Source: Malacoraja senta (lineage: Eukaryota). Taken from it: a DNA stretch of 64,000 bases. Below, one piece after another: positions 1 through 64,000 of the stretch. The position numbers and the translations under genes are program-made. The stretch lies in NCBI GenBank assembly GCA_038087875.1, contig CM075996.1:3474001-3538000 (forward strand), written 5' to 3'. Position 1 is the stretch's first letter, and each line of letters begins with the position of its first letter. The notes beneath the pieces are model-generated. The model made no database searches. It was not told where the DNA came from and saw only the letters and a program-made list of their open reading frames with translations.

Positions 1-504
1 TGAACAACTAATCATGTGTGTGGACTCGATAAGAAGAAGAAGACCCGTTGAATTACTCCAGCACTTTGAGACTTTCTCAGAAAAAGGTATTTCCCATTGA
101 AGGAGAAGATGAAGATGAAGTTCTTTTCTCAGATGAATGTGAATCTATCCTGAAGGAGTAATTTAATGTATTCAAAGTGAACATTGAATAGATTTTTAAA
201 CAATGGGAGTTATGGCGAGCAAGTTTGAAAGTGGACATGAGACCTGCCTCTATTCTTTTTCGAAGGCTGACACAAATGTCAGTTACTGTTGCCTTTCTGA
301 TCTTTGATCACAGCTGTGGAAAGTTAGTAATAAAACAAGTTTTACACTGTGGAGAAAAGGGGCCAGGATGAAAATAACATAAGGGACAACTTTTGTTAGA
401 AGTAAGGCAGGACTTGTCAGGGAGATTATAAAGCGTCAACTCACCAAAACTAATGAGATTAGATAACTGCCACTGCTCTCTATGCGCAAGTTAAGTTATG
501 CAGA

Positions 505-670
505 AGTGCTCTTAAAGATAGCGGAGTCAGGGGATATGGGGAGAAGGCAGGAACGGGGTATTGATTGGGGATGATCAGCCATTGTAGGCTGATCGAGCCA
601 GCACCGCCACATTGAATGGCGGTACTGGCTTGAAGGGCCGATTGGCCTACTCTGCACCTATTGTCTATTG
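505..670 (+). mobile_element. CR1-clade LINE 3' end
   Basis: Matches the 3' end shared by the longer CR1 copies in the window (GGGGATATGGGGAGAAGGCAGGAACGGGGTA...GAAGGGCCGA...CCTATTGTCTATTG tail). Confidence 0.8.
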
Positions 671-2979
671 ATATTCTTCTATAAATATTTTAACAAAGAT
701 AATGCTTGATGTTTTAGAACAATATTGCCCTATGGATATTAATGAATAGTATTGCTGTGTATCCCATATAGCAATTATACCATTCAGTATGTTATGCAGC
801 AATATAATATTGTGTCCTTTAGTAGTATTTACTCTGGTCTATATTCTAGAAAATGTAAAATTGCAATGTGTACAAAGTAAGACTGCTATGAAAAGACTGT
901 TATTATACAATAGTATTTGTATATTTTGTGGTAATTACATGGCGTCTTGTATTATTTGTATTACTACTGCTATATGTAAAATAGTAAAAAAAATCTGTCA
1001 TTCAGTAATGATATTGCTGTGAAATAATGTATCGCATGGCTTGATTCATTATACAGTAACACCACTGCATGTATGTGATAGGGTAAAATGTTCTGTGTAT
1101 CATACGCTAATAGCATTGCTGCAACCCTGCAGGCTAATCAGCAATTAAAGTCAGGACAGAAGTGCTTCCAGCTTGCCTTTATTGCTCTGGGCTGACAGTG
1201 GGATAATATGCAAGCCAATCTGACAGACTCGCAGGAACCAGAAACTGCAGCCATTGAACAGATTATCTGACCTTTGCCACAAATTCCAGTCACATCTCCG
1301 AAATCCGCAGCACACAGTAATAACTCACTGGTTAAGATGGCAGCTGAGGTGTCGGCATTAAATAGTTGGTGATGGGAGTTCTTCGTGTATGCATCATGGC
1401 TTTCGGTGGTTCCGGAATTATTAGGAATAAAATGGAGATGAGACAGCAACTGTGGCTGCTCTTTTGTTCTCAGATCAGAGCGAGCTCTTTCTGGATCCTC
1501 TGCTGCCTTATCTCAGAGCTTTGCTGAGCTGTTAATTCCTGAGCCCTGCTCAATATCCCCACCACCTCAACAGAATCGTTCTTTGTTGCGGTACAAAGGT
1601 GCCCTTTGTATCAGAGAAAGCAGAAATATCTCTTTGGCAGAGTTACTCATATCCCAGATTAATGCAGCCTATGCCCCGTATAACACCCTCTGCAATTACA
1701 GTTATTGACTGTATACATAGCATTTTGTAAATAAAGTAGGGGTGTGAAAGAAAGGGTGGAGTGTTGTTAGTGATTTGTCAGGGATATTGGAACTAACTAC
1801 ACTGGTTAAACCTGTTTATAAAAGTGTATAAACACAATTCAGTCCTGCAGATAAAACTCTACAGATGCCAACACAAGCAAAACCACAAAAAAAACAGTCA
1901 CTGTGACAATTCTTCTCATTGTTCATTTGTGTATTTGTTCTTTTTTAAAGACTATACGTATACACAGGCGTCTGGTTATCTCTATGTCTTTGGCTGTTGG
2001 CTGTAGCTTGTTAAAACAGTGTGAAATTCCATGGGGCACAAATTAAAATGGTGAACTGCACAACAGTTGCACAAGAAATCTATGTTTACGCAAGTCAGTC
2101 GCTGAGCTTGGTGCAGCGGTGGGGGATGGGCAGGGAAGGGTGGGGGATGGGTCGCTTTTGCAGGCAGATGCGTGTTTATGGTGCAATGAGGAAGCTGCTG
2201 TACTCCGGTCCAGATTTTGCATGCAGCCCGTGAGGAATTTGTGTAGAGCCAGCTGGCTGAGACTGGATCAATCCGGTTTCATCCGCCAAGGACTGGCGGC
2301 TTGTTCACTGAGCAATCAGCCCAGCCCCTGGGAGAATTAAACCAGGATAAAACCCTGCCTGCAGCAGATATTTCAGCCCCCTTATTTTGCAAAATGCTAT
2401 AAATAGTATCCAGATTCCATTTTAGCACAAATAAAGCAGAATATACTATGTGATAGCAATATTATTGTCTAAAACTGGCAGAAGTGTATCGTCCCTATTT
2501 TCTGCACCGTTGGCCATTTTGTTTTTTTAAATGATTAACCCATTTATTATATTGAAAATTCCCTAATTTAACCTAGAGAAATGCGGGGAGTGTTTGTTCA
2601 TTAAATTCACAATATGGTGACAGAGAAAGGAGCTTGTGCCCCCCCTCCCCCCCGCCAACCATCCCTCACCCCCCTGATTTCACATGTCTTTAGTTGCTTG
2701 CTTTGGTGATGCTGCATTGCACCTAAGATGATTGTGGGATGTACTATCCGTGTGAACTGCGTGACTGTCAGACTGGCATTGCAGTGTAGCGGGAAAGGCT
2801 GAGTGTTTGCCAGCTTCTGACAAGCAATCCTGCTCCCACCGTCAGCTCATACCTCACATGGGGAGGACCTTGGATATCCAGAGCTCTGCCCACTTTTCAT
2901 ACCCCACTTGGATTCTGATTAGATCACCAACACTTGCCCTGCTGACCTGCTACTGTGAAAGGAAATGGACAATCACAGT

Positions 2980-3275
2980 TTCAGGCTGAGTCGCCCCAAA
3001 TCGTCAATTGTCCATTCCTTCCACAGATGCTACCTGATGTGAGTTCCTCCGGCAGACTGCAGACACAAGGAACTGCAGATGCTGTTTTTTTTAAATAAAG
3101 ACACAAAGTGTTGGAGTAACTCAGCGGTTGAGGTAGCATCACTGGAGAACATGGATAGGTAACGTTTGGGTCAGGGCCTTTCTCCAGACTCTTCCAGCAG
3201 AGTGTTTTGTGCTCAAGATTCCAGCATCTGCAGTCTCTTGTGTAGCTCTTTGTTTCAGATTTCCTGCATCTGCAG
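2980..3275. mobile_element. Cluster of degenerate Penelope-like terminal repeats in mixed orientation
   Basis: Contains GGAACTGCAGATGCTG...GGAGTAACTCAGCGG...GCATC...AACGTTTGGGTC and its reverse complement. Confidence 0.65.
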
Positions 3276-3427
3276 ATTAATTGAGAAAAAAACATATTTT
3301 TGATAGCTAAAACTGCGTGAGATGAACCTGATTAAGATTATGATCATCTGGGAATAAAAAGCTCATTTCAGCTATAACAAAGTTCTGAAATTTAACGAAG
3401 GAATACCAAGTATTCTGTATGGCACGA

Positions 3428-3524
3428 AGGTAGACACAAAAAGCTGGAGTAACTCAGCGGGACAGGCAGCATCTCTGGAGAGAAGGAATGGATGACGTTT
3501 CGGGTCGAGACCCTTCTTCAGACT
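3428..3524 (-). mobile_element. Penelope-like terminal repeat with hammerhead motif
   Basis: Minus strand reads AGTCTGAAGAAGGGTCTCGACCCGAAACGTCATCCATTCCTTCTCTCCAGAGATGCTGCC; the same repeat follows the GIY-YIG remnant at 42505-42619. Confidence 0.8.
3490..3524 (-). ncRNA. Minimal type I hammerhead ribozyme motif, core intact
   Basis: CUGAAGA + extra A + stem II GGGU-CUCG-ACCC + GAAA + C/G palindromic stem III + GUC triplet; stem I is weak. Confidence 0.6.
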
Positions 3525-3566
3525 GCATGGCAGGCAGGTTAACATTGTCTCATTTCTTTCTAGTCG

Positions 3567-4402
3567 AAGGTTCAAAGGTCCATTTATTTTCACATACACC
3601 AATTGGTGTAGTGAAATTAGAGTTGCCATTGCAGCACACTAATAAGAATGCAACACAACATTAAAGAAGAATTTAACATTAAACATAAAAACATCCCCCC
3701 ACAATGGTTCCCACTGTGAGGGAAGGCACAAAGTCCAGTCCTCTTCCTCTTGTTCGCCCATAGTCGGGCCCATTGAGGCCTCCGCAGTTGCCGCTACGGC
3801 GGCCCGATGTTTCAGGCCCTCTCGCCAGATGATAGTGCTCCGGCGTCGGGAGAACCCTCTCAGCGGCTTGGAATACCTGGAACGGCCGCTTCCTTACCGG
3901 AGACCGCGGCTCCCGAAGCCAACAGGCCGTGCTGGTCGATCTCGGCGAGAGATCTCAGGCTCTGCGGTGTTTAAACTCAGCACCGCCGCCCGCAGCTGGC
4001 CGCTCCACAGACCCCGCAGCTCCGTGGTGTATCAATCGGCGGACTCAGCATTCCGGAGCTCCAGCACGGCGACCCGGGCAAGGCATCGCCCGCTCCGCGA
4101 TGGCGCTCCAGTGCTGTGCTGCCGCCGAAGCCGAGGTTCTGGCCGGTCCCGACAGGAAACGCCACTCCAGTCCCGATGGTAGGCCGCGAGGACGGGGTGA
4201 AGATGCGGCTCGGAGAAAAGCCGCCTCTCCGACCAGGTAGGGACTGAGAAATGCAGTTTCCCCCTTACCCCACCCCACCCTTCATATAAAAAAGATGAGA
4301 CCTCCAAACAAAACTTTTTACATGCTAAAAATTACAAAAAGGAGTGAAAGGACGGACAGCTGCAGGCAGGGCAGCCATACCCAACTGGATGGCACCCCCA
4401 CC
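3567..4402 (-). mobile_element. GC-rich non-autonomous retroelement (~830 bp), copy 1
   Basis: Collinear with 9589-10423 and 11737-12563. The minus-strand 3' end has a TTTCACT(G/A)CACCAATTGGTG...AATAAA tail with a short tandem repeat. No credible ORF. Confidence 0.75.
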
Positions 4403-4614
4403 TTAGAATGTGAGTCTTTGTATCACAGAAGAATAGAGAAGAAAGAGGAGGCTTTGTCCCAAGGAAGAACTGGCATTTTTCTCTTATTTGGATTTTACTG
4501 ATTTGCAGGTTTATTTGCTCTGCAGCCCACATGGCTGTAAAACATTGTCATACAGAGCGCGGGAGCGAGGAAAGAGAATTAAAAATGTGTGCAAGATGAA
4601 TAGTGTCTGTATAG

Positions 4615-4962
4615 TTGTGTTGGAAGAAACTGCAGTTGCTGGCTTACACCAAAGATAGACACAAAATGCTGGAGTAACTCAGCGGGACAGGCAGCATCTC
4701 TGGAGAATGGGTGACATTTCGGGTTGAGACAAAATGGACGTTCAGTCACTCTACATCCCCATCCCCCACCGGGAATGCCTTAAAGCCTTCCATTTTTTCC
4801 TCGACTGCAGAACCAGCGAATTTCCCTCTATCAACACTCTCCTCCGCTTCAACCACTTCTCCCACTTCAGGAGTCTGAAGAAGGGTCTTGACCCGAAACG
4901 TTACCCATCCTCTCCAGAGATGCTGCCTATCCCGCTGAGTTACTCCGGCTTTTTGTGTCTAT
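4615..4962 (+). mobile_element. Internally deleted Penelope-like element: inverted terminal repeat, RT fragment, hammerhead terminal repeat
   Basis: 4734-4850 encodes MDVQSLYIPIPHRECLKAFHFFLD, resembling the Penelope RT motif DVxSLYTxIP. It is flanked by a minus-strand repeat (4615-4730) and a plus-strand repeat (4871-4962) with CTGAAGAAGGGTCTTGACCCGAAACGTT. Confidence 0.8.
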
Positions 4963-6908
4963 AATCACTATCTGTATAGTTGATGTGGCGCTTTTATTTA
5001 ATTGCAGTCTGCTGCAAAGATTGCTGTGGTCTCTGTATGCGGCAAGGTGGGGTCAAGTGGTCTGGCAGAGAATGGTTAACATAGATAGGTGGTGATGTAA
5101 TGTCTGCTGGGATTGGCCAGTGCACCATCAGCCCTCCTATTGACGGAAGCTCACCAGCTGCACCTCCAGTGGAGCAAACTAGTTGATTCCTAATTTGGTG
5201 ATTTAATCGCCACGATGAAAGGAGTCTCTAATGTTGTGATGATGATTATAGTGCAAGATCCAGGGCCCTCGTGCGCATTTTAATTAATCACAGTTTTTAT
5301 TTTTAACCCAGCAAATAGCAGGTTTCATAACCCAGTTGCTCACCAGAAAATCCTGCTATTTTTCTTGCCCCTGTAAATAGCTTTTGAATTAATCAATTCT
5401 GGTTGAAGCCTCAGGCAGACACAAAGGCTGAACTTGTATTTCCATATTGCCTCACAAAGTCTCGAGTGTTTCAAAGCAGATTTGAAACAGTTGCCTCCTT
5501 TGTTGTGAGACACAGGGAACTGCAGACGCTGGTTTATGACTGTATTCACATATAGTCGTTCCGCTGACTGGATAGCACACACCAAAATGCTTTTCACTGT
5601 ACCTCACGACATGTGACAATAAACCAAACTAAAGTACACTAAACAAAACAAAACCTTGATTAGCTGGAATAACTCAATAGGTCAGGCAGCATCTCTGGAA
5701 GACATGGATAAGTGATGTTTCTGGCCAGGGCCCTTATTCAGACTGAAGTTGGGAGGCAACACAGGCAATGTTTTGATTTTTTTAAACGCAGTTCGCGAAT
5801 GGCGTGGGACCACATTTTTGTGCAGATTTCCGGACACCCATACCGCTGAGTTGCCGACGTCGTTTGAGAATTGCACACTAAGTTACTCCAGCACTTGGTG
5901 TGTTTTTATGTAAAACAGCATCTGCAGTTCCAAGTTTCTACAATGTTTTGACCAGCAAAGCCTTAAATCAGCAAATGGGTTAAAAACCTTTGTAGACATA
6001 AGGTACAAGATGCTGGAATCTTGAACATACTGTACTGGAGAAACTTTGTGGGTCAGATAGCGTCTGTGGAGGGAATGTCTACTTCAAAAATTTGTAAAGA
6101 ACAATGGGCCATTCATTGTTCTGATTTGACTCAAATTTCCTCCACTCCTCTGCTTTTTACATTACCTTAATTCTCTATTCCTTGATTCTGATGTGCGTTT
6201 TTACAGCATCTATGCATTGCGTCGTAGCCAGCATTTACTAGTCATCCCTAACGGCCTTTCCGAAGGTGGTCATCTTGAACCAATGCAATCCTTCTGGTGA
6301 AGATGCTTCCAGAGTGCCGATGTGGAGAGGTTCCATAATTTAGACCCAGCGACGATGAGGAAATCAATTCACGATGATGTGTAACTTGTAGGAGAAACTG
6401 CAGGTTGTGGCATTCCCATACACTAATCTTGTAATAGCTAATCCAATAGCTACCGTCTCTAGTGTCTCTATTCTGTGTTTGGTTTTAAGGAAGAGTGCAC
6501 AGCACAATGTGAGCCTGGACCACAGGCTGCCAGGTTCAGTTCCTGGTTGGTTTGGCTTCCGTCAGCTGAGGAGGAAGCAGTGACCACCATCAGCTTCAAC
6601 AGCCTATGGGAGAGATGGAAAATCATCAAGCAGGTCAATGCTCGTACTTCTGATCCAATATCAAAACTATTGGAAATCTGAAATAAAAACGGAAAATGCT
6701 CAATAGGTCAGGCAGCATCAGTGGAGAAAGAGAGAAACAGTGTATCAGCCACAATGTTAGTCACAATTTCCGGCATTTGCTGTTTTTTAATTTCGTAATT
6801 CTGATCGTTTTCCAGTGTGAGGTCATCAACCACTTGTTCAAATGTTGGGATAAACCATACCAGGCATTCATGCGGTCATCACACAAATGCCCTGATTGAT
6901 TTCAAATC

Positions 6909-8661
6909 CAGGGCCGGCCTTAAGCCGATTGGACCGATTTCTCCCAATTGGGCCCCGCGCCTAAGGGGGGCCCCATGTTAATTTTCCGTATTTCGTACGG
7001 TAATACAAATTCGCTTTGTTAAATAAAGATTTTTAAAAAACATTCGCCATACGGATTTTTTTACAAAACAAAAATGGATAACAACCGCTGCACGGCCATT
7101 AGACAGAAATGATTTGTTATCTACTAGTGTAGCACTTGTCAACAGCCAGTAGTTAACAAGTAGTTATACAATGTGTCATATATGCATCGATCCACATTCC
7201 TCAGGAAATGTAATTGTGTTTCGAACAAGTATTAATGACGCTTCGTTCCTTTGAATACAATTCACGCGGCGTCATTAATACTTGTTCAAAACACAATTAC
7301 ACTTACTGAGGAATGGAGATCGATGCATTGATGACACATTGAGAATTTCTTAAAACTCACCATCTGATTGAGGGCTCCTTCTTGGTGAGCTTCTTGGTGT
7401 GCAGGTTAGTCATTCAATTTACCTACCGACCCACGTTATGTCTCTCTGTCTTTCGCTCTCTCCCTCCCTCTCTCGTGCGCTCTCTCTCTCTCCCCGCTCC
7501 CCATCTCGTCCCTCTCCAGCTCTCTCGGCATTCCCGGAATCATTGACGTTTTGCGGTAGACAAAAATGCTGGAGAAACTCAGTGGGTGAGGCAGCATCTA
7601 TGGATCGAAGGAAATACGCAACATTTCGGGTCGAAACCCTTCTTCAGACCCGGCCCGAAACGTTGGCTATTTCCTTCGCTCCATAGATGCTGCCTCACCC
7701 GCTGAGTTTCTCCAGCATTTTTGTCTACCTTCGATTTTCCAGCATCTGCAGTTCCTTCTTCGACGTTTTGCGGTGACGGCTGCATCTGCGGTTCCTTTCT
7801 GTGTTGTGGGGGGGGGGGGGGGGGGAGGGCAGGAGCATTGAGAAGGAGGCGGTCGGGGATCATGCCAGTGTCCAGCTCAAGAGCGGGTCAGCGGGCGATG
7901 GATAACAGGACAGCGGGCGGTGGAGCTTACTCCATATGTCAGGGCGAGTAACCTCAATTGATCCCTTGTTCGCGCTGCCAAGCTCCACCGCCCGTTGTGA
8001 TGTTATCCATCACCCGCTGACCCACTCCCCTCTATGATCTGCTCTTGAGCTGGTCCCTCACTGTTCAGACGGAGAGCACTGCCAGAGATGAGCGGGCCAG
8101 CAGAAGGCACTGAGATGGCAGTCGGTTCCACTGTCCGGTGATGGCGGCTGCTCGTAGCCACCCGAGCTGCTTCCCTTCCCGGCCACAATGCGGTGGCTCC
8201 GCGCCTGGAGCGCCGCGGCAGCGGTGAGTGGGTACTGACATGAACCCGACCCCCTCCTCAACGCTCCCACCCTCCCCGCAACTTTACCCCTGGCTAGACT
8301 CCCCACACGCTGTGAAAGGAACTCTCCCCCCAATTGGTCCCTTGATAAGTTGAACTAGTATTGTCATTCAATAAGATGACAACTGATTCAACTTGTCCCG
8401 GTGTGCTCCCGTTTTTCCCACCATCTTTCCACCTGCTGTCACCCTCCACCCCCCACCCATTCAGTAATTCAGAAAGAAGGAGACTTGGAAGCCGTGGGAA
8501 AATTGAATTGTTACTTTATTTTTATTTTTACGCGGTTTAAGATTTTTTTAAAGCCGACTGACTCATATTACTCACAACACGTGACTCATTTATAATTATT
8601 TATTTATATTTCTATGAAAATTGTTCCCAATTGGGCCCCGTTCCTCCTAAGGCCGGCCCTG
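6909..8661. mobile_element. Non-autonomous TIR DNA transposon (hAT-like termini)
   Basis: TIRs CAGGGCCGGCCTTAAG / CCTAAGGCCGGCCCTG; subterminal CCCAATTGGGCCCCG at both ends; no transposase ORF; no 8-bp TSD visible. Confidence 0.7.
7555..7760. mobile_element. Inverted pair of Penelope-like terminal repeats nested in the TIR element
   Basis: GTAGACAAAAATGCTGGAGAAACTCAG...CCCTTCTTCAGAC followed by CCCGAAACGTTG...CTGAGTTTCTCCAGCATTTTTGTCTAC. Confidence 0.75.
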
Positions 8662-9588
8662 GGTGGATCGTAGATGAAAACTTTAATTGAAACTCTGGCT
8701 GCCTTGGCAATTGACTTTGCAACTCAATCTTCCTCCTTGTCTAACGATACCTGACATGGTGAAGAGAGCTTGTGAGCTTGGCTGTTCTCTGTGTGTGCTG
8801 CATATATTTGTTCCTAAATTGTAGCAGAGAGAACATTCTTGAAGAAGGATCTTGACCCGAAACATCGTCTGTCCATATCCATCCGCAGATACTGCATGAT
8901 GTGCTGAGTTCCTCCAGCAGCTTTTTTTTCAAGAAGATTTTAAAAGATTTTCTTCGAGTGTTAAGCCCTCTGGGGGTCATGGTGAAAAGGAACTATTAAA
9001 TGTATGCCTTCATTTTCCTATATCTTTTTTTTAAGAAACCTAAATCCCCGTATTCCCAAAAGTCTAAATGTCTCTGTTTTTAAATTTTCAATTATTCTTC
9101 ATCATTGGGAATTTTTCAGGGAGAGAATTCCAAAGTTCCATCATCATTTGTGGGTTGAATTGGTACTTGAGATCAACATAGTTCCTTTACATCATACAAG
9201 GAATTGGAGATGCTGGAATATTGAGCAAAAAATATGAAGTCCTGGAGTAACTCAGCAGGGCAGGCAACATCTCTGGAGGATATGGATAGGCAACGTTTTG
9301 GGTAAGGAGACTTCTTTTACAGTCTGACCCACTGGATTCCTTCAGCACTTTGTTGTTTTGCTCATGGTTCTTCTACTGTGCAATTGTTAACAGTTTATTA
9401 TTTTACTTAAGACTTTAGAGATACGACGTGGAAACAGGCCCTTCAGCTCACCGAGTCCATGCGGACCAGCAATCACCCCGTGCACACTAGAACAAATGTA
9501 CCTAATCCTTTGCTAGAGAGATCAGACCTCTGTATCCCTCCTACAAGGCTAGCGGGATCTGTAATCCTCGTCTTTCTGACACAGAAAT

Positions 9589-10423
9589 CAAAGGACAAAG
9601 GACATCTATTGTTACACACACCAATTGGTGCAGTGAAATTTGAGTTACCATGCAGCACACAAATAAGATAAACACAACACTATAGAATTTAACATTAAAC
9701 ATAAAAAACACACCCCCCCACAGCGGGATCAATGTTTCCCACTGTGAGGGAAGGCAACAAAGTTCAGTCCTCTTCCTCATTGTTCACCCGTGGTCGGGGC
9801 CTATTAAGGCCTCCGCAGTCGCCGCCACGGTGGCCCGATATTTCAGGCCCTCTCCGTAATGATGGAACTCTGGCATCGGAAGAACACTCTCAGCGGCTTG
9901 GAGTTCCGAAACGGCCGCTTCCTGCCGGAGACCGCGGCTCCTGAAGTCCACAGGCCACGCTGGGCTGAGCTCCAACATTGGCAACCTCGGCAAAAGATCC
10001 CAGGCTCCACGATGATAAAGTCAGCGCCGCCGCGGCTGGAAGCTCCGCAGACCACAGCTCCACGATGTTGAAGTCGGCTCCGGAGCTCCAACACGGCGAC
10101 CCGGGTAAGGCATCGCTCGCTCCGCGATGGTACCTCAGTGCTGCGCCGCCGCTAAAGCTCGAAGCTCTGGCCGAACTCCGACATGAAAGGCCGCGCCAAT
10201 CCAAATAGTAGGCCGCAAGAAGGGGCCGAAGTTACGGCTCAGAGGAAGGACGCATCCTCGACCAGGTAGGGACCGGAAAATACAGTTCCCCCTTCCCCCC
10301 CCTACATAAAAAGACTAAAAGGCAAAACTAAAAAACAAAACTTTTCGACAACATTTTAAAAAGGGTGAAGGACGAACAGCTGCAGGCGAGGCTGCTACAC
10401 TTGATGGCGCCACCACTCGGACT
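9589..10423 (-). mobile_element. GC-rich non-autonomous retroelement, copy 2
   Basis: Collinear with copies 1 and 3; minus-strand 5' end GAGTCCGAGTGGTGGCGCCATC; tandem GTCCTTT tail. Confidence 0.8.
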
Positions 10424-11494
10424 CATCAATCCAAGAGCATGAGGAAAAGGCCTCAGGAAAAGACCCCTCTCTCTGTAAAACCTACTCCACACTAGTGATA
10501 GTCAGAGCATCATAGCATGGCCCTTCATCCACCCACGTTATTTGTTCACCAGTGATGGGAAAAGAAATCAAAACACCTAAGTTAATAAAGGTATTAAAAC
10601 TCTCCTCTAACCTCCACAGGCATTGAACCCAGTCCACACTCGCACTGATCACTGAGCCAAGTCTCTGTTCCACAGTTTTTCCACTCATTACATAAACATC
10701 ACACACCATCAAAGAAAAACAAGGACACAAACAGTTTGTTCTTTAAAGTGTTTCTGATGAGAAGCCACTGAAAGTGAAATCATGACCCCTTGACTGGTTC
10801 AGCTCTGGTAGTTGGGGAATAATGCTCTGAATAGATCCAATTAGATGAAGAATGACTAGATTTAAGTTTTGCATCAAGAACAAAGGCTTGTTAATTTGAC
10901 AGTGAAGTGAACACAGTGTCCAGGGACTGGAACACCTGAAGTAATAAAGGAAAGCATCAGCCATGGGAAAACCTTTGGCATTTGAAGAGCTGCCCATTGG
11001 AGAATGAGTAAGTTCCCAGTAAGAGAGGTCCTTTAAAGCTCTTCCATCACTCTGTGCAGGGTTATCTACACTCTGATGTGTGTGTGTGGGTGGGGGGAGG
11101 GGGAGGGGGGGGAGGTAATTAAATAGATATATAGACAAATAGCACGAGGATTTGATTCAATTGTCTTTTCAGTTTTGTGCTAATTAAGGCTGGGACCTGG
11201 ATTGATTGTCTTTCCATTGACTGGATAGCATGCCACAAAAGTATTTCACTGTACCTCTGTACATGTGACAATAAGGTAAACTGGATATTTTGCATTATTT
11301 GATATTGAGTATGGACAAAATCTGAGAGAGACTGAAATGGTTGATGCTGAGAGTTGTTTTCTCTTATCTGGAACCATGAGATATATTTTTTAGATAAATA
11401 ATTGGCAAATTGGAAATGAGATGAGACATTTCTTAATGAAGAGGATGATAAACGTTTGAACATTCTTTATCTGCGGGGAAAAAAATAAAAAAAT

Positions 11495-11566
11495 TGTTTG
11501 GCACGGACTTGAAGGGCCGAGATGGCCTGTTTCCGTGCTATAATGGTTATATGGTTATATGGTTAT
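11495..11566 (+). mobile_element. CR1 3' tip with (TATATGGT)n tail
   Basis: Nearly identical to 24838-24908. Confidence 0.7.
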
Positions 11567-11736
11567 CTCAGATGCTCTGCATCCTCATTCACCGAGTATG
11601 ATCAAAGATATTTGGAAGCAGAGGATTTGTGGACCAAACAGGAAAATAGACAAAGGACAGGATCAGACAAGATAATTCACTGTGGTACAGACCCAAGTGA
11701 GTTTTGACCACCTTATACCCGTATGATTATTGCTTG

Positions 11737-12563
11737 CAAAGGACAAAGGAAATTTATTGTCATGTACACCAATTGGTGCAGTGAAATTTGAGTTACCATG
11801 CAGCACACAAATGAGATAAACACAACACTATAGAATTTTACATAAGACATCCCCCACTGCGGAATCAACGTTTCCCACTGTGAGGGAAGGCAATAAAAGT
11901 TCAGTCCTCTTCCTCATGTTCACCCGTGGTCGGGGCCTATTTGAGGCCTCCGCAGTCGCCGCTACGGATGGTCCGATGTTTCAGGCCCTCTCGCCGGATG
12001 ATGGTACTACGGCGTCGGAAGAACACTCTCAGCAGCTTGGAGTTTCCGAATCGGCCGCTTCCTACCGAAGACCACGGCTCCCGAAGTCCACAGGCCGAGC
12101 TGGGCAGAGCTCCAACATTGGCGACCTCGGCGAAAGATCCCAGGCCTCCGCGATGTCAAAGTCAGCGGCGCCCGCGGCTGGAGGCTCCGCAGACCACAGC
12201 TCCACGGTGTTGAAGTCGGCAGTCTCACTACTCCGGAGCTTCAACACGGCGACCTCGGTAAGGCATCGGCCGCTCCGCGATGGTACCTCAGTGCTGCGCC
12301 GCCGCTGAAGCTCTGGCTGGTCTCCGGCAGGAAAGGCTGCGCCAATCCAGATGGTAGGCCGCGAGGAGGGGGCGAAGATGCGGCTCAGAGGAAAGACGCA
12401 TCCTCGACCCAGGTAGCGACTGTGAACCCCCCCCCCCCCCCACCACATAAAAAGACTAAAAGACCTCCACAACAAAACTTTTGACGGACTAAAAATTAAA
12501 AAAAGGATGAAAGAACAGCTGCAGGCGAGGCTGCCACACTCGATGGCGCCACCACTCGGACTC
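11737..12563 (-). mobile_element. GC-rich non-autonomous retroelement, copy 3
   Basis: Highly similar to copy 2 along its length, with the same termini. Confidence 0.8.
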
Positions 12564-12934
12564 TCTGTTAACACATTCTGTTAAAATGCATTCTTATAGT
12601 TATAAATGCAGTTAAATAGTTAAATAGATAAGGGAGCAGAATTTGCTGAGGTACATAATTTGATATAAGGATATGATTATCGACACGTATTAAAAAAAAT
12701 TCCTAAGTCTCAACAATTAGAACATTTCATTGAGACCTCAAGTAAGTAGTTAATTCCCGTGTAAATAAAACACAACGGTGTGTGCAGGAAATCTAAAATA
12801 AAAACAGAAAATGTGGAAATACTCAGCAAGTTAGGCTGCATCTTTGGGAAGAGAAACAAGGTTACGTTTCAGGTCGAATACTCTTTGACAGAAGTGCCTC
12901 ATAATTTACAAAGAGCCTGTGGATCACTTGATTT

Positions 12935-13241
12935 GAATCACTTCCCTCTGGAAGGCGGCTCCGGACTGTCAAAGCTGCCACAGCCAGACATAAAAACAGT
13001 TTTTATCCACGAGTAGTTGATCTACTCAACAGCCAAAAATCTGTAGCCTCCCTTTGATCTGGTATTTTGTTGGTTCACATGCTTGATTAATCGTGTTTTA
13101 TCATTAATGTCTTATTATTATTAATGTTTAGTGTTTTCTGAGTTATTCGTAACTGTCACTGCATGTCATGTTACTTGTGGGTGGAGCACCAAGGCAAATA
13201 CCTTGTATGTGAATACTTGGCCAATAAACTTACTTACTTAC
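12935..13241 (+). mobile_element. Rex1/Babar LINE 3' fragment
   Basis: Matches 32200-32490 (CACTTCCCTCTGGAAGG...GGAGCACCAAGGCAAAT...GGCCAATAAACTTA); tail (CTTA)n. Confidence 0.75.
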
Positions 13242-14009
13242 TGGATTTGGAGAGTATCAGACCTTGTAAATGGATTATCAACAAAATTAATAAAGAGGTG
13301 AAAAAAAGAAATCTGGCAAGAATGACAAAGCTGTGAGAGCTTCCACAAGCATGTAAAAAAGCAGATGTTCACAACATGTTGGCTGGTGTGGGGAAGTTGG
13401 GCCGAAGGGCCTGTTTCCACACTGTATCACTCTATGACTCTATGAAAGCAAACTTAATGGAGCTTGAGGGGCTAGAGAGATAGCACATCGACATTGACAG
13501 GGGAAATTTAATAAGGGATGAGGAAATCCAACACCAAATATTTTGCATATGACATAAATAAATGACCAGGAATTGTGGAGTGCTGCAAATTAGTATCCAA
13601 TAAGTAAAATAATCAGCGTTGTCAATAATACTAAATAAAAAGGATTGGAAAAAAATAATGAGACTAGATAGATAGAAACTTTATTTGCTACACGACCAGG
13701 GTTGGTGGTAATTGGGTTCGGTACATGATGGTACACTGCTTTAGCACATTAACACTAATAACAACACAGATCATAATAATAAAGCACATCACAAATCACA
13801 AATCTCACCAACAATACATAGTGCAAAAGAACAGACAAAAACCATAGACAAGACACTGTATACATCAAAGTCAAAAAGTTATTGGAGGGAATTAAGTGTT
13901 CTTATTGCTGAGGGGAAGAAACTGTTTTTAAAACGGGTGGATTTTGTAGCAAAACTGATAAACCCTCTGTACCTCAGTGTCTAGTCTGTTTCTTTAAAAG
14001 AGTTGGCTC

Positions 14010-14640
14010 CAGAGAAATTGAATTTAATATTATCAACCTGAGCTAGTTCCTTATAGTTTGGAACTGTCCAGTGGATTGGAAGATGGAAAATATCGTAATG
14101 TTATCCAAGAATGGAGATAAAGCAGGAGAGTAATTTATTACAGGGCTGTCAGATATTGTGAAAATATTATAATCCATAATAAAGGAATTTGTAACAGGGC
14201 GCTTAGAAAATTTAATGAGAAGGTGGAGTTGGTATGTTTACGAATTTTAATGGCGTGTTGATGAAATAACTAGTAGATAAGCGGTAACCTGTGAAAACAG
14301 CACATCTGAATAGTCAAAATGCAAAGATAATGTGCTACACAATAGGTTTATTATTCAAAGAGCTCATGGAGAGGGAAGTGGTGAATTTGCATGGATAGTG
14401 GATTGGTTAAAGGATAAAAGGCAGTGAATAGAAATAAACAGCTCATTGTCTGGTTGACAAACTATTACCATCAGAATGGTACAGGGCCAGTGCCGGCTTT
14501 CTGCTCCATTACAATTCACAATATAGATGAAGGGACTGGCTGCAGTGTCTCCAACATTTGCTGATGAGACGATAGTTGGAAATATGCGCTGTGAGGATAC
14601 AAAAACATTCCAAAGGGGCACAGATAGAGCCGTCCATTTC
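14010..14640 (+). pseudogene. Old, heavily degraded CR1 RT fragment
   Basis: Frame-broken remnants resembling GTVPVDWK.(A)N, WIVDWLKDKRQ and FADETIVG; many indels and stops. Confidence 0.55.
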
Positions 14641-15305
14641 CTACTCAAGGGCAATTAGGTATGGGCAATAAATGCAGGTCCCTGATAAGGAATCTAGAAT
14701 CAAGTTGGCAGATGGGGCATAATTTGGAGAAATGTTTGATTCTTTACTTTGGTGGCAAAATAGGAAAAGAAAATTGGGCAGATCCACACTTGCTGCAATT
14801 GATTTGACCTCATCAGCAACTGGCTCTGGCGATTTTTGGAGATTGGATGCAACAATCAAGGAGGGAAGAGAAGAGGTTTCAAGGTTTACTGGTAATGTTG
14901 CTTAAATTGTCTTTATTGCATTGAAGCTGCTAAATAACTGCAAATTGTTGGAATTGACGCTTGGGAAATAAAACACTTTACACCATTCACAAAGTCTGAG
15001 CAAAACCATTAGACAACCCTGAATTGTATACATAAAGGGCTTAACATTTGAAAGTACATTTGCCTGACATGCACTTTGAGTATAAGGGAGATGAAGGTTT
15101 TGGTGATAGGGGAGGGCAGGGGATAAGATAACCCTAATGGCTTGAAATCCATGGGATGGGCAAGAGGAGGAGAAAAGATGGAACCAAACGAAGACTAAAT
15201 AATGACACAGATGTTGGAATCTTGAGCAAAAATATAAACCACTGGTAGAACTCAGCGCCACATCGTGGAGGATATGGACAGATGACGTTTTTGATCGGGA
15301 TCCTT

Positions 15306-16290
15306 TTTTTTTGTTTTGTTTATTTTATTAGAAGTTAATACAATACAAAACAATACAGTGGCACCTAATTTTAGGTGCCAACTATGTCATAACGTAATGC
15401 ATTCTATGTACAACCTCTAGTGTTATGTTTTTGAAAAAGGTAAAAAATAAAAAAAAATAAAGGAAAAAAAATAGAGAAAAGAAAGAGGAAAAATAAATAG
15501 TAGAAAATAGAAAAACGTGAAGTGTGTATATAAGAAAAGAAAAAATAGAAAGTGGAAATAGTAGAAAAAGACCCTTAAAAAAGAAATTTTCAAATCTTTG
15601 TTTGGAGATGTAAATCTATCCACGACCTGACCTGAAATCAGTAATCTTTACGGTACTGCTGCATCACATGATTCCAAAAAGTCGATGAAAGGTGACCAAC
15701 TCTTTAAGAATTGGTCATATTTATCTATTAGGCGGAGTCTCATTTCTTCTAGGTGTGCTATGTCCGTCATATTCCTAATCCACATTTTAATAGTTGGTAT
15801 AGCTGTATTTTTCCAAAATTTAAGTATCAATTTCTTTCCAATTATTAACCCATAATTAAAGAATACTTTTTGGTCTATGTTTAAATTGCTATCTTCTAAT
15901 ATTATTCCAAATATAATCCATTCCATATTAGGTTCTATTCTTGACTTGAAGAGCTTTGTAAATATATCAAATATATCGCTCCAAAATTTATTCAACTTTG
16001 TACATCCTACAAATGAATGTGTTATATTGGCATTTTGAAACAAACATTTATCGCATCTGGGAGAGACATTTGGGTAAAATTTATTCAAGCTCGTTTTTGA
16101 ATAATATAGTCTATGTAATAATTTAAATTGAATTAAATTATGTCTTGCATTAATGGAACAATTATGTGTATTCATCAGATACTTTTCCCATCTATCTTTC
16201 GGGATCTTTATCATTAGTTCATGTTCCCAATCTTCTCTTAGTGCCTCTGTTGAGGGTAATTCTCTATTTAATATACTATTATAAAAATAG
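15306..16290 (-). mobile_element. 5'-truncated L1/Tx1-clade LINE with poly(A) tail and 13-bp TSD
   Basis: ORF2 C-terminus with a CCHC-like region (RCDKC...THSFVGC); T-rich 3' UTR; AATAAA plus A-tail at ~15306-15330; TSD GATCGGGATCCTT at 15293-15305 and 16291-16303. Confidence 0.88.
15648..16290 (-). pseudogene. L1/Tx1 ORF2 C-terminal fragment (zf-RVT-like); the track's start codon lies outside the element
   Basis: IQFKLLHRLYYS...CDKC...THSFVGC...FW...W..F motifs typical of fish L1/Tx1 ORF2 ends. Confidence 0.8.
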
Positions 16291-16901
16291 GATCGGGATC
16301 CTTCTTCAGACAAAATGATGCCAAGCTTGGAATTGATTACCCATAAGGTGGAGGATGGAGGAGGAAAACATTCAAAGTGTGGGGAGGAGTTCCCAGCTTT
16401 AGGTATGAATCGTAGTAGGACACATTAGGATGAAGTGTGCTGGTGTTAGTGCAGAAGAAAAATAAAAGCACAAAGGGAAATGGATGGAGGATACGGAAGC
16501 AGCAAGACAAAAAATCTGGCGATAGTTTGCTTGCAGGAAATGAGACCGACTGATGGGTTATGGAGATTGTATAATTTCATTTTGACATTTGTGTCTCAGA
16601 ATTAGCTATGACTCGCACAGCACTGGATATGAGTGTGCTGCTCATTTTTACTCACTGCATCCTCTGGGGGTATAGGAACTGGAACAAGCATTAGTCACAC
16701 TGAAGCGGATGTGAATGATTGTTCCACTGTGTCAAATGCCTGCTGCATTTACAGTGCAGATTCGCAGTGATGCAAGACTGTACAATACTGGAGAACATGG
16801 AAGGGATGACCATTGGCATCTTCAGGTTAAAAAACCCCCAAAAGGAATCTGGATATTGTTAGAGGTTAACAAAAAACATGGCAGAGGCTGGGGTTGGGAA
16901 G

Positions 16902-17381
16902 TATACTCCCCTACTTTGACAAAAGGAAGCAACTGACAAAAATACAACTGGAAATACAGCGCGGAAACAGGTCCTTCAGTCCACCGAGTCCACGCTGACC
17001 AGCGATCACCTCATACATTAGCACTATCCTACTATCCTACACAGTAGGGACAATTTACATTTTTTTTAACCGAAGCCAATTAACCTGCATACCTGTACAT
17101 CCTTGGAGTGTGGGAGGAAACCGAGAAAATCCACGCAGTCATCAGGAGAACGTACAAACTCTGTACAGATATCTTGTAAATGAAGAAAACGTGTTTTTCT
17201 TTCAGCTCTCTGTGATGGAGTTTCTCACATCTCTGGTAAAAAATAATTTCAAATTGTACTCAGAGAAGGACTTATTTTGTTCACCATTGTGTAGAGCATA
17301 TCTCAAATACCCTAAAACAAGCAATAACTCAATTTAGACAAAATTGTCAGTTGCTTCCTTTTGTCACATTAGGGCAGTATA
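16902..17381. mobile_element. Putative MITE with ~38-bp TIRs and TA ends, containing a SINE fragment
   Basis: TATACTCCCCTACTTTGACAAAAGGAAGCAACTGACAA (16902-) is inverted at TTGTCAGTTGCTTCCTTTTGTCACATTAGGGCAGTATA (-17381). Confidence 0.55.
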
Positions 17382-17994
17382 GAGCAAACACATCCACCCA
17401 CAACACACCTCTTTCACTCATTCTGTCTCTCACACATACACACTCATAGAGTCATACCACAATAAAGGAAACTGTAACATATATGTTGTTTGTAATATGA
17501 TACGAGAATAATAATAGATCCTTTAATATCTCAACCCCTTTAATATTTCATGTGACCAAATAAGTCCCCTTATTGTAACAGTATATGGTGGTAGAAAATT
17601 CAAGAAGGTGATTGCTGGAAAGGAAAAACATCTCGGAGATGCAGCAGGGTCTGTTTCATGAGGAAGTAGAATTATTATCTTTTTATATTAACTTAGATGA
17701 GTAGATTACAGAGATATATTATCGAAATGAAATTTCGAGGCCGAGCTTGAATTAGAATACTTAACACTAGGCAGCAACCGTGCATACTGAGACTATGAGT
17801 TGAGAATTCAACTGCATGATCAAACAACCATGGTGGGAAAGGTGGACCACGTCACAAATTGCTGAGCTGCTGGATTTCCGGATAGGTAACCTGTCCAGAG
17901 AATGTAGAGAGTAGAATGAAGAGATGATACTCAATGGCAAAGACCAATAAAATGGAAAGGAGGAAAGGAAGGATATTTTTTATACACATTGGTC

Positions 17995-18306
17995 ACTTTA
18001 GACTTTGGAAATACAGCGCGGAAACAGGTCCTTCAGTCCACCAAGTCCACGCTGACCAGCGATCACCTCATACATTAGCACTATCCTACTATCCTACACA
18101 GTAGGGACAATTTACATTTTTTTTAACCGAAGCCAATTAACCTGCAAACCTGTACATCCTTGGAGTGTGGGAGGAAACCGAGAAAACCCACGCAGTCATC
18201 AAGAGAACGTACAAACTCTGTACAGATGGCACCCGTAGTCAGGATCAAACCTGGGTCTCTTGCGCTGTAGGGCAGCAACTCTACCGTTGTGCCACTGTGC
18301 CGCCCT
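17995..18306 (-). mobile_element. tRNA-derived SINE (HE1/V-SINE-like), full length
   Basis: Minus-strand head GGGCGGCACAGTGGCACAACGGTAGAG with box B-like GGTTTGATCC; central GGGTTTTCTCGGTTTCCTCCCACACTCCAA; CR1-type tail GAAGGACCTGTTTCCGCGCTGTAT. Confidence 0.8.
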
Positions 18307-19000
18307 GGGGAGGAAAATTGTACCATAACATAAATCCCTCAAGTAAGAACCAGGAGAAAACATTTGATGCCTTAGAAAAACATTGCATCTCACCTGGAAA
18401 TGAAATGATTGACCTATTTGGCCATTGGTTCCTTGCTAGCCACCAGGATTAGGGCAAAACCTTTGATAGTTTTGTAATGGAGCTAAAATTGTTAAGGAGA
18501 TAATTGCAATTTTGACATCTGAACGACACACACATCAGAAATTGGGATTATTTGTGGAATGCAGAACAGACCACAGTTTAAATGTTTCAGATTTTATGGA
18601 ATGTAGATGGCTGATAAACAAAAAAGATGTTGCATGTGAGAAAATGCATGAATTATGTGGTTTTAAATTTCACTTCCATGACTTCCATGAGAGTTGCAGT
18701 AAAAGTATGTGGCTCAACTAGGTCAATTTTTGATGGCCTTTCAGAGTCAACCACATCAGTGGGTTTGGAGACATAAAATAGTAAGATTAAATGAGAACTT
18801 ACCAGTTTGAAGTTTGATCTGTATTTTATGAGGAGTTACGATGAGGGATTACGTGAAGAGCCGGTCCAGCACGCATGCGCGACATTCTTCAAAGCAGCGG
18901 TGTGGAATCACAGGAAACACAACAATTGAAATAAACATAGTAAAGAAAAGGAGAACTAAGATACCAGTTGATCTCTATATTTGAGGGTGGGAGCGGAGGG

Positions 19001-19113
19001 CACGGAATCCCTCATCGTAACTCCTCATAAAATACAGATCAAACTTCAAACTGGTAAGTTCTCGTTTAATCTTACTATTTTACTTCGGAGTCACGTGAGT
19101 GACTACGTGAAGA
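19001..19113. repeat. DIRS internal complementary region (ICR)
   Basis: 19001-19082 is the reverse complement of 18774-18855 (2 mismatches); 19075-19113 is the reverse complement of 23539-23577. Confidence 0.92.
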
Positions 19114-19279
19114 TTTTAAAGCTCTGTGATTTCAAACCTTGTAACAGTTCATAGTTCACTCGCTGCCGAAGTGTTTCAAGGGAGGAAGTATGTTATCGTA
19201 ATCAACCATGAATCTGTTTGTAAACAATAATGGTATTTATTAAACAATAACAAAAGAAAAATGCTCCCCCGGGCTTAAA

Positions 19280-20257
19280 TTATATATTTGCAGATTCTAA
19301 AATTCTTTCTGCAAATAACACAGGTGCTGCTAGCGGCTTGTTGTAGAACGTTTGGAACATTTTCTCCATGGACCACCCTGCTGTAGCCAGGATGTGGTTC
19401 AGTGGTACGTCCATCCTTTTAGCCGCCGATGTGGATGCTGCCCTAGTGGAGTGAGATGTATATACGTCAGTATCTACTCCAGCAGCTCCCAGTACCTGCT
19501 TTAGCCACCTTGAGATGGTTTGGCTCGACACCCGACCATGTGGTTGCTTGTGGCTGACCCATAAGGCTTTTTCTCTCCCTTGGGAATCTCTTGTTGTGTT
19601 GATGTAAGTCAGTAGGTGAGTCATGACACACAACCGTGGGTCAGGTGGGTATGCCCGGAAATCCATAACTAGGCCTGAAGTTCCTGGCCTGCTCTGCTTT
19701 ACCAGCTCCTGAATGGTGAATGATACCCGGTCTGGTGTTATAACCATGTTGTCCAGTCGCAGTAAGTAGAGGGACTGGACTCTTTGTGCTGAGACTAGTG
19801 CCATCAGCATGACCGTTTTCAGGGTTAGCTGTTCCAGAGTGAGAGACCTGGCTGGTGACCACCCCCTTAGGTATGTCAGGACCACACTGACATCCCAGAT
19901 TTGGGTGTACCTAGGTCTATGGGGGTTGGAGTTGAATATACCCCTCATGAGTTTAATCACCAGCGGGTGAGACCCTATAGCCTGTTGTCCTGGTACTTGT
20001 TTTAAATAGGCTGACAGAGCACTTCTGGCAGTATTGATGGCGCTGTAGCTCAATCCTTCATTATGGTGAAGGCCAGCCAGGAACTCCACTACATTGGTTA
20101 TGGTTGCAGATGAGTACGTTGTCCCAGTAGTCGAGCAGTATCTTTCCCACTTCCTGATGCTCGATAGGTATTGTTTCCTGGTGGACATACGGTGGGACGC
20201 TGTCATCGTGTTGATGATCCTGTCAGACAACCCCAGGCCCAGCAGTGGTCTTTTCAT
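19280..20257 (-). CDS. DIRS tyrosine recombinase (open frame; first ATG at 20257)
   Basis: N-terminal SAM-like region (YSAINTARSALS); catalytic residues in AQRVQSL, KQSRPG, HSTR, AGWS and FYNKP. Confidence 0.92.
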   Translation of the reverse strand: MKRPLLGLGLSDRIINTMTASHRMSTRKQYLSSIRKWERYCSTTGTTYSSATITNVVEFLAGLHHNEGLSYSAINTARSALSAYLKQVPGQQAIGSHPLVIKLMRGIFNSNPHRPRYTQIWDVSVVLTYLRGWSPARSLTLEQLTLKTVMLMALVSAQRVQSLYLLRLDNMVITPDRVSFTIQELVKQSRPGTSGLVMDFRAYPPDPRLCVMTHLLTYINTTRDSQGREKALWVSHKQPHGRVSSQTISRWLKQVLGAAGVDTDVYTSHSTRAASTSAAKRMDVPLNHILATAGWSMEKMFQTFYNKPLAAPVLFAERILESANI

Positions 20258-22205
20258 AACCTGCAACCCAGTAGGTTAATTTTGTCATGGCATGGATGAC
20301 TTATGCCTGATACAGGGTGAGTCAATAGGTCTGGGCTACTGGGGAAGGTCATAGGAGTTTCAATGACCATGTCGAGGACCACTGGGAACCATGGCTGTGT
20401 AGGCCAGTCGGGTACTATCAAAATACCTGAAGCAGAGTCCATCTGTATTTTGCGTAGTACCCTACTGATGAGGCAGAAGGGGGGGAAAGCATAAAATAAA
20501 TAGTTTCCCCAGTTCAGCGCGAATGCATCTATCGCTGCTGCCTCAGGGTCTGGTTCCCAAGCGACATACATTGGTACCTGGTGATTTAGTCTGGATGCAA
20601 AGAGATCGATATCTGGTGTGCCATATTGCTTTGTAATTTTAGCAAAAGCTCTAGGATTTAACATCCATTCGGTGTTATCATTGAATTTGCGTGGCCTGGT
20701 GTCTGCCACTGTATTTAGCTTACCTGGTAGGTAAGTTGCTGATAGCCAAATATGTCTATCGACACACCATTGCCAGATTTTGTTGACCAAATTGTCACAT
20801 GATATCGATTTTATTCCGCCCATATGGTTAATATAGGCCACCACCGTGGTATTATCAATTTGTAAACTAACATGCAAATGGTGCATATCCGTAGAATATG
20901 CTTTTAAACCATAAAACGCACCCAACATTTCCAAGGAATTTATGCCCAGTGTTTGTAGTAAAGATGATTCTAGGTTAGTCCATCTACCACCTGTGCTGGA
21001 TATGGTATTAGTTGCTCCCCAGCCTTGAGCACTGGCATCTGTTTGTATAATTAATGTTGGGTTATTGATGATGATAGAGCTGGAACTATGCCAAATGTGT
21101 TCTATCCACCATTGTAACTCTGATATTGCTTCAATGGGTAATTTCATGGTTCGGTCAAAGTGACCTGCATGTCGTTTCAACACCTGTACTTTTGCCCTTT
21201 GTAGGTTCTGATAGTGCAGGGGTTGAAATTGTGTAGCTGGAAATGCTGCTACCATTTTGCCAATTACTCTTGCCACTTGTCGGATGGTTGGTCGATTGCT
21301 AACCATTAAATTGTTGCACGTCTGTGCCAATTCTGCTGCTTTACCTTTTGGCAACGTTACAGACATGCGGACTGAGTTAATTGTGAATCCCAGATAGTCC
21401 ATAGTTGTGAATGGCGTCAACTTAGATTTATCTGGATGTATGACAAATCCCAGGGTTTCAAACAATTGTTTGGTAGCTAATACAGCTGATTTAGCCAACT
21501 CCATGGTTTTGCCTACTATTAGGATATCATCAAGATATGCCATGACAATATGTCTTTGTTTTCTTAATGTTGCCAAGGCTGGTTTTAATATCTTGGTAAA
21601 TAGTCTAGGGGCTGATGTTAACCCATTAGGCAACGCTTTATACTGCCATAGTTGCCCCATCCAGGTAAATTTCAGGTATCTGCGATGACCCTTATGAATG
21701 GGTACTGAATAGTAGGCATCTTTTAAATCAATGCTTACCATAAAGTATCCTTTGGAAATCAGTTGTTTGGCAGTTACAAATGTTTCCATTTTGAAATGTA
21801 CATACTTAACAAAGGTATTTAGCGAGGTTAAGTCAATGATGATGCGACGTCCACCATCTTTTTTGCTTTTGGTAAATATATTTGAGACAAATTCCAAAGG
21901 TTCATGTTTGGATTTCTCAATGACACCCTTTGTAAGTAACCTCACCAGTTCTGCTTGAGCCTCTAGTTTCTCTTTGACTGAGAGGGTAAAGACCCTTTGG
22001 GGTACGTGCTGAACTGGTGGCATGTTTTCTTGAATGAACTCTATTTTGTATCCCCGAATACTGTTAAGTATATAACTATCATTCGTGAGAGACCTCCATG
22101 CTTCAATGAACAGGTGTAATCTCCCTCCTGTTAGTACAGTCCCCCCCCTTTTAAATGCTGGTAGGAACCAGACCCACCTACCTCCATAGTTATGGGAGTG
22201 TTCAT
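20254..22205 (-). CDS. DIRS Pol (RT, RNase H, methyltransferase-like); open from ~22148 to the stop, with the likely ATG at 22205 one base out of frame
   Basis: GGRLHLFIEAW..LTND upstream of the track ORF; IDLKDAYY, LPNGLTSAPRLFTK, YLDD; RNase H TDAS..GWG, INSLEM, IDNTT; MT-like IDLFAS, YAFPPF, PDWPTQPWF. Confidence 0.9.
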
Positions 22206-23395
22206 TGCTTCTGTTTCTTCATCCGCCGTTGTACTGCTGGATGTCCTGTTGGTTGGGGGTGGCGCATTTTCCATGGGGTCCGCTCTGGGCCCTGGCCTAA
22301 AAAAGGCTTTCGGGGATGGAATGCGGACCCCGAGCTTTCACCAGTCCTGAATGTTTGTCGTCGACTGGTGGACGCGGTGGGGTACTGCCGTCTGGGTTGT
22401 GTGGGTCTGCTCGTTCCGGGGCCTGCCCTCATGAGGCCAAATGCTATGGACTCTTCCTCCAGGTCTTTCACTTGTCAAGTCCTTTCCAAATAACAGGATC
22501 TGCGGCTCTGAGGCCGGTGTTGTACACAGTCCTGCATATTTGGGATTGAGGGCAGGTCTTATTCTCTCCTTGCGGAGGTTGTTTATCTCATATTGAGTGT
22601 TGCACAGCAGAGCCAGAGTGTCTTGCTGGTTGGTGGTCATCCACCGCATCCACGGAACGAGCATAGGATGTTATCCTTGTCGTCAGGAGCTTGAGGATAC
22701 GTGTAATTCTAGCTCCTGTTTCCAGATACTCTGTCCAACATACCCCCAGATTTTTCTTCTTATAGGGGTTTGAGGGACAGGTGGTTAATGCTGGCCGCCA
22801 GTTTTCGCTGCAACGGCCACCCTGCTCGTGGTATAACCACGTAGCGATTCACCACACCCAGCAGCTCTTCCTGATCCTGTACCCCAAGCGTACTCCCGAC
22901 ATCTTCAGCCAATGACCCCTGTTCCTGACCAGCCCAGCCCTGGTCGCCAACGCTGCCCTCGGCTGAGGGGGAAACGATGGCCAATGCATTGTAGAGCACT
23001 GATGTGGGAGTGCCTGAGTTCCCTTGGCGAGACTGCTCCAGCTCCCGAAGCAAGTCTCGCTGGAGCATTTGCTCCATGAGCCTTTCCATGCGGCTCAGGC
23101 GGCTAGCTCTGCCGCTCTAAGGCGGAGAGTCCTCCTCATTGGAGTCAGAAATAACCGGCCGGTTAGTTTTTTGTCTTGATTTGCCTCCAGTCCGCTGCTG
23201 TTGGTCAGGCTGTGCTAGCGGTACTGGGCTCGGCTCGGTCTCAATGAGGGTGTGCCGCAGCATGTACGGTCCAGGTGCCGCCTCTCGCCCCCCACTGATG
23301 GGACACTCCCGTTCCGTTGGAGTCGAACGGGGGGCGGTCTTTTTCCCTTGCCGTGCTTTGCTCAGTTTCCCCAGCTTCTTGCCTGGAATTGACAA
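22202..23395 (-). pseudogene. DIRS gag-like ORF1, disrupted by stops and frameshifts
   Basis: Pieces in several frames (23117-23395, 22760-23089, 22338-22664, 22202-22471), including DTLALLCNTQYEINNLRKERIRPALNPKY and LLFGKDL, upstream of pol. Confidence 0.75.
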
Positions 23396-23898
23396 AGCAG
23401 AGCAAAGGTTCTTGAATACGACCTCAGAGTAATACTTACCTGATGGTCCGTTTAAACTTGTAGCGGGAGCGCCTGTACTCCCGTTCGTCGCTGTTGCACT
23501 GCGTGAACGCTAATGTCGCGCATGCGTGCTGGACGGGCTCTTCACGTAGTCACTCACGTGACTCCGAAGTAAAATAGACCAGATATCTCCACTTGGTCTG
23601 GTGACAGTGTTATCATGAGGTGCTGCCTTTGTTCATTGCCGGAGATTCCCACTTGAATCTGGAAAGAAGTGTGAGGCACTACTGTGTAGACCAGTCATGG
23701 GGCTTTCTCTTTTTTTGTGAACCTCATATGGTTTTACAATGAGTGGTTTCGTGAACATTATTCCTACAGCTATATCTGCTCCTTTAAAACAAATCTAGAT
23801 TATTGACTGGATTTAAATTTTATAAAACCCACAGTGATCTTGAATGCAAGTCTTCGGATTGTTTAGCAAGGCAACTGGATCACCGGGCTGGTAATTAA

Positions 23899-24908
23899 AC
23901 CCTGTTGTTTGTCATGTACATCAATGATCTGGATGATGGTGTGGAAAATTGGATTAGTAAGTATGCAGATGATACTAAGATAGGTGGTGTTGTGGATAAT
24001 GAAGTAGATTTTCAAAGTCTACAGAGAGATTTAGGCCATTTGGAAGAGTGGGCTGAAAGATGGCAGATGGAGTTTAACGCTGACAAATGTGAGGTGCTAC
24101 ATCTCGGCAGGACAAATCAAAATAGGACGTACACGGTAAATGGTAGCGAATTGAGGAATGCAGTTGAACAGAGGGATCTAGGAATAACTGTGCATAGTTC
24201 CCTGAAGGTGGAATCTCATGTAGATAGGGTGGTAAAGAAAGCTTTTGGTGTGCTGGCCTTTATAAATCAGAGCATTGAATATAGAAGTTGGGATGTAATG
24301 TTAAAATTGTACAAGGCATTGGTGAGGCCAATTCTGGAGTATGGAGTACAATTTTGGTCGCCTAATTATAGGAAGGATGTCAACAAAATAGAGAGAGTAC
24401 AGAGAAGATTTACTAGAATGTTGCCTGGGTTTCAGCAACTAAGTTACAGAGAAAGGTTGAACAAGTTAGGTCTTTATTCTTTGGAGCGCAGAAGGTTAAG
24501 AGGGGACTTGATAGAGGTCTTTAAAATTATGAGCGGGTTAGACAGAGTGGACGTGGATAAGCTTTTCCCATTGAGAGTAGGGAAGATTCAAACAAGGGGA
24601 CATGACTTGAGAATTAAGGGACAGAAGTTTAGGGGGAACATTAGGGGGAACTTCTTTACTCAGAGAGTGGTAGCTGTGTGGAATGAGCTTCCAGTGGAAG
24701 TGGTGGAGGCAGGTTCGATGTTATCCTTTAAAAATAGATTGGATGGGTATATGGACGGGAAAGGAATGGAGGGTTATGGTCTGAGTGCAGGTAGATGGGA
24801 CTAGGGGGGAGTATTTATTTTTAATTTTTTTTTTAAATGTTCGGCACAGACTTGAAGGGCCGAGATGGCCTGTTTCCGTGCTGTTATGGTTATATGGTTA
24901 TATGGTTA
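23899..24908 (+). mobile_element. 5'-truncated CR1 LINE with open RT C-terminal frame (23905-24804)
   Basis: YINDL, KYADDTK, WQMEFNADKC, LYKALVRPILEY, ERRRLRGDLIEVFK; tail (TATATGGT)n. Confidence 0.92.
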
Positions 24909-25604
24909 CTGAACCCTACGCAGAGGGAATGAAAATGAAAAGGTGGGTACAACTAAACAAAATTCACAAATGTTTTTTCTACTTACTAAACTTGGGACAA
25001 AAACATGGAGAGCTGCTTTTGTACAGGGTCCTCAGTGAGTAATGGTTGATGCCTGTTACAGTATATTAAATGTAAACTGGGAATTTCTATAAATATAGTA
25101 TACCTTATCAGCCATGAGTTTTGTGGCGAGGCAGTTTCTAGGACTCACAACAAACAATCTATTGTACAGCAAATAAATTAACTTCACAAACAAAGTCTAC
25201 GTGAAGAACATCGGAAATAGAAACTACAACAGATTCTCCCAGTACAAGCAGGGTAACCTCACTAACTTAGAAAACAACATGCAGTGAATGGAGGAAATTA
25301 TACATAAATTATTGAGATAAAATAAACTGCAGTCTTTGACAGTGGTATGTTCACCGAGATTGACTAGGAGGAGAATTAAGTGGGAATTTCTGTTAACTTA
25401 CAAAGGCTGCACACAGCGATAGTACTGTAACAACGTAAAGTGGAGATCGATGCCATTGGTATTGGTATATTATTGTCACGTGTACCGAGATATATTGGAA
25501 AACCTGAATGAAAAACAACGTTTTTTTACTATATCATATAACAATAATAAACCTATACAGAATACGTATTCAGAATTAAAGGACGTTTTTTTAGGAAGGA
25601 GAGG

Positions 25605-25960
25605 AGGAGAAATTTCTTTAGTCAGAGGGTGGTGAATCTGTGGAATTCTTTGCCACAGAAGGTTGTGGAGGTCAAGTCAGCGAATATTTTTAAGGCAGAG
25701 ATAGATAGATTCTTGATTAGTACAGGGGAGAAGGCAGGAACGGGGTACTAATTTTGGATGATCAGCCATGATCACAGTGAATGGCCGTGCTGGCTCGAAG
25801 GGCCGAATGGCCTACTTATGCCCCTATTGTCTATTGTTATGGGGAGAAGGCATGAGAATGGGGTTAGGTGGGAGAAATATATCAGCCATGATTGAATGGC
25901 GGAGTAGACTTGATGGGCCGAATGGCCTAATTCTACTCCTATTCCTTATGACTTTATGAC
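25605..25960 (+). mobile_element. Concatenated CR1 3' fragments
   Basis: TTTAGTCAGAGGGTGGTGAATCTGTGGAATTC and two successive GGGCCGAATGGCCTA tails. Confidence 0.7.
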
Positions 25961-26261
25961 CTACTAGACTAAGTGGGACCCGTTGGGTCCTAGCATCACA
26001 CGGGAGGGCTGGTCCCCCAACGCAATATTCCACCTCTCCACCAATTCCAATATTGGTGGCCAGTGGGGGGGGGGGGGCTTTCTGGAGCGCTAGTGTGGGT
26101 GTTATGGGCAGAAGGGACTGTTTCCAGAGGGCTAGTATGGACATTGTGGGCCGAATGGAATCTTGGGCTGGCGGCTCAGTCATTCAAGCCTGTTGTGCTG
26201 GCAGCTCACTCACTCACAGCTGGTGGTCTGGCAGTTGACTCACGGTTATTCCTTGAAATTC

Positions 26262-26382
26262 CATTTCAAGCAGGGTGCAAGGCCACCAAATTCAAGTGCA
26301 GTTTCTTACCACTTCAAGCAGGGTGCAAGGCCACCAAATTCAAGTGCAGTTTCTTACCATTTCAAGCAGGGTGCAAGGCCAC
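26262..26382. repeat. 48-bp tandem repeat, ~2.5 copies, inside the Helitron
   Basis: CAAGCAGGGTGCAAGGCCAC at 26267, 26315 and 26363. Confidence 0.9.
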
Positions 26383-26724
26383 TAAAGACAGCGAGTCATG
26401 ACCTCTCCCTCCTCCATCTTGCAGAGACTGAGCCATGCCCACACTTCTGGGTTTTATATTTCCTCCCCCCATGGCGTGATTGACAGGAGAGAGAAGCTCA
26501 ACATTTTTAAAACACTAATAACTCTTTTATTTTTCATTGATGGGAAAAATCCTCAGCACCTGATGAGCGGAGGGGGACTCTGAGTAAGATGGCCAATAAT
26601 CACAGCCGTACGTGGTAGCGTTTTTTCTAAAATCAATATAAAGCACAAACAGGAAGTGGTCAAGATCAGATTTTAATTATATAGAAGGCAAGGCAACTTT
26701 AATTAGGCGAGGCAACTTTAATTA

Positions 26725-26937
26725 GGCAACACAGCTTTAGCATTTCCAAACCAAGGCAACACAGCTTTAGCATTTCCAAACCAAAGGCAATACAGCTTTA
26801 GCATTTCCAAACCAAAGGCAATACAGCTTTAGCATTTCCAAACCAAAGGCAACACAGCTTTAGCATTTCCAAACCAAAGGCAACACAGCTTTAACATTTC
26901 CAAACCAAAGGCAACACAGGTTTAGCATTTCCAAACT
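26725..26937. repeat. 30-31-bp minisatellite, 7 copies, inside the Helitron
   Basis: Unit GGCAACACAGCTTTAGCATTTCCAAACCAA(A), contiguous with no spacers. Confidence 0.92.
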
Positions 26938-27820
26938 ATATTTTCAAACCACATTAAGGGCACTGACAGGTCAGTAAAACCACTCACAGCTTAGTAGACA
27001 TGTTTACAGTGTTATTCACAGCTCAGACTGAGAGACGTGACCCTCTCGCTTCCCCCATCTTGCAGAGACTGACTGAGGCACTTAACACTCCCGGGTTTTA
27101 TAGTCCCTCCGGAAGGGGCGTGGCCTTTAGGAGAGAGAATCTCAACATTTTTTAAACACTAATAACTCTTATTTTTCATCGATGGGAAAAATCCTCTTGT
27201 CCTGCGCAGCGGAGGGAGACTCTGAGTAAGATGGCCAAAAATCACAGCCATAAGAGGCAGAGTTTTTTCTAAAATCAATATACAGAACAACAGGAAGTGG
27301 TCAAGATCAGAGTTTTAGTAATATAGATACCAGTACCAGTAGCTACCATTTGCACTTTGTCTGGTTATCACAAGGTGCAGCTTTTATTCACTCTCAGAGA
27401 TTCTCACTTGATATGGAAAGATGTGTCATACACTACAGTGTGTTTTACAGGGTTGCATTAATGGAGGGAGGTTGCAGCTCGGGTAGAGTGTGACACGCCT
27501 TTGCACACTTTCATGGTGGTTGGATCACATGACCTCTCGCTCCAATGACCCATATCTCTCAATGGCCTCTTTGTCCCCATCACTTCTTTGGTATTTTCGT
27601 GATTAATAAAGCAACCACTCCGAGCATTTTCCTTCTGAAAGTTGCTGAGCCGGTTGTCGCCCGAATAGTCATTGCATATCCTTTGAGTACGTTGCTCCCT
27701 CTGATGGCTGAGCTGAGATATGACATTTGTGCAAAACAGCTACTGCCTCAAATGTCTGTAGTTTAGATCTTATCGAAATATCCTCAAAGTATTCTTCAAC
27801 ACCAACACATTCTCACCAAG

Positions 27821-28170
27821 AAGGGTCTGAAGAAGGGCCCTGACCCAAAACGTCACCTATCCATGTGTAGGAAAGAACTGCAGATGCTAGTTTAAATCGA
27901 AGAATGGCACAAAATGGTGGAGTAACCAGGGAAACAGGCAGCATCTCCTGAGAGAAGGAATGGGTGATGTTTTGGGTCGACACTCAAGAAGGGTCTCGAC
28001 TCGAAACGTCACCCATTCCTTCTCTCCAGAGATGCTGCCAGCCCCGCTGAGTTACTCCACCATTTTGTGTCTCATCCCAAATCCATGTTCTCCAGAGATA
28101 CTCCCTGACCCGCTATTACTCCAGTACTTTGTGCCTGTTTTAGTAAACCAGCATCTGCAGTTCCTTGTGT
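27821..28170. mobile_element. Nested and inverted Penelope-like terminal repeats
   Basis: Plus-strand hammerhead-like GGGTCTGAAGAAGGGCCCTGACCCAAAACGTCACC, then an inverted pair, then the rest of the first copy. Confidence 0.7.
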
Positions 28171-29750
28171 CAAGAATGCCAAGAGTGTTCTATTTTCATA
28201 TGTCCAGAAACGGAACAATGAACTTCGTACTTTCAGCAGCACAACAGATAGGTACATGTGATACCCAGTAGACACCATGATAAACAACAAAAATAAGTTC
28301 AATATATATTTAAAAAAACAACAGTGCAAAGACAAAAAACAAAGCACCAAGTCCCTAGTTAAGACAGATTGGTGTTTAGTTAGAGTTTGTAGAGCTCAAT
28401 AGCCTGGTGGTTGTTGGAAGAAGCTGCTTCTGAACCTGGACATTATAGTTTTCAGGCACTTATGCCTTCCTAGTCTATATATACCCACCACGGATCAGAC
28501 TCTGCCTGAGCTTCTGAATGTTTCCAGCATCTTCTATTTTCAACCGAGACAAACTTCTCTGCAACCTCTCCAATGCAAGTATATCCTTTCTATAATCCAG
28601 ATGCCAAAAATATACACGGTTCTCCGTGTGATATCACCCATAACGTTACATTATAACTACTCTACTGATATATTTCATTTTCCATACCACTTATAAAAAG
28701 GCCAACACTTTATTAACCTAACTAATTACTTGCCTCATCTGCATGTTTTTTTTGTTTAGTTTCCAGTAGTTTGAGGCATGACGTTATTTATGTAGCAGAA
28801 ACTGCCTACTTCCTGCTGGCGCTGATGATGGCTGCCACAGTGTACTGCTCCTTGCTGTTTTGTATGTGTTTGTTTGTGTCGTCTGTGAAAATCCCATAAA
28901 GATCACTTTCATGAGAGTGGTACTCATTAACATCAGACATACGGTACCTCCAAACATCATTCTGGATTTCTCTCACTCGCTGGATTATTTGGACATACTC
29001 GTTGGCGGGGCTGTGGCTGTGTTCGAGTTCTTGAGATGGAGGAGGACCCGTGGGAAGCGCTCACCCGACTCCGGTGACGAGGATTACGCACACCTCTCCC
29101 GAGTATATTCCTTGGAAATCTATGTTCTCTCAACAACAAAGTGGACAAACTGCAACTCCTGCGCCAGACAAAAAAGGACTTCTTTTGAGTCGCTGCCATG
29201 AAACTAATATCTGCCAAGCCTGTGGTCAGAACAATGAAAATGTGTACAAGCGAGGGCATTGAAAACCTACAGTCCTGCTTTGACTGCACTGATTGGAATG
29301 TGTTCAGGAAAGCAACCACAAGCCTCAACGAATATACAAACACTGTGACATCATATGTCAGCTTTTGTGAGGACAGTTTCAATCCCACTAGGACCTTGGA
29401 TTTGGTTCAACAATGACAAGCCCTGGTTTACAGCAGAACGCAGACAGCTCCGACAGTCTAAAGAGGAAGCTTACAGCAGCGGGGATGCAGACCTCTACAG
29501 GCAGGCCAAGTACAAGCTGAGAAGAGGAATCAGAGATGTCAAGGAATGGAACTCTGAGAAGTTGAGGAGCAAGTTCTCAGCTAATGACTCTTCTTCAGTT
29601 TGCAAGGGCTTACAAGAGGAACCCCCCCCCGCCCCCCGCCCCCCCGCTCCTTGGACAATCGTCAGCTGACCAACGACTTGAACGAGTTCTACTCAGAGTT
29701 CTACTGCAGGTTCGATAAACAGAAACATAACTCTGGTTCCCCCTCCCCCC

Positions 29751-30037
29751 CTCCCCAATCACCACTTCACACCTACTCACAGCCTGACTCCAGTCTGCAA
29801 AGACTGGGCCCTTCCCCACCCATGCCTCCCCAATCACCACTTCACACCTACTCACAGCCTGACTCCAGTCTGCAAAGACTGGGCCCTTCCCCACCCATGC
29901 CTCCCCAATCACCACTTCACACCTACTCACAGCCTGACTCCAGTCTGCAAAGACTGGGCCCTTCCCCACCCATGCCTCCCCAATCACCACTTCACACCTA
30001 CTTACAGCCTGACTCCAGTCTGCAAAGACTGGGCCCT
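29751..30037 (+). repeat. 75-bp tandem repeat, ~3.8 near-identical copies, in frame in the Rex1 ORF
   Basis: Encodes (PPQSPLHTYSQPDSSLQRLGPSPPM)n; units start at 29751, 29826, 29901 and 29976. Confidence 0.93.
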
Positions 30038-30086
30038 CATCCACTACCCACCCCCTCCTTGCTGCCCAACTTCAGTCTGGCCACTT

Positions 30087-30945
30087 CATAGCAAAAGGAT
30101 TTGAGTATAGGAGCAGGGAGGTTCTACTGCAGTTGTACAGGGTCTTGGTGAGACCACACCTGGAGTATTGCGTACAGTTTTGGTCTCCAAATCTGAGGAA
30201 GGACATTATAGCCATAGAGGGAGTGCAGAGAAGGTTCACCAGACTGATGCCTGGGATGTCAGGACTTTCATATGAAGAAAGACTGGATAGACTTGGCTTA
30301 TACTCGCTAGAATTTAGGAGATTGAGAGGGGATCTTATAGAAATGTACAAAATTCTTATGGGGTTGGACAGGCTAGATGCAGGAAGATTGTTCCCGATGT
30401 TGGGGAAGTCCAGGACAAGGGGTCACAGCTTAAGGATAAGGGGGAAATCCTTTAAGACTGAGATGAGAAAAAACGTTTTCACACAGAGAGTGGTGAATCT
30501 CTGGAACTCTCTGCCACAGAGGGTAGTTGAGGCCAGTTCATTGGCTATATTTAAGAGGGAGTTAGATGTGGCCCTTGTGGCTAAAGGGATCAGGGGGTAT
30601 GGATAGAAGGCAGGTACGGGATACTAAGTTGGATGATCAGCCATGATCATATTGTATATCTTTATTGTCATTTCGAGCCTGCACCGCCATATTGAATGGC
30701 GGTGCAGGCTCGAAGGGCCGAATGGTCTACTCCTGCACCTATTTTCTATGTATCTATGTATATTTAAGAGGGAGTTAGATGTGGCCCTTGTGGCTAAAGG
30801 GATCAGGGGGTATGGAGAGAAGGCAGGTACGGGATACTGAGTTGGATGATCAGCCTTGATCATATTGAATGGCGGTGCAGGCACGAAGGGCCGAATGGTC
30901 TACTCTTGCACCTATTTTCTATGGATCTATGTATGTATCTATGCA
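30087..30945 (+). mobile_element. CR1 3' fragment with duplicated 3' end, nested in Rex1
   Basis: LYRVLVRPHLEYCVQFWSP...FRRLRGDLIE; the segment TATATTTAAGAGGGAGTTAGATGTGG...CCTATTTTCTATG occurs twice (~30546 and ~30759). Confidence 0.88.
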
Positions 30946-32539
30946 TACGAACAATAGAAATTGAGGAGGTGGAGAGGCTATTCAGATAACAGGAAAGCCA
31001 GAAATCTCCAGGTCCAGACAGTGTTTCCCCCTCTACCCTCAAGCTCTGTGCCAAACAATCTACACAGACATTTTCAACCAGTTCCTGCAAACTGTCCCTG
31101 TCTGCTTCAAAGTCTGCACTATTGTCCCTGTACCCAAAAAGATAGGGATTATTGGTCTTAATGACAACAGGCTGTCACACTGACCTCTGTAGTCATGAAG
31201 ACCCTTGAAAGACGTGCTGGCCCAGCTAAAAAATATCACAAACCCCCTGCTGGACCCTTTGCAGTTTGCATTCCGGGCCAATAGATCAGTGGATGACGCA
31301 GTCAACCTAGGCCTGCACTTCATCCTCCAGCACCTACACCACCAGGGGACCTATGCGAGGATTTTGTTTGCTGATTTTAGCTATACATTCAACACCATTG
31401 TGCCAGAGCTACTACACTCCAAACTCTCCCAGTTGACTGTGCCTGAACCCCTCTGTCAGTGGATCACCAACTTCATGACGCAGCATGTGAGGCTGGGAAA
31501 GCACGTCTCGGACCCGCAGACCCTCAGCATAGGAGCACCGCAAGGCTGCGTACTCTCCCCTCTCCTTTATTCTCTCTACACCAACAACTGCACCTCCACA
31601 GCATCTCAAGTTTGTGGACGACACAACCCTGATTGGACTGATCCAGGATGGGGAGGAATCTGCTTTCAGACAGGAAGTAATACAGCTGGCGTCCTGGTGC
31701 CTTCGCAACAACCTGGAGCTCAATGCTCTTAAGACAATGGAATTGATTGTAGACTTTAGGAGAGCTCCCCCTCCCCTCCCCCCTCTCACCATCAACGACA
31801 CCACAGTCACATCGGTGGAGTTTTTAAAGTTCCTTAGAACCATCATCTCCAAAGACCTTAAATAGAGGGGGGGGGGGGGGGGGGGCACCATCGATTCCAC
31901 AGTCAAAAAGGCCCAACAGAGGATCTACTTCCTGCTGCAGCTGAGGAAACACAATCTGCCACAGGCAATGATGGTCTAATTCTACACGGCCATCGTAGAG
32001 TCTGTCCTCACCTTCTCCATCATGGTCTGGTTTGGCTCAGCCACCAAGCACGACATCCGGAGGCTGCAGCGAATCGTTCGATCAGTTGAGAAGGTTGTTG
32101 GCTGCAACCTTCCCCCCATTAACGAACTGTACACTGCAAGGGCCAGGAAGCGAGCGAGTGAGATCATCTCTGACCCTTCTCACCCTGGCCACAAACTCTT
32201 TGAAGCACTTCCCTCTGGAAGGTGACTCCGGACTGTCAAAGCCGTCACAGCCAGACATAGAAACAGCTTTTTTCCACGAACAGTAGCTCGACTCAATAAC
32301 CAAAAATCTGTAGCCTCCTTTTGCTCTGGTATTTTATTTCATTCACATGTTTAAACTATAATGTTTTATTCTTAATGTTTTAATGTTTTATGTTTTATTC
32401 TTAATTGTTTACTGTATGTCGTGTGTTACTTGCGAGCGGAGCACCAAGGCAAATTCCTTGTATGTGTACATACTTGGCCAATAAACTTATTCATTCATTC
32501 ATTCATTCATTCATTCATTCATTCATTCAAATAAGTGCA

Positions 32540-32742
32540 TACAAGGAACTGCAGATGCCAATCTACAAAAATAATACATAAAATGTTGGAGTAACACAGT
32601 GGTCAGGCAGCATCCCCAGAGATCATGACAGGTGACCTTTGGGTTGCGCGTCTGAGGAAGGGTCCTGACTAGAAACGTTAACTATCCATGTTCTCCAGAG
32701 ATGCTCCCTGACCCGCTGAGTTGATATAGCACTTTGTGTCTT
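32540..32742. mobile_element. Inverted pair of Penelope-like terminal repeats
   Basis: AAGGAACTGCAGATG...GGCAGCATC then GTCTGAGGAAGGGTCCTGACTAGAAACGTT...AGAGATGC. Confidence 0.7.
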
Positions 32743-33160
32743 TTTAGTAGCAGCTATAAGGTTCCACAAGCTCTCGGCCCATACTTCCTTGCACTGTATT
32801 GAGGATTGTGGGAAAGTGATTGTCAATTTCAGTCACTTTAGTCAATGGCTCCCTACTCAATGCTTTGTGATTTGGAAACATTCCCTGGAGTTCATTTTCA
32901 TTCATCCAGCATTGCCAGTGATTGCATTGCCTGTACACCAGCACCCTCTTCTGGATTGCCACAAGACAACCAGATTTTAAATGCCTCGGTCTTGCAGATG
33001 ATTTCAGACTTGAAAAATCGTCTGTCCATTTCCCTTCAGAGATACTGGCTGTCCTACAAAGGTCCTCCAGCACTTTGTGTTGTGTTCATCTTTTTCATGC
33101 AATCGTTCTTTGTAATGTCGATAAATGTCTGTTGAATGTTATGAACTAGCTGCTTAAATA

Positions 33161-33775
33161 TAGACAATAGACAATAGGTGCAGGAGTAGGCCATTCGGCC
33201 CTTCGAGCCAGCACCGCCATTCAATGTGATCATGGCTGATCATCCCCAATCAGTACCCCATTCTGCCTTCTGCCCATATCCCCTGACTCCGCTATTTTTA
33301 AGAGCCTATCTAGCTCTCTCTTGAAAGCATTCAGAGAACCTGCCTCCACCGGCCTCTGAGGCAGAGAATTCCATGGCCTCACCACTCTCTGTGAGAAAAA
33401 GTGTTTCCTCGACTCCGTTCTAAATGGCTTACTCCTTATTCTTAAACTGTGGCCCCTGGTTCTGGACTCCCCCAACATCGGGAAAATGTTTCCTGCCTCT
33501 AGCGTGTCCAAACCCTTAACAATCTTATATGTTTCAATGAGATATCCTCTCATCCTTCTAAACTCCAGAGTGTACAAGCCCAGCTGCTCCATTGTCTCAG
33601 CATATGACAGTCCCGCCATCCCAGGAATTAACCTTGTAAACCTACACTGCACTCCCACAATAGCAAGAATGTCCTTCCTCAAATTAGGGGACCAAAACTG
33701 CACACAATACTCCAGGTGTGGTCTCACTAGGACTCTGTACAACTGCAGAAGGACCTTCTTGCTTCTATATTCGAT
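33161..33775 (-). mobile_element. CR1 3' fragment with (TATTGTC)n tail
   Basis: ORF 33230-33784 has LYRVLVRPHLEYCVQFWSP and FRRMRGYLIETYK. Confidence 0.9.
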
Positions 33776-35136
33776 ATCTGCCACTGATGTGTCCTTTGGC
33801 CTATTTATTCAGAACACTTTGTACGACTCTACCTTATTGCCCTTATTCAAGTTGAGCTCATTGGATTTGGACCCTGAGTGTTCACCCTCAAATTATACCT
33901 GGAGCTCTGCTCCCTAAAAATCCTTAATCATAACATATCTTATTAAGCCTACCTCTTACACATGGCTAGATCTAAAATGGGCTGTTCCCAGGTAAGTCTT
34001 GTATAGACACAAAGTGCTGGAGTAACTCAGTGGGTCAGGCAGCATCTCAGGAGAAAAAGGATGGGTCCCGACCCAAAACATCACTCATCCTTTTTCTCCA
34101 GAGATGCTGCCTGACCTTTGGCATAAACCAGCAATCTCAGTTCTTTGTTTCTAGGTTCTGTAATATACTGCTCTAAGAATTATTCTTTCACTGTTACCCT
34201 GACAATTTGATTAGTCTAATCAAGATGCTGATTACGATTACCCATAAAGATTGTAGCTCCCTTGCATAATTCCCCATTTATGCTGCTACAGCATCACTTT
34301 GCGAGCCATAGACTACACTGGTCATGTCTCCTATTGACTGCTATTCATTATTTATGCCACAACCAATTCCATGTTACCTTCCAATGCATATATACCACTA
34401 TTCAGCACAATTTCTAGAAATCTCAACCATTTCTCCAGTGTGGGTCATGCATCAGATCTTAGAGTCCAGCAGGCGTTAAAGCCAAAGCAGGAATCATCAA
34501 CAGCGCAGATATTCCTGAGCACACAGTATTATTCATGGGTCAGTACCCTCAGCCGCAGTTAGAAGTGAACATGCACAGCTATGGTCTCATTCTATGACAT
34601 GGAGTTACGTGTTAAGTGTTTAAAAGGAAAGAAAGAGAGTGGAGTGGTGTAGCGGAGAATTATAAGGTCAGGATCTTAGCAGCTGAAGGCGAGGCCCAAA
34701 CACAGTGGGCTAAAGAAACCAGAGGCCAGAACAGGCAGAGGATAGTTGGGTGAGAGGGGCAGACATGAAGAATCTCCACATGTAGCACAATTCCTCAACC
34801 CAACACGGAAATCCTGATAAGTCCAGTGGGCAGACTTTTATAAAGCAGCAACAGCAGCCATGCAGTATTTAATGTATTTCATGTATTTTGTGTTTTTATG
34901 ACTGTTGGCAGATCAATTTCCCTCCTGGGATATATAAAGTTCTATCGTATCGTAGCGAACAGGCCCTTCAGTCCAAATTGTCCATGATGACCAAGATGCC
35001 TATCCACGTAGGTCCTACTTGCCCACATGCTTCCAAGATGACGCCCAACACAGGCAACTATTTGCATGCTAGCCATAGAAGCAGATCTGCAAACTCACAT
35101 TACAATCGCTCCACACTCTTAAATCAGTATTCCTTA

Positions 35137-35406
35137 TGGGGCTGTCCCACTGTACGAGCTCATTCAAGAGCCCTCCCGTAGAATGTACGTAGCGGCTACG
35201 TCGGAGCTCGGGATGTCTCTTAGCGGCTCGCAACGCTAACGGAAGGTACTCGGGAAACGCGGTAAGCTTGGGAAGACTCGTGAAGATTTTTCAACATGTT
35301 GAGAGCCTCAAGTACCTACGAGCGGCCATTACCATAATTCTCCGAGTTCGAATCAGAGGAAACTCGGGAGAACTCTTGAATTAACTCGTACAGTGGGACA
35401 GCGCCA
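35137..35406. mobile_element. MITE with ~33-bp TIRs and TA/TWA flanks
   Basis: TGGGGCTGTCCCACTGTACGAGCTCATTCAAGAG vs CTCTTGAATTAACTCGTACAGTGGGACAGCGCCA. Confidence 0.85.
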
Positions 35407-35605
35407 TAAAGCAAAATTTTTATACACTGTAAATGGATTGATTATAATCTGTTATTGTCTTTCTGCTGACTGGTTAGCACGCAACTAAAAATTTTCACTG
35501 TACCTCGGTACACATGACAATAAACTAAACTGAAACACATTGACCCATATCCCACAAAACCTTTCCTATCCTTGTACCTGTCCAAATGTTTTTTAAATAC
35601 TGTTA

Positions 35606-35855
35606 AGGGGCCTGTCCCACTTTCATGAGGTAATTCACGAATTCTCCCGAGTTTTCCCCTGATTCAAACTCGCAGAATGTTCGTAACGAGTCCGTAGGAG
35701 TTTGTAGATATATCGTAGCAGCTCGTTACGCTAGCCGTAGGTACTCGTGGCATCAGGTAAGTCGGGACGTTTTTTCCAGCCCGATAAAAAATGTCCACGA
35801 GTAAAAAAAATGGTCGGGATGAAAGAATTAAGTCGTGAAAGTGGGACAGGCCCTT
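35606..35855. mobile_element. Related MITE inserted in a CR1 3' end
   Basis: AGGGGCCTGTCCCACTTTCATGA vs TCGTGAAAGTGGGACAGGCCCTT; removal restores TGTTATAGTACCTGCCTCAAC. Confidence 0.85.
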
Positions 35856-36990
35856 TATAGTACCTGCCTCAACTGCTCCCTCTGGCAGCTCATTCCATAT
35901 ACCCACCATGTTCCATAATCCTGCCCTGAACTCAAGGCACATCCCGCAAAGGCTAAGAAGCAGGGTTCCAACTCCCAAAAGTATGTCAGGTGTAGCAGGA
36001 TCGGAGTAGGTAGCCAAAGTAAATATTTATACCGTAATAAATATTTATTACATAATAAACACATTAAAAATACATGCCTCTCAAGTCCCAGATTAACTGT
36101 CAACACTTGAAGAAGAATCTAATATCCTTCGGGGTTTTTTTAGCAAGAATTGTTAGTTGAGCTGATGTCTTATCCATTTGTACAACTGGGTCATGTTTCT
36201 CAGTTCAGCTATCGGTAATCTTTTCCTCTTATTCCCTTTGAGAATATCTGCTGACGTTCCTTGTGACATGGGCTTAGAAAAGTTTTAGCATTGAATTTGT
36301 TTTTTAGTCTAACTTTTGCTGATCCATTTTGGGAGGGCAGTAGGTTGTAGCCAAAAGGATTAGCAACAGAGGACTAATTTTACAGATTTGTCATTATCAG
36401 GAAAAATAAGGTACATGTACATGTGTATAGGCTGTGCTTTATTTGGTGATGGCACATGCCAATACAGTGCATCAACACCTCTAAAAAGTGACAGTACAAT
36501 CTACTGGCATCTCAAAAAGTTAATAATAGATTGATGTACAGCAGTCAATAGTGTCACGTGAACTCCAATATGCATACTGGCACCTTTATGTCTCCAAACA
36601 AAAAACTACATATAGGAGATGGCTATCGTGAGCCCTTTGAGGTTTAAAGAGGATGTAGGAGAGATCCGAAGAAAGCAGTTAGGAGGGCAGAATGGGGTTA
36701 TGAAATAGCTCTGGGCAACAGAATTAAAGAAAAACTATTAAAAAATATATCAAATAAGGCAGGAAAAATATCTTTAAAGGCAGGAACTCAAACTATGAAT
36801 GATTGTTACTTTGCTCTTAGGGGGCAGCTTTCCTTAAGTCATCCTATCCAAAGCAGTAGTACTTGCAATGGAGCGACTATAACAAAGGTTCACCCAATTC
36901 ATTTCCTACTCACGCTACCTCGGCAAGGCCAGCAAGCATAATCAATGATAAGTCGCACCCTGGCCACTCCCTCTTCTCCCCTCTCTCATC

Positions 36991-37411
36991 GAATTTAGAA
37001 TTTAGAAGATTGAGGGGGGATTTTATAGAAACTTACAACATTCTTAAGGGGTTGGACAGGCTAGATGCAGGAAGATTGTTCCCGATGTTGGGGAAGTCCA
37101 GAACAAGGGGTCACAGTTTAAGGATAAGGGGGAAGTCTTTTAGGACCGAGATGAGAAAAACATTTTTCACACAGAGAGTGGTGAATCTGTGGAATTCTCT
37201 GCCACAGAAGGTAGTTGAGGCCAGTTCATTGGCTATATTTAAGGGGGAGTTAGATGTGGCCCTCGTGGCTAAAAGGATCAAGGGGTTTGGAGAGAAGGCA
37301 GGTACAGGATACTGAGTTGGATGATCAGCCATGATCATATTGAATGGCGGTGCTGGCTCGAAGGGCCGAATGGCCTACTCCTACATCTATTTTCTATGTT
37401 TCTATGTTTCT
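36991..37411 (+). mobile_element. CR1 3' fragment with (TATGTTTC)n tail
   Basis: LEFRRLRGDFIETYN...FTQRVVNLWNSLPQ. Confidence 0.88.
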
Positions 37412-37673
37412 ATCAGGCAAAAGGTATAGAAGTGTTAAAGCACATTCCTCCAGATTCAGGGACAGTTTCTTCCCAGCTGCTATCAGGCAACTGAATCATC
37501 CTACCACAACCAGAGAGCAGTGCTGAACTACTATCTACCTCTGTGGTGACCCTCAGGCTATTTTTGTAAGGTGTCCTTGGGTGTTAGAAAGGCGCCAGCA
37601 AATAAAATGAATTATTATTATTATTATTATTATTCTTGATCGGACTTTGCTGGCTTTACATTGCGCTGAACAT

Positions 37674-38470
37674 CCCAAATGTATCATCTATTTGTGATAA
37701 ATGTCAATCCCAAGAAGCTACTATAGCGCACTTATTCGTTTTCTGTACAAAAATTCAAAAATTTTGGAATGAAATTTTCGAAATCTTTACAAAGTTATTT
37801 AAAATAAGACTGATACCCAAAGCAGAATGGATTATCTTTGAAATAACGGAAGATGGTCCAGAACTAAATGTGTTTCAAAAGAAACTAATAGACTATGGGT
37901 TAATAACTGGAAAAAAGCTAATTCTAAAATTTTGGAAGAAGGCTCCAATACCAACTATAAACATGTGGATTTCAAATATGTTCGAAACGTTACACCTAGA
38001 AGAGATAAGACTCCTCCTAGCAGGTAAACCAGATCACTTCCCCCTGATGTGGTCTGCATTTATAGAATTATTACAAATATAGGGTGCAAAGGTACCTTTA
38101 AAAAAAAATTGAGGTCAGGTAAGGGGGGATGATAGTTGAAGAGTTGGTATGTCCCATTTGCGTAATGCTCATAAAAATATTTGTTTCTCTCTTGTCCTCT
38201 TTCTCTTTCTCTTTCTTTTCTAGGGTCTATTTCTTAACTCTTTTTCTTTTGTTTTTAATTTTGCTCTTATAGGGTCTTCGTCCTTTTTTGTTGTCACATT
38301 TTCTACACTCTCACTTTTTCCTTCACTTTCTTCTTTCTTTCAATCTTTTCTTTTTCTAGTGTAAAAAATAAATGGAGTACATTAATTGTAAGGAGACATA
38401 AGTGACGAGTACTAATGTATGTGGTTGTAATGTAATGTACTTCTAATAAATAATTAAAAAAAAAAAAAAA
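37674..38470 (+). mobile_element. 5'-truncated L1/Tx1 LINE with poly(A) and 17-bp TSD
   Basis: CDKC...AHLFVFC...KKLILKFWK; AATAAA plus A15 tail; TSD TACATTGCGCTGAACAT at 37657-37673 and 38471-38487. Confidence 0.9.
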
Positions 38471-38569
38471 TACATTGCGCTGAACATTATTCATTCCCAT
38501 ATCATGTATCTATACACTGTAAATGGCTCGATTATAATCATGTATTGTCTTTCTGCTGACTGGATAGCA

Positions 38570-39610
38570 TAGGTATGTTACAAAACTTACCTTCAGTGGC
38601 GCTGTAATTCTGCCACTGGCCGTGTGCGCGATTTTGGCGCCTTTAAGGGGGGGCGGGGTTAAAACGCGGGTTTCTCCTCCCTTGTCCTGGTTAATATTTT
38701 GTTGGAGTACAAGCGTTGGCTGAAGAATCGTTCCTAGTGGCGTTTTGTGTATTTTTTATTTTTATTAAATCGTCAATGTCAGCGCTAGAGTAATTTTAAA
38801 AGCAGCTCCTGAAGCGTCAACGCCGATAACGGGGACGGATTTCACACACGGGACAGGTAAACGAAAGTGGTTTCTTTAAATGTATAAAAGTGCTTCTTAA
38901 GAAGCCTTTAATTCACATTTTTTCATGCGACACGGTGATTTTATTCCCCGAATTAACGGCAGTATTTTTCAAGCCAATACGGGGTTAAATTCACCGCAAA
39001 TGAACGTTCCAAAAGATCGCATTCCAGAAATCCTCACTCACAAGATGATTTAAATGCCCATTAATTTACAGGTATTAAACATTCAATTCCTTCCATTTGG
39101 CCTGTAAATTCATGAAAATGAGATTTAAAAATTATGTTATATTGTGAATTATTGTGTGAATGTTATTTGGACACTTAGGCTATTTAAAAATGTTAATCTA
39201 TTCTTAAGAAATTGATAGATGTTTAGATCTAGTAATTGAATTTTGTAATTAGCTACAATTAGGTAACTAACTAATTATATGCTTTACTTTCATGTCTTCT
39301 AAGTAAGATTGTTTCATATTTGTTTCAGAATGCTTCAATCTATAATAACTGAAAATTTCTTTCAGTTATCTTAATTTTTAAGAAGGTTATGGGCTTTTAA
39401 CTCACCTCGATCACAGCTTTTGTGTTAAGTCAATGGAAAAGCAATAGGGAACTAGATGCTAATTTCCAAGTATGAAAATGGCCATAACTTCTTTAATACT
39501 GAAGATATGAAAGTGAATTAGGTGTCAAATTAAACTTCTTTTTATGCTTTATCTGATGGGATAAATTGCAGACTTGATTTTTTAAATCTCAAAATTTTGT
39601 AACATTGCTA
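38570..39610. mobile_element. Non-autonomous TIR DNA transposon (1041 bp) with 7-bp TSD
   Basis: TIRs TAGGTATGTTACAAAA / TTTTGTAACATTGCTA (14/16); GATAGCA duplicated at 38563-38569 and 39611-39617. Confidence 0.82.
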
Positions 39611-40439
39611 GATAGCACGTAACAAAAGCTTTTCACTGCGCCTCCGTTCACATGACAATAAACTAAACTGAACTGAACTGACTTTACAATCCTGACTTCA
39701 CTGCATCAGTTCAGTTCTCTCTTTTACTTCCCAATTTTGGGAGATGATCTTCATGCTCAATGATTATGTGAGAAAGGTGATAGTGAATCAGCAGATATAA
39801 TGGCCTTTTCATTTAACTCAACCCAGCATTCCCCCCCAGGATTAATTTCACTCCCTTTATTCGCAGGAGAAACTGATTTCATTGTGTAAAAGAAGAACTC
39901 ATTAACGTTCTGAGATTGGGATCAGAAAGATAAGATTCTGTAAAATGAAGCTTGGATTATTTACATCATGATGTGTCTTGAAATTAAATTTGCTGGGGAC
40001 CTATGAGACAGACTGTGATTGCATTAGATTACACAGGACTTTGTTGCTCGAAGCTGAAACAATTCTTCACTTGTTCAAAGGAAGACATTGAAAGGAAAAA
40101 AATCATCCATTTGCATATTTCTACTTGCTGATCTCCAGTATCTGACAGTTTTTGTTACATTTTATTTCTCCACTGAATTGTAAATGAATCGTTAGTTAAT
40201 TTAAAAGGGAGATATACATTTATACTGCATTGCACATCACCTCAAGGCTGGAGCCATGAAGAACAAGAAGAAACCAATATGATGTCGGTAGAGGGAAAGC
40301 AGGTGATTGACTAAAGGATGCTTTCCAAAATGAGGGACGAGCTTTGTTTACACCTGACCAGGCTTCCCCGGAGATAGATGTGAACTCTTGGATCACCACG
40401 AGTTCAGTAGGTGATGGAAACAGATTAGTACAAAATGAG

Positions 40440-40813
40440 AGCTTCGGCAACTTTTGAATGCCCAGAAGCGAAGAAGACTGCCAAAGGTTGTGGACACTGC
40501 CCAGTCCATCATGGGTCTAACCTACCCACCATCGAAGGGATTTACCAGAGTCGCTGCCTTAAATAGGCAGCCAGTATCATCAGAGACCCACAGCATCCTG
40601 GCCACACACTCATTTCACCCCTGCCATCGGGAAGAAGGTACAGGAGCCAGCAAACCATAACGTCCAGGTTCGGGAACAGTTTCTTCCCTACAGCCATTAG
40701 GCTATTAAATACTACAACCTCCAAATATCCTCTGAACTACATAGACTATTATTGTTATTATTGCACTATTATTCATTTTTTATGTTTACAAATGTTTGCA
40801 TATATAAATATGT

Positions 40814-40849
<36 letters not shown>

Positions 40850-40985
40850 ATGGGTGGGTATGAACATTTTTTTTTCTCATTTATATTGTTTACAGTGTAC
40901 TATGTTTACATATTCTGTTGTGCTGCTGCAAGTAAGAATTTAATTGTTCTATCTGGGACGTATGACAATAAAACACCCATGACAT
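40440..40985 (+). mobile_element. Rex1/Babar 3' fragment containing a (TA)n microsatellite
   Basis: NAQKRRRLPKVVDTAQSIMG; CATCCTGGCCAC; TGACAATAAA tail. Confidence 0.78.
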
Positions 40986-41686
40986 GAGAAGTTAGAAGCA
41001 GGAAGAGGCCATTCAGCCCATCGTGTCTGCTCTGTAAGGAAGTACTTCATTGTTCACACGGCATTTTGGAACATGATGAGATGTTGGAAGGCACTATAGA
41101 AATGTCCGTCTGCCTTTCCCGGGCTTGTAGGTATCCAACGAGATGGCTGGAACACTTCCACTTGGAAGCATGGGCTCAATTTTTGCCTGATATTATGATG
41201 ACTTTTCCAAGCAGGATGTGGGACTAACAGAGTTTTGTGATTTAAACAATCCTCTTTAATGTGTACGAGCAAGAGAAGAGTTGAATGTGTCACAGTAAAT
41301 ATCGTCATATTCAGCAGCGGAACGCATAATGAATGAGAATGAAACATTACTGCAGATTTATGTTTGGTCTCAGTTTAATATTCATGATGTCGAGTGTATT
41401 CTATGTCAATATATTGCCTTAGGAAAAGCTTGGATTAATACTACTTTTGTCTGGCAGTGGGAATAGAGCATTTTCCTTTTGGCCAGACTCCTTTTCCCAG
41501 TTTAGCTTGATGGAGAATGCCATGTGAACATAGCCCATGGATCTGGGATATAACACTTGGTGTAGTTTAAATACTTAGATACACACATGGATATGCAAGG
41601 AATGGAGGGATATGGATCTTGTGCAGGCAGAGGAGATTAGTTTAACTTCACAACACGTTTGGCATGGATATTGTGGGCTGAAGGGC

Positions 41687-42042
41687 AGAGGGGGCTCTTC
41701 AGCCTGGGAAGGCAGTCCATCTAGGAGAGGGAAAACTCTGATTTAAAACCTCCACTGCCTTGTGGCGATATCCAGTCATGGAAAAGGCTCCAGGAGTAAA
41801 CCTCAAGAAAATCCGGAGTCGGAGCCCCTAAGTCAGTTCGTCGTTGTCTACAACCTCGCTCTGGCAGCTCCTGCGACAGCGCTGGTGCCAAACTGTAACG
41901 GCCCTGCTGTTCCTTTGGATCGATCAGCGACGTGTAGAGGGGGGACGTGCTGCATGGGCAACAGCCATATGACATCGACCAGGCTTGCATCCGACAAACT
42001 AGGATGCATCACCCATGGTCAGTCATGACCGAGGAGGGCCTA
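41687..42042 (+). mobile_element. Short RTE-derived non-autonomous element with 9-bp TSD, inserted in a CR1 tail
   Basis: TSD CTGAAGGGC at 41678-41686 and 42043-42051. GGCAGTCCATCTAGGAGAGGGAAAACTCTGATTTAAAACC resembles RTE 5' UTRs (recall). Confidence 0.6.
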
Positions 42043-42079
42043 CTGAAGGGCCCGTTCTTGCGCTCCAATGTTCTATGTA

Positions 42080-42620
42080 GACATGCACACAAGGAACTGC
42101 AGATGCTGGAATCTTGTGTAGAACACAAAGTGCTGAAGTAACTCGGTGGGTCAGGCAGCATCTCTGGAGGACATGGATAGGCAATATGTAGGAAGGAACT
42201 GCAGATGCTGGTTTAAACCGAAGATGAACACAAAAAGCTGGAGTAACTCGGCGGGCCAGGCAGCATCTCTGGAAAGAAGGAATGGGTGACGTTTCGGGTC
42301 CAGACCCTTCTTCAGACTAGTCTGGGGAAAGGCTAAACGAGGGATATAGACGATGATGTAGAGAGATAAAGAACAATCAATGAATGATATGCAAAAAAGT
42401 AACGATGATAAAGGAAACTGGCCATTGTCAGCTGTTTGTTGGGTGAAAGTGAGAAGCCGGTGCGACTTGGTTGGGGAGGGGTGGAGAGAGAGGGAATGCC
42501 GAGGTTACTTGAAGTTAGAGAAATCAATATTCATACCACTGGGCTGTAAGCTGCCCAAGCGAAATATGAGATGCTGTTCCTCCAATTTGCGTTTAGCCTC
42601 ACTCTGACAATGGAGGAGGC
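42080..42620 (-). mobile_element. Penelope-like element 3' end: GIY-YIG C-terminus, 3' UTR, hammerhead and terminal repeats
   Basis: Minus strand 42619-42505 encodes LLHCQSEAKRKLEEQHLIFRLGSLQPSGMNIDFSNFK*, followed by a pyrimidine-rich UTR and AGTCTGAAGAAGGGTCTGGACCCGAAACGTCACCC. Confidence 0.85.
42284..42318 (-). ncRNA. Minimal hammerhead ribozyme motif, core intact
   Basis: GU-CUGAAGA-A-GGGU(CUGG)ACCC-GAAA-C-GUC-AC. Confidence 0.62.
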
Positions 42621-43279
42621 AATGCTACAGGTTGGGACCTTTCAGTACTGTTCTATGTAGTGAGTGAGCAATCTCCAGTCTGCCATTCGAGAGGCCCAGA
42701 GCAGTTAGTGTGACTGGGAAGCTGGCCAGTGAGTGACTCCCAGACTCTCTGCTGCTGCAGTTTCATAAGGAGTGATAGTTACAGGTAGTCCTACTATAAC
42801 TCAACAGTTGCGTCCACCAAGAAACATTGTATTATCGATAATCGGGTTATTAAAACAATTTATCAAAACAATTATGTCAAAAAAGGGTTTTGGGGCTAGA
42901 GAGATGTGGACTCTAAGAATAAATTTTTATCCTTGCACGAATTTCAACAATAAAGGTGTTTTGTCACTGCAAGCTAAAAACACTAAAGGCTGTATGTTAT
43001 ATTGTTTAATAGTGTATCATTGCACAGATGACAATGGAAACCACTGCTTATTAATTTCCAAAGTAAATATCTTCAGTGACTTCTGACGGTAAAATTGGCA
43101 GCCTGTGTTCTAAAGAGACAATAATGCCCGATTACTGCAGGGCTAGTTCTTGATTGAAATCGCTTTATAACTAATTTAATCCGTGAAATACAAATAATGT
43201 TGCCTAATTCATCAATCTCGTTATATCCAATTTGTGTCATGGCAACGCGCATCATAGCAGAACTAACTGTATTTAAATG

Positions 43280-43502
43280 GAGTCTGAAGAAGGGTCTCGA
43301 CCCGAAACATCACCCATTCCTTCTCTCCAGAGATGCTGCCTGTCCCGTTGAGTTACTCCAGCTTTTTGTGTCTATCTTTTGTATTTTAATGGAGATGCAA
43401 GGAGCTACAGATGTTGGAATGTTGGATCAGTCTGAAGAAGGATCCTGACTCACAACGTCAACTGTCCTTCCTCTGCAGATGCTGCCTAACCTGCTGAGTT
43501 TC
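43280..43502. mobile_element. Penelope-like terminal repeat cluster
   Basis: AGTCTGAAGAAGGGTCTCGACCCGAAACATCACCC and a second CAGTCTGAAGAAGGATCCTGACTCACAACGTC. Confidence 0.72.
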
Positions 43503-44702
43503 TGTATTTAAATATGTTTGGTCCTTGTCTTTTTATCTTCCTATACCTCTGAGTTCTTGGACTTCCTTGAATGAGAAACAATTTGGAAAGGGAAAGGGGG
43601 AGAGCCTTCTTTAATTCACAACTTTCTGTGGGTTAGCGCAACGGTTCAGAGCATTTTATTTTTTCCATTGAGTTAACCACTGAACTGGCAAACAAACAGT
43701 GTTCACCTCTTGTTTGGCTGTTAATGCCCAAGTCAATTTTAGTGCAGTGTTCTCCTGCCACCTTCTGAGTGCAAAGAGAATCGCATGAGATTGAAAGATA
43801 AATCCACAGCTGAAATAAACAGGAGTTTCGGTTACATGGAAACCGAATAGGGGACGATCAGCCATGATCACAATGAATGGCGGTGCTGGCTCGAAGGGGT
43901 GAATGGCCTCCTCCTGCACCTATTTTCTATGTTTCTATGTTTCTATGAAACAAAGCACAAACACTACAGCACAGGGAAAGGCCCTTCGGCCCACAAAGTC
44001 TGCGATGAGCATGATTCCAAGTTAAACTAATTATCTTTGCCATCACTTGATCCATATCCCTCAATTCTCTACAGATCAGAGTGCCCATCCAAAAGAGTAT
44101 TAAATGCCACTGTGGTAGCTGTCTCCACCACTATCCCTGGCAGCGCATTCCAGGCAGCCTCTGTGCAAAAATCCCCCTGGAAACGTTGGAAATCTGAAAT
44201 AGAAGCAGAAAATGCGGGAAATGCTCAGAGGACCAGGCAGCATCCGTGGGAAGAGAAATAGAGCTATGGTCATGATACCTGTGGAGCTTGAGTAGGCTCA
44301 AGAAAGAGATGGAAAGATTTTTGGATATTGTTGGAAACAAAGGAAATGGCGGATGAAATGAGGGAGGAGGCACGAAAGGACAAATGGCCTACTTCTGCTT
44401 CTCTTTCTTATGTTCTTACGCCTATCTTCCATGTACCACTCATTTAACTTGCCTGTCCAGATTTAATTATCGTCTTCACAGCTCATATTTGCCCATGTTT
44501 TGTATTGTCTACAGATCTGCAAAATGTTTGCACTGACACGCAGATTCTAATTTCAGATTTGGATCCTCTCCAGGTTACAAACACCCGACTTACGTGTAGC
44601 CCATACATATGAACAAGTATTTGGCAGACTGGCGGGATGGATTTGCTGGCTGCAATGGGATTGCAGGTATCTTCTGCTGGTGGGAACTTGGTTTGTGAAT
44701 TC

Positions 44703-44942
44703 CTTGTGAATTCCTCCTCATTTTCCTCCTAAAGGAATGTTCTTTTATTCTGAGGCTGACCTCTGGTCCTAGACTCTCCAACTAGTGGAAACATCCTCTC
44801 CACATCCACTCGATCCAAGCCTTTCACTATTCGGTAAGTTTCAATGAGGTCCTCCCGTCATTTAAACTCTAGCGAGTACAGGCCCAGTGCCGTCAAAAAC
44901 GTTCAGCATATGTTAACGCACTCATTCCTAGGATCATCCTTA
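44703..44942 (-). mobile_element. CR1 fragment
   Basis: Reverse complement of the LYSLEF...LIETYRIVKGLDRVDVERMFPLVGESRTRG-type region. Confidence 0.7.
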
Positions 44943-45179
44943 CAGCCCTTGATCACCCGCACCTGGTTACTTATTAATTTCAGTGGAACAAGCCCTTCTG
45001 GTATTTCTTCACTTGACATCAAACTCATCCAGTAACTCAACTGCATTGCATTTGTTGCGATTCCTTCTTGCAAGGTATCCACACAGTGTTTCAGCCATGC
45101 CCTCTACCTCAATGAACAGAATTCCTGCATCAACCAACTTCTCCTCATGTTGTTTACCAGCCTATAGGAGATTGATTGA

Positions 45180-45486
45180 AGGATATAGCATGGAAACGGG
45201 CACTTCAGCCCATCGAGTCCATGCTGACCATCACCCGTTCACACTAGTTCTATGTTATCCCATTTTCACATCCACTCACTACACACCAGGGGGCAATTTA
45301 AAGAGGCGAATTAACCTAGAAACTTGCAAGTCTTTTGGATGTGGGAGAAAACCGTAGCACCTGAAGGAAACCCACCTGATCGCAGGGAGAATGTGCAAAC
45401 TCCACATAGGCAGCAGCTGAGGTCAGGATCCAACCCGGGTCTCTAGCACTGTGAGGCATCAGCTTCACCAGCTGCGTCACTATGCT
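45180..45486 (-). mobile_element. tRNA-derived SINE (HE1/V-SINE-like)
   Basis: Homologous to 17995-18306. Confidence 0.72.
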
Positions 45487-45849
45487 GAGATTTTTTATTA
45501 CGAATTATATTTAGCTCCATTCTTTATTCACACTCTCTCTTTGGCTCTCCTATTTCCTTTTTTTTCCCCCTCTGAATTCTCAGTAATCAATTTGGTGCTC
45601 TGCTGTGTTATCATCCTGACATCAGTCAAACGGTTATTTATTTTTCTGCTCTATTTTCTTCTTTCTCTTTAGTCATCCAGCGACTTCTGACTTTAATTGC
45701 CCTATTTTCCTCCCCCTGAAGAATGTATCTAGATTCATCTGAATATCTCCTCCTTAAAGATCTTTAAGGTGGAGATATTCAGGTGAATATCTGTTCAATA
45801 TATATACATATTGAACAGATAGTGAAGTGAATAGGATACAGAACAATTG

Positions 45850-46215
45850 CAGTCTGGAGATGGGTCTCGAACAGAATCATTACCTTTCTATTTCCTCCAT
45901 AGATGCTGCCTGACCTACTAAGTTCCTCCAGCATTTTACGTTTTGTTATCAGTCTGAAAAAGGGTCCCGATCCTAAACATCGCATGTCCATTCCCTCCAT
46001 AGATGCTTCCTGACCCACTGAGTTCCTCCAGCACTTTGTGTTTTGATCAAGGTTCCAGCATCTGAAGTTTCTTGTGTCTTCAATGAAAGTCTTTGATTCT
46101 AATTCACCCAGGTCAAACCTTTGACATGAAATATTAACACTTTCCACATATGCTGCCTGATTAGTTGTTTGTTTCCAGCATTTTCTATTTTTATTTCAGG
46201 TTTCCAGCACCTGCT
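45850..46215 (+). mobile_element. Three tandem degenerate Penelope-like terminal repeats
   Basis: Repeated ...TCCATAGATGCT(G/T)CCTGACC...AGTTCCTCCAGCA units; mutated hammerhead cores at ~45852 and ~45952. Confidence 0.65.
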
Positions 46216-46383
46216 GTTTGTGGATCTTCAATTCCTGTTGAATTCTCTGCCACTTGTCTTCCTGGAAGTTCTTCTCTCCAGTAGATTCTGTTTCCCTTCT
46301 TCTTTATGATGAGGTATTGATTCCCATCTTAATCCTGATGCAGGTTTTCAATCTGAAACATCAACAATTCCTTTCCCCCTCAC

Positions 46384-46660
46384 AGCACGACACTGGTAGA
46401 GTTGCTGCCTTACAGCGCCAGAGACCCGGGTTCGATCCTGATTACGGGTGCTGTCTGTATGGAGTTTGCACGTTCTCCACGTGACCTGCGTGAGTTTTCT
46501 CCGGGAGCTCTGGTTTCCTCCCACATTCCAAAGACAAACAGATTTATAAGTTAATTGGCTTTGGTAAAATTATAAATTGTCCCTAGTAGGTAGGATAGTG
46601 TTAATGTGTGCGGGGATCGCTAGTCGGCGCGGACTCGGTGGGCCTGTTTCTGTACTGTAT
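46384..46660 (+). mobile_element. tRNA-derived SINE (HE1/V-SINE-like)
   Basis: GGTAGAGTTGCTGCCTTACAGCGCCAGAGACCCGGGTTCGATCC (box B) and central TTTCCTCCCACATTCCAAAGAC. Confidence 0.8.
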
Positions 46661-48098
46661 TAAATTCAATATTCTTCTTTTCATGTCCATCTTGTTACAA
46701 ATGTTGACCTCGCTGTCATCGTCCGTCCTGAAAAGGACGCAAGCTTCCGGTGACAATCAGTGGAAGCCATCACTTGTCGCAATAGATGATGGTGGTAGCA
46801 GAATTAGCTCAGGATACTTCCAGTTTCCAGCCCCGCGACGTGGACGCTTCTGCTATGGGGCCATTAAATTAAATTAAAGATACTGAGTTTATTTGTCGCA
46901 CCCAAGTCAATCTGGCGTTTCAGTCCAAACCTCCAGCCCCTATCCTCCTTGCGACATAAAACCAACTTGTTCCCTCACTTTCCCAGTCTGATGCTGAGGA
47001 ACATCTGAGAGAGAAACTCAATTATCCCCCATTCAGCTGACTGTAATTCCTGAATTTTCTGATTTATTTTTCCTGTGCAAAACACCTTCGCTTTACCCCA
47101 CTGCACAACAACCTCCCAAGCCTGTATTTAATTGAGAAGCACGCACTCCGTGACAAATCCCTCTATCCCGCTAGATCAAAGAAGCTAGCTCCAGGAAGTG
47201 TTTGGAGCTGGGAGCCAGTGGTCAGAAGCCCAAGGAAGTTACACAGTCACATTCTGCAAAGGTAGCCAAGGTGAGTCCTTCAATCAGCATTCAAGAAACC
47301 TTATGAGGGGTATTAGGACACTGAGCCCGGGGCCGATGCTGTGAGGTGAATCACGAGGCTCCATGGGGGTGCAAGGACATGAAATAAATGAGGGTGATGG
47401 TTAAAACAAAAAGGCAACACACTCCTCCCTTCTTCTCAGCAGCAGCAGGTCTGAAAATGTCTCTTTTGCGAGCAACATGCAGAAAAATGAAATTGTGAGG
47501 AAATAGTGCAACGTAGGTTGCCAGTAGCAACCAAAGCTGCCCACCCACAGATCTCATTCTCTCCCTCCTCTCCCTTGTACAGTTCTTTGGTATTCTTCCA
47601 TGCGATGTGTAAAGGAACACATTCAGAGGTCGTGGAGAACAGGGGGTGACTCATCTGCACCCTGCTTGCTTTTGCTGTCAAGATGCATTGCCCTCAGGAA
47701 GAGACAAAGCGAGCCCGTGCCCACCATCTCTGGCCAGTGTAACAGTGCAGCCATGTCGCTCTGGAGAGAAGCCGAGAGCTGGTGCTGGGATTGCCTTGGA
47801 CAATATTTATCTGCCCCGCCAGGTCATCATCAGGTTATACGTCGTGGGCTCTTTCCATGCACAAATTGGCTGCTGCATTTCCCAACATAAAAGCGAAACT
47901 CTTCTGAAAAATATAGAGCGTAGAACAAAACAGCAAAGGAACAGGCCCTTCGGCCCACATTTTCTGTGTCGAACATGATGACAAGTGAATCCCCTCTGCC
48001 TGTCCCTCCATTACCTGCATATTCATGTGCCTATGTAAAAGCCTCTTATACGCCACTATCATATCTGCTTCCACTACCAACCCCTTGGCAGCACATTT

Positions 48099-48391
48099 AC
48101 AAGATACAAGATACATTTATTTGTCACATGTGCCAGTTGGCACAGTGAAATGTATGATCACCATACAGCCATACAATAAAAATAAAGAACACAACACACG
48201 ATAGAGTTCAACATAAAACATCCCCACACAGCAGAATCAAAAGTTTCCCACTGTGAGGGAAGGCACCAAAGACAGTTATCTTCCTCTGATGTTCACCCGT
48301 GGTTGGGGCCTCCGGAGCCCTCCGCAGTCGCGCTACGGGCAGCCCGCTGTTCAGGCCTGCTCGCCGGGATGTTGGAACTCCGGCGTCGGGC
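48099..48391 (-). mobile_element. 5'-truncated copy of the GC-rich element, nested in a CR1 3' end
   Basis: TTTCCCACTGTGAGGGAAGGCA...GTTCACCCGTGGT as in copies 1-3; minus-strand tail (TATCTTG)n. Confidence 0.72.
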
Positions 48392-49809
48392 ACCCTCCAC
48401 TCTCTGTGTAAAAATACTGTATATCTTATTCAGTGATCATGACGTGTCAAGGCTGATCGACCTAAAGATGCCTACCTTATATCGTATATTTCTATCCTTC
48501 AACCCTTTTGCCATTATTCTATGCTCTCCTACACACTGTTCTGGGATAAAAAAATGTAGTAAGCGAAGTTGGGGAAGGTCAGTACCTCCACAGCTGGAAT
48601 CAAGGTGAACAATCCTATATTTTCCGCACCTTCTCATGACAAAGAAGGAGGCCATTTGGTCCATTGGGTCGATGCTAGCCCTCAGAGCAGCTGCTCATAT
48701 TCCTCCACTTATTTCTCCTCATCCTGCCACAAGCTCATTGAATCTGTGCTAAATCTCCTGCTATTCACTCACACAACTTGGAGCTAATTAACCCACCCAT
48801 TCTTGGATTGCAGGATGAAACCTGAAAGTCCCAAGAGGTGGGGTGGGGGGGGGGGGGGGTGGGACCTATGGGGTCACAAGGAGAACGTGCAAACTCCACA
48901 CAAACAGCGCTGGAGGCCAGGATTGAACCTGAGTCTCTGGACCTGAGGGGCATGATCTGTCATACGACTGTTCTACCCAATTGATCTGTGTAGAAAGAAT
49001 GTGCAGATGCTGGTTTATACTGAAGATGGACACCAAAGTGCTGGAGTAACTCAATGGGTCAGGCAGCATCTCTGGAGGAAAAGGATCCAGAGATTCTTCC
49101 TGACCAACTGAGTTACTCCAGCACTTTGTGTCCAACTTCAGGAGACCAACCCTTTTTCTCCAGAGTTGCTGCCAGACCCACTGAGTTACTGCAGCACTTT
49201 GTGTCTATCTCACCTTGATCTGCGATGCCTTCCGTGTCGACTGAACATGGTGCTGTCCAATAGAGTGAGTGGCCTCAAGAGGAGAGGGACAATTGCACTG
49301 AGAGTGTTGTGTTCTCTTTTATGCAGTCAAGAAGCCACCAACATCAACCAGCCTCATGGTACCATGCTCAATAGAAGAGGTACATTCAGTCCATTAAACC
49401 TATCTGAATGCAGGTGAAGACGGAATTGCACATCCGTCAACCTCTGAGATCGCCCTTGTGAGGGGCCCAGGGGTCTCTCACTCTCACGAACGTCTTCCCA
49501 CTTGTCGGAAGCTCGACTCCCTCAGGCCGGCTTCCAGATGATTGCGTGGCTGCAGGTTACTCTGATAATTGCCAGCCAAGAACGCACTGCTCTCACTGTG
49601 TGTGTCAGTGACATAGACATCAGTGAGATGACCCACTTTTGTCAAGTATTGCTATGGATACGGGGAAATTATTGTCATCAGATGTTTCCTCTGCTGTAGG
49701 GAAGGATTTTAAACTGCGCCGGCAGTTAATTGTGCAAGAGGCCATGATGTTAGGCCTTACGTACCCTACAAGTGTCACGAAGGGCTTTAGCACCAAAGGT
49801 CCATCAGGA

Positions 49810-50100
49810 GGTGCAGTCACTTTATAGTGTAGGGAACCCAGCTGCCAATTTGTACATGGTAAGCCCCCACGGTCAGCGACGATGATCGGGAAGAAAAAAT
49901 ATTGGGCAATAATGAGGAGTGCATCCCTCTTGCTTTTTGTCCAAGTTGTACCATGGGATGGTTTACTCTACCTGACAGGGCAGGTGGTTGGAGGGTTAAA
50001 GTATCGTGCTGCATCTGAAAGACAGTGACTCTGACTGTGCAACACCTCTGCACTACTGCTCTGGGAACCTTCATTGAGAATTTGCAGTCAGGTCTCGGAC
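49810..50100 (-). mobile_element. Ancient DeuSINE-like remnant
   Basis: Minus strand ...TGCACAGTCAGAGTCACTGTCTTTCAGATG...ATCCCATGGTAC...CCAATATTT...CAAATTGGCAGC resembles the Deu domain as recalled; a similar piece lies at ~47790-47910 (+). Confidence 0.5.
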
Positions 50101-50763
50101 ATTTGAGTGAAGGGAAGAGATTGATGAACCGACCATGGACAGCTCCTACCTCTAACCCAGCATCTACCCACTCCTACCCTGGCCCTGGCATCTACCCTGA
50201 ACTTTCTGACGCCTTTCCCCACAGTGGAAAATTTTGATTCTATTGTGGGGGGATGTTCATGTTGAATTCTATAATGTGTTGTGTCATTTTTCTTTTTTTT
50301 TTAAATTTTCAATGGATGTACGGTAACTTAATTATTTATTCTATGTAAAGCACTTTGGTTTCAACGCGCGTTGATTTGAACGTATTATATAAATAAAATT
50401 TACTTACTTACTTACCCTATCCTCAGCTCTAACATGCTGCCTAACAATGACTGCAACCCAGCTCGGACTCTAATCCTAGCTTAGTTTAGTTTAGTTTAGA
50501 GATGCAGTGCGGAAATAGGACCTTCAGCCCACCGAGTCCGCGCCGACCAGCGATTCCCTCACACATTCCTCTCACATCCTAGCCCTATATCTCTCCATTA
50601 GGCCAAGCAGACACAATATTAACAGACTACATTCTCCCCTCTCCACGAGACACTATATCATTGGTACAAGGTTCAGCTGGTGTTGGAAACATTGGGGACC
50701 CAGTCTACTGAAGGACTGAGAGAATGGCTGGCTTTGGGATCAGTAGCAGCAGGCTTGGGTATA

Positions 50764-51125
50764 ATAGACAATAGACAATAGGTGGAGGAGTAGGCTATTT
50801 GGCCCTTTCGAGCCAGCACCACCATTCAATGTGATCGTGGCTGATCATCCCCAATCAGTACCCCGTTCCTGCCTTCTCCCCATATCCCCTGACACCACTA
50901 TTTTTAAGCCCTATCTAGCTCTCTCTTGAAAGCATCCAGAGAACCTGCCTCCACCGCCCTCTGAGGCAGAGAATTCCACAGACTCACCACTCTCTGTGAG
51001 AAAAAGTGTTTCCTCGTCTCCGTTCTAAATGGCTTACCCCTTATTCTTAAACTGTGGTCCCTGGTTCTGGACTCCCCCAACATCGGGAACATGTTTGCTG
51101 CCTCTAGCGTGTCCAAACCCTTAAC
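50764..51125 (-). mobile_element. CR1 3' fragment with (TATTGTC)n tail
   Basis: VKGLDTLEAANMFPMLGESRTR...FFSQRVVSLWNSLPQ. Confidence 0.88.
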
Positions 51126-51354
51126 CCAGATATTTTCTCTTTGCAACTCGGGCACTGAGTCCAGTTGAGGAACCGTTCTGTGGTGAAGATGAACAAGAGC
51201 GTCAGATTGGACCTGCCTCTCACCAGGCCTGCTGGGGACAGTGATTAGCCAACAGAGCCAAGGGAAAGAATCCGCGTGAACCACTTGCACCCTCAGTCCA
51301 GTTCTCTGGATGCACCGAGCAAAAGAGCTAGAAGTAACACACAGGTTGAGTAAA

Positions 51355-51725
51355 CCATCCCCACTCCCCTCTCTACCCTCCATGTGCCCCACCTGGACTC
51401 CCATCTATTTTTCCCCTCCACCCTCTCACCTCCCCCTGCTACTTTCCTCCCTCTGTTTTAACAACTCACAATTTTTCCAACCCATCTCACACCTTCTGTT
51501 CTCATCTTAGCCTTTGTTCCAACCATCTGCCTATCAAAACAAAACCCTTGCCTATTTTGATCTCTTACCTGCCACGCTTTCTCCTGCCTCTGTCTTTTTC
51601 CAGCTTTCTTCTCTTCTCCCCTGCAATCAGTCTGAAGAAGGGTCTTGACCTGAAACATGACCTATCCACGTTCTCCAGAGATGCTGCTTGACCTGCAGAG
51701 TTACTCCAGCGCTTTGCGTCCTTTT
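51355..51725 (+). mobile_element. Penelope-like 3' UTR and terminal repeat
   Basis: Pyrimidine-rich UTR then AGTCTGAAGAAGGGTCTTGACCTGAAACATGACC...CTCCAGAGATGCTGC. Confidence 0.65.
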
Positions 51726-51937
51726 GACCTACCTTACGCCGTTCCCTCCTACCTCTGAGAGGTGGCCACAACATTGATCCGCTCTGGCAGGCTGTGAAGG
51801 TAAATTAATAATCGAGCTAAAGAAGCAGAGCTATGAAATTGTAACAGTTGGCATTATATTTATTCCCTCACTTAGAACGTTACCGAGCGGTGTCACTGAA
51901 ACCGTTCTATGTCTCGTAGTATCCATGGTTGATGCTT

Positions 51938-52137
51938 NNNNNNNNNNNNNNNNNNNNNNNNNNNNNNNNNNNNNNNNNNNNNNNNNNNNNNNNNNNNNNN
52001 NNNNNNNNNNNNNNNNNNNNNNNNNNNNNNNNNNNNNNNNNNNNNNNNNNNNNNNNNNNNNNNNNNNNNNNNNNNNNNNNNNNNNNNNNNNNNNNNNNNN
52101 NNNNNNNNNNNNNNNNNNNNNNNNNNNNNNNNNNNNN
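51938..52137. other. Assembly gap (200 N)
   Basis: Run of 200 N; the round number suggests a placeholder size. Confidence 0.99.
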
Positions 52138-52752
52138 TGGACAGTATTTACCAGCTCCACTTGATAAGATCACAGACTATTCTAAATGCACTGCACTTTG
52201 TTGGCTGTGAAGGGTGTTGTGACATCCTGTGGTTCTAATAGGTGTTATATAATCGCAAGTTCTTTCTTTCTTGCTTTATGTATGGTAATGCCATGCAGCT
52301 GGAAGCATGTTCCCAAAGATTTAAAATCCATAATTGCCAAAGGTAAACTCAGAAAATAATTCACCCCCAACTATCTCAAATCAAGGCATCTTTCTTGTAA
52401 AATGTAACAAAAAGAATTCAAACCAACGAGAGGCTTTTCAGAATGCAAAAGGAATCCTGAGTAATGCTCAGGTGATTGTTTTTGTTCAGCATTGTTCGAC
52501 TTTAAGGAAAAAAATTAAACTAATGACTGCTGGCGATGTGGTTGTAGGTGCTGGGTAGGGGCTGCGAGACAGACAGGGTGATGGAGTTGAATTAACATGC
52601 ACAGCTGATGCTGAATCATCGCCGATCTTGTGACTGTATTTTGGTGAATGATGTTGCAGCTCCATAACAGACTGACTCAGTGACTCCCAGCCACCAATGA
52701 GAGAACATCGACATGCCATTGGAACCACAATTGATGCTTTGAAATCCAATAA

Positions 52753-53040
52753 ATAGACAATAGAGAATAGGTGCAGGAGTAGGCCATTTGGCCCTTTGAG
52801 CCAGCACCGCCATTCAATGTGATCATGGCTGATCATCCCCAATCAGTACCCCGTTCCTGCCTTCTCCCCATATCCCCTGACTCCGCTATTTTTAAGAGCC
52901 CTATCTAGCTCTCTCTTGAAAGCGTCCAGAGAACCTGCCTCCACTGCCCTCTGAGGCAGAGAATTCCACACTCACCACTCTCTGTGAGAAAAAGTGTTTC
53001 CTCGTCTCCGCTCTAAATGGCTTACTCCTTATTCTTATTC
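52753..53040 (-). mobile_element. CR1 3' fragment
   Basis: Near-identical to 33161-33445. Confidence 0.85.
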
Positions 53041-53859
53041 TCCTGATAATCCAGCCACGGAATGGCTCTCCCCTTTTTCCCCTGACTCTCAGTATGACGA
53101 ATGGTCTCGACACGAAATGTCACCTATTACGTTTCTCCAGAGATGCCGTCTGACCCGCTGAATTACTCCAGCCGTTCGTGTCTATCTTCGGTTTAAACCA
53201 TATCTTCGGTTTAAACCTTTCTACACATATGGATTCTGATGGATTCCAATATTCCCAGCTATTTAGACTGTACAGAACTGCCCTCGAGTGTGTGGTTCAC
53301 GAACGACTGGTGAGCCATGTCAGAACTCACCAGAATTGAGACTGCACAACCCGCCATTGTCGTTACCGACGGGCCACCACCACAGCACAAAAATGTCCAT
53401 TTAACATGTTTATTCCTCATCAGCAGATCCCACACCTTTCAGCTCTTTCCGTCACCTCATGCTGGTATCTCCACCCTTTCTCTCTCATTTTAGTCTGGGG
53501 GAAATTAGGGATGAACAATAAATGCTAGCAATGCCAATGACTCAAGCTGGATCTCCCACTTCTAGCCTGCTAGTCGTTCCCTCAAAATCTAGTTGTTCCC
53601 TCAAAATCTATATCAGATTTGTCAAAGATGATTTGGTTTTCAACCATTTTGATTCTGCCCAAACACAGCATAATTTTCTGCTTCAATGCCTTTCCGACAA
53701 GGTTTCTATTGCTCATTTGTATTCCTTTCTTGAACAGCAGTATTTGTTTACTGTCTTCCCACCCCCACAATGATGCCTGAATCTTGCTAATTTTGGAAGC
53801 CACTAATGCAGCAGCCCTGCAGTTGCCTTTAGAATGCTAGAATGCAGACTGCTAGGTTC

Positions 53860-54062
53860 AAGGGATACAAAATGCTGGAGTAACTCGGTGGGTCAGGCAG
53901 CATCTCTGGAGAGCATGACCCGACCCCAAGATGGATGAAGAAGGGTCCCAACCCGAAACGTCACCTATTCATGTTCTTCAGAGGTGCTGCCTGACCTTGC
54001 TGAGTTAATCCAGCACTCTGTCCCTTTCTTTGTAAACCAGCAACTGCAGTTTCTTGTGTCTC
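53860..54062. mobile_element. Inverted pair of Penelope-like terminal repeats
   Basis: ATGCTGGAGTAACTCGGTGGGTCAGGCAGCATC ... TGAAGAAGGGTCCCAACCCGAAACGTCACC... Confidence 0.72.
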
Positions 54063-54824
54063 CGTTGAAAGGATTGTTTGACTTCTAATCACCTTGATTA
54101 CTCCAGTACTTTCTCTTTACTAATTTGAATATTATTGATTTAATTTCCTCATACTCCCCCCCCACTTCCCACAACTTCTGCTCTGCTTATTACATCATCT
54201 GTTGTGAAGATAGATTCAAGATATTTGTTCAATGATCCAACTATTTCCTTATTTTCTTATGCCCAAGGGACCACATATTCCAACTTCTCCCACCATCAGT
54301 CTTTTGTTCCTACTATGCATGTTTTCAAATCTCTTTCAGTCCTCAGCATACAATTTTATTTTAGCAGGATTGTAACATTTTTATTATTTATCACTGTGCT
54401 TCGTTTCTTGGCTATGAATAGAAATACTTTCCAGGAAGTTTTTATTTCTCATTGGAATGTCTCTAATTGTTGAGTATTGAGAAATATTTCCTTAAATGTT
54501 TAACACTGCTTATCTGGCAAATCTTTCAATCTTATTTCTCAATCTACTTTATCCAGCAGCTCATTCCCCCATATCTACTGAATTGATTGTACCAAGCAGC
54601 TGGTAGAGCTGTTTCCTCATAGCTCCAGTGTCCAGGGTTCAATCCTGATTACTGATTGTGCTATCTGGGTGGAGTTCGCATGTCCTCCCCATGGCTGCAT
54701 GGGTTTCCTCAAGATGTTCAGGTTGCCTCTCACATCCAAAGATGTGTTGGTTGCAAGGTTAATTGGCCACTTTGAATTGCCCCCAGTGGTATAACCTGGT
54801 GGGAATTGATGGTGGTAAGGTCTA

Positions 54825-55133
54825 CAGTTCTCCCTCTCTCTCTGTCCCTCCCCCACCCTAGTTCTCTGACTAGTTTTACTGTTCTCCTGATTAATTTTAC
54901 TGATTGTGTGCCTCTTTGTCACCTTCCCCGCAGCGAACAATGAACCATTCTACATTTCCTTATCATCGTCTGCTTTGATCGGTCGTTTTCACACCCTAAC
55001 CCTCCATATTTCTAGACTGCCTCTCCCCTGACTCTCAGTCTGAGGAAGGGTCTCGACCCGAATCGTCACCCATTCCTTCTCTCCAGAGATGCTGCCTGTC
55101 CCGCTGAGTTACTCCATCATTTTGTGTCTATCG
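54825..55133 (+). mobile_element. Penelope-like 3' UTR and terminal repeat, inserted in a SINE (54595-54820 and ~55135-55200)
   Basis: UTR then AGTCTGAGGAAGGGTCTCGACCCGAATCGTCACCC... Confidence 0.7.
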
Positions 55134-55486
55134 ACATGGAAAGACCCAGGAAATAGAACTGATGGATTACCTTTACAAAAACCTGGCATGGATATAATGG
55201 GAATGCCAGTTTAGTAAAAGTAATCTCCCCAGACAGCATTAGAGGTCAGGATTGAACCCAGGTCACTGGGTTACTCTATGAGGCAGCAGATCCTCCAGCC
55301 GTTTAATACAACCAATTACTTAGATGTGGGGGATAAACTGGCTAAAGTAGGTAGAGAAATTAGATTACAAGACTTGTCAGATAAGCAATGCAAAACATTA
55401 AAAACAAATGTTTCTTAATACTCAACAATTGGACATTCCAATGAGAAATAAAAATGGGAATGTGATTTCTTCCAGTGTGCCAGTGT

Positions 55487-55675
55487 TAGAAATATAGAAA
55501 CATAGAAAATAGGTGCAGGAGGAGGCCATTCGGCCCTTCGAGCCAGCACCGCCATTCATTGTGATCATGGCTGATCGTCCCCAATCAATAACCCGTGCCT
55601 GCCTTCTCCCCGTATCCCTTGATTCCACTAGCCCCTAGAGCTCTATCTAACTCTCTCTTAAATCCATCCAGTGAT
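55487..55675 (-). mobile_element. CR1 3' end with (TATGTTTC)n tail
   Basis: ATAGAAACATAGAAAATAGGTGCAGGAGGAGGCCATTCGGCCCTTCGAG. Confidence 0.8.
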
Positions 55676-56869
55676 ATAGAATGTTGAAGGAGTCTGTTCT
55701 ACGATTCTCCTTAGAAAAACCCGACCACCTCAAACCTCCAAATATTGAAGGCACCATGGATGGGCGGAATAAATGGTCATCTGTGCTCATAATGAACCAT
55801 CTGAATAATTGTCCAAGAGTTTGTCGTTGTCCTCACCTGAGATCTTTTTGGAAAAGAGAGCAGGGAGGTATTCAGCAGTGGTGTAGGGGAGAAGGTGTCT
55901 GAACATGTGGAGGATTATATGCATGCATATATATACCGGTATATATGCATTGATTTGTAGCTGCGTTTAAATCAGAGAAAGCACAGAGATGGAGAGTGCA
56001 TAACAGAGAGCCAGATGAAACTGGGCATCACAGGAGAAAACTGAATGTTCTCAGGTGAAAGATATGAGTGTATGTGTGGAGGTATGTGACTGTGTCAGCA
56101 GTGATAACCCACTCACTGAGACCTCCTTCCATCAGATGAAAGACTCGGGTCAATCTAGTTGACCTTCTCCTTTCTGGTTACTGCATGATACAATTATAAT
56201 GGAGTTATTGACATCACAGCAATCAGTCTCTATGAATTAATTCACAAGCTCCCAGACAGGAGGCACGAACTCCCTGGTGGTGGACAGAAGTCAGAGCCAT
56301 TGGTTCCTCCTTAGTATGTCACACTTAGAATCCCACAAATTACTTGGCATGCCGAGATGTTATCTCCTGGAAGAAATGTGTCAAATTTGCACTTGATTGA
56401 ATCGTTTCATATCATCCGTTTGTTAACCCCACCTTGTTTTTCAGAGATATCTGATCTGCACTATTTTTGCTTGTGAGACAATGTCTGCGTTACACTGATT
56501 AGATATGACTAGTCCAGGGCTCTTTGTCCAGATATGCCTCTCCCAGCTTTTGAAAATCTAAGCACACTTCTTTTCTTCTGTCCACAGAATAATGTTTACC
56601 TAGCACCTTGGAGCTTGTTAATTTACACTATTTTCAAATCATCCCAGGATTTTTTTCTCACTTTCTCTGTGGTGTCTTCCAGCGTAACAACTCTTCCATT
56701 TTCTATTCTTCTATTCTTCCATTTCTAACCTTTTGAGACTATTCCATGTTTTGTATCTAGACGATCACTAATGGTGGCCCCAAGCTCTGAAATTCACTCT
56801 CTTAATATCTACACCTCTTTACCTCTCTTTCTGCCTTTAAAACATTTATAACCAAATGTCCAACCAGCT

Positions 56870-57000
56870 CAGTCTGAAGAAGGGTTTTGGCCCGAAATGT
56901 TGCCTATTTCCTTCGCTCCATAGATGCTGCTGCACCCGCTGAGTTTCTCCAGCATTTTTGTGTACCTTTGATTTTCCAGCATCTGCAGTTCCTTCTTTAA
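56870..57000 (+). mobile_element. Penelope-like terminal repeat
   Basis: AGTCTGAAGAAGGGTTTTGGCCCGAAATGTTGCC...CAGCATCTGCAGTTCCTT. Confidence 0.72.
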
Positions 57001-57149
57001 CTCTATACAAATTAAGTTTGCCATTGTTATACATTACAGGGCTAAAAGGACAAGGGTGAATCAAAACTAGGCCAAAACAAATTTCATAGAATGCGTGGCC
57101 ATAACAAATCACTGGAGTCATACAGAGACTATGAAAAATCAGAACAGGA

Positions 57150-57450
57150 ATACAGCTGGCAGAGTTTCTACCTCACAGCACCAGAGATCCAGGTTGGATA
57201 CTAACAATGGGTGCTATCTGTGTGGAGTTTGCAGGTTCTCCCTGTGACCATGTGGGTTTCCTCTGGATGCTCCAGATTCCTCCAACATCCTAAGAGTAGG
57301 TTTGTAGGTTAATTGGCCTATGTAAAATTACCCTAAGTGTGTAGAAAGTGGATGTGAATGCGGGATAACATAGAACTAGTTTGAATAGATGATCGATGAT
57401 TGGTGTGGACTCTGTGGGGCCAAAAGGCCTGTTTCCGTGATGTATCTTTC
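57150..57450 (+). mobile_element. tRNA-derived SINE (HE1/V-SINE-like)
   Basis: Homologous to 46384-46660; CR1-type tail GGCCTGTTTCCGTGATGTATCT. Confidence 0.72.
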
Positions 57451-57794
57451 AATCAGTCAAAACAGAACACATCCTGCAGAAGGGCATTTTAACTCTTGGT
57501 TCAAAAGGAAGTCTTGAGCAGATAAGGCAGACTGTCACTCCACTGCATTTACAAGGAGGAGTTGAACTGGTTCAGAAGCAGGTTGTTGTGTGAGAGATTA
57601 CACTAGGGTCTCCACCTGTTTTATGGATGGTTGACATAATAACCCCAGGATATTCTCCAAAAAAACAAGGGATTCTCACCAACATCTGGACTAATATTAT
57701 CCCCTCCATCAATGACAGTAAAACCAATTCCCTGGTCACCGTCGCAGTGGTCTAGAGTGGGTTCAGTAGATAGGAAATGGGTTCAGTAGATAGG

Positions 57795-58409
57795 AAAAAG
57801 CACATCAGCGCCTCTACTTCCTGAGAAGATTACGGAGAGTCGGTTTGTCAAGGAGGACTCTCTCTAACTTCTACAGGTGCACGGTAGAGAGCATGCTGAC
57901 CGGTTGCATCGTGGCCTGGTTCGGCAACTTGAACGCCCTGGAGAGGAAAAGACTACAAAAAGTAGTAAACACTGCCCAGTCCATCATCGGCTCTGACCTC
58001 CCCACCATCGAGGGGGATCTATCGCAGTCGCTGCCTCAAAAAGGCTGTCAGTATCATCAAGGACCCACACCATCCTGGCCACACACTCATCTCCCCGCTA
58101 CCTTCAGGTAGAAGGTACAGGAGCCTGAAGACTGCAACGACCAGGTTCAGGAATAGCTACTTCCCCACAGCCATCAGGCTATTAAACTTGGCTCGGACAA
58201 AACTCTGAACATTAATAGCCCATTATCTGTTATTTGCACTTTATCAGTTTATTTATTCATGTGGGTATTTACGCATATAATGGTACATGGACACACTGAT
58301 CTGTTTTGTAGTCAATGCCTACTATGTTCTGTTGTGTTGAAGCAAAGCAAAAATGTCATTGTCCTGTCAGGGACACATGACAATAAACTTTCTTGACTTG
58401 ACTTGACTA
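57795..58409 (+). mobile_element. Rex1/Babar 3' fragment
   Basis: FYRCTVESMLTGCIVAWFGN...LQKVVNTAQSIIG; tail AATAAAC..(CTTGA)n. Confidence 0.85.
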
Positions 58410-59124
58410 GTGACCACAGCTATCATGAGCTTCTTGCCTGCTCACTAAAACCATTCTTTCAGCCTCTCTGACTACATCAGCGAGATTGCGCACTACTATG
58501 CCTCTCTAGTGGAAATTACAGAGGTGTTTTGACAGCCAGATAAGTGGTGCCCTGAGAATGAACTGACTGACAAGGCAGCTCTGTAAACAGCTTGCCTGAC
58601 ATTCACCAACGCTCAACAATCACTGTTCACTGCACCTCTGAAACAAAGTGCTGGGACGCTGGGGCTAGGTTGATCTTGGATTCTTTGATAGGTTGCCGTA
58701 TCAAATGCATCTCCGAGAGTTCACTTATTGACAGGCTGGGTGGACGGAGAATCATAGGATGACGCAAGCCTGTAGAAAGTTGGGACGGTTTTTAGTAGAA
58801 CTAACCTATTGATCCTGATTCCCAATTTTAGTAGAACTAACCGATTGCTTTCAAGAGCGAGCTAGATAGGGCTCTTAAAAATAGCAGAGTCAAGGTGGGG
58901 TGATGATGGGATGGAAGGGTATGCAGTGGCAGTGGGTTGCAGTGGTGAAGTAGGATTGTAGGAGTCGTTTGCTTTGGGATAAAGAAAAACGTGTAGGGGT
59001 GGAAGGATTGTTGGTTCTGGTTCTAGCCCGGTATGGGGTTTGTGGTGGGGGGTTTTGGGGTAGAGTTCTAGGTCAGTGTGGACAATGTTGGGGTCTGGAT
59101 GTTGAGGGCTTGGGTTGAATTTTG

Positions 59125-59362
59125 GGTCTGTGGAATTCTCTGCCTCGGAGGGCGGTGGAGGCAGGTTCTCTGGATGCTTTCAAGAGAGAGCTAGATAGGG
59201 CTCTTAAAGATAGCGGAGTCAGGGGATATGGGGAGAAGGCAGGAACGGGGTACTGATTGGGGATGATCAGCCATGATCACATTGAATGGCGGTGCTGGCT
59301 CGAAGAGCCAAATGGCCTACTCCTGCACCTATTGTCTATTGTCTATTGTCTATTGTCTATTG
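59125..59362 (+). mobile_element. CR1 3' fragment with (TATTGTC)4 tail
   Basis: TCTGTGGAATTCTCTGCC...CTCCTGCACCTATTGTCTATTGTC. Confidence 0.85.
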
Positions 59363-59737
59363 ATCCTGATTCCCAATCCTTTTAGTACATTTCAATGACT
59401 CTGTCTCTCATTTCCCAACACACAAACCAGTTCCCTTCAATCGACTCCATCTAAACGTCACGCTGCCTCAGCAAGGCCGACAACATAATCAAGGACCAGT
59501 CTCACCCCGGTTACTCCTTCTTCTCCCCTCTCCCATCAGGTTGGAGTTCCAGAAGTTTGAAAACACATTCCTCCAGATTCACAAACAGTTCCTTCCCAGC
59601 TGTTACCAGGCAACTGAACGGTCTTTTCATCAGCTAGAGCGTGATCCTGACTTTTCACTGCACCTTGATACAGGTGACAATCATAAACTAAACTAAATTT
59701 AAGTACTGTATCTCATATGTTGAAATAATCTAATCCC

Positions 59738-59990
59738 TGCAGTGGTAGAGTTGCTGCCTTCCAGCGCCAGAGACCCGGGTTCGATCCTAACTACGGGTGC
59801 TGTCTGTACGGAGTTTACACATTCTCCCTGTGACCGTGTGGGTTTTCTCCTGGTGCTCCGGTTTCCTCCCACACTCCAAAGGTGTACAGGTTTATAGGTT
59901 AATTATCTTCAGTAAAAATTCTAAATTGTCCCTTGTGTGAAGGATAGTGTTAATGTGCTTCCTTGATCACTGGTCGATGCAGCCTCGAAC
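59738..59990 (+). mobile_element. tRNA-derived SINE (HE1/V-SINE-like)
   Basis: GCAGTGGTAGAGTTGCTGCC...GGTTCGATCC. Confidence 0.78.
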
Positions 59991-60127
59991 TGGAGCAATC
60001 CTTAATCGGGCCTTATCAAACTGCAATGTTATTTACAGTAGTTACACTAAATGTTCTACCCTTTATCCTTCATCTTTGCACTGTGGACGGCTTGGTTGTA
60101 TCCATGTATAGTCTTTTGATTTGACTC

Positions 60128-60534
60128 TTTTGTGGATTGTCACCTTGTCGTGGTGGAGAAGCTTGTGCGGTCCTGAGATCCTGAGAGCGATGCCGTCTGG
60201 AGCTATGCTCCTGGTAGGGCCACCCATGGCGGTAAGGTCGAGGGGGAGGTCTCTGACAAAGAGTCAATCCAATCAAGACCTCAACGGTAGAGCAGGCGGA
60301 GGACGATGGCTGACCTTAGTGGAGCGTCACAACGGCTGGGAAGCCGGATGAAGGCTGCAGCAGAAAAGGGTCTCCGGTCGTCTTGGACTCCATGCCACTG
60401 GATCCTGACCCAGATCTGTCAAGGACCATGGGGTGGCTGCCTGTGCACCAGTCACCCCACGTTAAACAAAGTCACGCACAGGCGTCCTCCATGAGAGGGC
60501 AGTCATACTCGTTTCGAGTGACAGCCGATGATGA
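60128..60534 (+). mobile_element. RTE/BovB-like 5'-UTR-derived short element with (GAT)n tail, inserted in a Rex1-type tail
   Basis: CACCTTGTCGTGGTGGAGAAGCTTG...GAGCGATGCCG...AGGGCCACCCA...TCTGACAAA resembles RTE-clade 5' UTRs (recall); ends GCCGATGATGAT. Confidence 0.6.
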
Positions 60535-61020
60535 TAGCATGCAAATAAAAGCTTCTCACTGTATCACGCTACACATGACAATAATAAACTAAACTAAATT
60601 AAACATTATAGGTCCCATCTGATGAGTCCCCTCTTGAGAAAGGACCGCCTCATCTCCTGGTGCCTCAGCCTTAGCAGAGAATCTCAGCACTGTGATATCT
60701 CCACACAAGTCCTCTACACAAATGTGTCAGAGCTGAATGAATGATAGGCAACAGTGGCTGAAGTGATCTAAAAGGCATCAAAGCCAGGAATAGAGCTGAA
60801 ACTCACTCCATTAAAGTCCCTGACTCTAACACATGTGAATCCAACTAATCTGACCTATATTAAACCCAGACCTGAAAGGTAAGGGGAATTAACATTTTCT
60901 AACCTCTTCACCGTCTCCAGTGCCCAAGGACATTTTGTAAGCTTGAGGTCTGGCAGATTCTCTCTGCAGTTCGATGCCCATGTTATAACAGGAGGTTAAA
61001 TGCAGCCAACCCATCGTTAG

Positions 61021-61415
61021 CAATAGACAAAAGACAATAGACAATTGGTGCAGGAGTAGACCATTTGGCCCTTCGAGCCAGCACCGCCATTCAATGTGAT
61101 CATGGCTGATCATCCCCAATCAGTACCCCGTTCCTGCCTTCTCCCCATATCCCCTGACTCCGCTATTTTTAAGAGCCCTATCTAGCTCTCTCTTGAAAGC
61201 ATCCAGAGAACCGGCCTCCACCGCCTCTGAGGCAGAGAATTCCACAGACTCACCACTCTCTGTGAGAAAAAGTGTTTCCTCGTCTCCGTTCTAAATGGTT
61301 TAATCCTTATTCTTAAACCGTGGCCCCTGGTTCTGGACTCCCCCAACATCGGGAACATGTTTCCTGCCTCTAATGTGTCCAAGCCATTATAACAATCTTA
61401 TATGTTTCAATGAGA
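61021..61415 (-). mobile_element. CR1 3' fragment with (TATTGTC)n tail
   Basis: DTLEAGNMFPMLGESRTRGH...FFSQRVVSLWNSLPQ. Confidence 0.87.
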
Positions 61416-61874
61416 TTGTGAAGAATGTCCATGTCTTTAAGAGTTAGTTTGTGCTCAACTTCGGGGACTTCAATGAAATTGTTGCAACTTGTATCTATGG
61501 TTGATATAATTAGCAGCCCATTGGAAGCACGGCGAATATCACGGGCAGCTGTTGGTGCTAGATGGAAACTAGGTCATTTCTAGGATAGAAGCTCTCCTGT
61601 GTCACAGAGGCTGACTTCCTTCCTTGCAGCCCCCTGTGGGCACTGGTTTTTGGGGCCATTGGGATGAGGACAAAGAGGCAGAGGCTCTGGGTCTACAGCC
61701 AGTTTATGTCTTACAGGCACACCTTGAGGTTCACAGGGGGAAGATCAGAAAGCCCTTTAGGAATGGATAAGAGTATTTGATGTACCTAGTGTCGTGGTAA
61801 AATGACCACAACAATCTTTGTTTTACACGGTGGCTTCAGTGCCAAATATTCACAAAGTTGCCTGGGTAGAGTGT

Positions 61875-61982
61875 ATCCGGAGGAAACCCATGTGGTCATA
61901 GGGAGGACGTGCAAACTCCACCACAGACAGCACCTGAGGTCAGGATCGAACCTGGGTCTCTGACGCTGTGATTGTGCCACCA
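61875..61982 (-). mobile_element. SINE 5' fragment
   Basis: Minus-strand box B GGTTCGATCCTGACCTCAGGTGCTGTCTGTG. Confidence 0.65.
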
Positions 61983-62619
61983 TTCCCCCACTTATTCTCC
62001 CGTCGCACTGTGTGTGACGTAGGAGAAATGGCATCGATGGGATAGTTCTTAGAGCTGGTATAGAATCAATGGGCTGAACGGTCTTCTTCCCTGTCATATG
62101 GAAATATGCTCCATCCAAGACATTGGGGGAGGGAAGGCAGTATTGTTAGCTTTGTCTTTTGAGACGCAGCATTATAAATCAACAAAGTATGTTGTGAAAG
62201 TGATCATTGCATGGTGTAGGAGGTGCTAAAATAAAAAGCTTGTGACTGAAGTTGCGGAAGAATTAACACTATTGAACAATATCAGCTGTGATTGGAAACC
62301 CAGACCAGGATGAAGAATTATCAATGGAAGGGTTAAAAGTTGCAACTATCTTTCTTGTGATTGGAGATGAACAGATAATATATTAGAAACCGAAGGAAAA
62401 GGCAGGCACTTATAAAGGTTTGAGATTCTCTCCAGACAAATGTAAACACTCAGCCTTTATATAGAGATATGTATTCAATTGAAGAAATGAAGAGCCAAGA
62501 ACAGATTGATCACTATGTTAGGCTTTTGAAGTACCTTTCAGAGACTTATTACTGATACTAGATAGAGTCGTGTTTAGAATCAGAAGCAACCAACTCAGAG
62601 AGAGTCAGAGCAAGGGGAA

Positions 62620-62932
62620 CTAGACAGATCGAATGAAAGAAAGATAGAGCATGTGTGACAGAGAGAAAGAGAGAGAGCAAAAGATGGAGTCAGTGAGTGA
62701 GAGAGAATAACCGAGAGAAAGAAGGACAAAGAATGAATGAAAGAGAGGGAAACGAGAGAGAGAGAGGAAGTGGAAGATATGGAGGAGTGAGAAAGAGAGA
62801 GAGGAAAACTGAGCTAGAGGCGAAAAGGGAGAGAGAAAGAGAGACTGAAAGGTTCAGAGGTGGGGATAGAGAGAAAGAAAAAAAGTGAGAGGAAGAGACA
62901 AGAAATGTGTGTGAGAGAGAGAGAGAGAGGAA
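62620..62932. repeat. GA-rich low-complexity tract / (GA)n
   Basis: Purine-dominated, ending in (GT)n(GA)n. Confidence 0.85.
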
Positions 62933-63723
62933 GACCTTGAATCTCAGAAATGCTGCATTACTTTAAATCTCTAAAATCGAATCGATGGTCAGGCTGAATT
63001 TTGGGACAGGTAGTGGCTTCTACTAACTAACTGAAGGTTCCACACTATAGATCGAGGTCAAGTATTTGAGGCCACGGGCCTGGAGGCAGCTCGTCAAGGA
63101 GGGAATTAAGATGTTCTGCTTTTCTGGAGCCAGCTGCGACTCCCTACAGTACGGAGTGGTACAGATTCCCACATGTACTCAGTAAAGCTGAGCCTGTTCC
63201 CTCTATTGGGTTCAATCAAATCTGTCAGTGTCCATTCAAAAACCACACACGTGTTTGGACTCTGCACTAGGTCTGTGACGGTTCTGAAAACAGTTGAACA
63301 TGAGGGCACGGGGAGGGTACTCGACTTTTCCAGACTGCTCTGCCAGTTAGGTGGCTTATTACCTTGGGTGACCTATTACCTTAGCTCTATTCCTGATTTA
63401 ACTAATTGTCCCTTGATATCCTCACCAATAAAATTCATCTTGTCCTTTAATGCTCCTTTTGTCCCATCATCGTCATCTTGATGGGTTAAATGGAGCTTTT
63501 GAGCCCCTGCTTATTTGTTCTCATATTCATCCACTTCATCATCTTGTAATATTAAAATATTAGCTGGCATTGGGGACCCCATGATGGTGCCAAAGTGTGA
63601 CACATATATCCCCTTGATTCTACTCTAAAGTCTTGGTTTTGCTTGCAGCTTTGTTTCCCACACTGTCTCGTAGAATTTATGTGTAATTTATGTATATAGG
63701 GATTGTTTATGTTTTTGAGTGTT

Positions 63724-64000
63724 ATAGACAACAGACAATAGACAATAGGTGCAGGAGTAGGCCATTCGGCCCTTCGAGCCAGCACCGCCATTCAATGTGA
63801 TCATGGCTGATCATCCCCAATCAGTACCCTGTTCCTGCCTTCTCCCCATATCCCCTGACTCCGCTGTTTTTAAGAGCCCTATCTAGCTCTCTCTTGAAAG
63901 CATCCAGAGAACCTGCCTCCACCGCCCTCTGAGGCAGAGAATTCCACAGACTCACCACTCTCTGTGAGAAAAAGTGTTTCCTCGTCTCCGTTCTAAATGG
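63724..64000 (-). mobile_element. CR1 3' fragment running off the window end
   Basis: Near-identical to 33161-33430. Confidence 0.87.

Follow-up and report, generated by a model that had tools for sequence, protein, structure and literature searches.

The mammalian CPEB3 ribozyme (RF00622) is treated as an intronic RNA conserved among mammals (PMC8233481, PMC10919898), and a role for the human ribozyme in CPEB3 splicing and memory has been proposed in published work. That transposons were the source of domesticated intronic ribozymes has been put forward in general terms; no donor family for this ribozyme is named in the literature searched, and supplements to it may list Vingi examples. HDV-like ribozymes are also described at base 1 of the APE-RT LINEs L1Tc/ingi, and in the accounts of the L1Tc/ingi and Vingi systems (PMC5786205, PMC13708176, PMC4035085) one meets target-site duplications of 12-15 nt, one ORF only, about 980 aa long and lacking RNase H, and short non-autonomous partners, either the bipartite NARTc/RIME or internally deleted derivatives of Vingi. 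Vingi is missing from the six ribozyme-bearing LINE clades of Kojima 2018, and within the literature searched nothing ties L1Tc/ingi, NARTc/RIME or Vingi to the CPEB3 sequence.

A second group of small ribozymes, the minimal hammerheads (min-HHRs) of Penelope-like elements (PLEs), was described by Cervera and de la Pena in 2014 (PMC4209133), with about 4,000 copies in coelacanth and 9,000 in Xenopus; monomers were reported not to cleave, and cleavage by dimers was low and slow. In the Poseidon element of an anole, PAc (PMC11167929), the hammerhead cleaves with protein and depends on it, reads at the cleavage site are reported as absent, and hammerhead mutants insert unimpaired in vitro.

We analyzed 64,000 nucleotides of a contig of Malacoraja senta (hereafter the window), whose repeat types point to a cartilaginous fish, and it is very probable that this DNA holds relatives of both systems, namely fossils of the terminal repeat (pLTR) of a Neptune-type PLE and, separately, a derivative of a Vingi/Ingi-like LINE at 46672-46862(-). 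The features of the latter are these:

46797..46862, minus strand: HDV-like ribozyme with a CPEB3-type sequence (41.1 bits against Rfam RF00622, where the gathering cut-off is 35)
46672..46862, minus strand: 191-bp non-autonomous, high-copy retroposon, headed by the ribozyme and ending in an (AGA)n tail (from contig pile-up)
46863..46874, minus strand: upstream copy of a 12-nt target-site duplication, with 1 mismatch
46659..46670, minus strand: downstream copy of the target-site duplication

The ribozyme has a P1 of 6 bp (opening with a G1.U pair), a P2 of 7 bp, a P3 of 3 bp, a P1.1 of 2 bp and a weak P4, with a predicted catalytic C at 46807 and a predicted cut 5' of 46862. It has P2, P3, most of L3 and the position of J4/2 in common with the mammalian CPEB3 ribozyme; unlike that ribozyme, it heads a dispersed retroposon instead of occupying a single locus in CPEB3 intron 2, and its P1.1 is of 2 bp and its P1, counted from G1, of only 6 bp (7 bp if counted from the flanking U), so that the mammalian-type 7-bp P1 starting with G.U is not formed. 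A search of the window with a set of CPEB exon motifs found none, and minimum-free-energy folding did not single out this copy (z 0.66). It resembles the CPEB3 ribozyme in sequence and predicted working, and is not filed as its orthologue.

Contigs of three related species pile up on the 191-bp element in thousands (3612, 5026 and 4903), and their match ends fall at 46862/46863 and at 46672, the former being the predicted cut site. Because the ends of the element coincide with that site, the ribozyme most likely frees the 5' end of the element from read-through transcripts. A target-site duplication as good or better was found at 5 of 2977 random sites. We propose that the element, non-autonomous and headed by the ribozyme, derives from a Vingi/Ingi-like LINE. 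No ORF match was obtained for it, either by tblastn or in a comparison of its internal frames with Vingi-like N-termini (best E 0.13); a remnant of an ORF start seen by eye is not claimed, its frames being unmatched. Local alignment of the 3' part with metagenome locus L008 gave nothing convincing, and agreement with the consensus of contig ends is limited to the 8 nt that precede the tail.

The LINE side of the comparison comes from metagenome contigs, where a CPEB3-type ribozyme, equal to the mammalian consensus at 35-36 of 38 nt, starts a 3.2-kb, Vingi/Ingi-like APE-RT LINE. All six of the metagenome loci scanned pass the RF00622 cut-off (55.6-66.5 bits), and the 7-bp P1 starting with G.U is present in L003, L007 and L008. 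The L008 element and its homologues, about 3 kb long, share with the published L1Tc/ingi and Vingi systems a single ORF of similar length, with APE and RT, and a target-site duplication, and none of the five ORFs of this family that were scanned contains RNase H; we call this LINE Vingi-like, a name that comes from description rather than from a tree against named families. Neither a LINE ORF nor a target duplication accompanies the L006 and L007 ribozymes within 6 kb, and the host of L007 is in our judgement not mammalian, a PDB search meant to gauge its distance from mammals having given no match. Two matches in prokaryote genomes and loci L009-L010 were set aside as chance, and the viral contigs scanned gave no matches.

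On balance we favor the reading that mammals acquired the CPEB3 ribozyme by domesticating the 5' end of a Vingi/Ingi-like LINE, and that ribozymes of this lineage still head full-length LINEs in another eukaryote and, in this fish lineage, a non-autonomous family of about 190 bp with thousands of copies. If it is the same lineage in all of these, CPEB3-type ribozymes would abound outside mammals and their donor could be identified. Alternatively, one could envision convergence on a constrained HDV fold without common descent, as this fold is short and occurs widely in retroelements. Across four sequences only, the nested double pseudoknot (P2, P3, P1.1 and the catalytic C in J4/2) is paired in 96% of cells with 4 two-sided changes, and these lie in P1, which varies, whereas P2 (7/7 pairs) and P3 (3/3) are invariant in sequence and equal to the mammalian consensus. 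Likewise, by a count made by eye that leaves distal P4 aside, L007 agrees with that consensus at 52 of 55 positions, and RF00622 is the only HDV-like family to match 46797..46862(-) at E<=10; we therefore regard convergence as unlikely. It is extremely improbable that the match is orthologous to the mammalian ribozyme and lies in a CPEB3 intron of a cartilaginous fish: the RF00622 cut-off is passed, and the flank, a single-copy sequence, has a counterpart of about 95% likeness in another organism, where the contig extends 29 nt into the element, below our bar of 31 matching letters, but thousands of contigs with unrelated flanks share the same 191 bases, a tail and a target-site duplication are present, and no CPEB exon motif, among those searched for, occurs in the window.

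If true, descent from a LINE would identify the transposon source of a human ribozyme that is among the few to which a role has been ascribed in proposals, and thousands of natural variants would supply the covariation and activity data lacking in mammalian alignments. It would also bear on the 5' UTR of the Vingi elements now serving as gene-insertion tools.

The hammerhead repeat, which an earlier note on this DNA had flagged, is real yet ordinary, consisting mostly of decayed PLE tail-pieces with a motif that was already known. A 28-nt hammerhead pattern allowing up to 3 mismatches matches the window 13 times and 100 shuffled versions not once, and an HMM built from seven copies of the repeat yields 46 matches at E<1 against none in the reversed window. 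Forty of these reach E<1e-3, of which 30 extend into the hammerhead part, and for 20 the complete motif can be aligned gap-free, in agreement with the earlier count of about 20 copies. Rfam gave 29 matches in the window at E<=10, hammerhead families being absent among them. Most of the 40 copies are 5'-truncated or mutated in the core: all 11 invariant core bases are kept in 8 of the 30, and only 3 are fully intact, meaning that besides the 11 core bases the palindrome is CG, base 17 permits cleavage and all four stem II pairs form. The motif lies where it had been placed before, and the three cores previously named as intact are exactly these three. The features are as follows:

42..56966, 23 matches on the plus and 17 on the minus strand: range of all 40 pLTR-family matches (HMM)
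3486..3525, minus strand: intact minimal hammerhead with GUC, 2-bp stem I, 4-bp stem II and ACGU palindrome (alignment)
about 3428-3528, minus strand: pLTR copy holding this hammerhead (HMM)
4653-4730, minus strand: inverted truncated pLTR copy, head-to-head with the copy at 4871
4731..4850, plus strand: PLE RT fragment (region of the DV.SLY motif) of an internally deleted copy (HMM E 2.4e-7)
4871..4910, plus strand: intact-core hammerhead with a GUU triplet (alignment), in the pLTR copy 4869-4964
42121-42187, minus strand: pLTR copy in partial tandem with the next
42280..42319, minus strand: intact minimal hammerhead with GUC (alignment), in the pLTR copy 42221-42322
42319..42507, minus strand: pyrimidine-rich 3' UTR or putative pLTR intron (a GT follows the last codon, and an AG lies 1 base before stem I)
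42508..42624, minus strand: last 39 codons (C-terminal) of a PLE GIY-YIG endonuclease ORF (HMM E 3.2e-6)

The earlier assignment to Penelope terminal repeats with a minimal, dimer-type hammerhead is supported by ORF fragments, their order and the insertion structures. An HMM of 53 PLE proteins with RT and GIY-YIG matches the window at only two places, each in sense orientation just upstream of an intact hammerhead: the RT fragment (tblastn, 56% over 39 aa) lies directly upstream of the 4871 hammerhead with a spacing of 25 nt, and about 190 nt separate the stop at 42508 from the hammerhead at 42280..42319(-). Pfam missed both short fragments, and the RT fragment, used as a 47-aa protein query, returned no candidates; some top protein matches (bacterial repeat proteins and chimeric gene models) were irrelevant to PLEs. 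The proteins most similar to the C-terminal fragment combine RT, a CX2-5CxxC linker and GIY-YIG, and the linker, a published mark of Neptune/Nematis when it stands between RT and EN, is found in 51 of 53 further homologues, the linker segment itself being absent from the window. Judged by its homologues, the repeat is probably the pLTR end of a Neptune-type PLE; because the analysis covered this window, which holds no full PLE ORF, clade and copy number are indirect. Among the 40 matches there are 7 head-to-head pairs and 5 same-strand neighbors within 150 nt, and such inverted and tandem truncated copies match published PLE insertion structures.

With the metazoan min-HHRs (PMC4209133) this family shares the type I core, the extra base between 9 and 10.1, G10.1-C11.1, a loopless palindromic 15.2-16.2, the location in the pLTR and the many dispersed single copies. 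The extra base is A in 18 and T in 2 of the 20 aligned copies; it had been compared with the extra A of some viroid hammerheads, but a nucleotide at this place is a conserved feature of Penelope min-HHRs (PMC4209133), and the A is the standard bulge of the family. G10.1-C11.1 is G-C in 14 of the 20, and the palindrome is CG in 9 and CA or TG, the products of CpG transitions, in the other 11. Stem I is of 2 bp in most copies, with a third pair possible in 3 of 20, and stem II of 4 bp, as against 4-5 and 7-8 bp in the min-HHRs of Schistosoma. Stem II pairs in 70 of 80 cells; what distinguishes the variants quoted earlier is the loop or a wobble, and a two-sided change is seen in only 1 of the 80 cells. 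The GUC site that had been described is present at 3486-3525(-) and 42280-42319(-) but not in the 4871 copy, which has GUU. The hammerhead of Penelope in Drosophila virilis (PMC4209133) likewise has a 2-bp helix I with the intron end at its 5' edge, where our candidate acceptor sits; it differs in a 2-nt palindromic insertion and a 6-bp helix II. The splice donor and acceptor of the putative pLTR intron are candidates read from sequence signals. In the searched supplements of PMC4209133 there are no shark or skate terms, and the remaining supplements may list examples from cartilaginous fish.

Conservation of the core does not exceed that of the flanks (0.82 versus 0.77, p=0.13); since these copies are old, some of them 5'-truncated, and are not consensuses of young subfamilies, this neither shows nor denies selection during transposition. 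Minimum-free-energy folding of monomers and homodimers, in a nearest-neighbor model that ignores tertiary contacts, gave no hammerhead-like fold.

The reported behavior of PAc (PMC11167929), in which reverse transcription begins internally, at a point downstream of the motif, suggests how the family may work. With the same start here, every insertion, however truncated, would keep the motif, which would explain the density of the repeat. In an active tandem element, two pLTR hammerheads would pair via the ACGU palindrome, probably assisted by the element's own protein, and the cut after GUH would process the element's RNA. PAc differs in that its ORF begins at stem II (PMC11167929), whereas no reading frame of this pLTR matches PLE N-termini.

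It is also conceivable, if doubtful, that the motif has been kept for another role, as a splice acceptor, promoter or protein-binding fold, and that cleavage has been lost even in active elements. An AG stands one base 5' of stem I in 12 of 20 copies, the pyrimidine tract before stem I is long in 4 of 12 copies inspected, stem II is nearly devoid of two-sided changes, and the PAc mutants inserted unimpaired. Against this, the majority sequence keeps all 11 core bases (CUGANGA / GAAA / UH), G10.1-C11.1 and the palindrome, and the PAc motif does cleave with protein.

Far less credible is the idea, raised in the earlier note as a very large intronic reservoir of potential self-cleaving sites, that the scattered copies supply host introns with many functional sites, which dimerize with neighbors in one pre-mRNA. 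The 64 kb do contain 3 intact motifs among the 20, five same-strand neighbor pairs exist and the ACGU duplex is weakly favorable (-1.7 kcal/mol), but in none of the five pairs are both motifs intact, the two intact minus-strand copies lie 39 kb apart and stem I has only 2 bp. The CpG decay of the palindrome, a core no better conserved than its flanks, the published inactivity of monomers and slowness of dimers (PMC4209133), and the lack of PAc cleavage-site reads argue in the same direction, and a search of the window for host exons found none. We thus prefer to regard the dispersed genomic copies as probably neutral fossils, at which host transcripts would be cut rarely or never. As one further host for a known association of PLEs and hammerheads, the repeat matters little. 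Truncation at the cut site of the hammerhead was noticed in about 3 of the 40 copies.

Beyond the hammerhead repeats for which this DNA had been flagged, the window holds a 191-bp retroposon headed by an HDV-like ribozyme of the CPEB3 type, and this element, taken with a LINE origin of the mammalian CPEB3 ribozyme, would be more noteworthy than the hammerheads if true and unpublished. With the Rfam family of the mammalian CPEB3 ribozyme (RF00622), whose cut-off is 35 bits, 46797-46874(-) scores 41.1 bits; no other HDV-like Rfam family was found on this stretch at E<=10. The features, with the fold and the cut of the ribozyme as predicted from the sequence, are:

46672-46862, minus strand: 191-bp retroposon, ending 3' in an (AGA)n tail
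46797-46862, minus strand: HDV-like ribozyme, with P1 of 6 bp from G 46862, P2, P3, P1.1 of 2 bp and P4, this last weak; the cytosine of J4/2 falls at 46807

When public contigs were aligned onto 46650-47900, those of three organisms (3612, 5026 and 4903) and the 182 of a small fourth run lay almost wholly on 46672-46863, with loose ends clustered at 46862/46863 and 46672 and unrelated flanks beyond the element (agreement about 0.36). In the window's own organism, summed contig depth on the element was about 20,000 times that of the flank; because summed depth is no copy number, we take the count only as thousands. Within the window the element is single-copy, flanked by a 12-nt duplication with one mismatch, the equal of which occurred at 5 of 2977 random sites and 0 of 57 AT-rich sites. 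One other organism's flank contig extends 29 nt into the element, an overlap below the method's threshold that hints at an old, shared insertion. The flank at 46902-47825 is non-coding and single-copy, and two other organisms have a sequence about 95% like it.

A 20-nt pattern of the ribozyme core was matched by ten metagenome contigs, eight of which hold complete folds (three sequence types); two of the ten were dismissed as chance matches. All six contigs scanned with RF00622 pass, at 55.6-66.5 bits. Counted by eye among the first 38 consensus bases, contig L003 agrees at 36 and L008 at 35; outside distal P4, L007 matches 52 of 55 consensus positions, and of the three that differ two form one compensatory pair. 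In a four-copy alignment 96% of cells are paired, with four two-sided changes in P1 and with P2 and P3 invariant, a covariation count of low power because it rests on just four, related sequences. The first ribozyme G in L008 is the start of a full-length LINE of 3,162 bp, 6868-10029(-), with a degenerate APE-RT ORF, an (ATC)n tail and a 15-nt target duplication with one mismatch; L003-L005 represent a second insertion of this LINE family (92% over 639 nt). The LINE has 36 protein relatives, among them ORFs that encode both APE and RT in about 980 aa; RNase H was found in 0 of 5 scanned. Such an ORF without RNase H matches the description of Vingi in the part of PMC13708176 consulted, and by that description the LINE would be Vingi-like. 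We judge the metagenome host to be non-mammalian. The L007 ribozyme has an amino-acid-transporter exon 7.6 kb upstream of it on the same strand.

We lean toward descent of the mammalian CPEB3 ribozyme from the ribozyme-headed LINE lineage of L008. Against this stands the copy closest to the mammalian consensus (L007 8822-8900(+), 66.5 bits, 1-bp P1.1, long P4; L006 is of the same type), which has no adjoining LINE or duplication, as do the lack of an ORF match in the 191-bp element and the P1 of that element, one pair shorter than in the CPEB3 ribozyme. The domestication of intronic ribozymes from transposons is suggested, in general terms, in the consulted part of a review (PMC7761336). In the portions consulted, Bendixsen 2021 treats conservation of the mammalian CPEB3 ribozyme and names no donor, Chen 2024 describes it as conserved in mammals with the donor unmentioned, and Vingi is absent from the ribozyme-bearing clades given by Kojima 2018. 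Of the papers found on Vingi and ribozymes, the two relevant ones make no mention of CPEB3, and the consulted portions of PMC6765202, PMC7026644, PMC12415542, PMC4035085 and two 2026 preprints contain nothing on the ribozyme's origin. A link between the CPEB3 ribozyme and a LINE was not found in the literature searched, in the portions consulted, and may be known in other papers, in Repbase, Dfam or patents.

The flagged hammerhead repeat is factually correct and is a further case of the already known Penelope-hammerhead association. The motif is present where the earlier note had placed it: a 28-nt pattern with <=3 mismatches gave 13 matches in the window vs 0 in 100 shuffles, and a 7-copy profile gave 46 at E<1 vs 0 in the reversed window. 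Of these 46 matches, 40 have E<1e-3; the hammerhead part is reached by 30, of which 8 keep all 11 invariant core bases, and 20 copies align without gaps over the whole motif. The three cores named as intact, 3486-3525(-), 4871-4910(+) and 42280-42319(-), are so, and only they combine a CG palindrome, a cleavable base 17, stem II and the full core. The proposed GUC site must be qualified, the 4871 copy reading GUU; the extra base is present as described, A in 18/20 copies and T in 2/20; and stem II pairing is kept (70/80 cells) but with just one two-sided change. Stem I has two pairs, each formed in 16/20 copies (a third in 3/20), and the stem III palindrome reads CG in 9/20 and CA or TG in 11/20, the latter a signature of CpG decay. 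Identity to the majority sequence was 0.82 in the core vs 0.77 in the 3' flank (permutation p=0.13) among old, partly truncated genomic copies, a comparison distinct from the subfamily-consensus test that the note had proposed. Folding of monomers and homodimers gave no hammerhead-like minimum. Terminal repeats at 7555-7730 and 56867-56966 form a subfamily of their own, marked by a GUU triplet and by U.G wobbles in stem I as well as stem II; copies at 34002-34070, 42121-42187 and 49144-49210 seemingly start near the predicted cut site, microhomology accounting for one.

Penelope-like identity is indicated by a 39-codon ORF end at 42508-42624(-), matching C-termini of proteins with RT, a cysteine linker and GIY-YIG, in a search that also returned irrelevant proteins. 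With a profile built from 53 full-length relatives, the window was matched only at 4731-4850(+) and 42517-42621(-), each a short way upstream of an intact hammerhead motif, in sense. The CX2-5CxxC linker, present in 51/53 relatives, marks Neptune and Nematis in the consulted part of PMC8557442, where published insertions also resemble the arrangement here of neighbors <=150 nt apart among the 40 matches (7 head-to-head pairs, 5 same-strand, 2 tail-to-tail). An AG sits one base 5' of stem I in 12/20 copies, and a long pyrimidine tract precedes it in 4/12 inspected; it is a candidate acceptor, comparable to the end of the intron in D. virilis Penelope (PMC4209133, part consulted). The kinds of repeat present suggest a cartilaginous fish as the host.

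Minimal hammerheads, without loop 3, were defined by Cervera and de la Pena 2014 (PMC4209133); the consulted part gives as consistent features a base between 9 and 10.1, G10.1-C11.1 and a 15.2-16.2 palindrome, counts about 4,000 in coelacanth and about 9,000 in Xenopus, and reports no cleavage for the monomer and low cleavage for the dimer. For an anole element, the consulted part of PMC11167929 reports that RT begins downstream of the motif, that protein is required for hammerhead cleavage and that RNA-seq ends are absent at the cut site; a 2026 preprint, in the part consulted, places hammerhead retrozymes in one chondrichthyan. The high repeat density is explained by 3'-end copying, and the dispersed copies, read earlier as a possible reservoir of potential intronic cleavage sites, are most likely fossils. 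A search for host-gene exons found none in the window.

Among other elements, 18774-23577(-) holds a seemingly young DIRS-type retrotransposon; its RT frame (654 aa) and its tyrosine recombinase frame (331 aa) are open, and its inverted repeats are split. The long GC-rich inverted repeat at 7883-8025 (arms about 45 nt) is possibly a MITE; Rfam returned nothing there beyond sub-threshold plant miRNA matches. Tandem arrays occur at 26712-26959 (31-nt unit) and 29737-30036 (75-nt unit), and LINE reverse transcriptase fragments, which we take to be of CR1/L2-type and other LINEs, lie at 23899-24804, 30013-30606, 33230-33808, 31199-32192 and 15648-16424.
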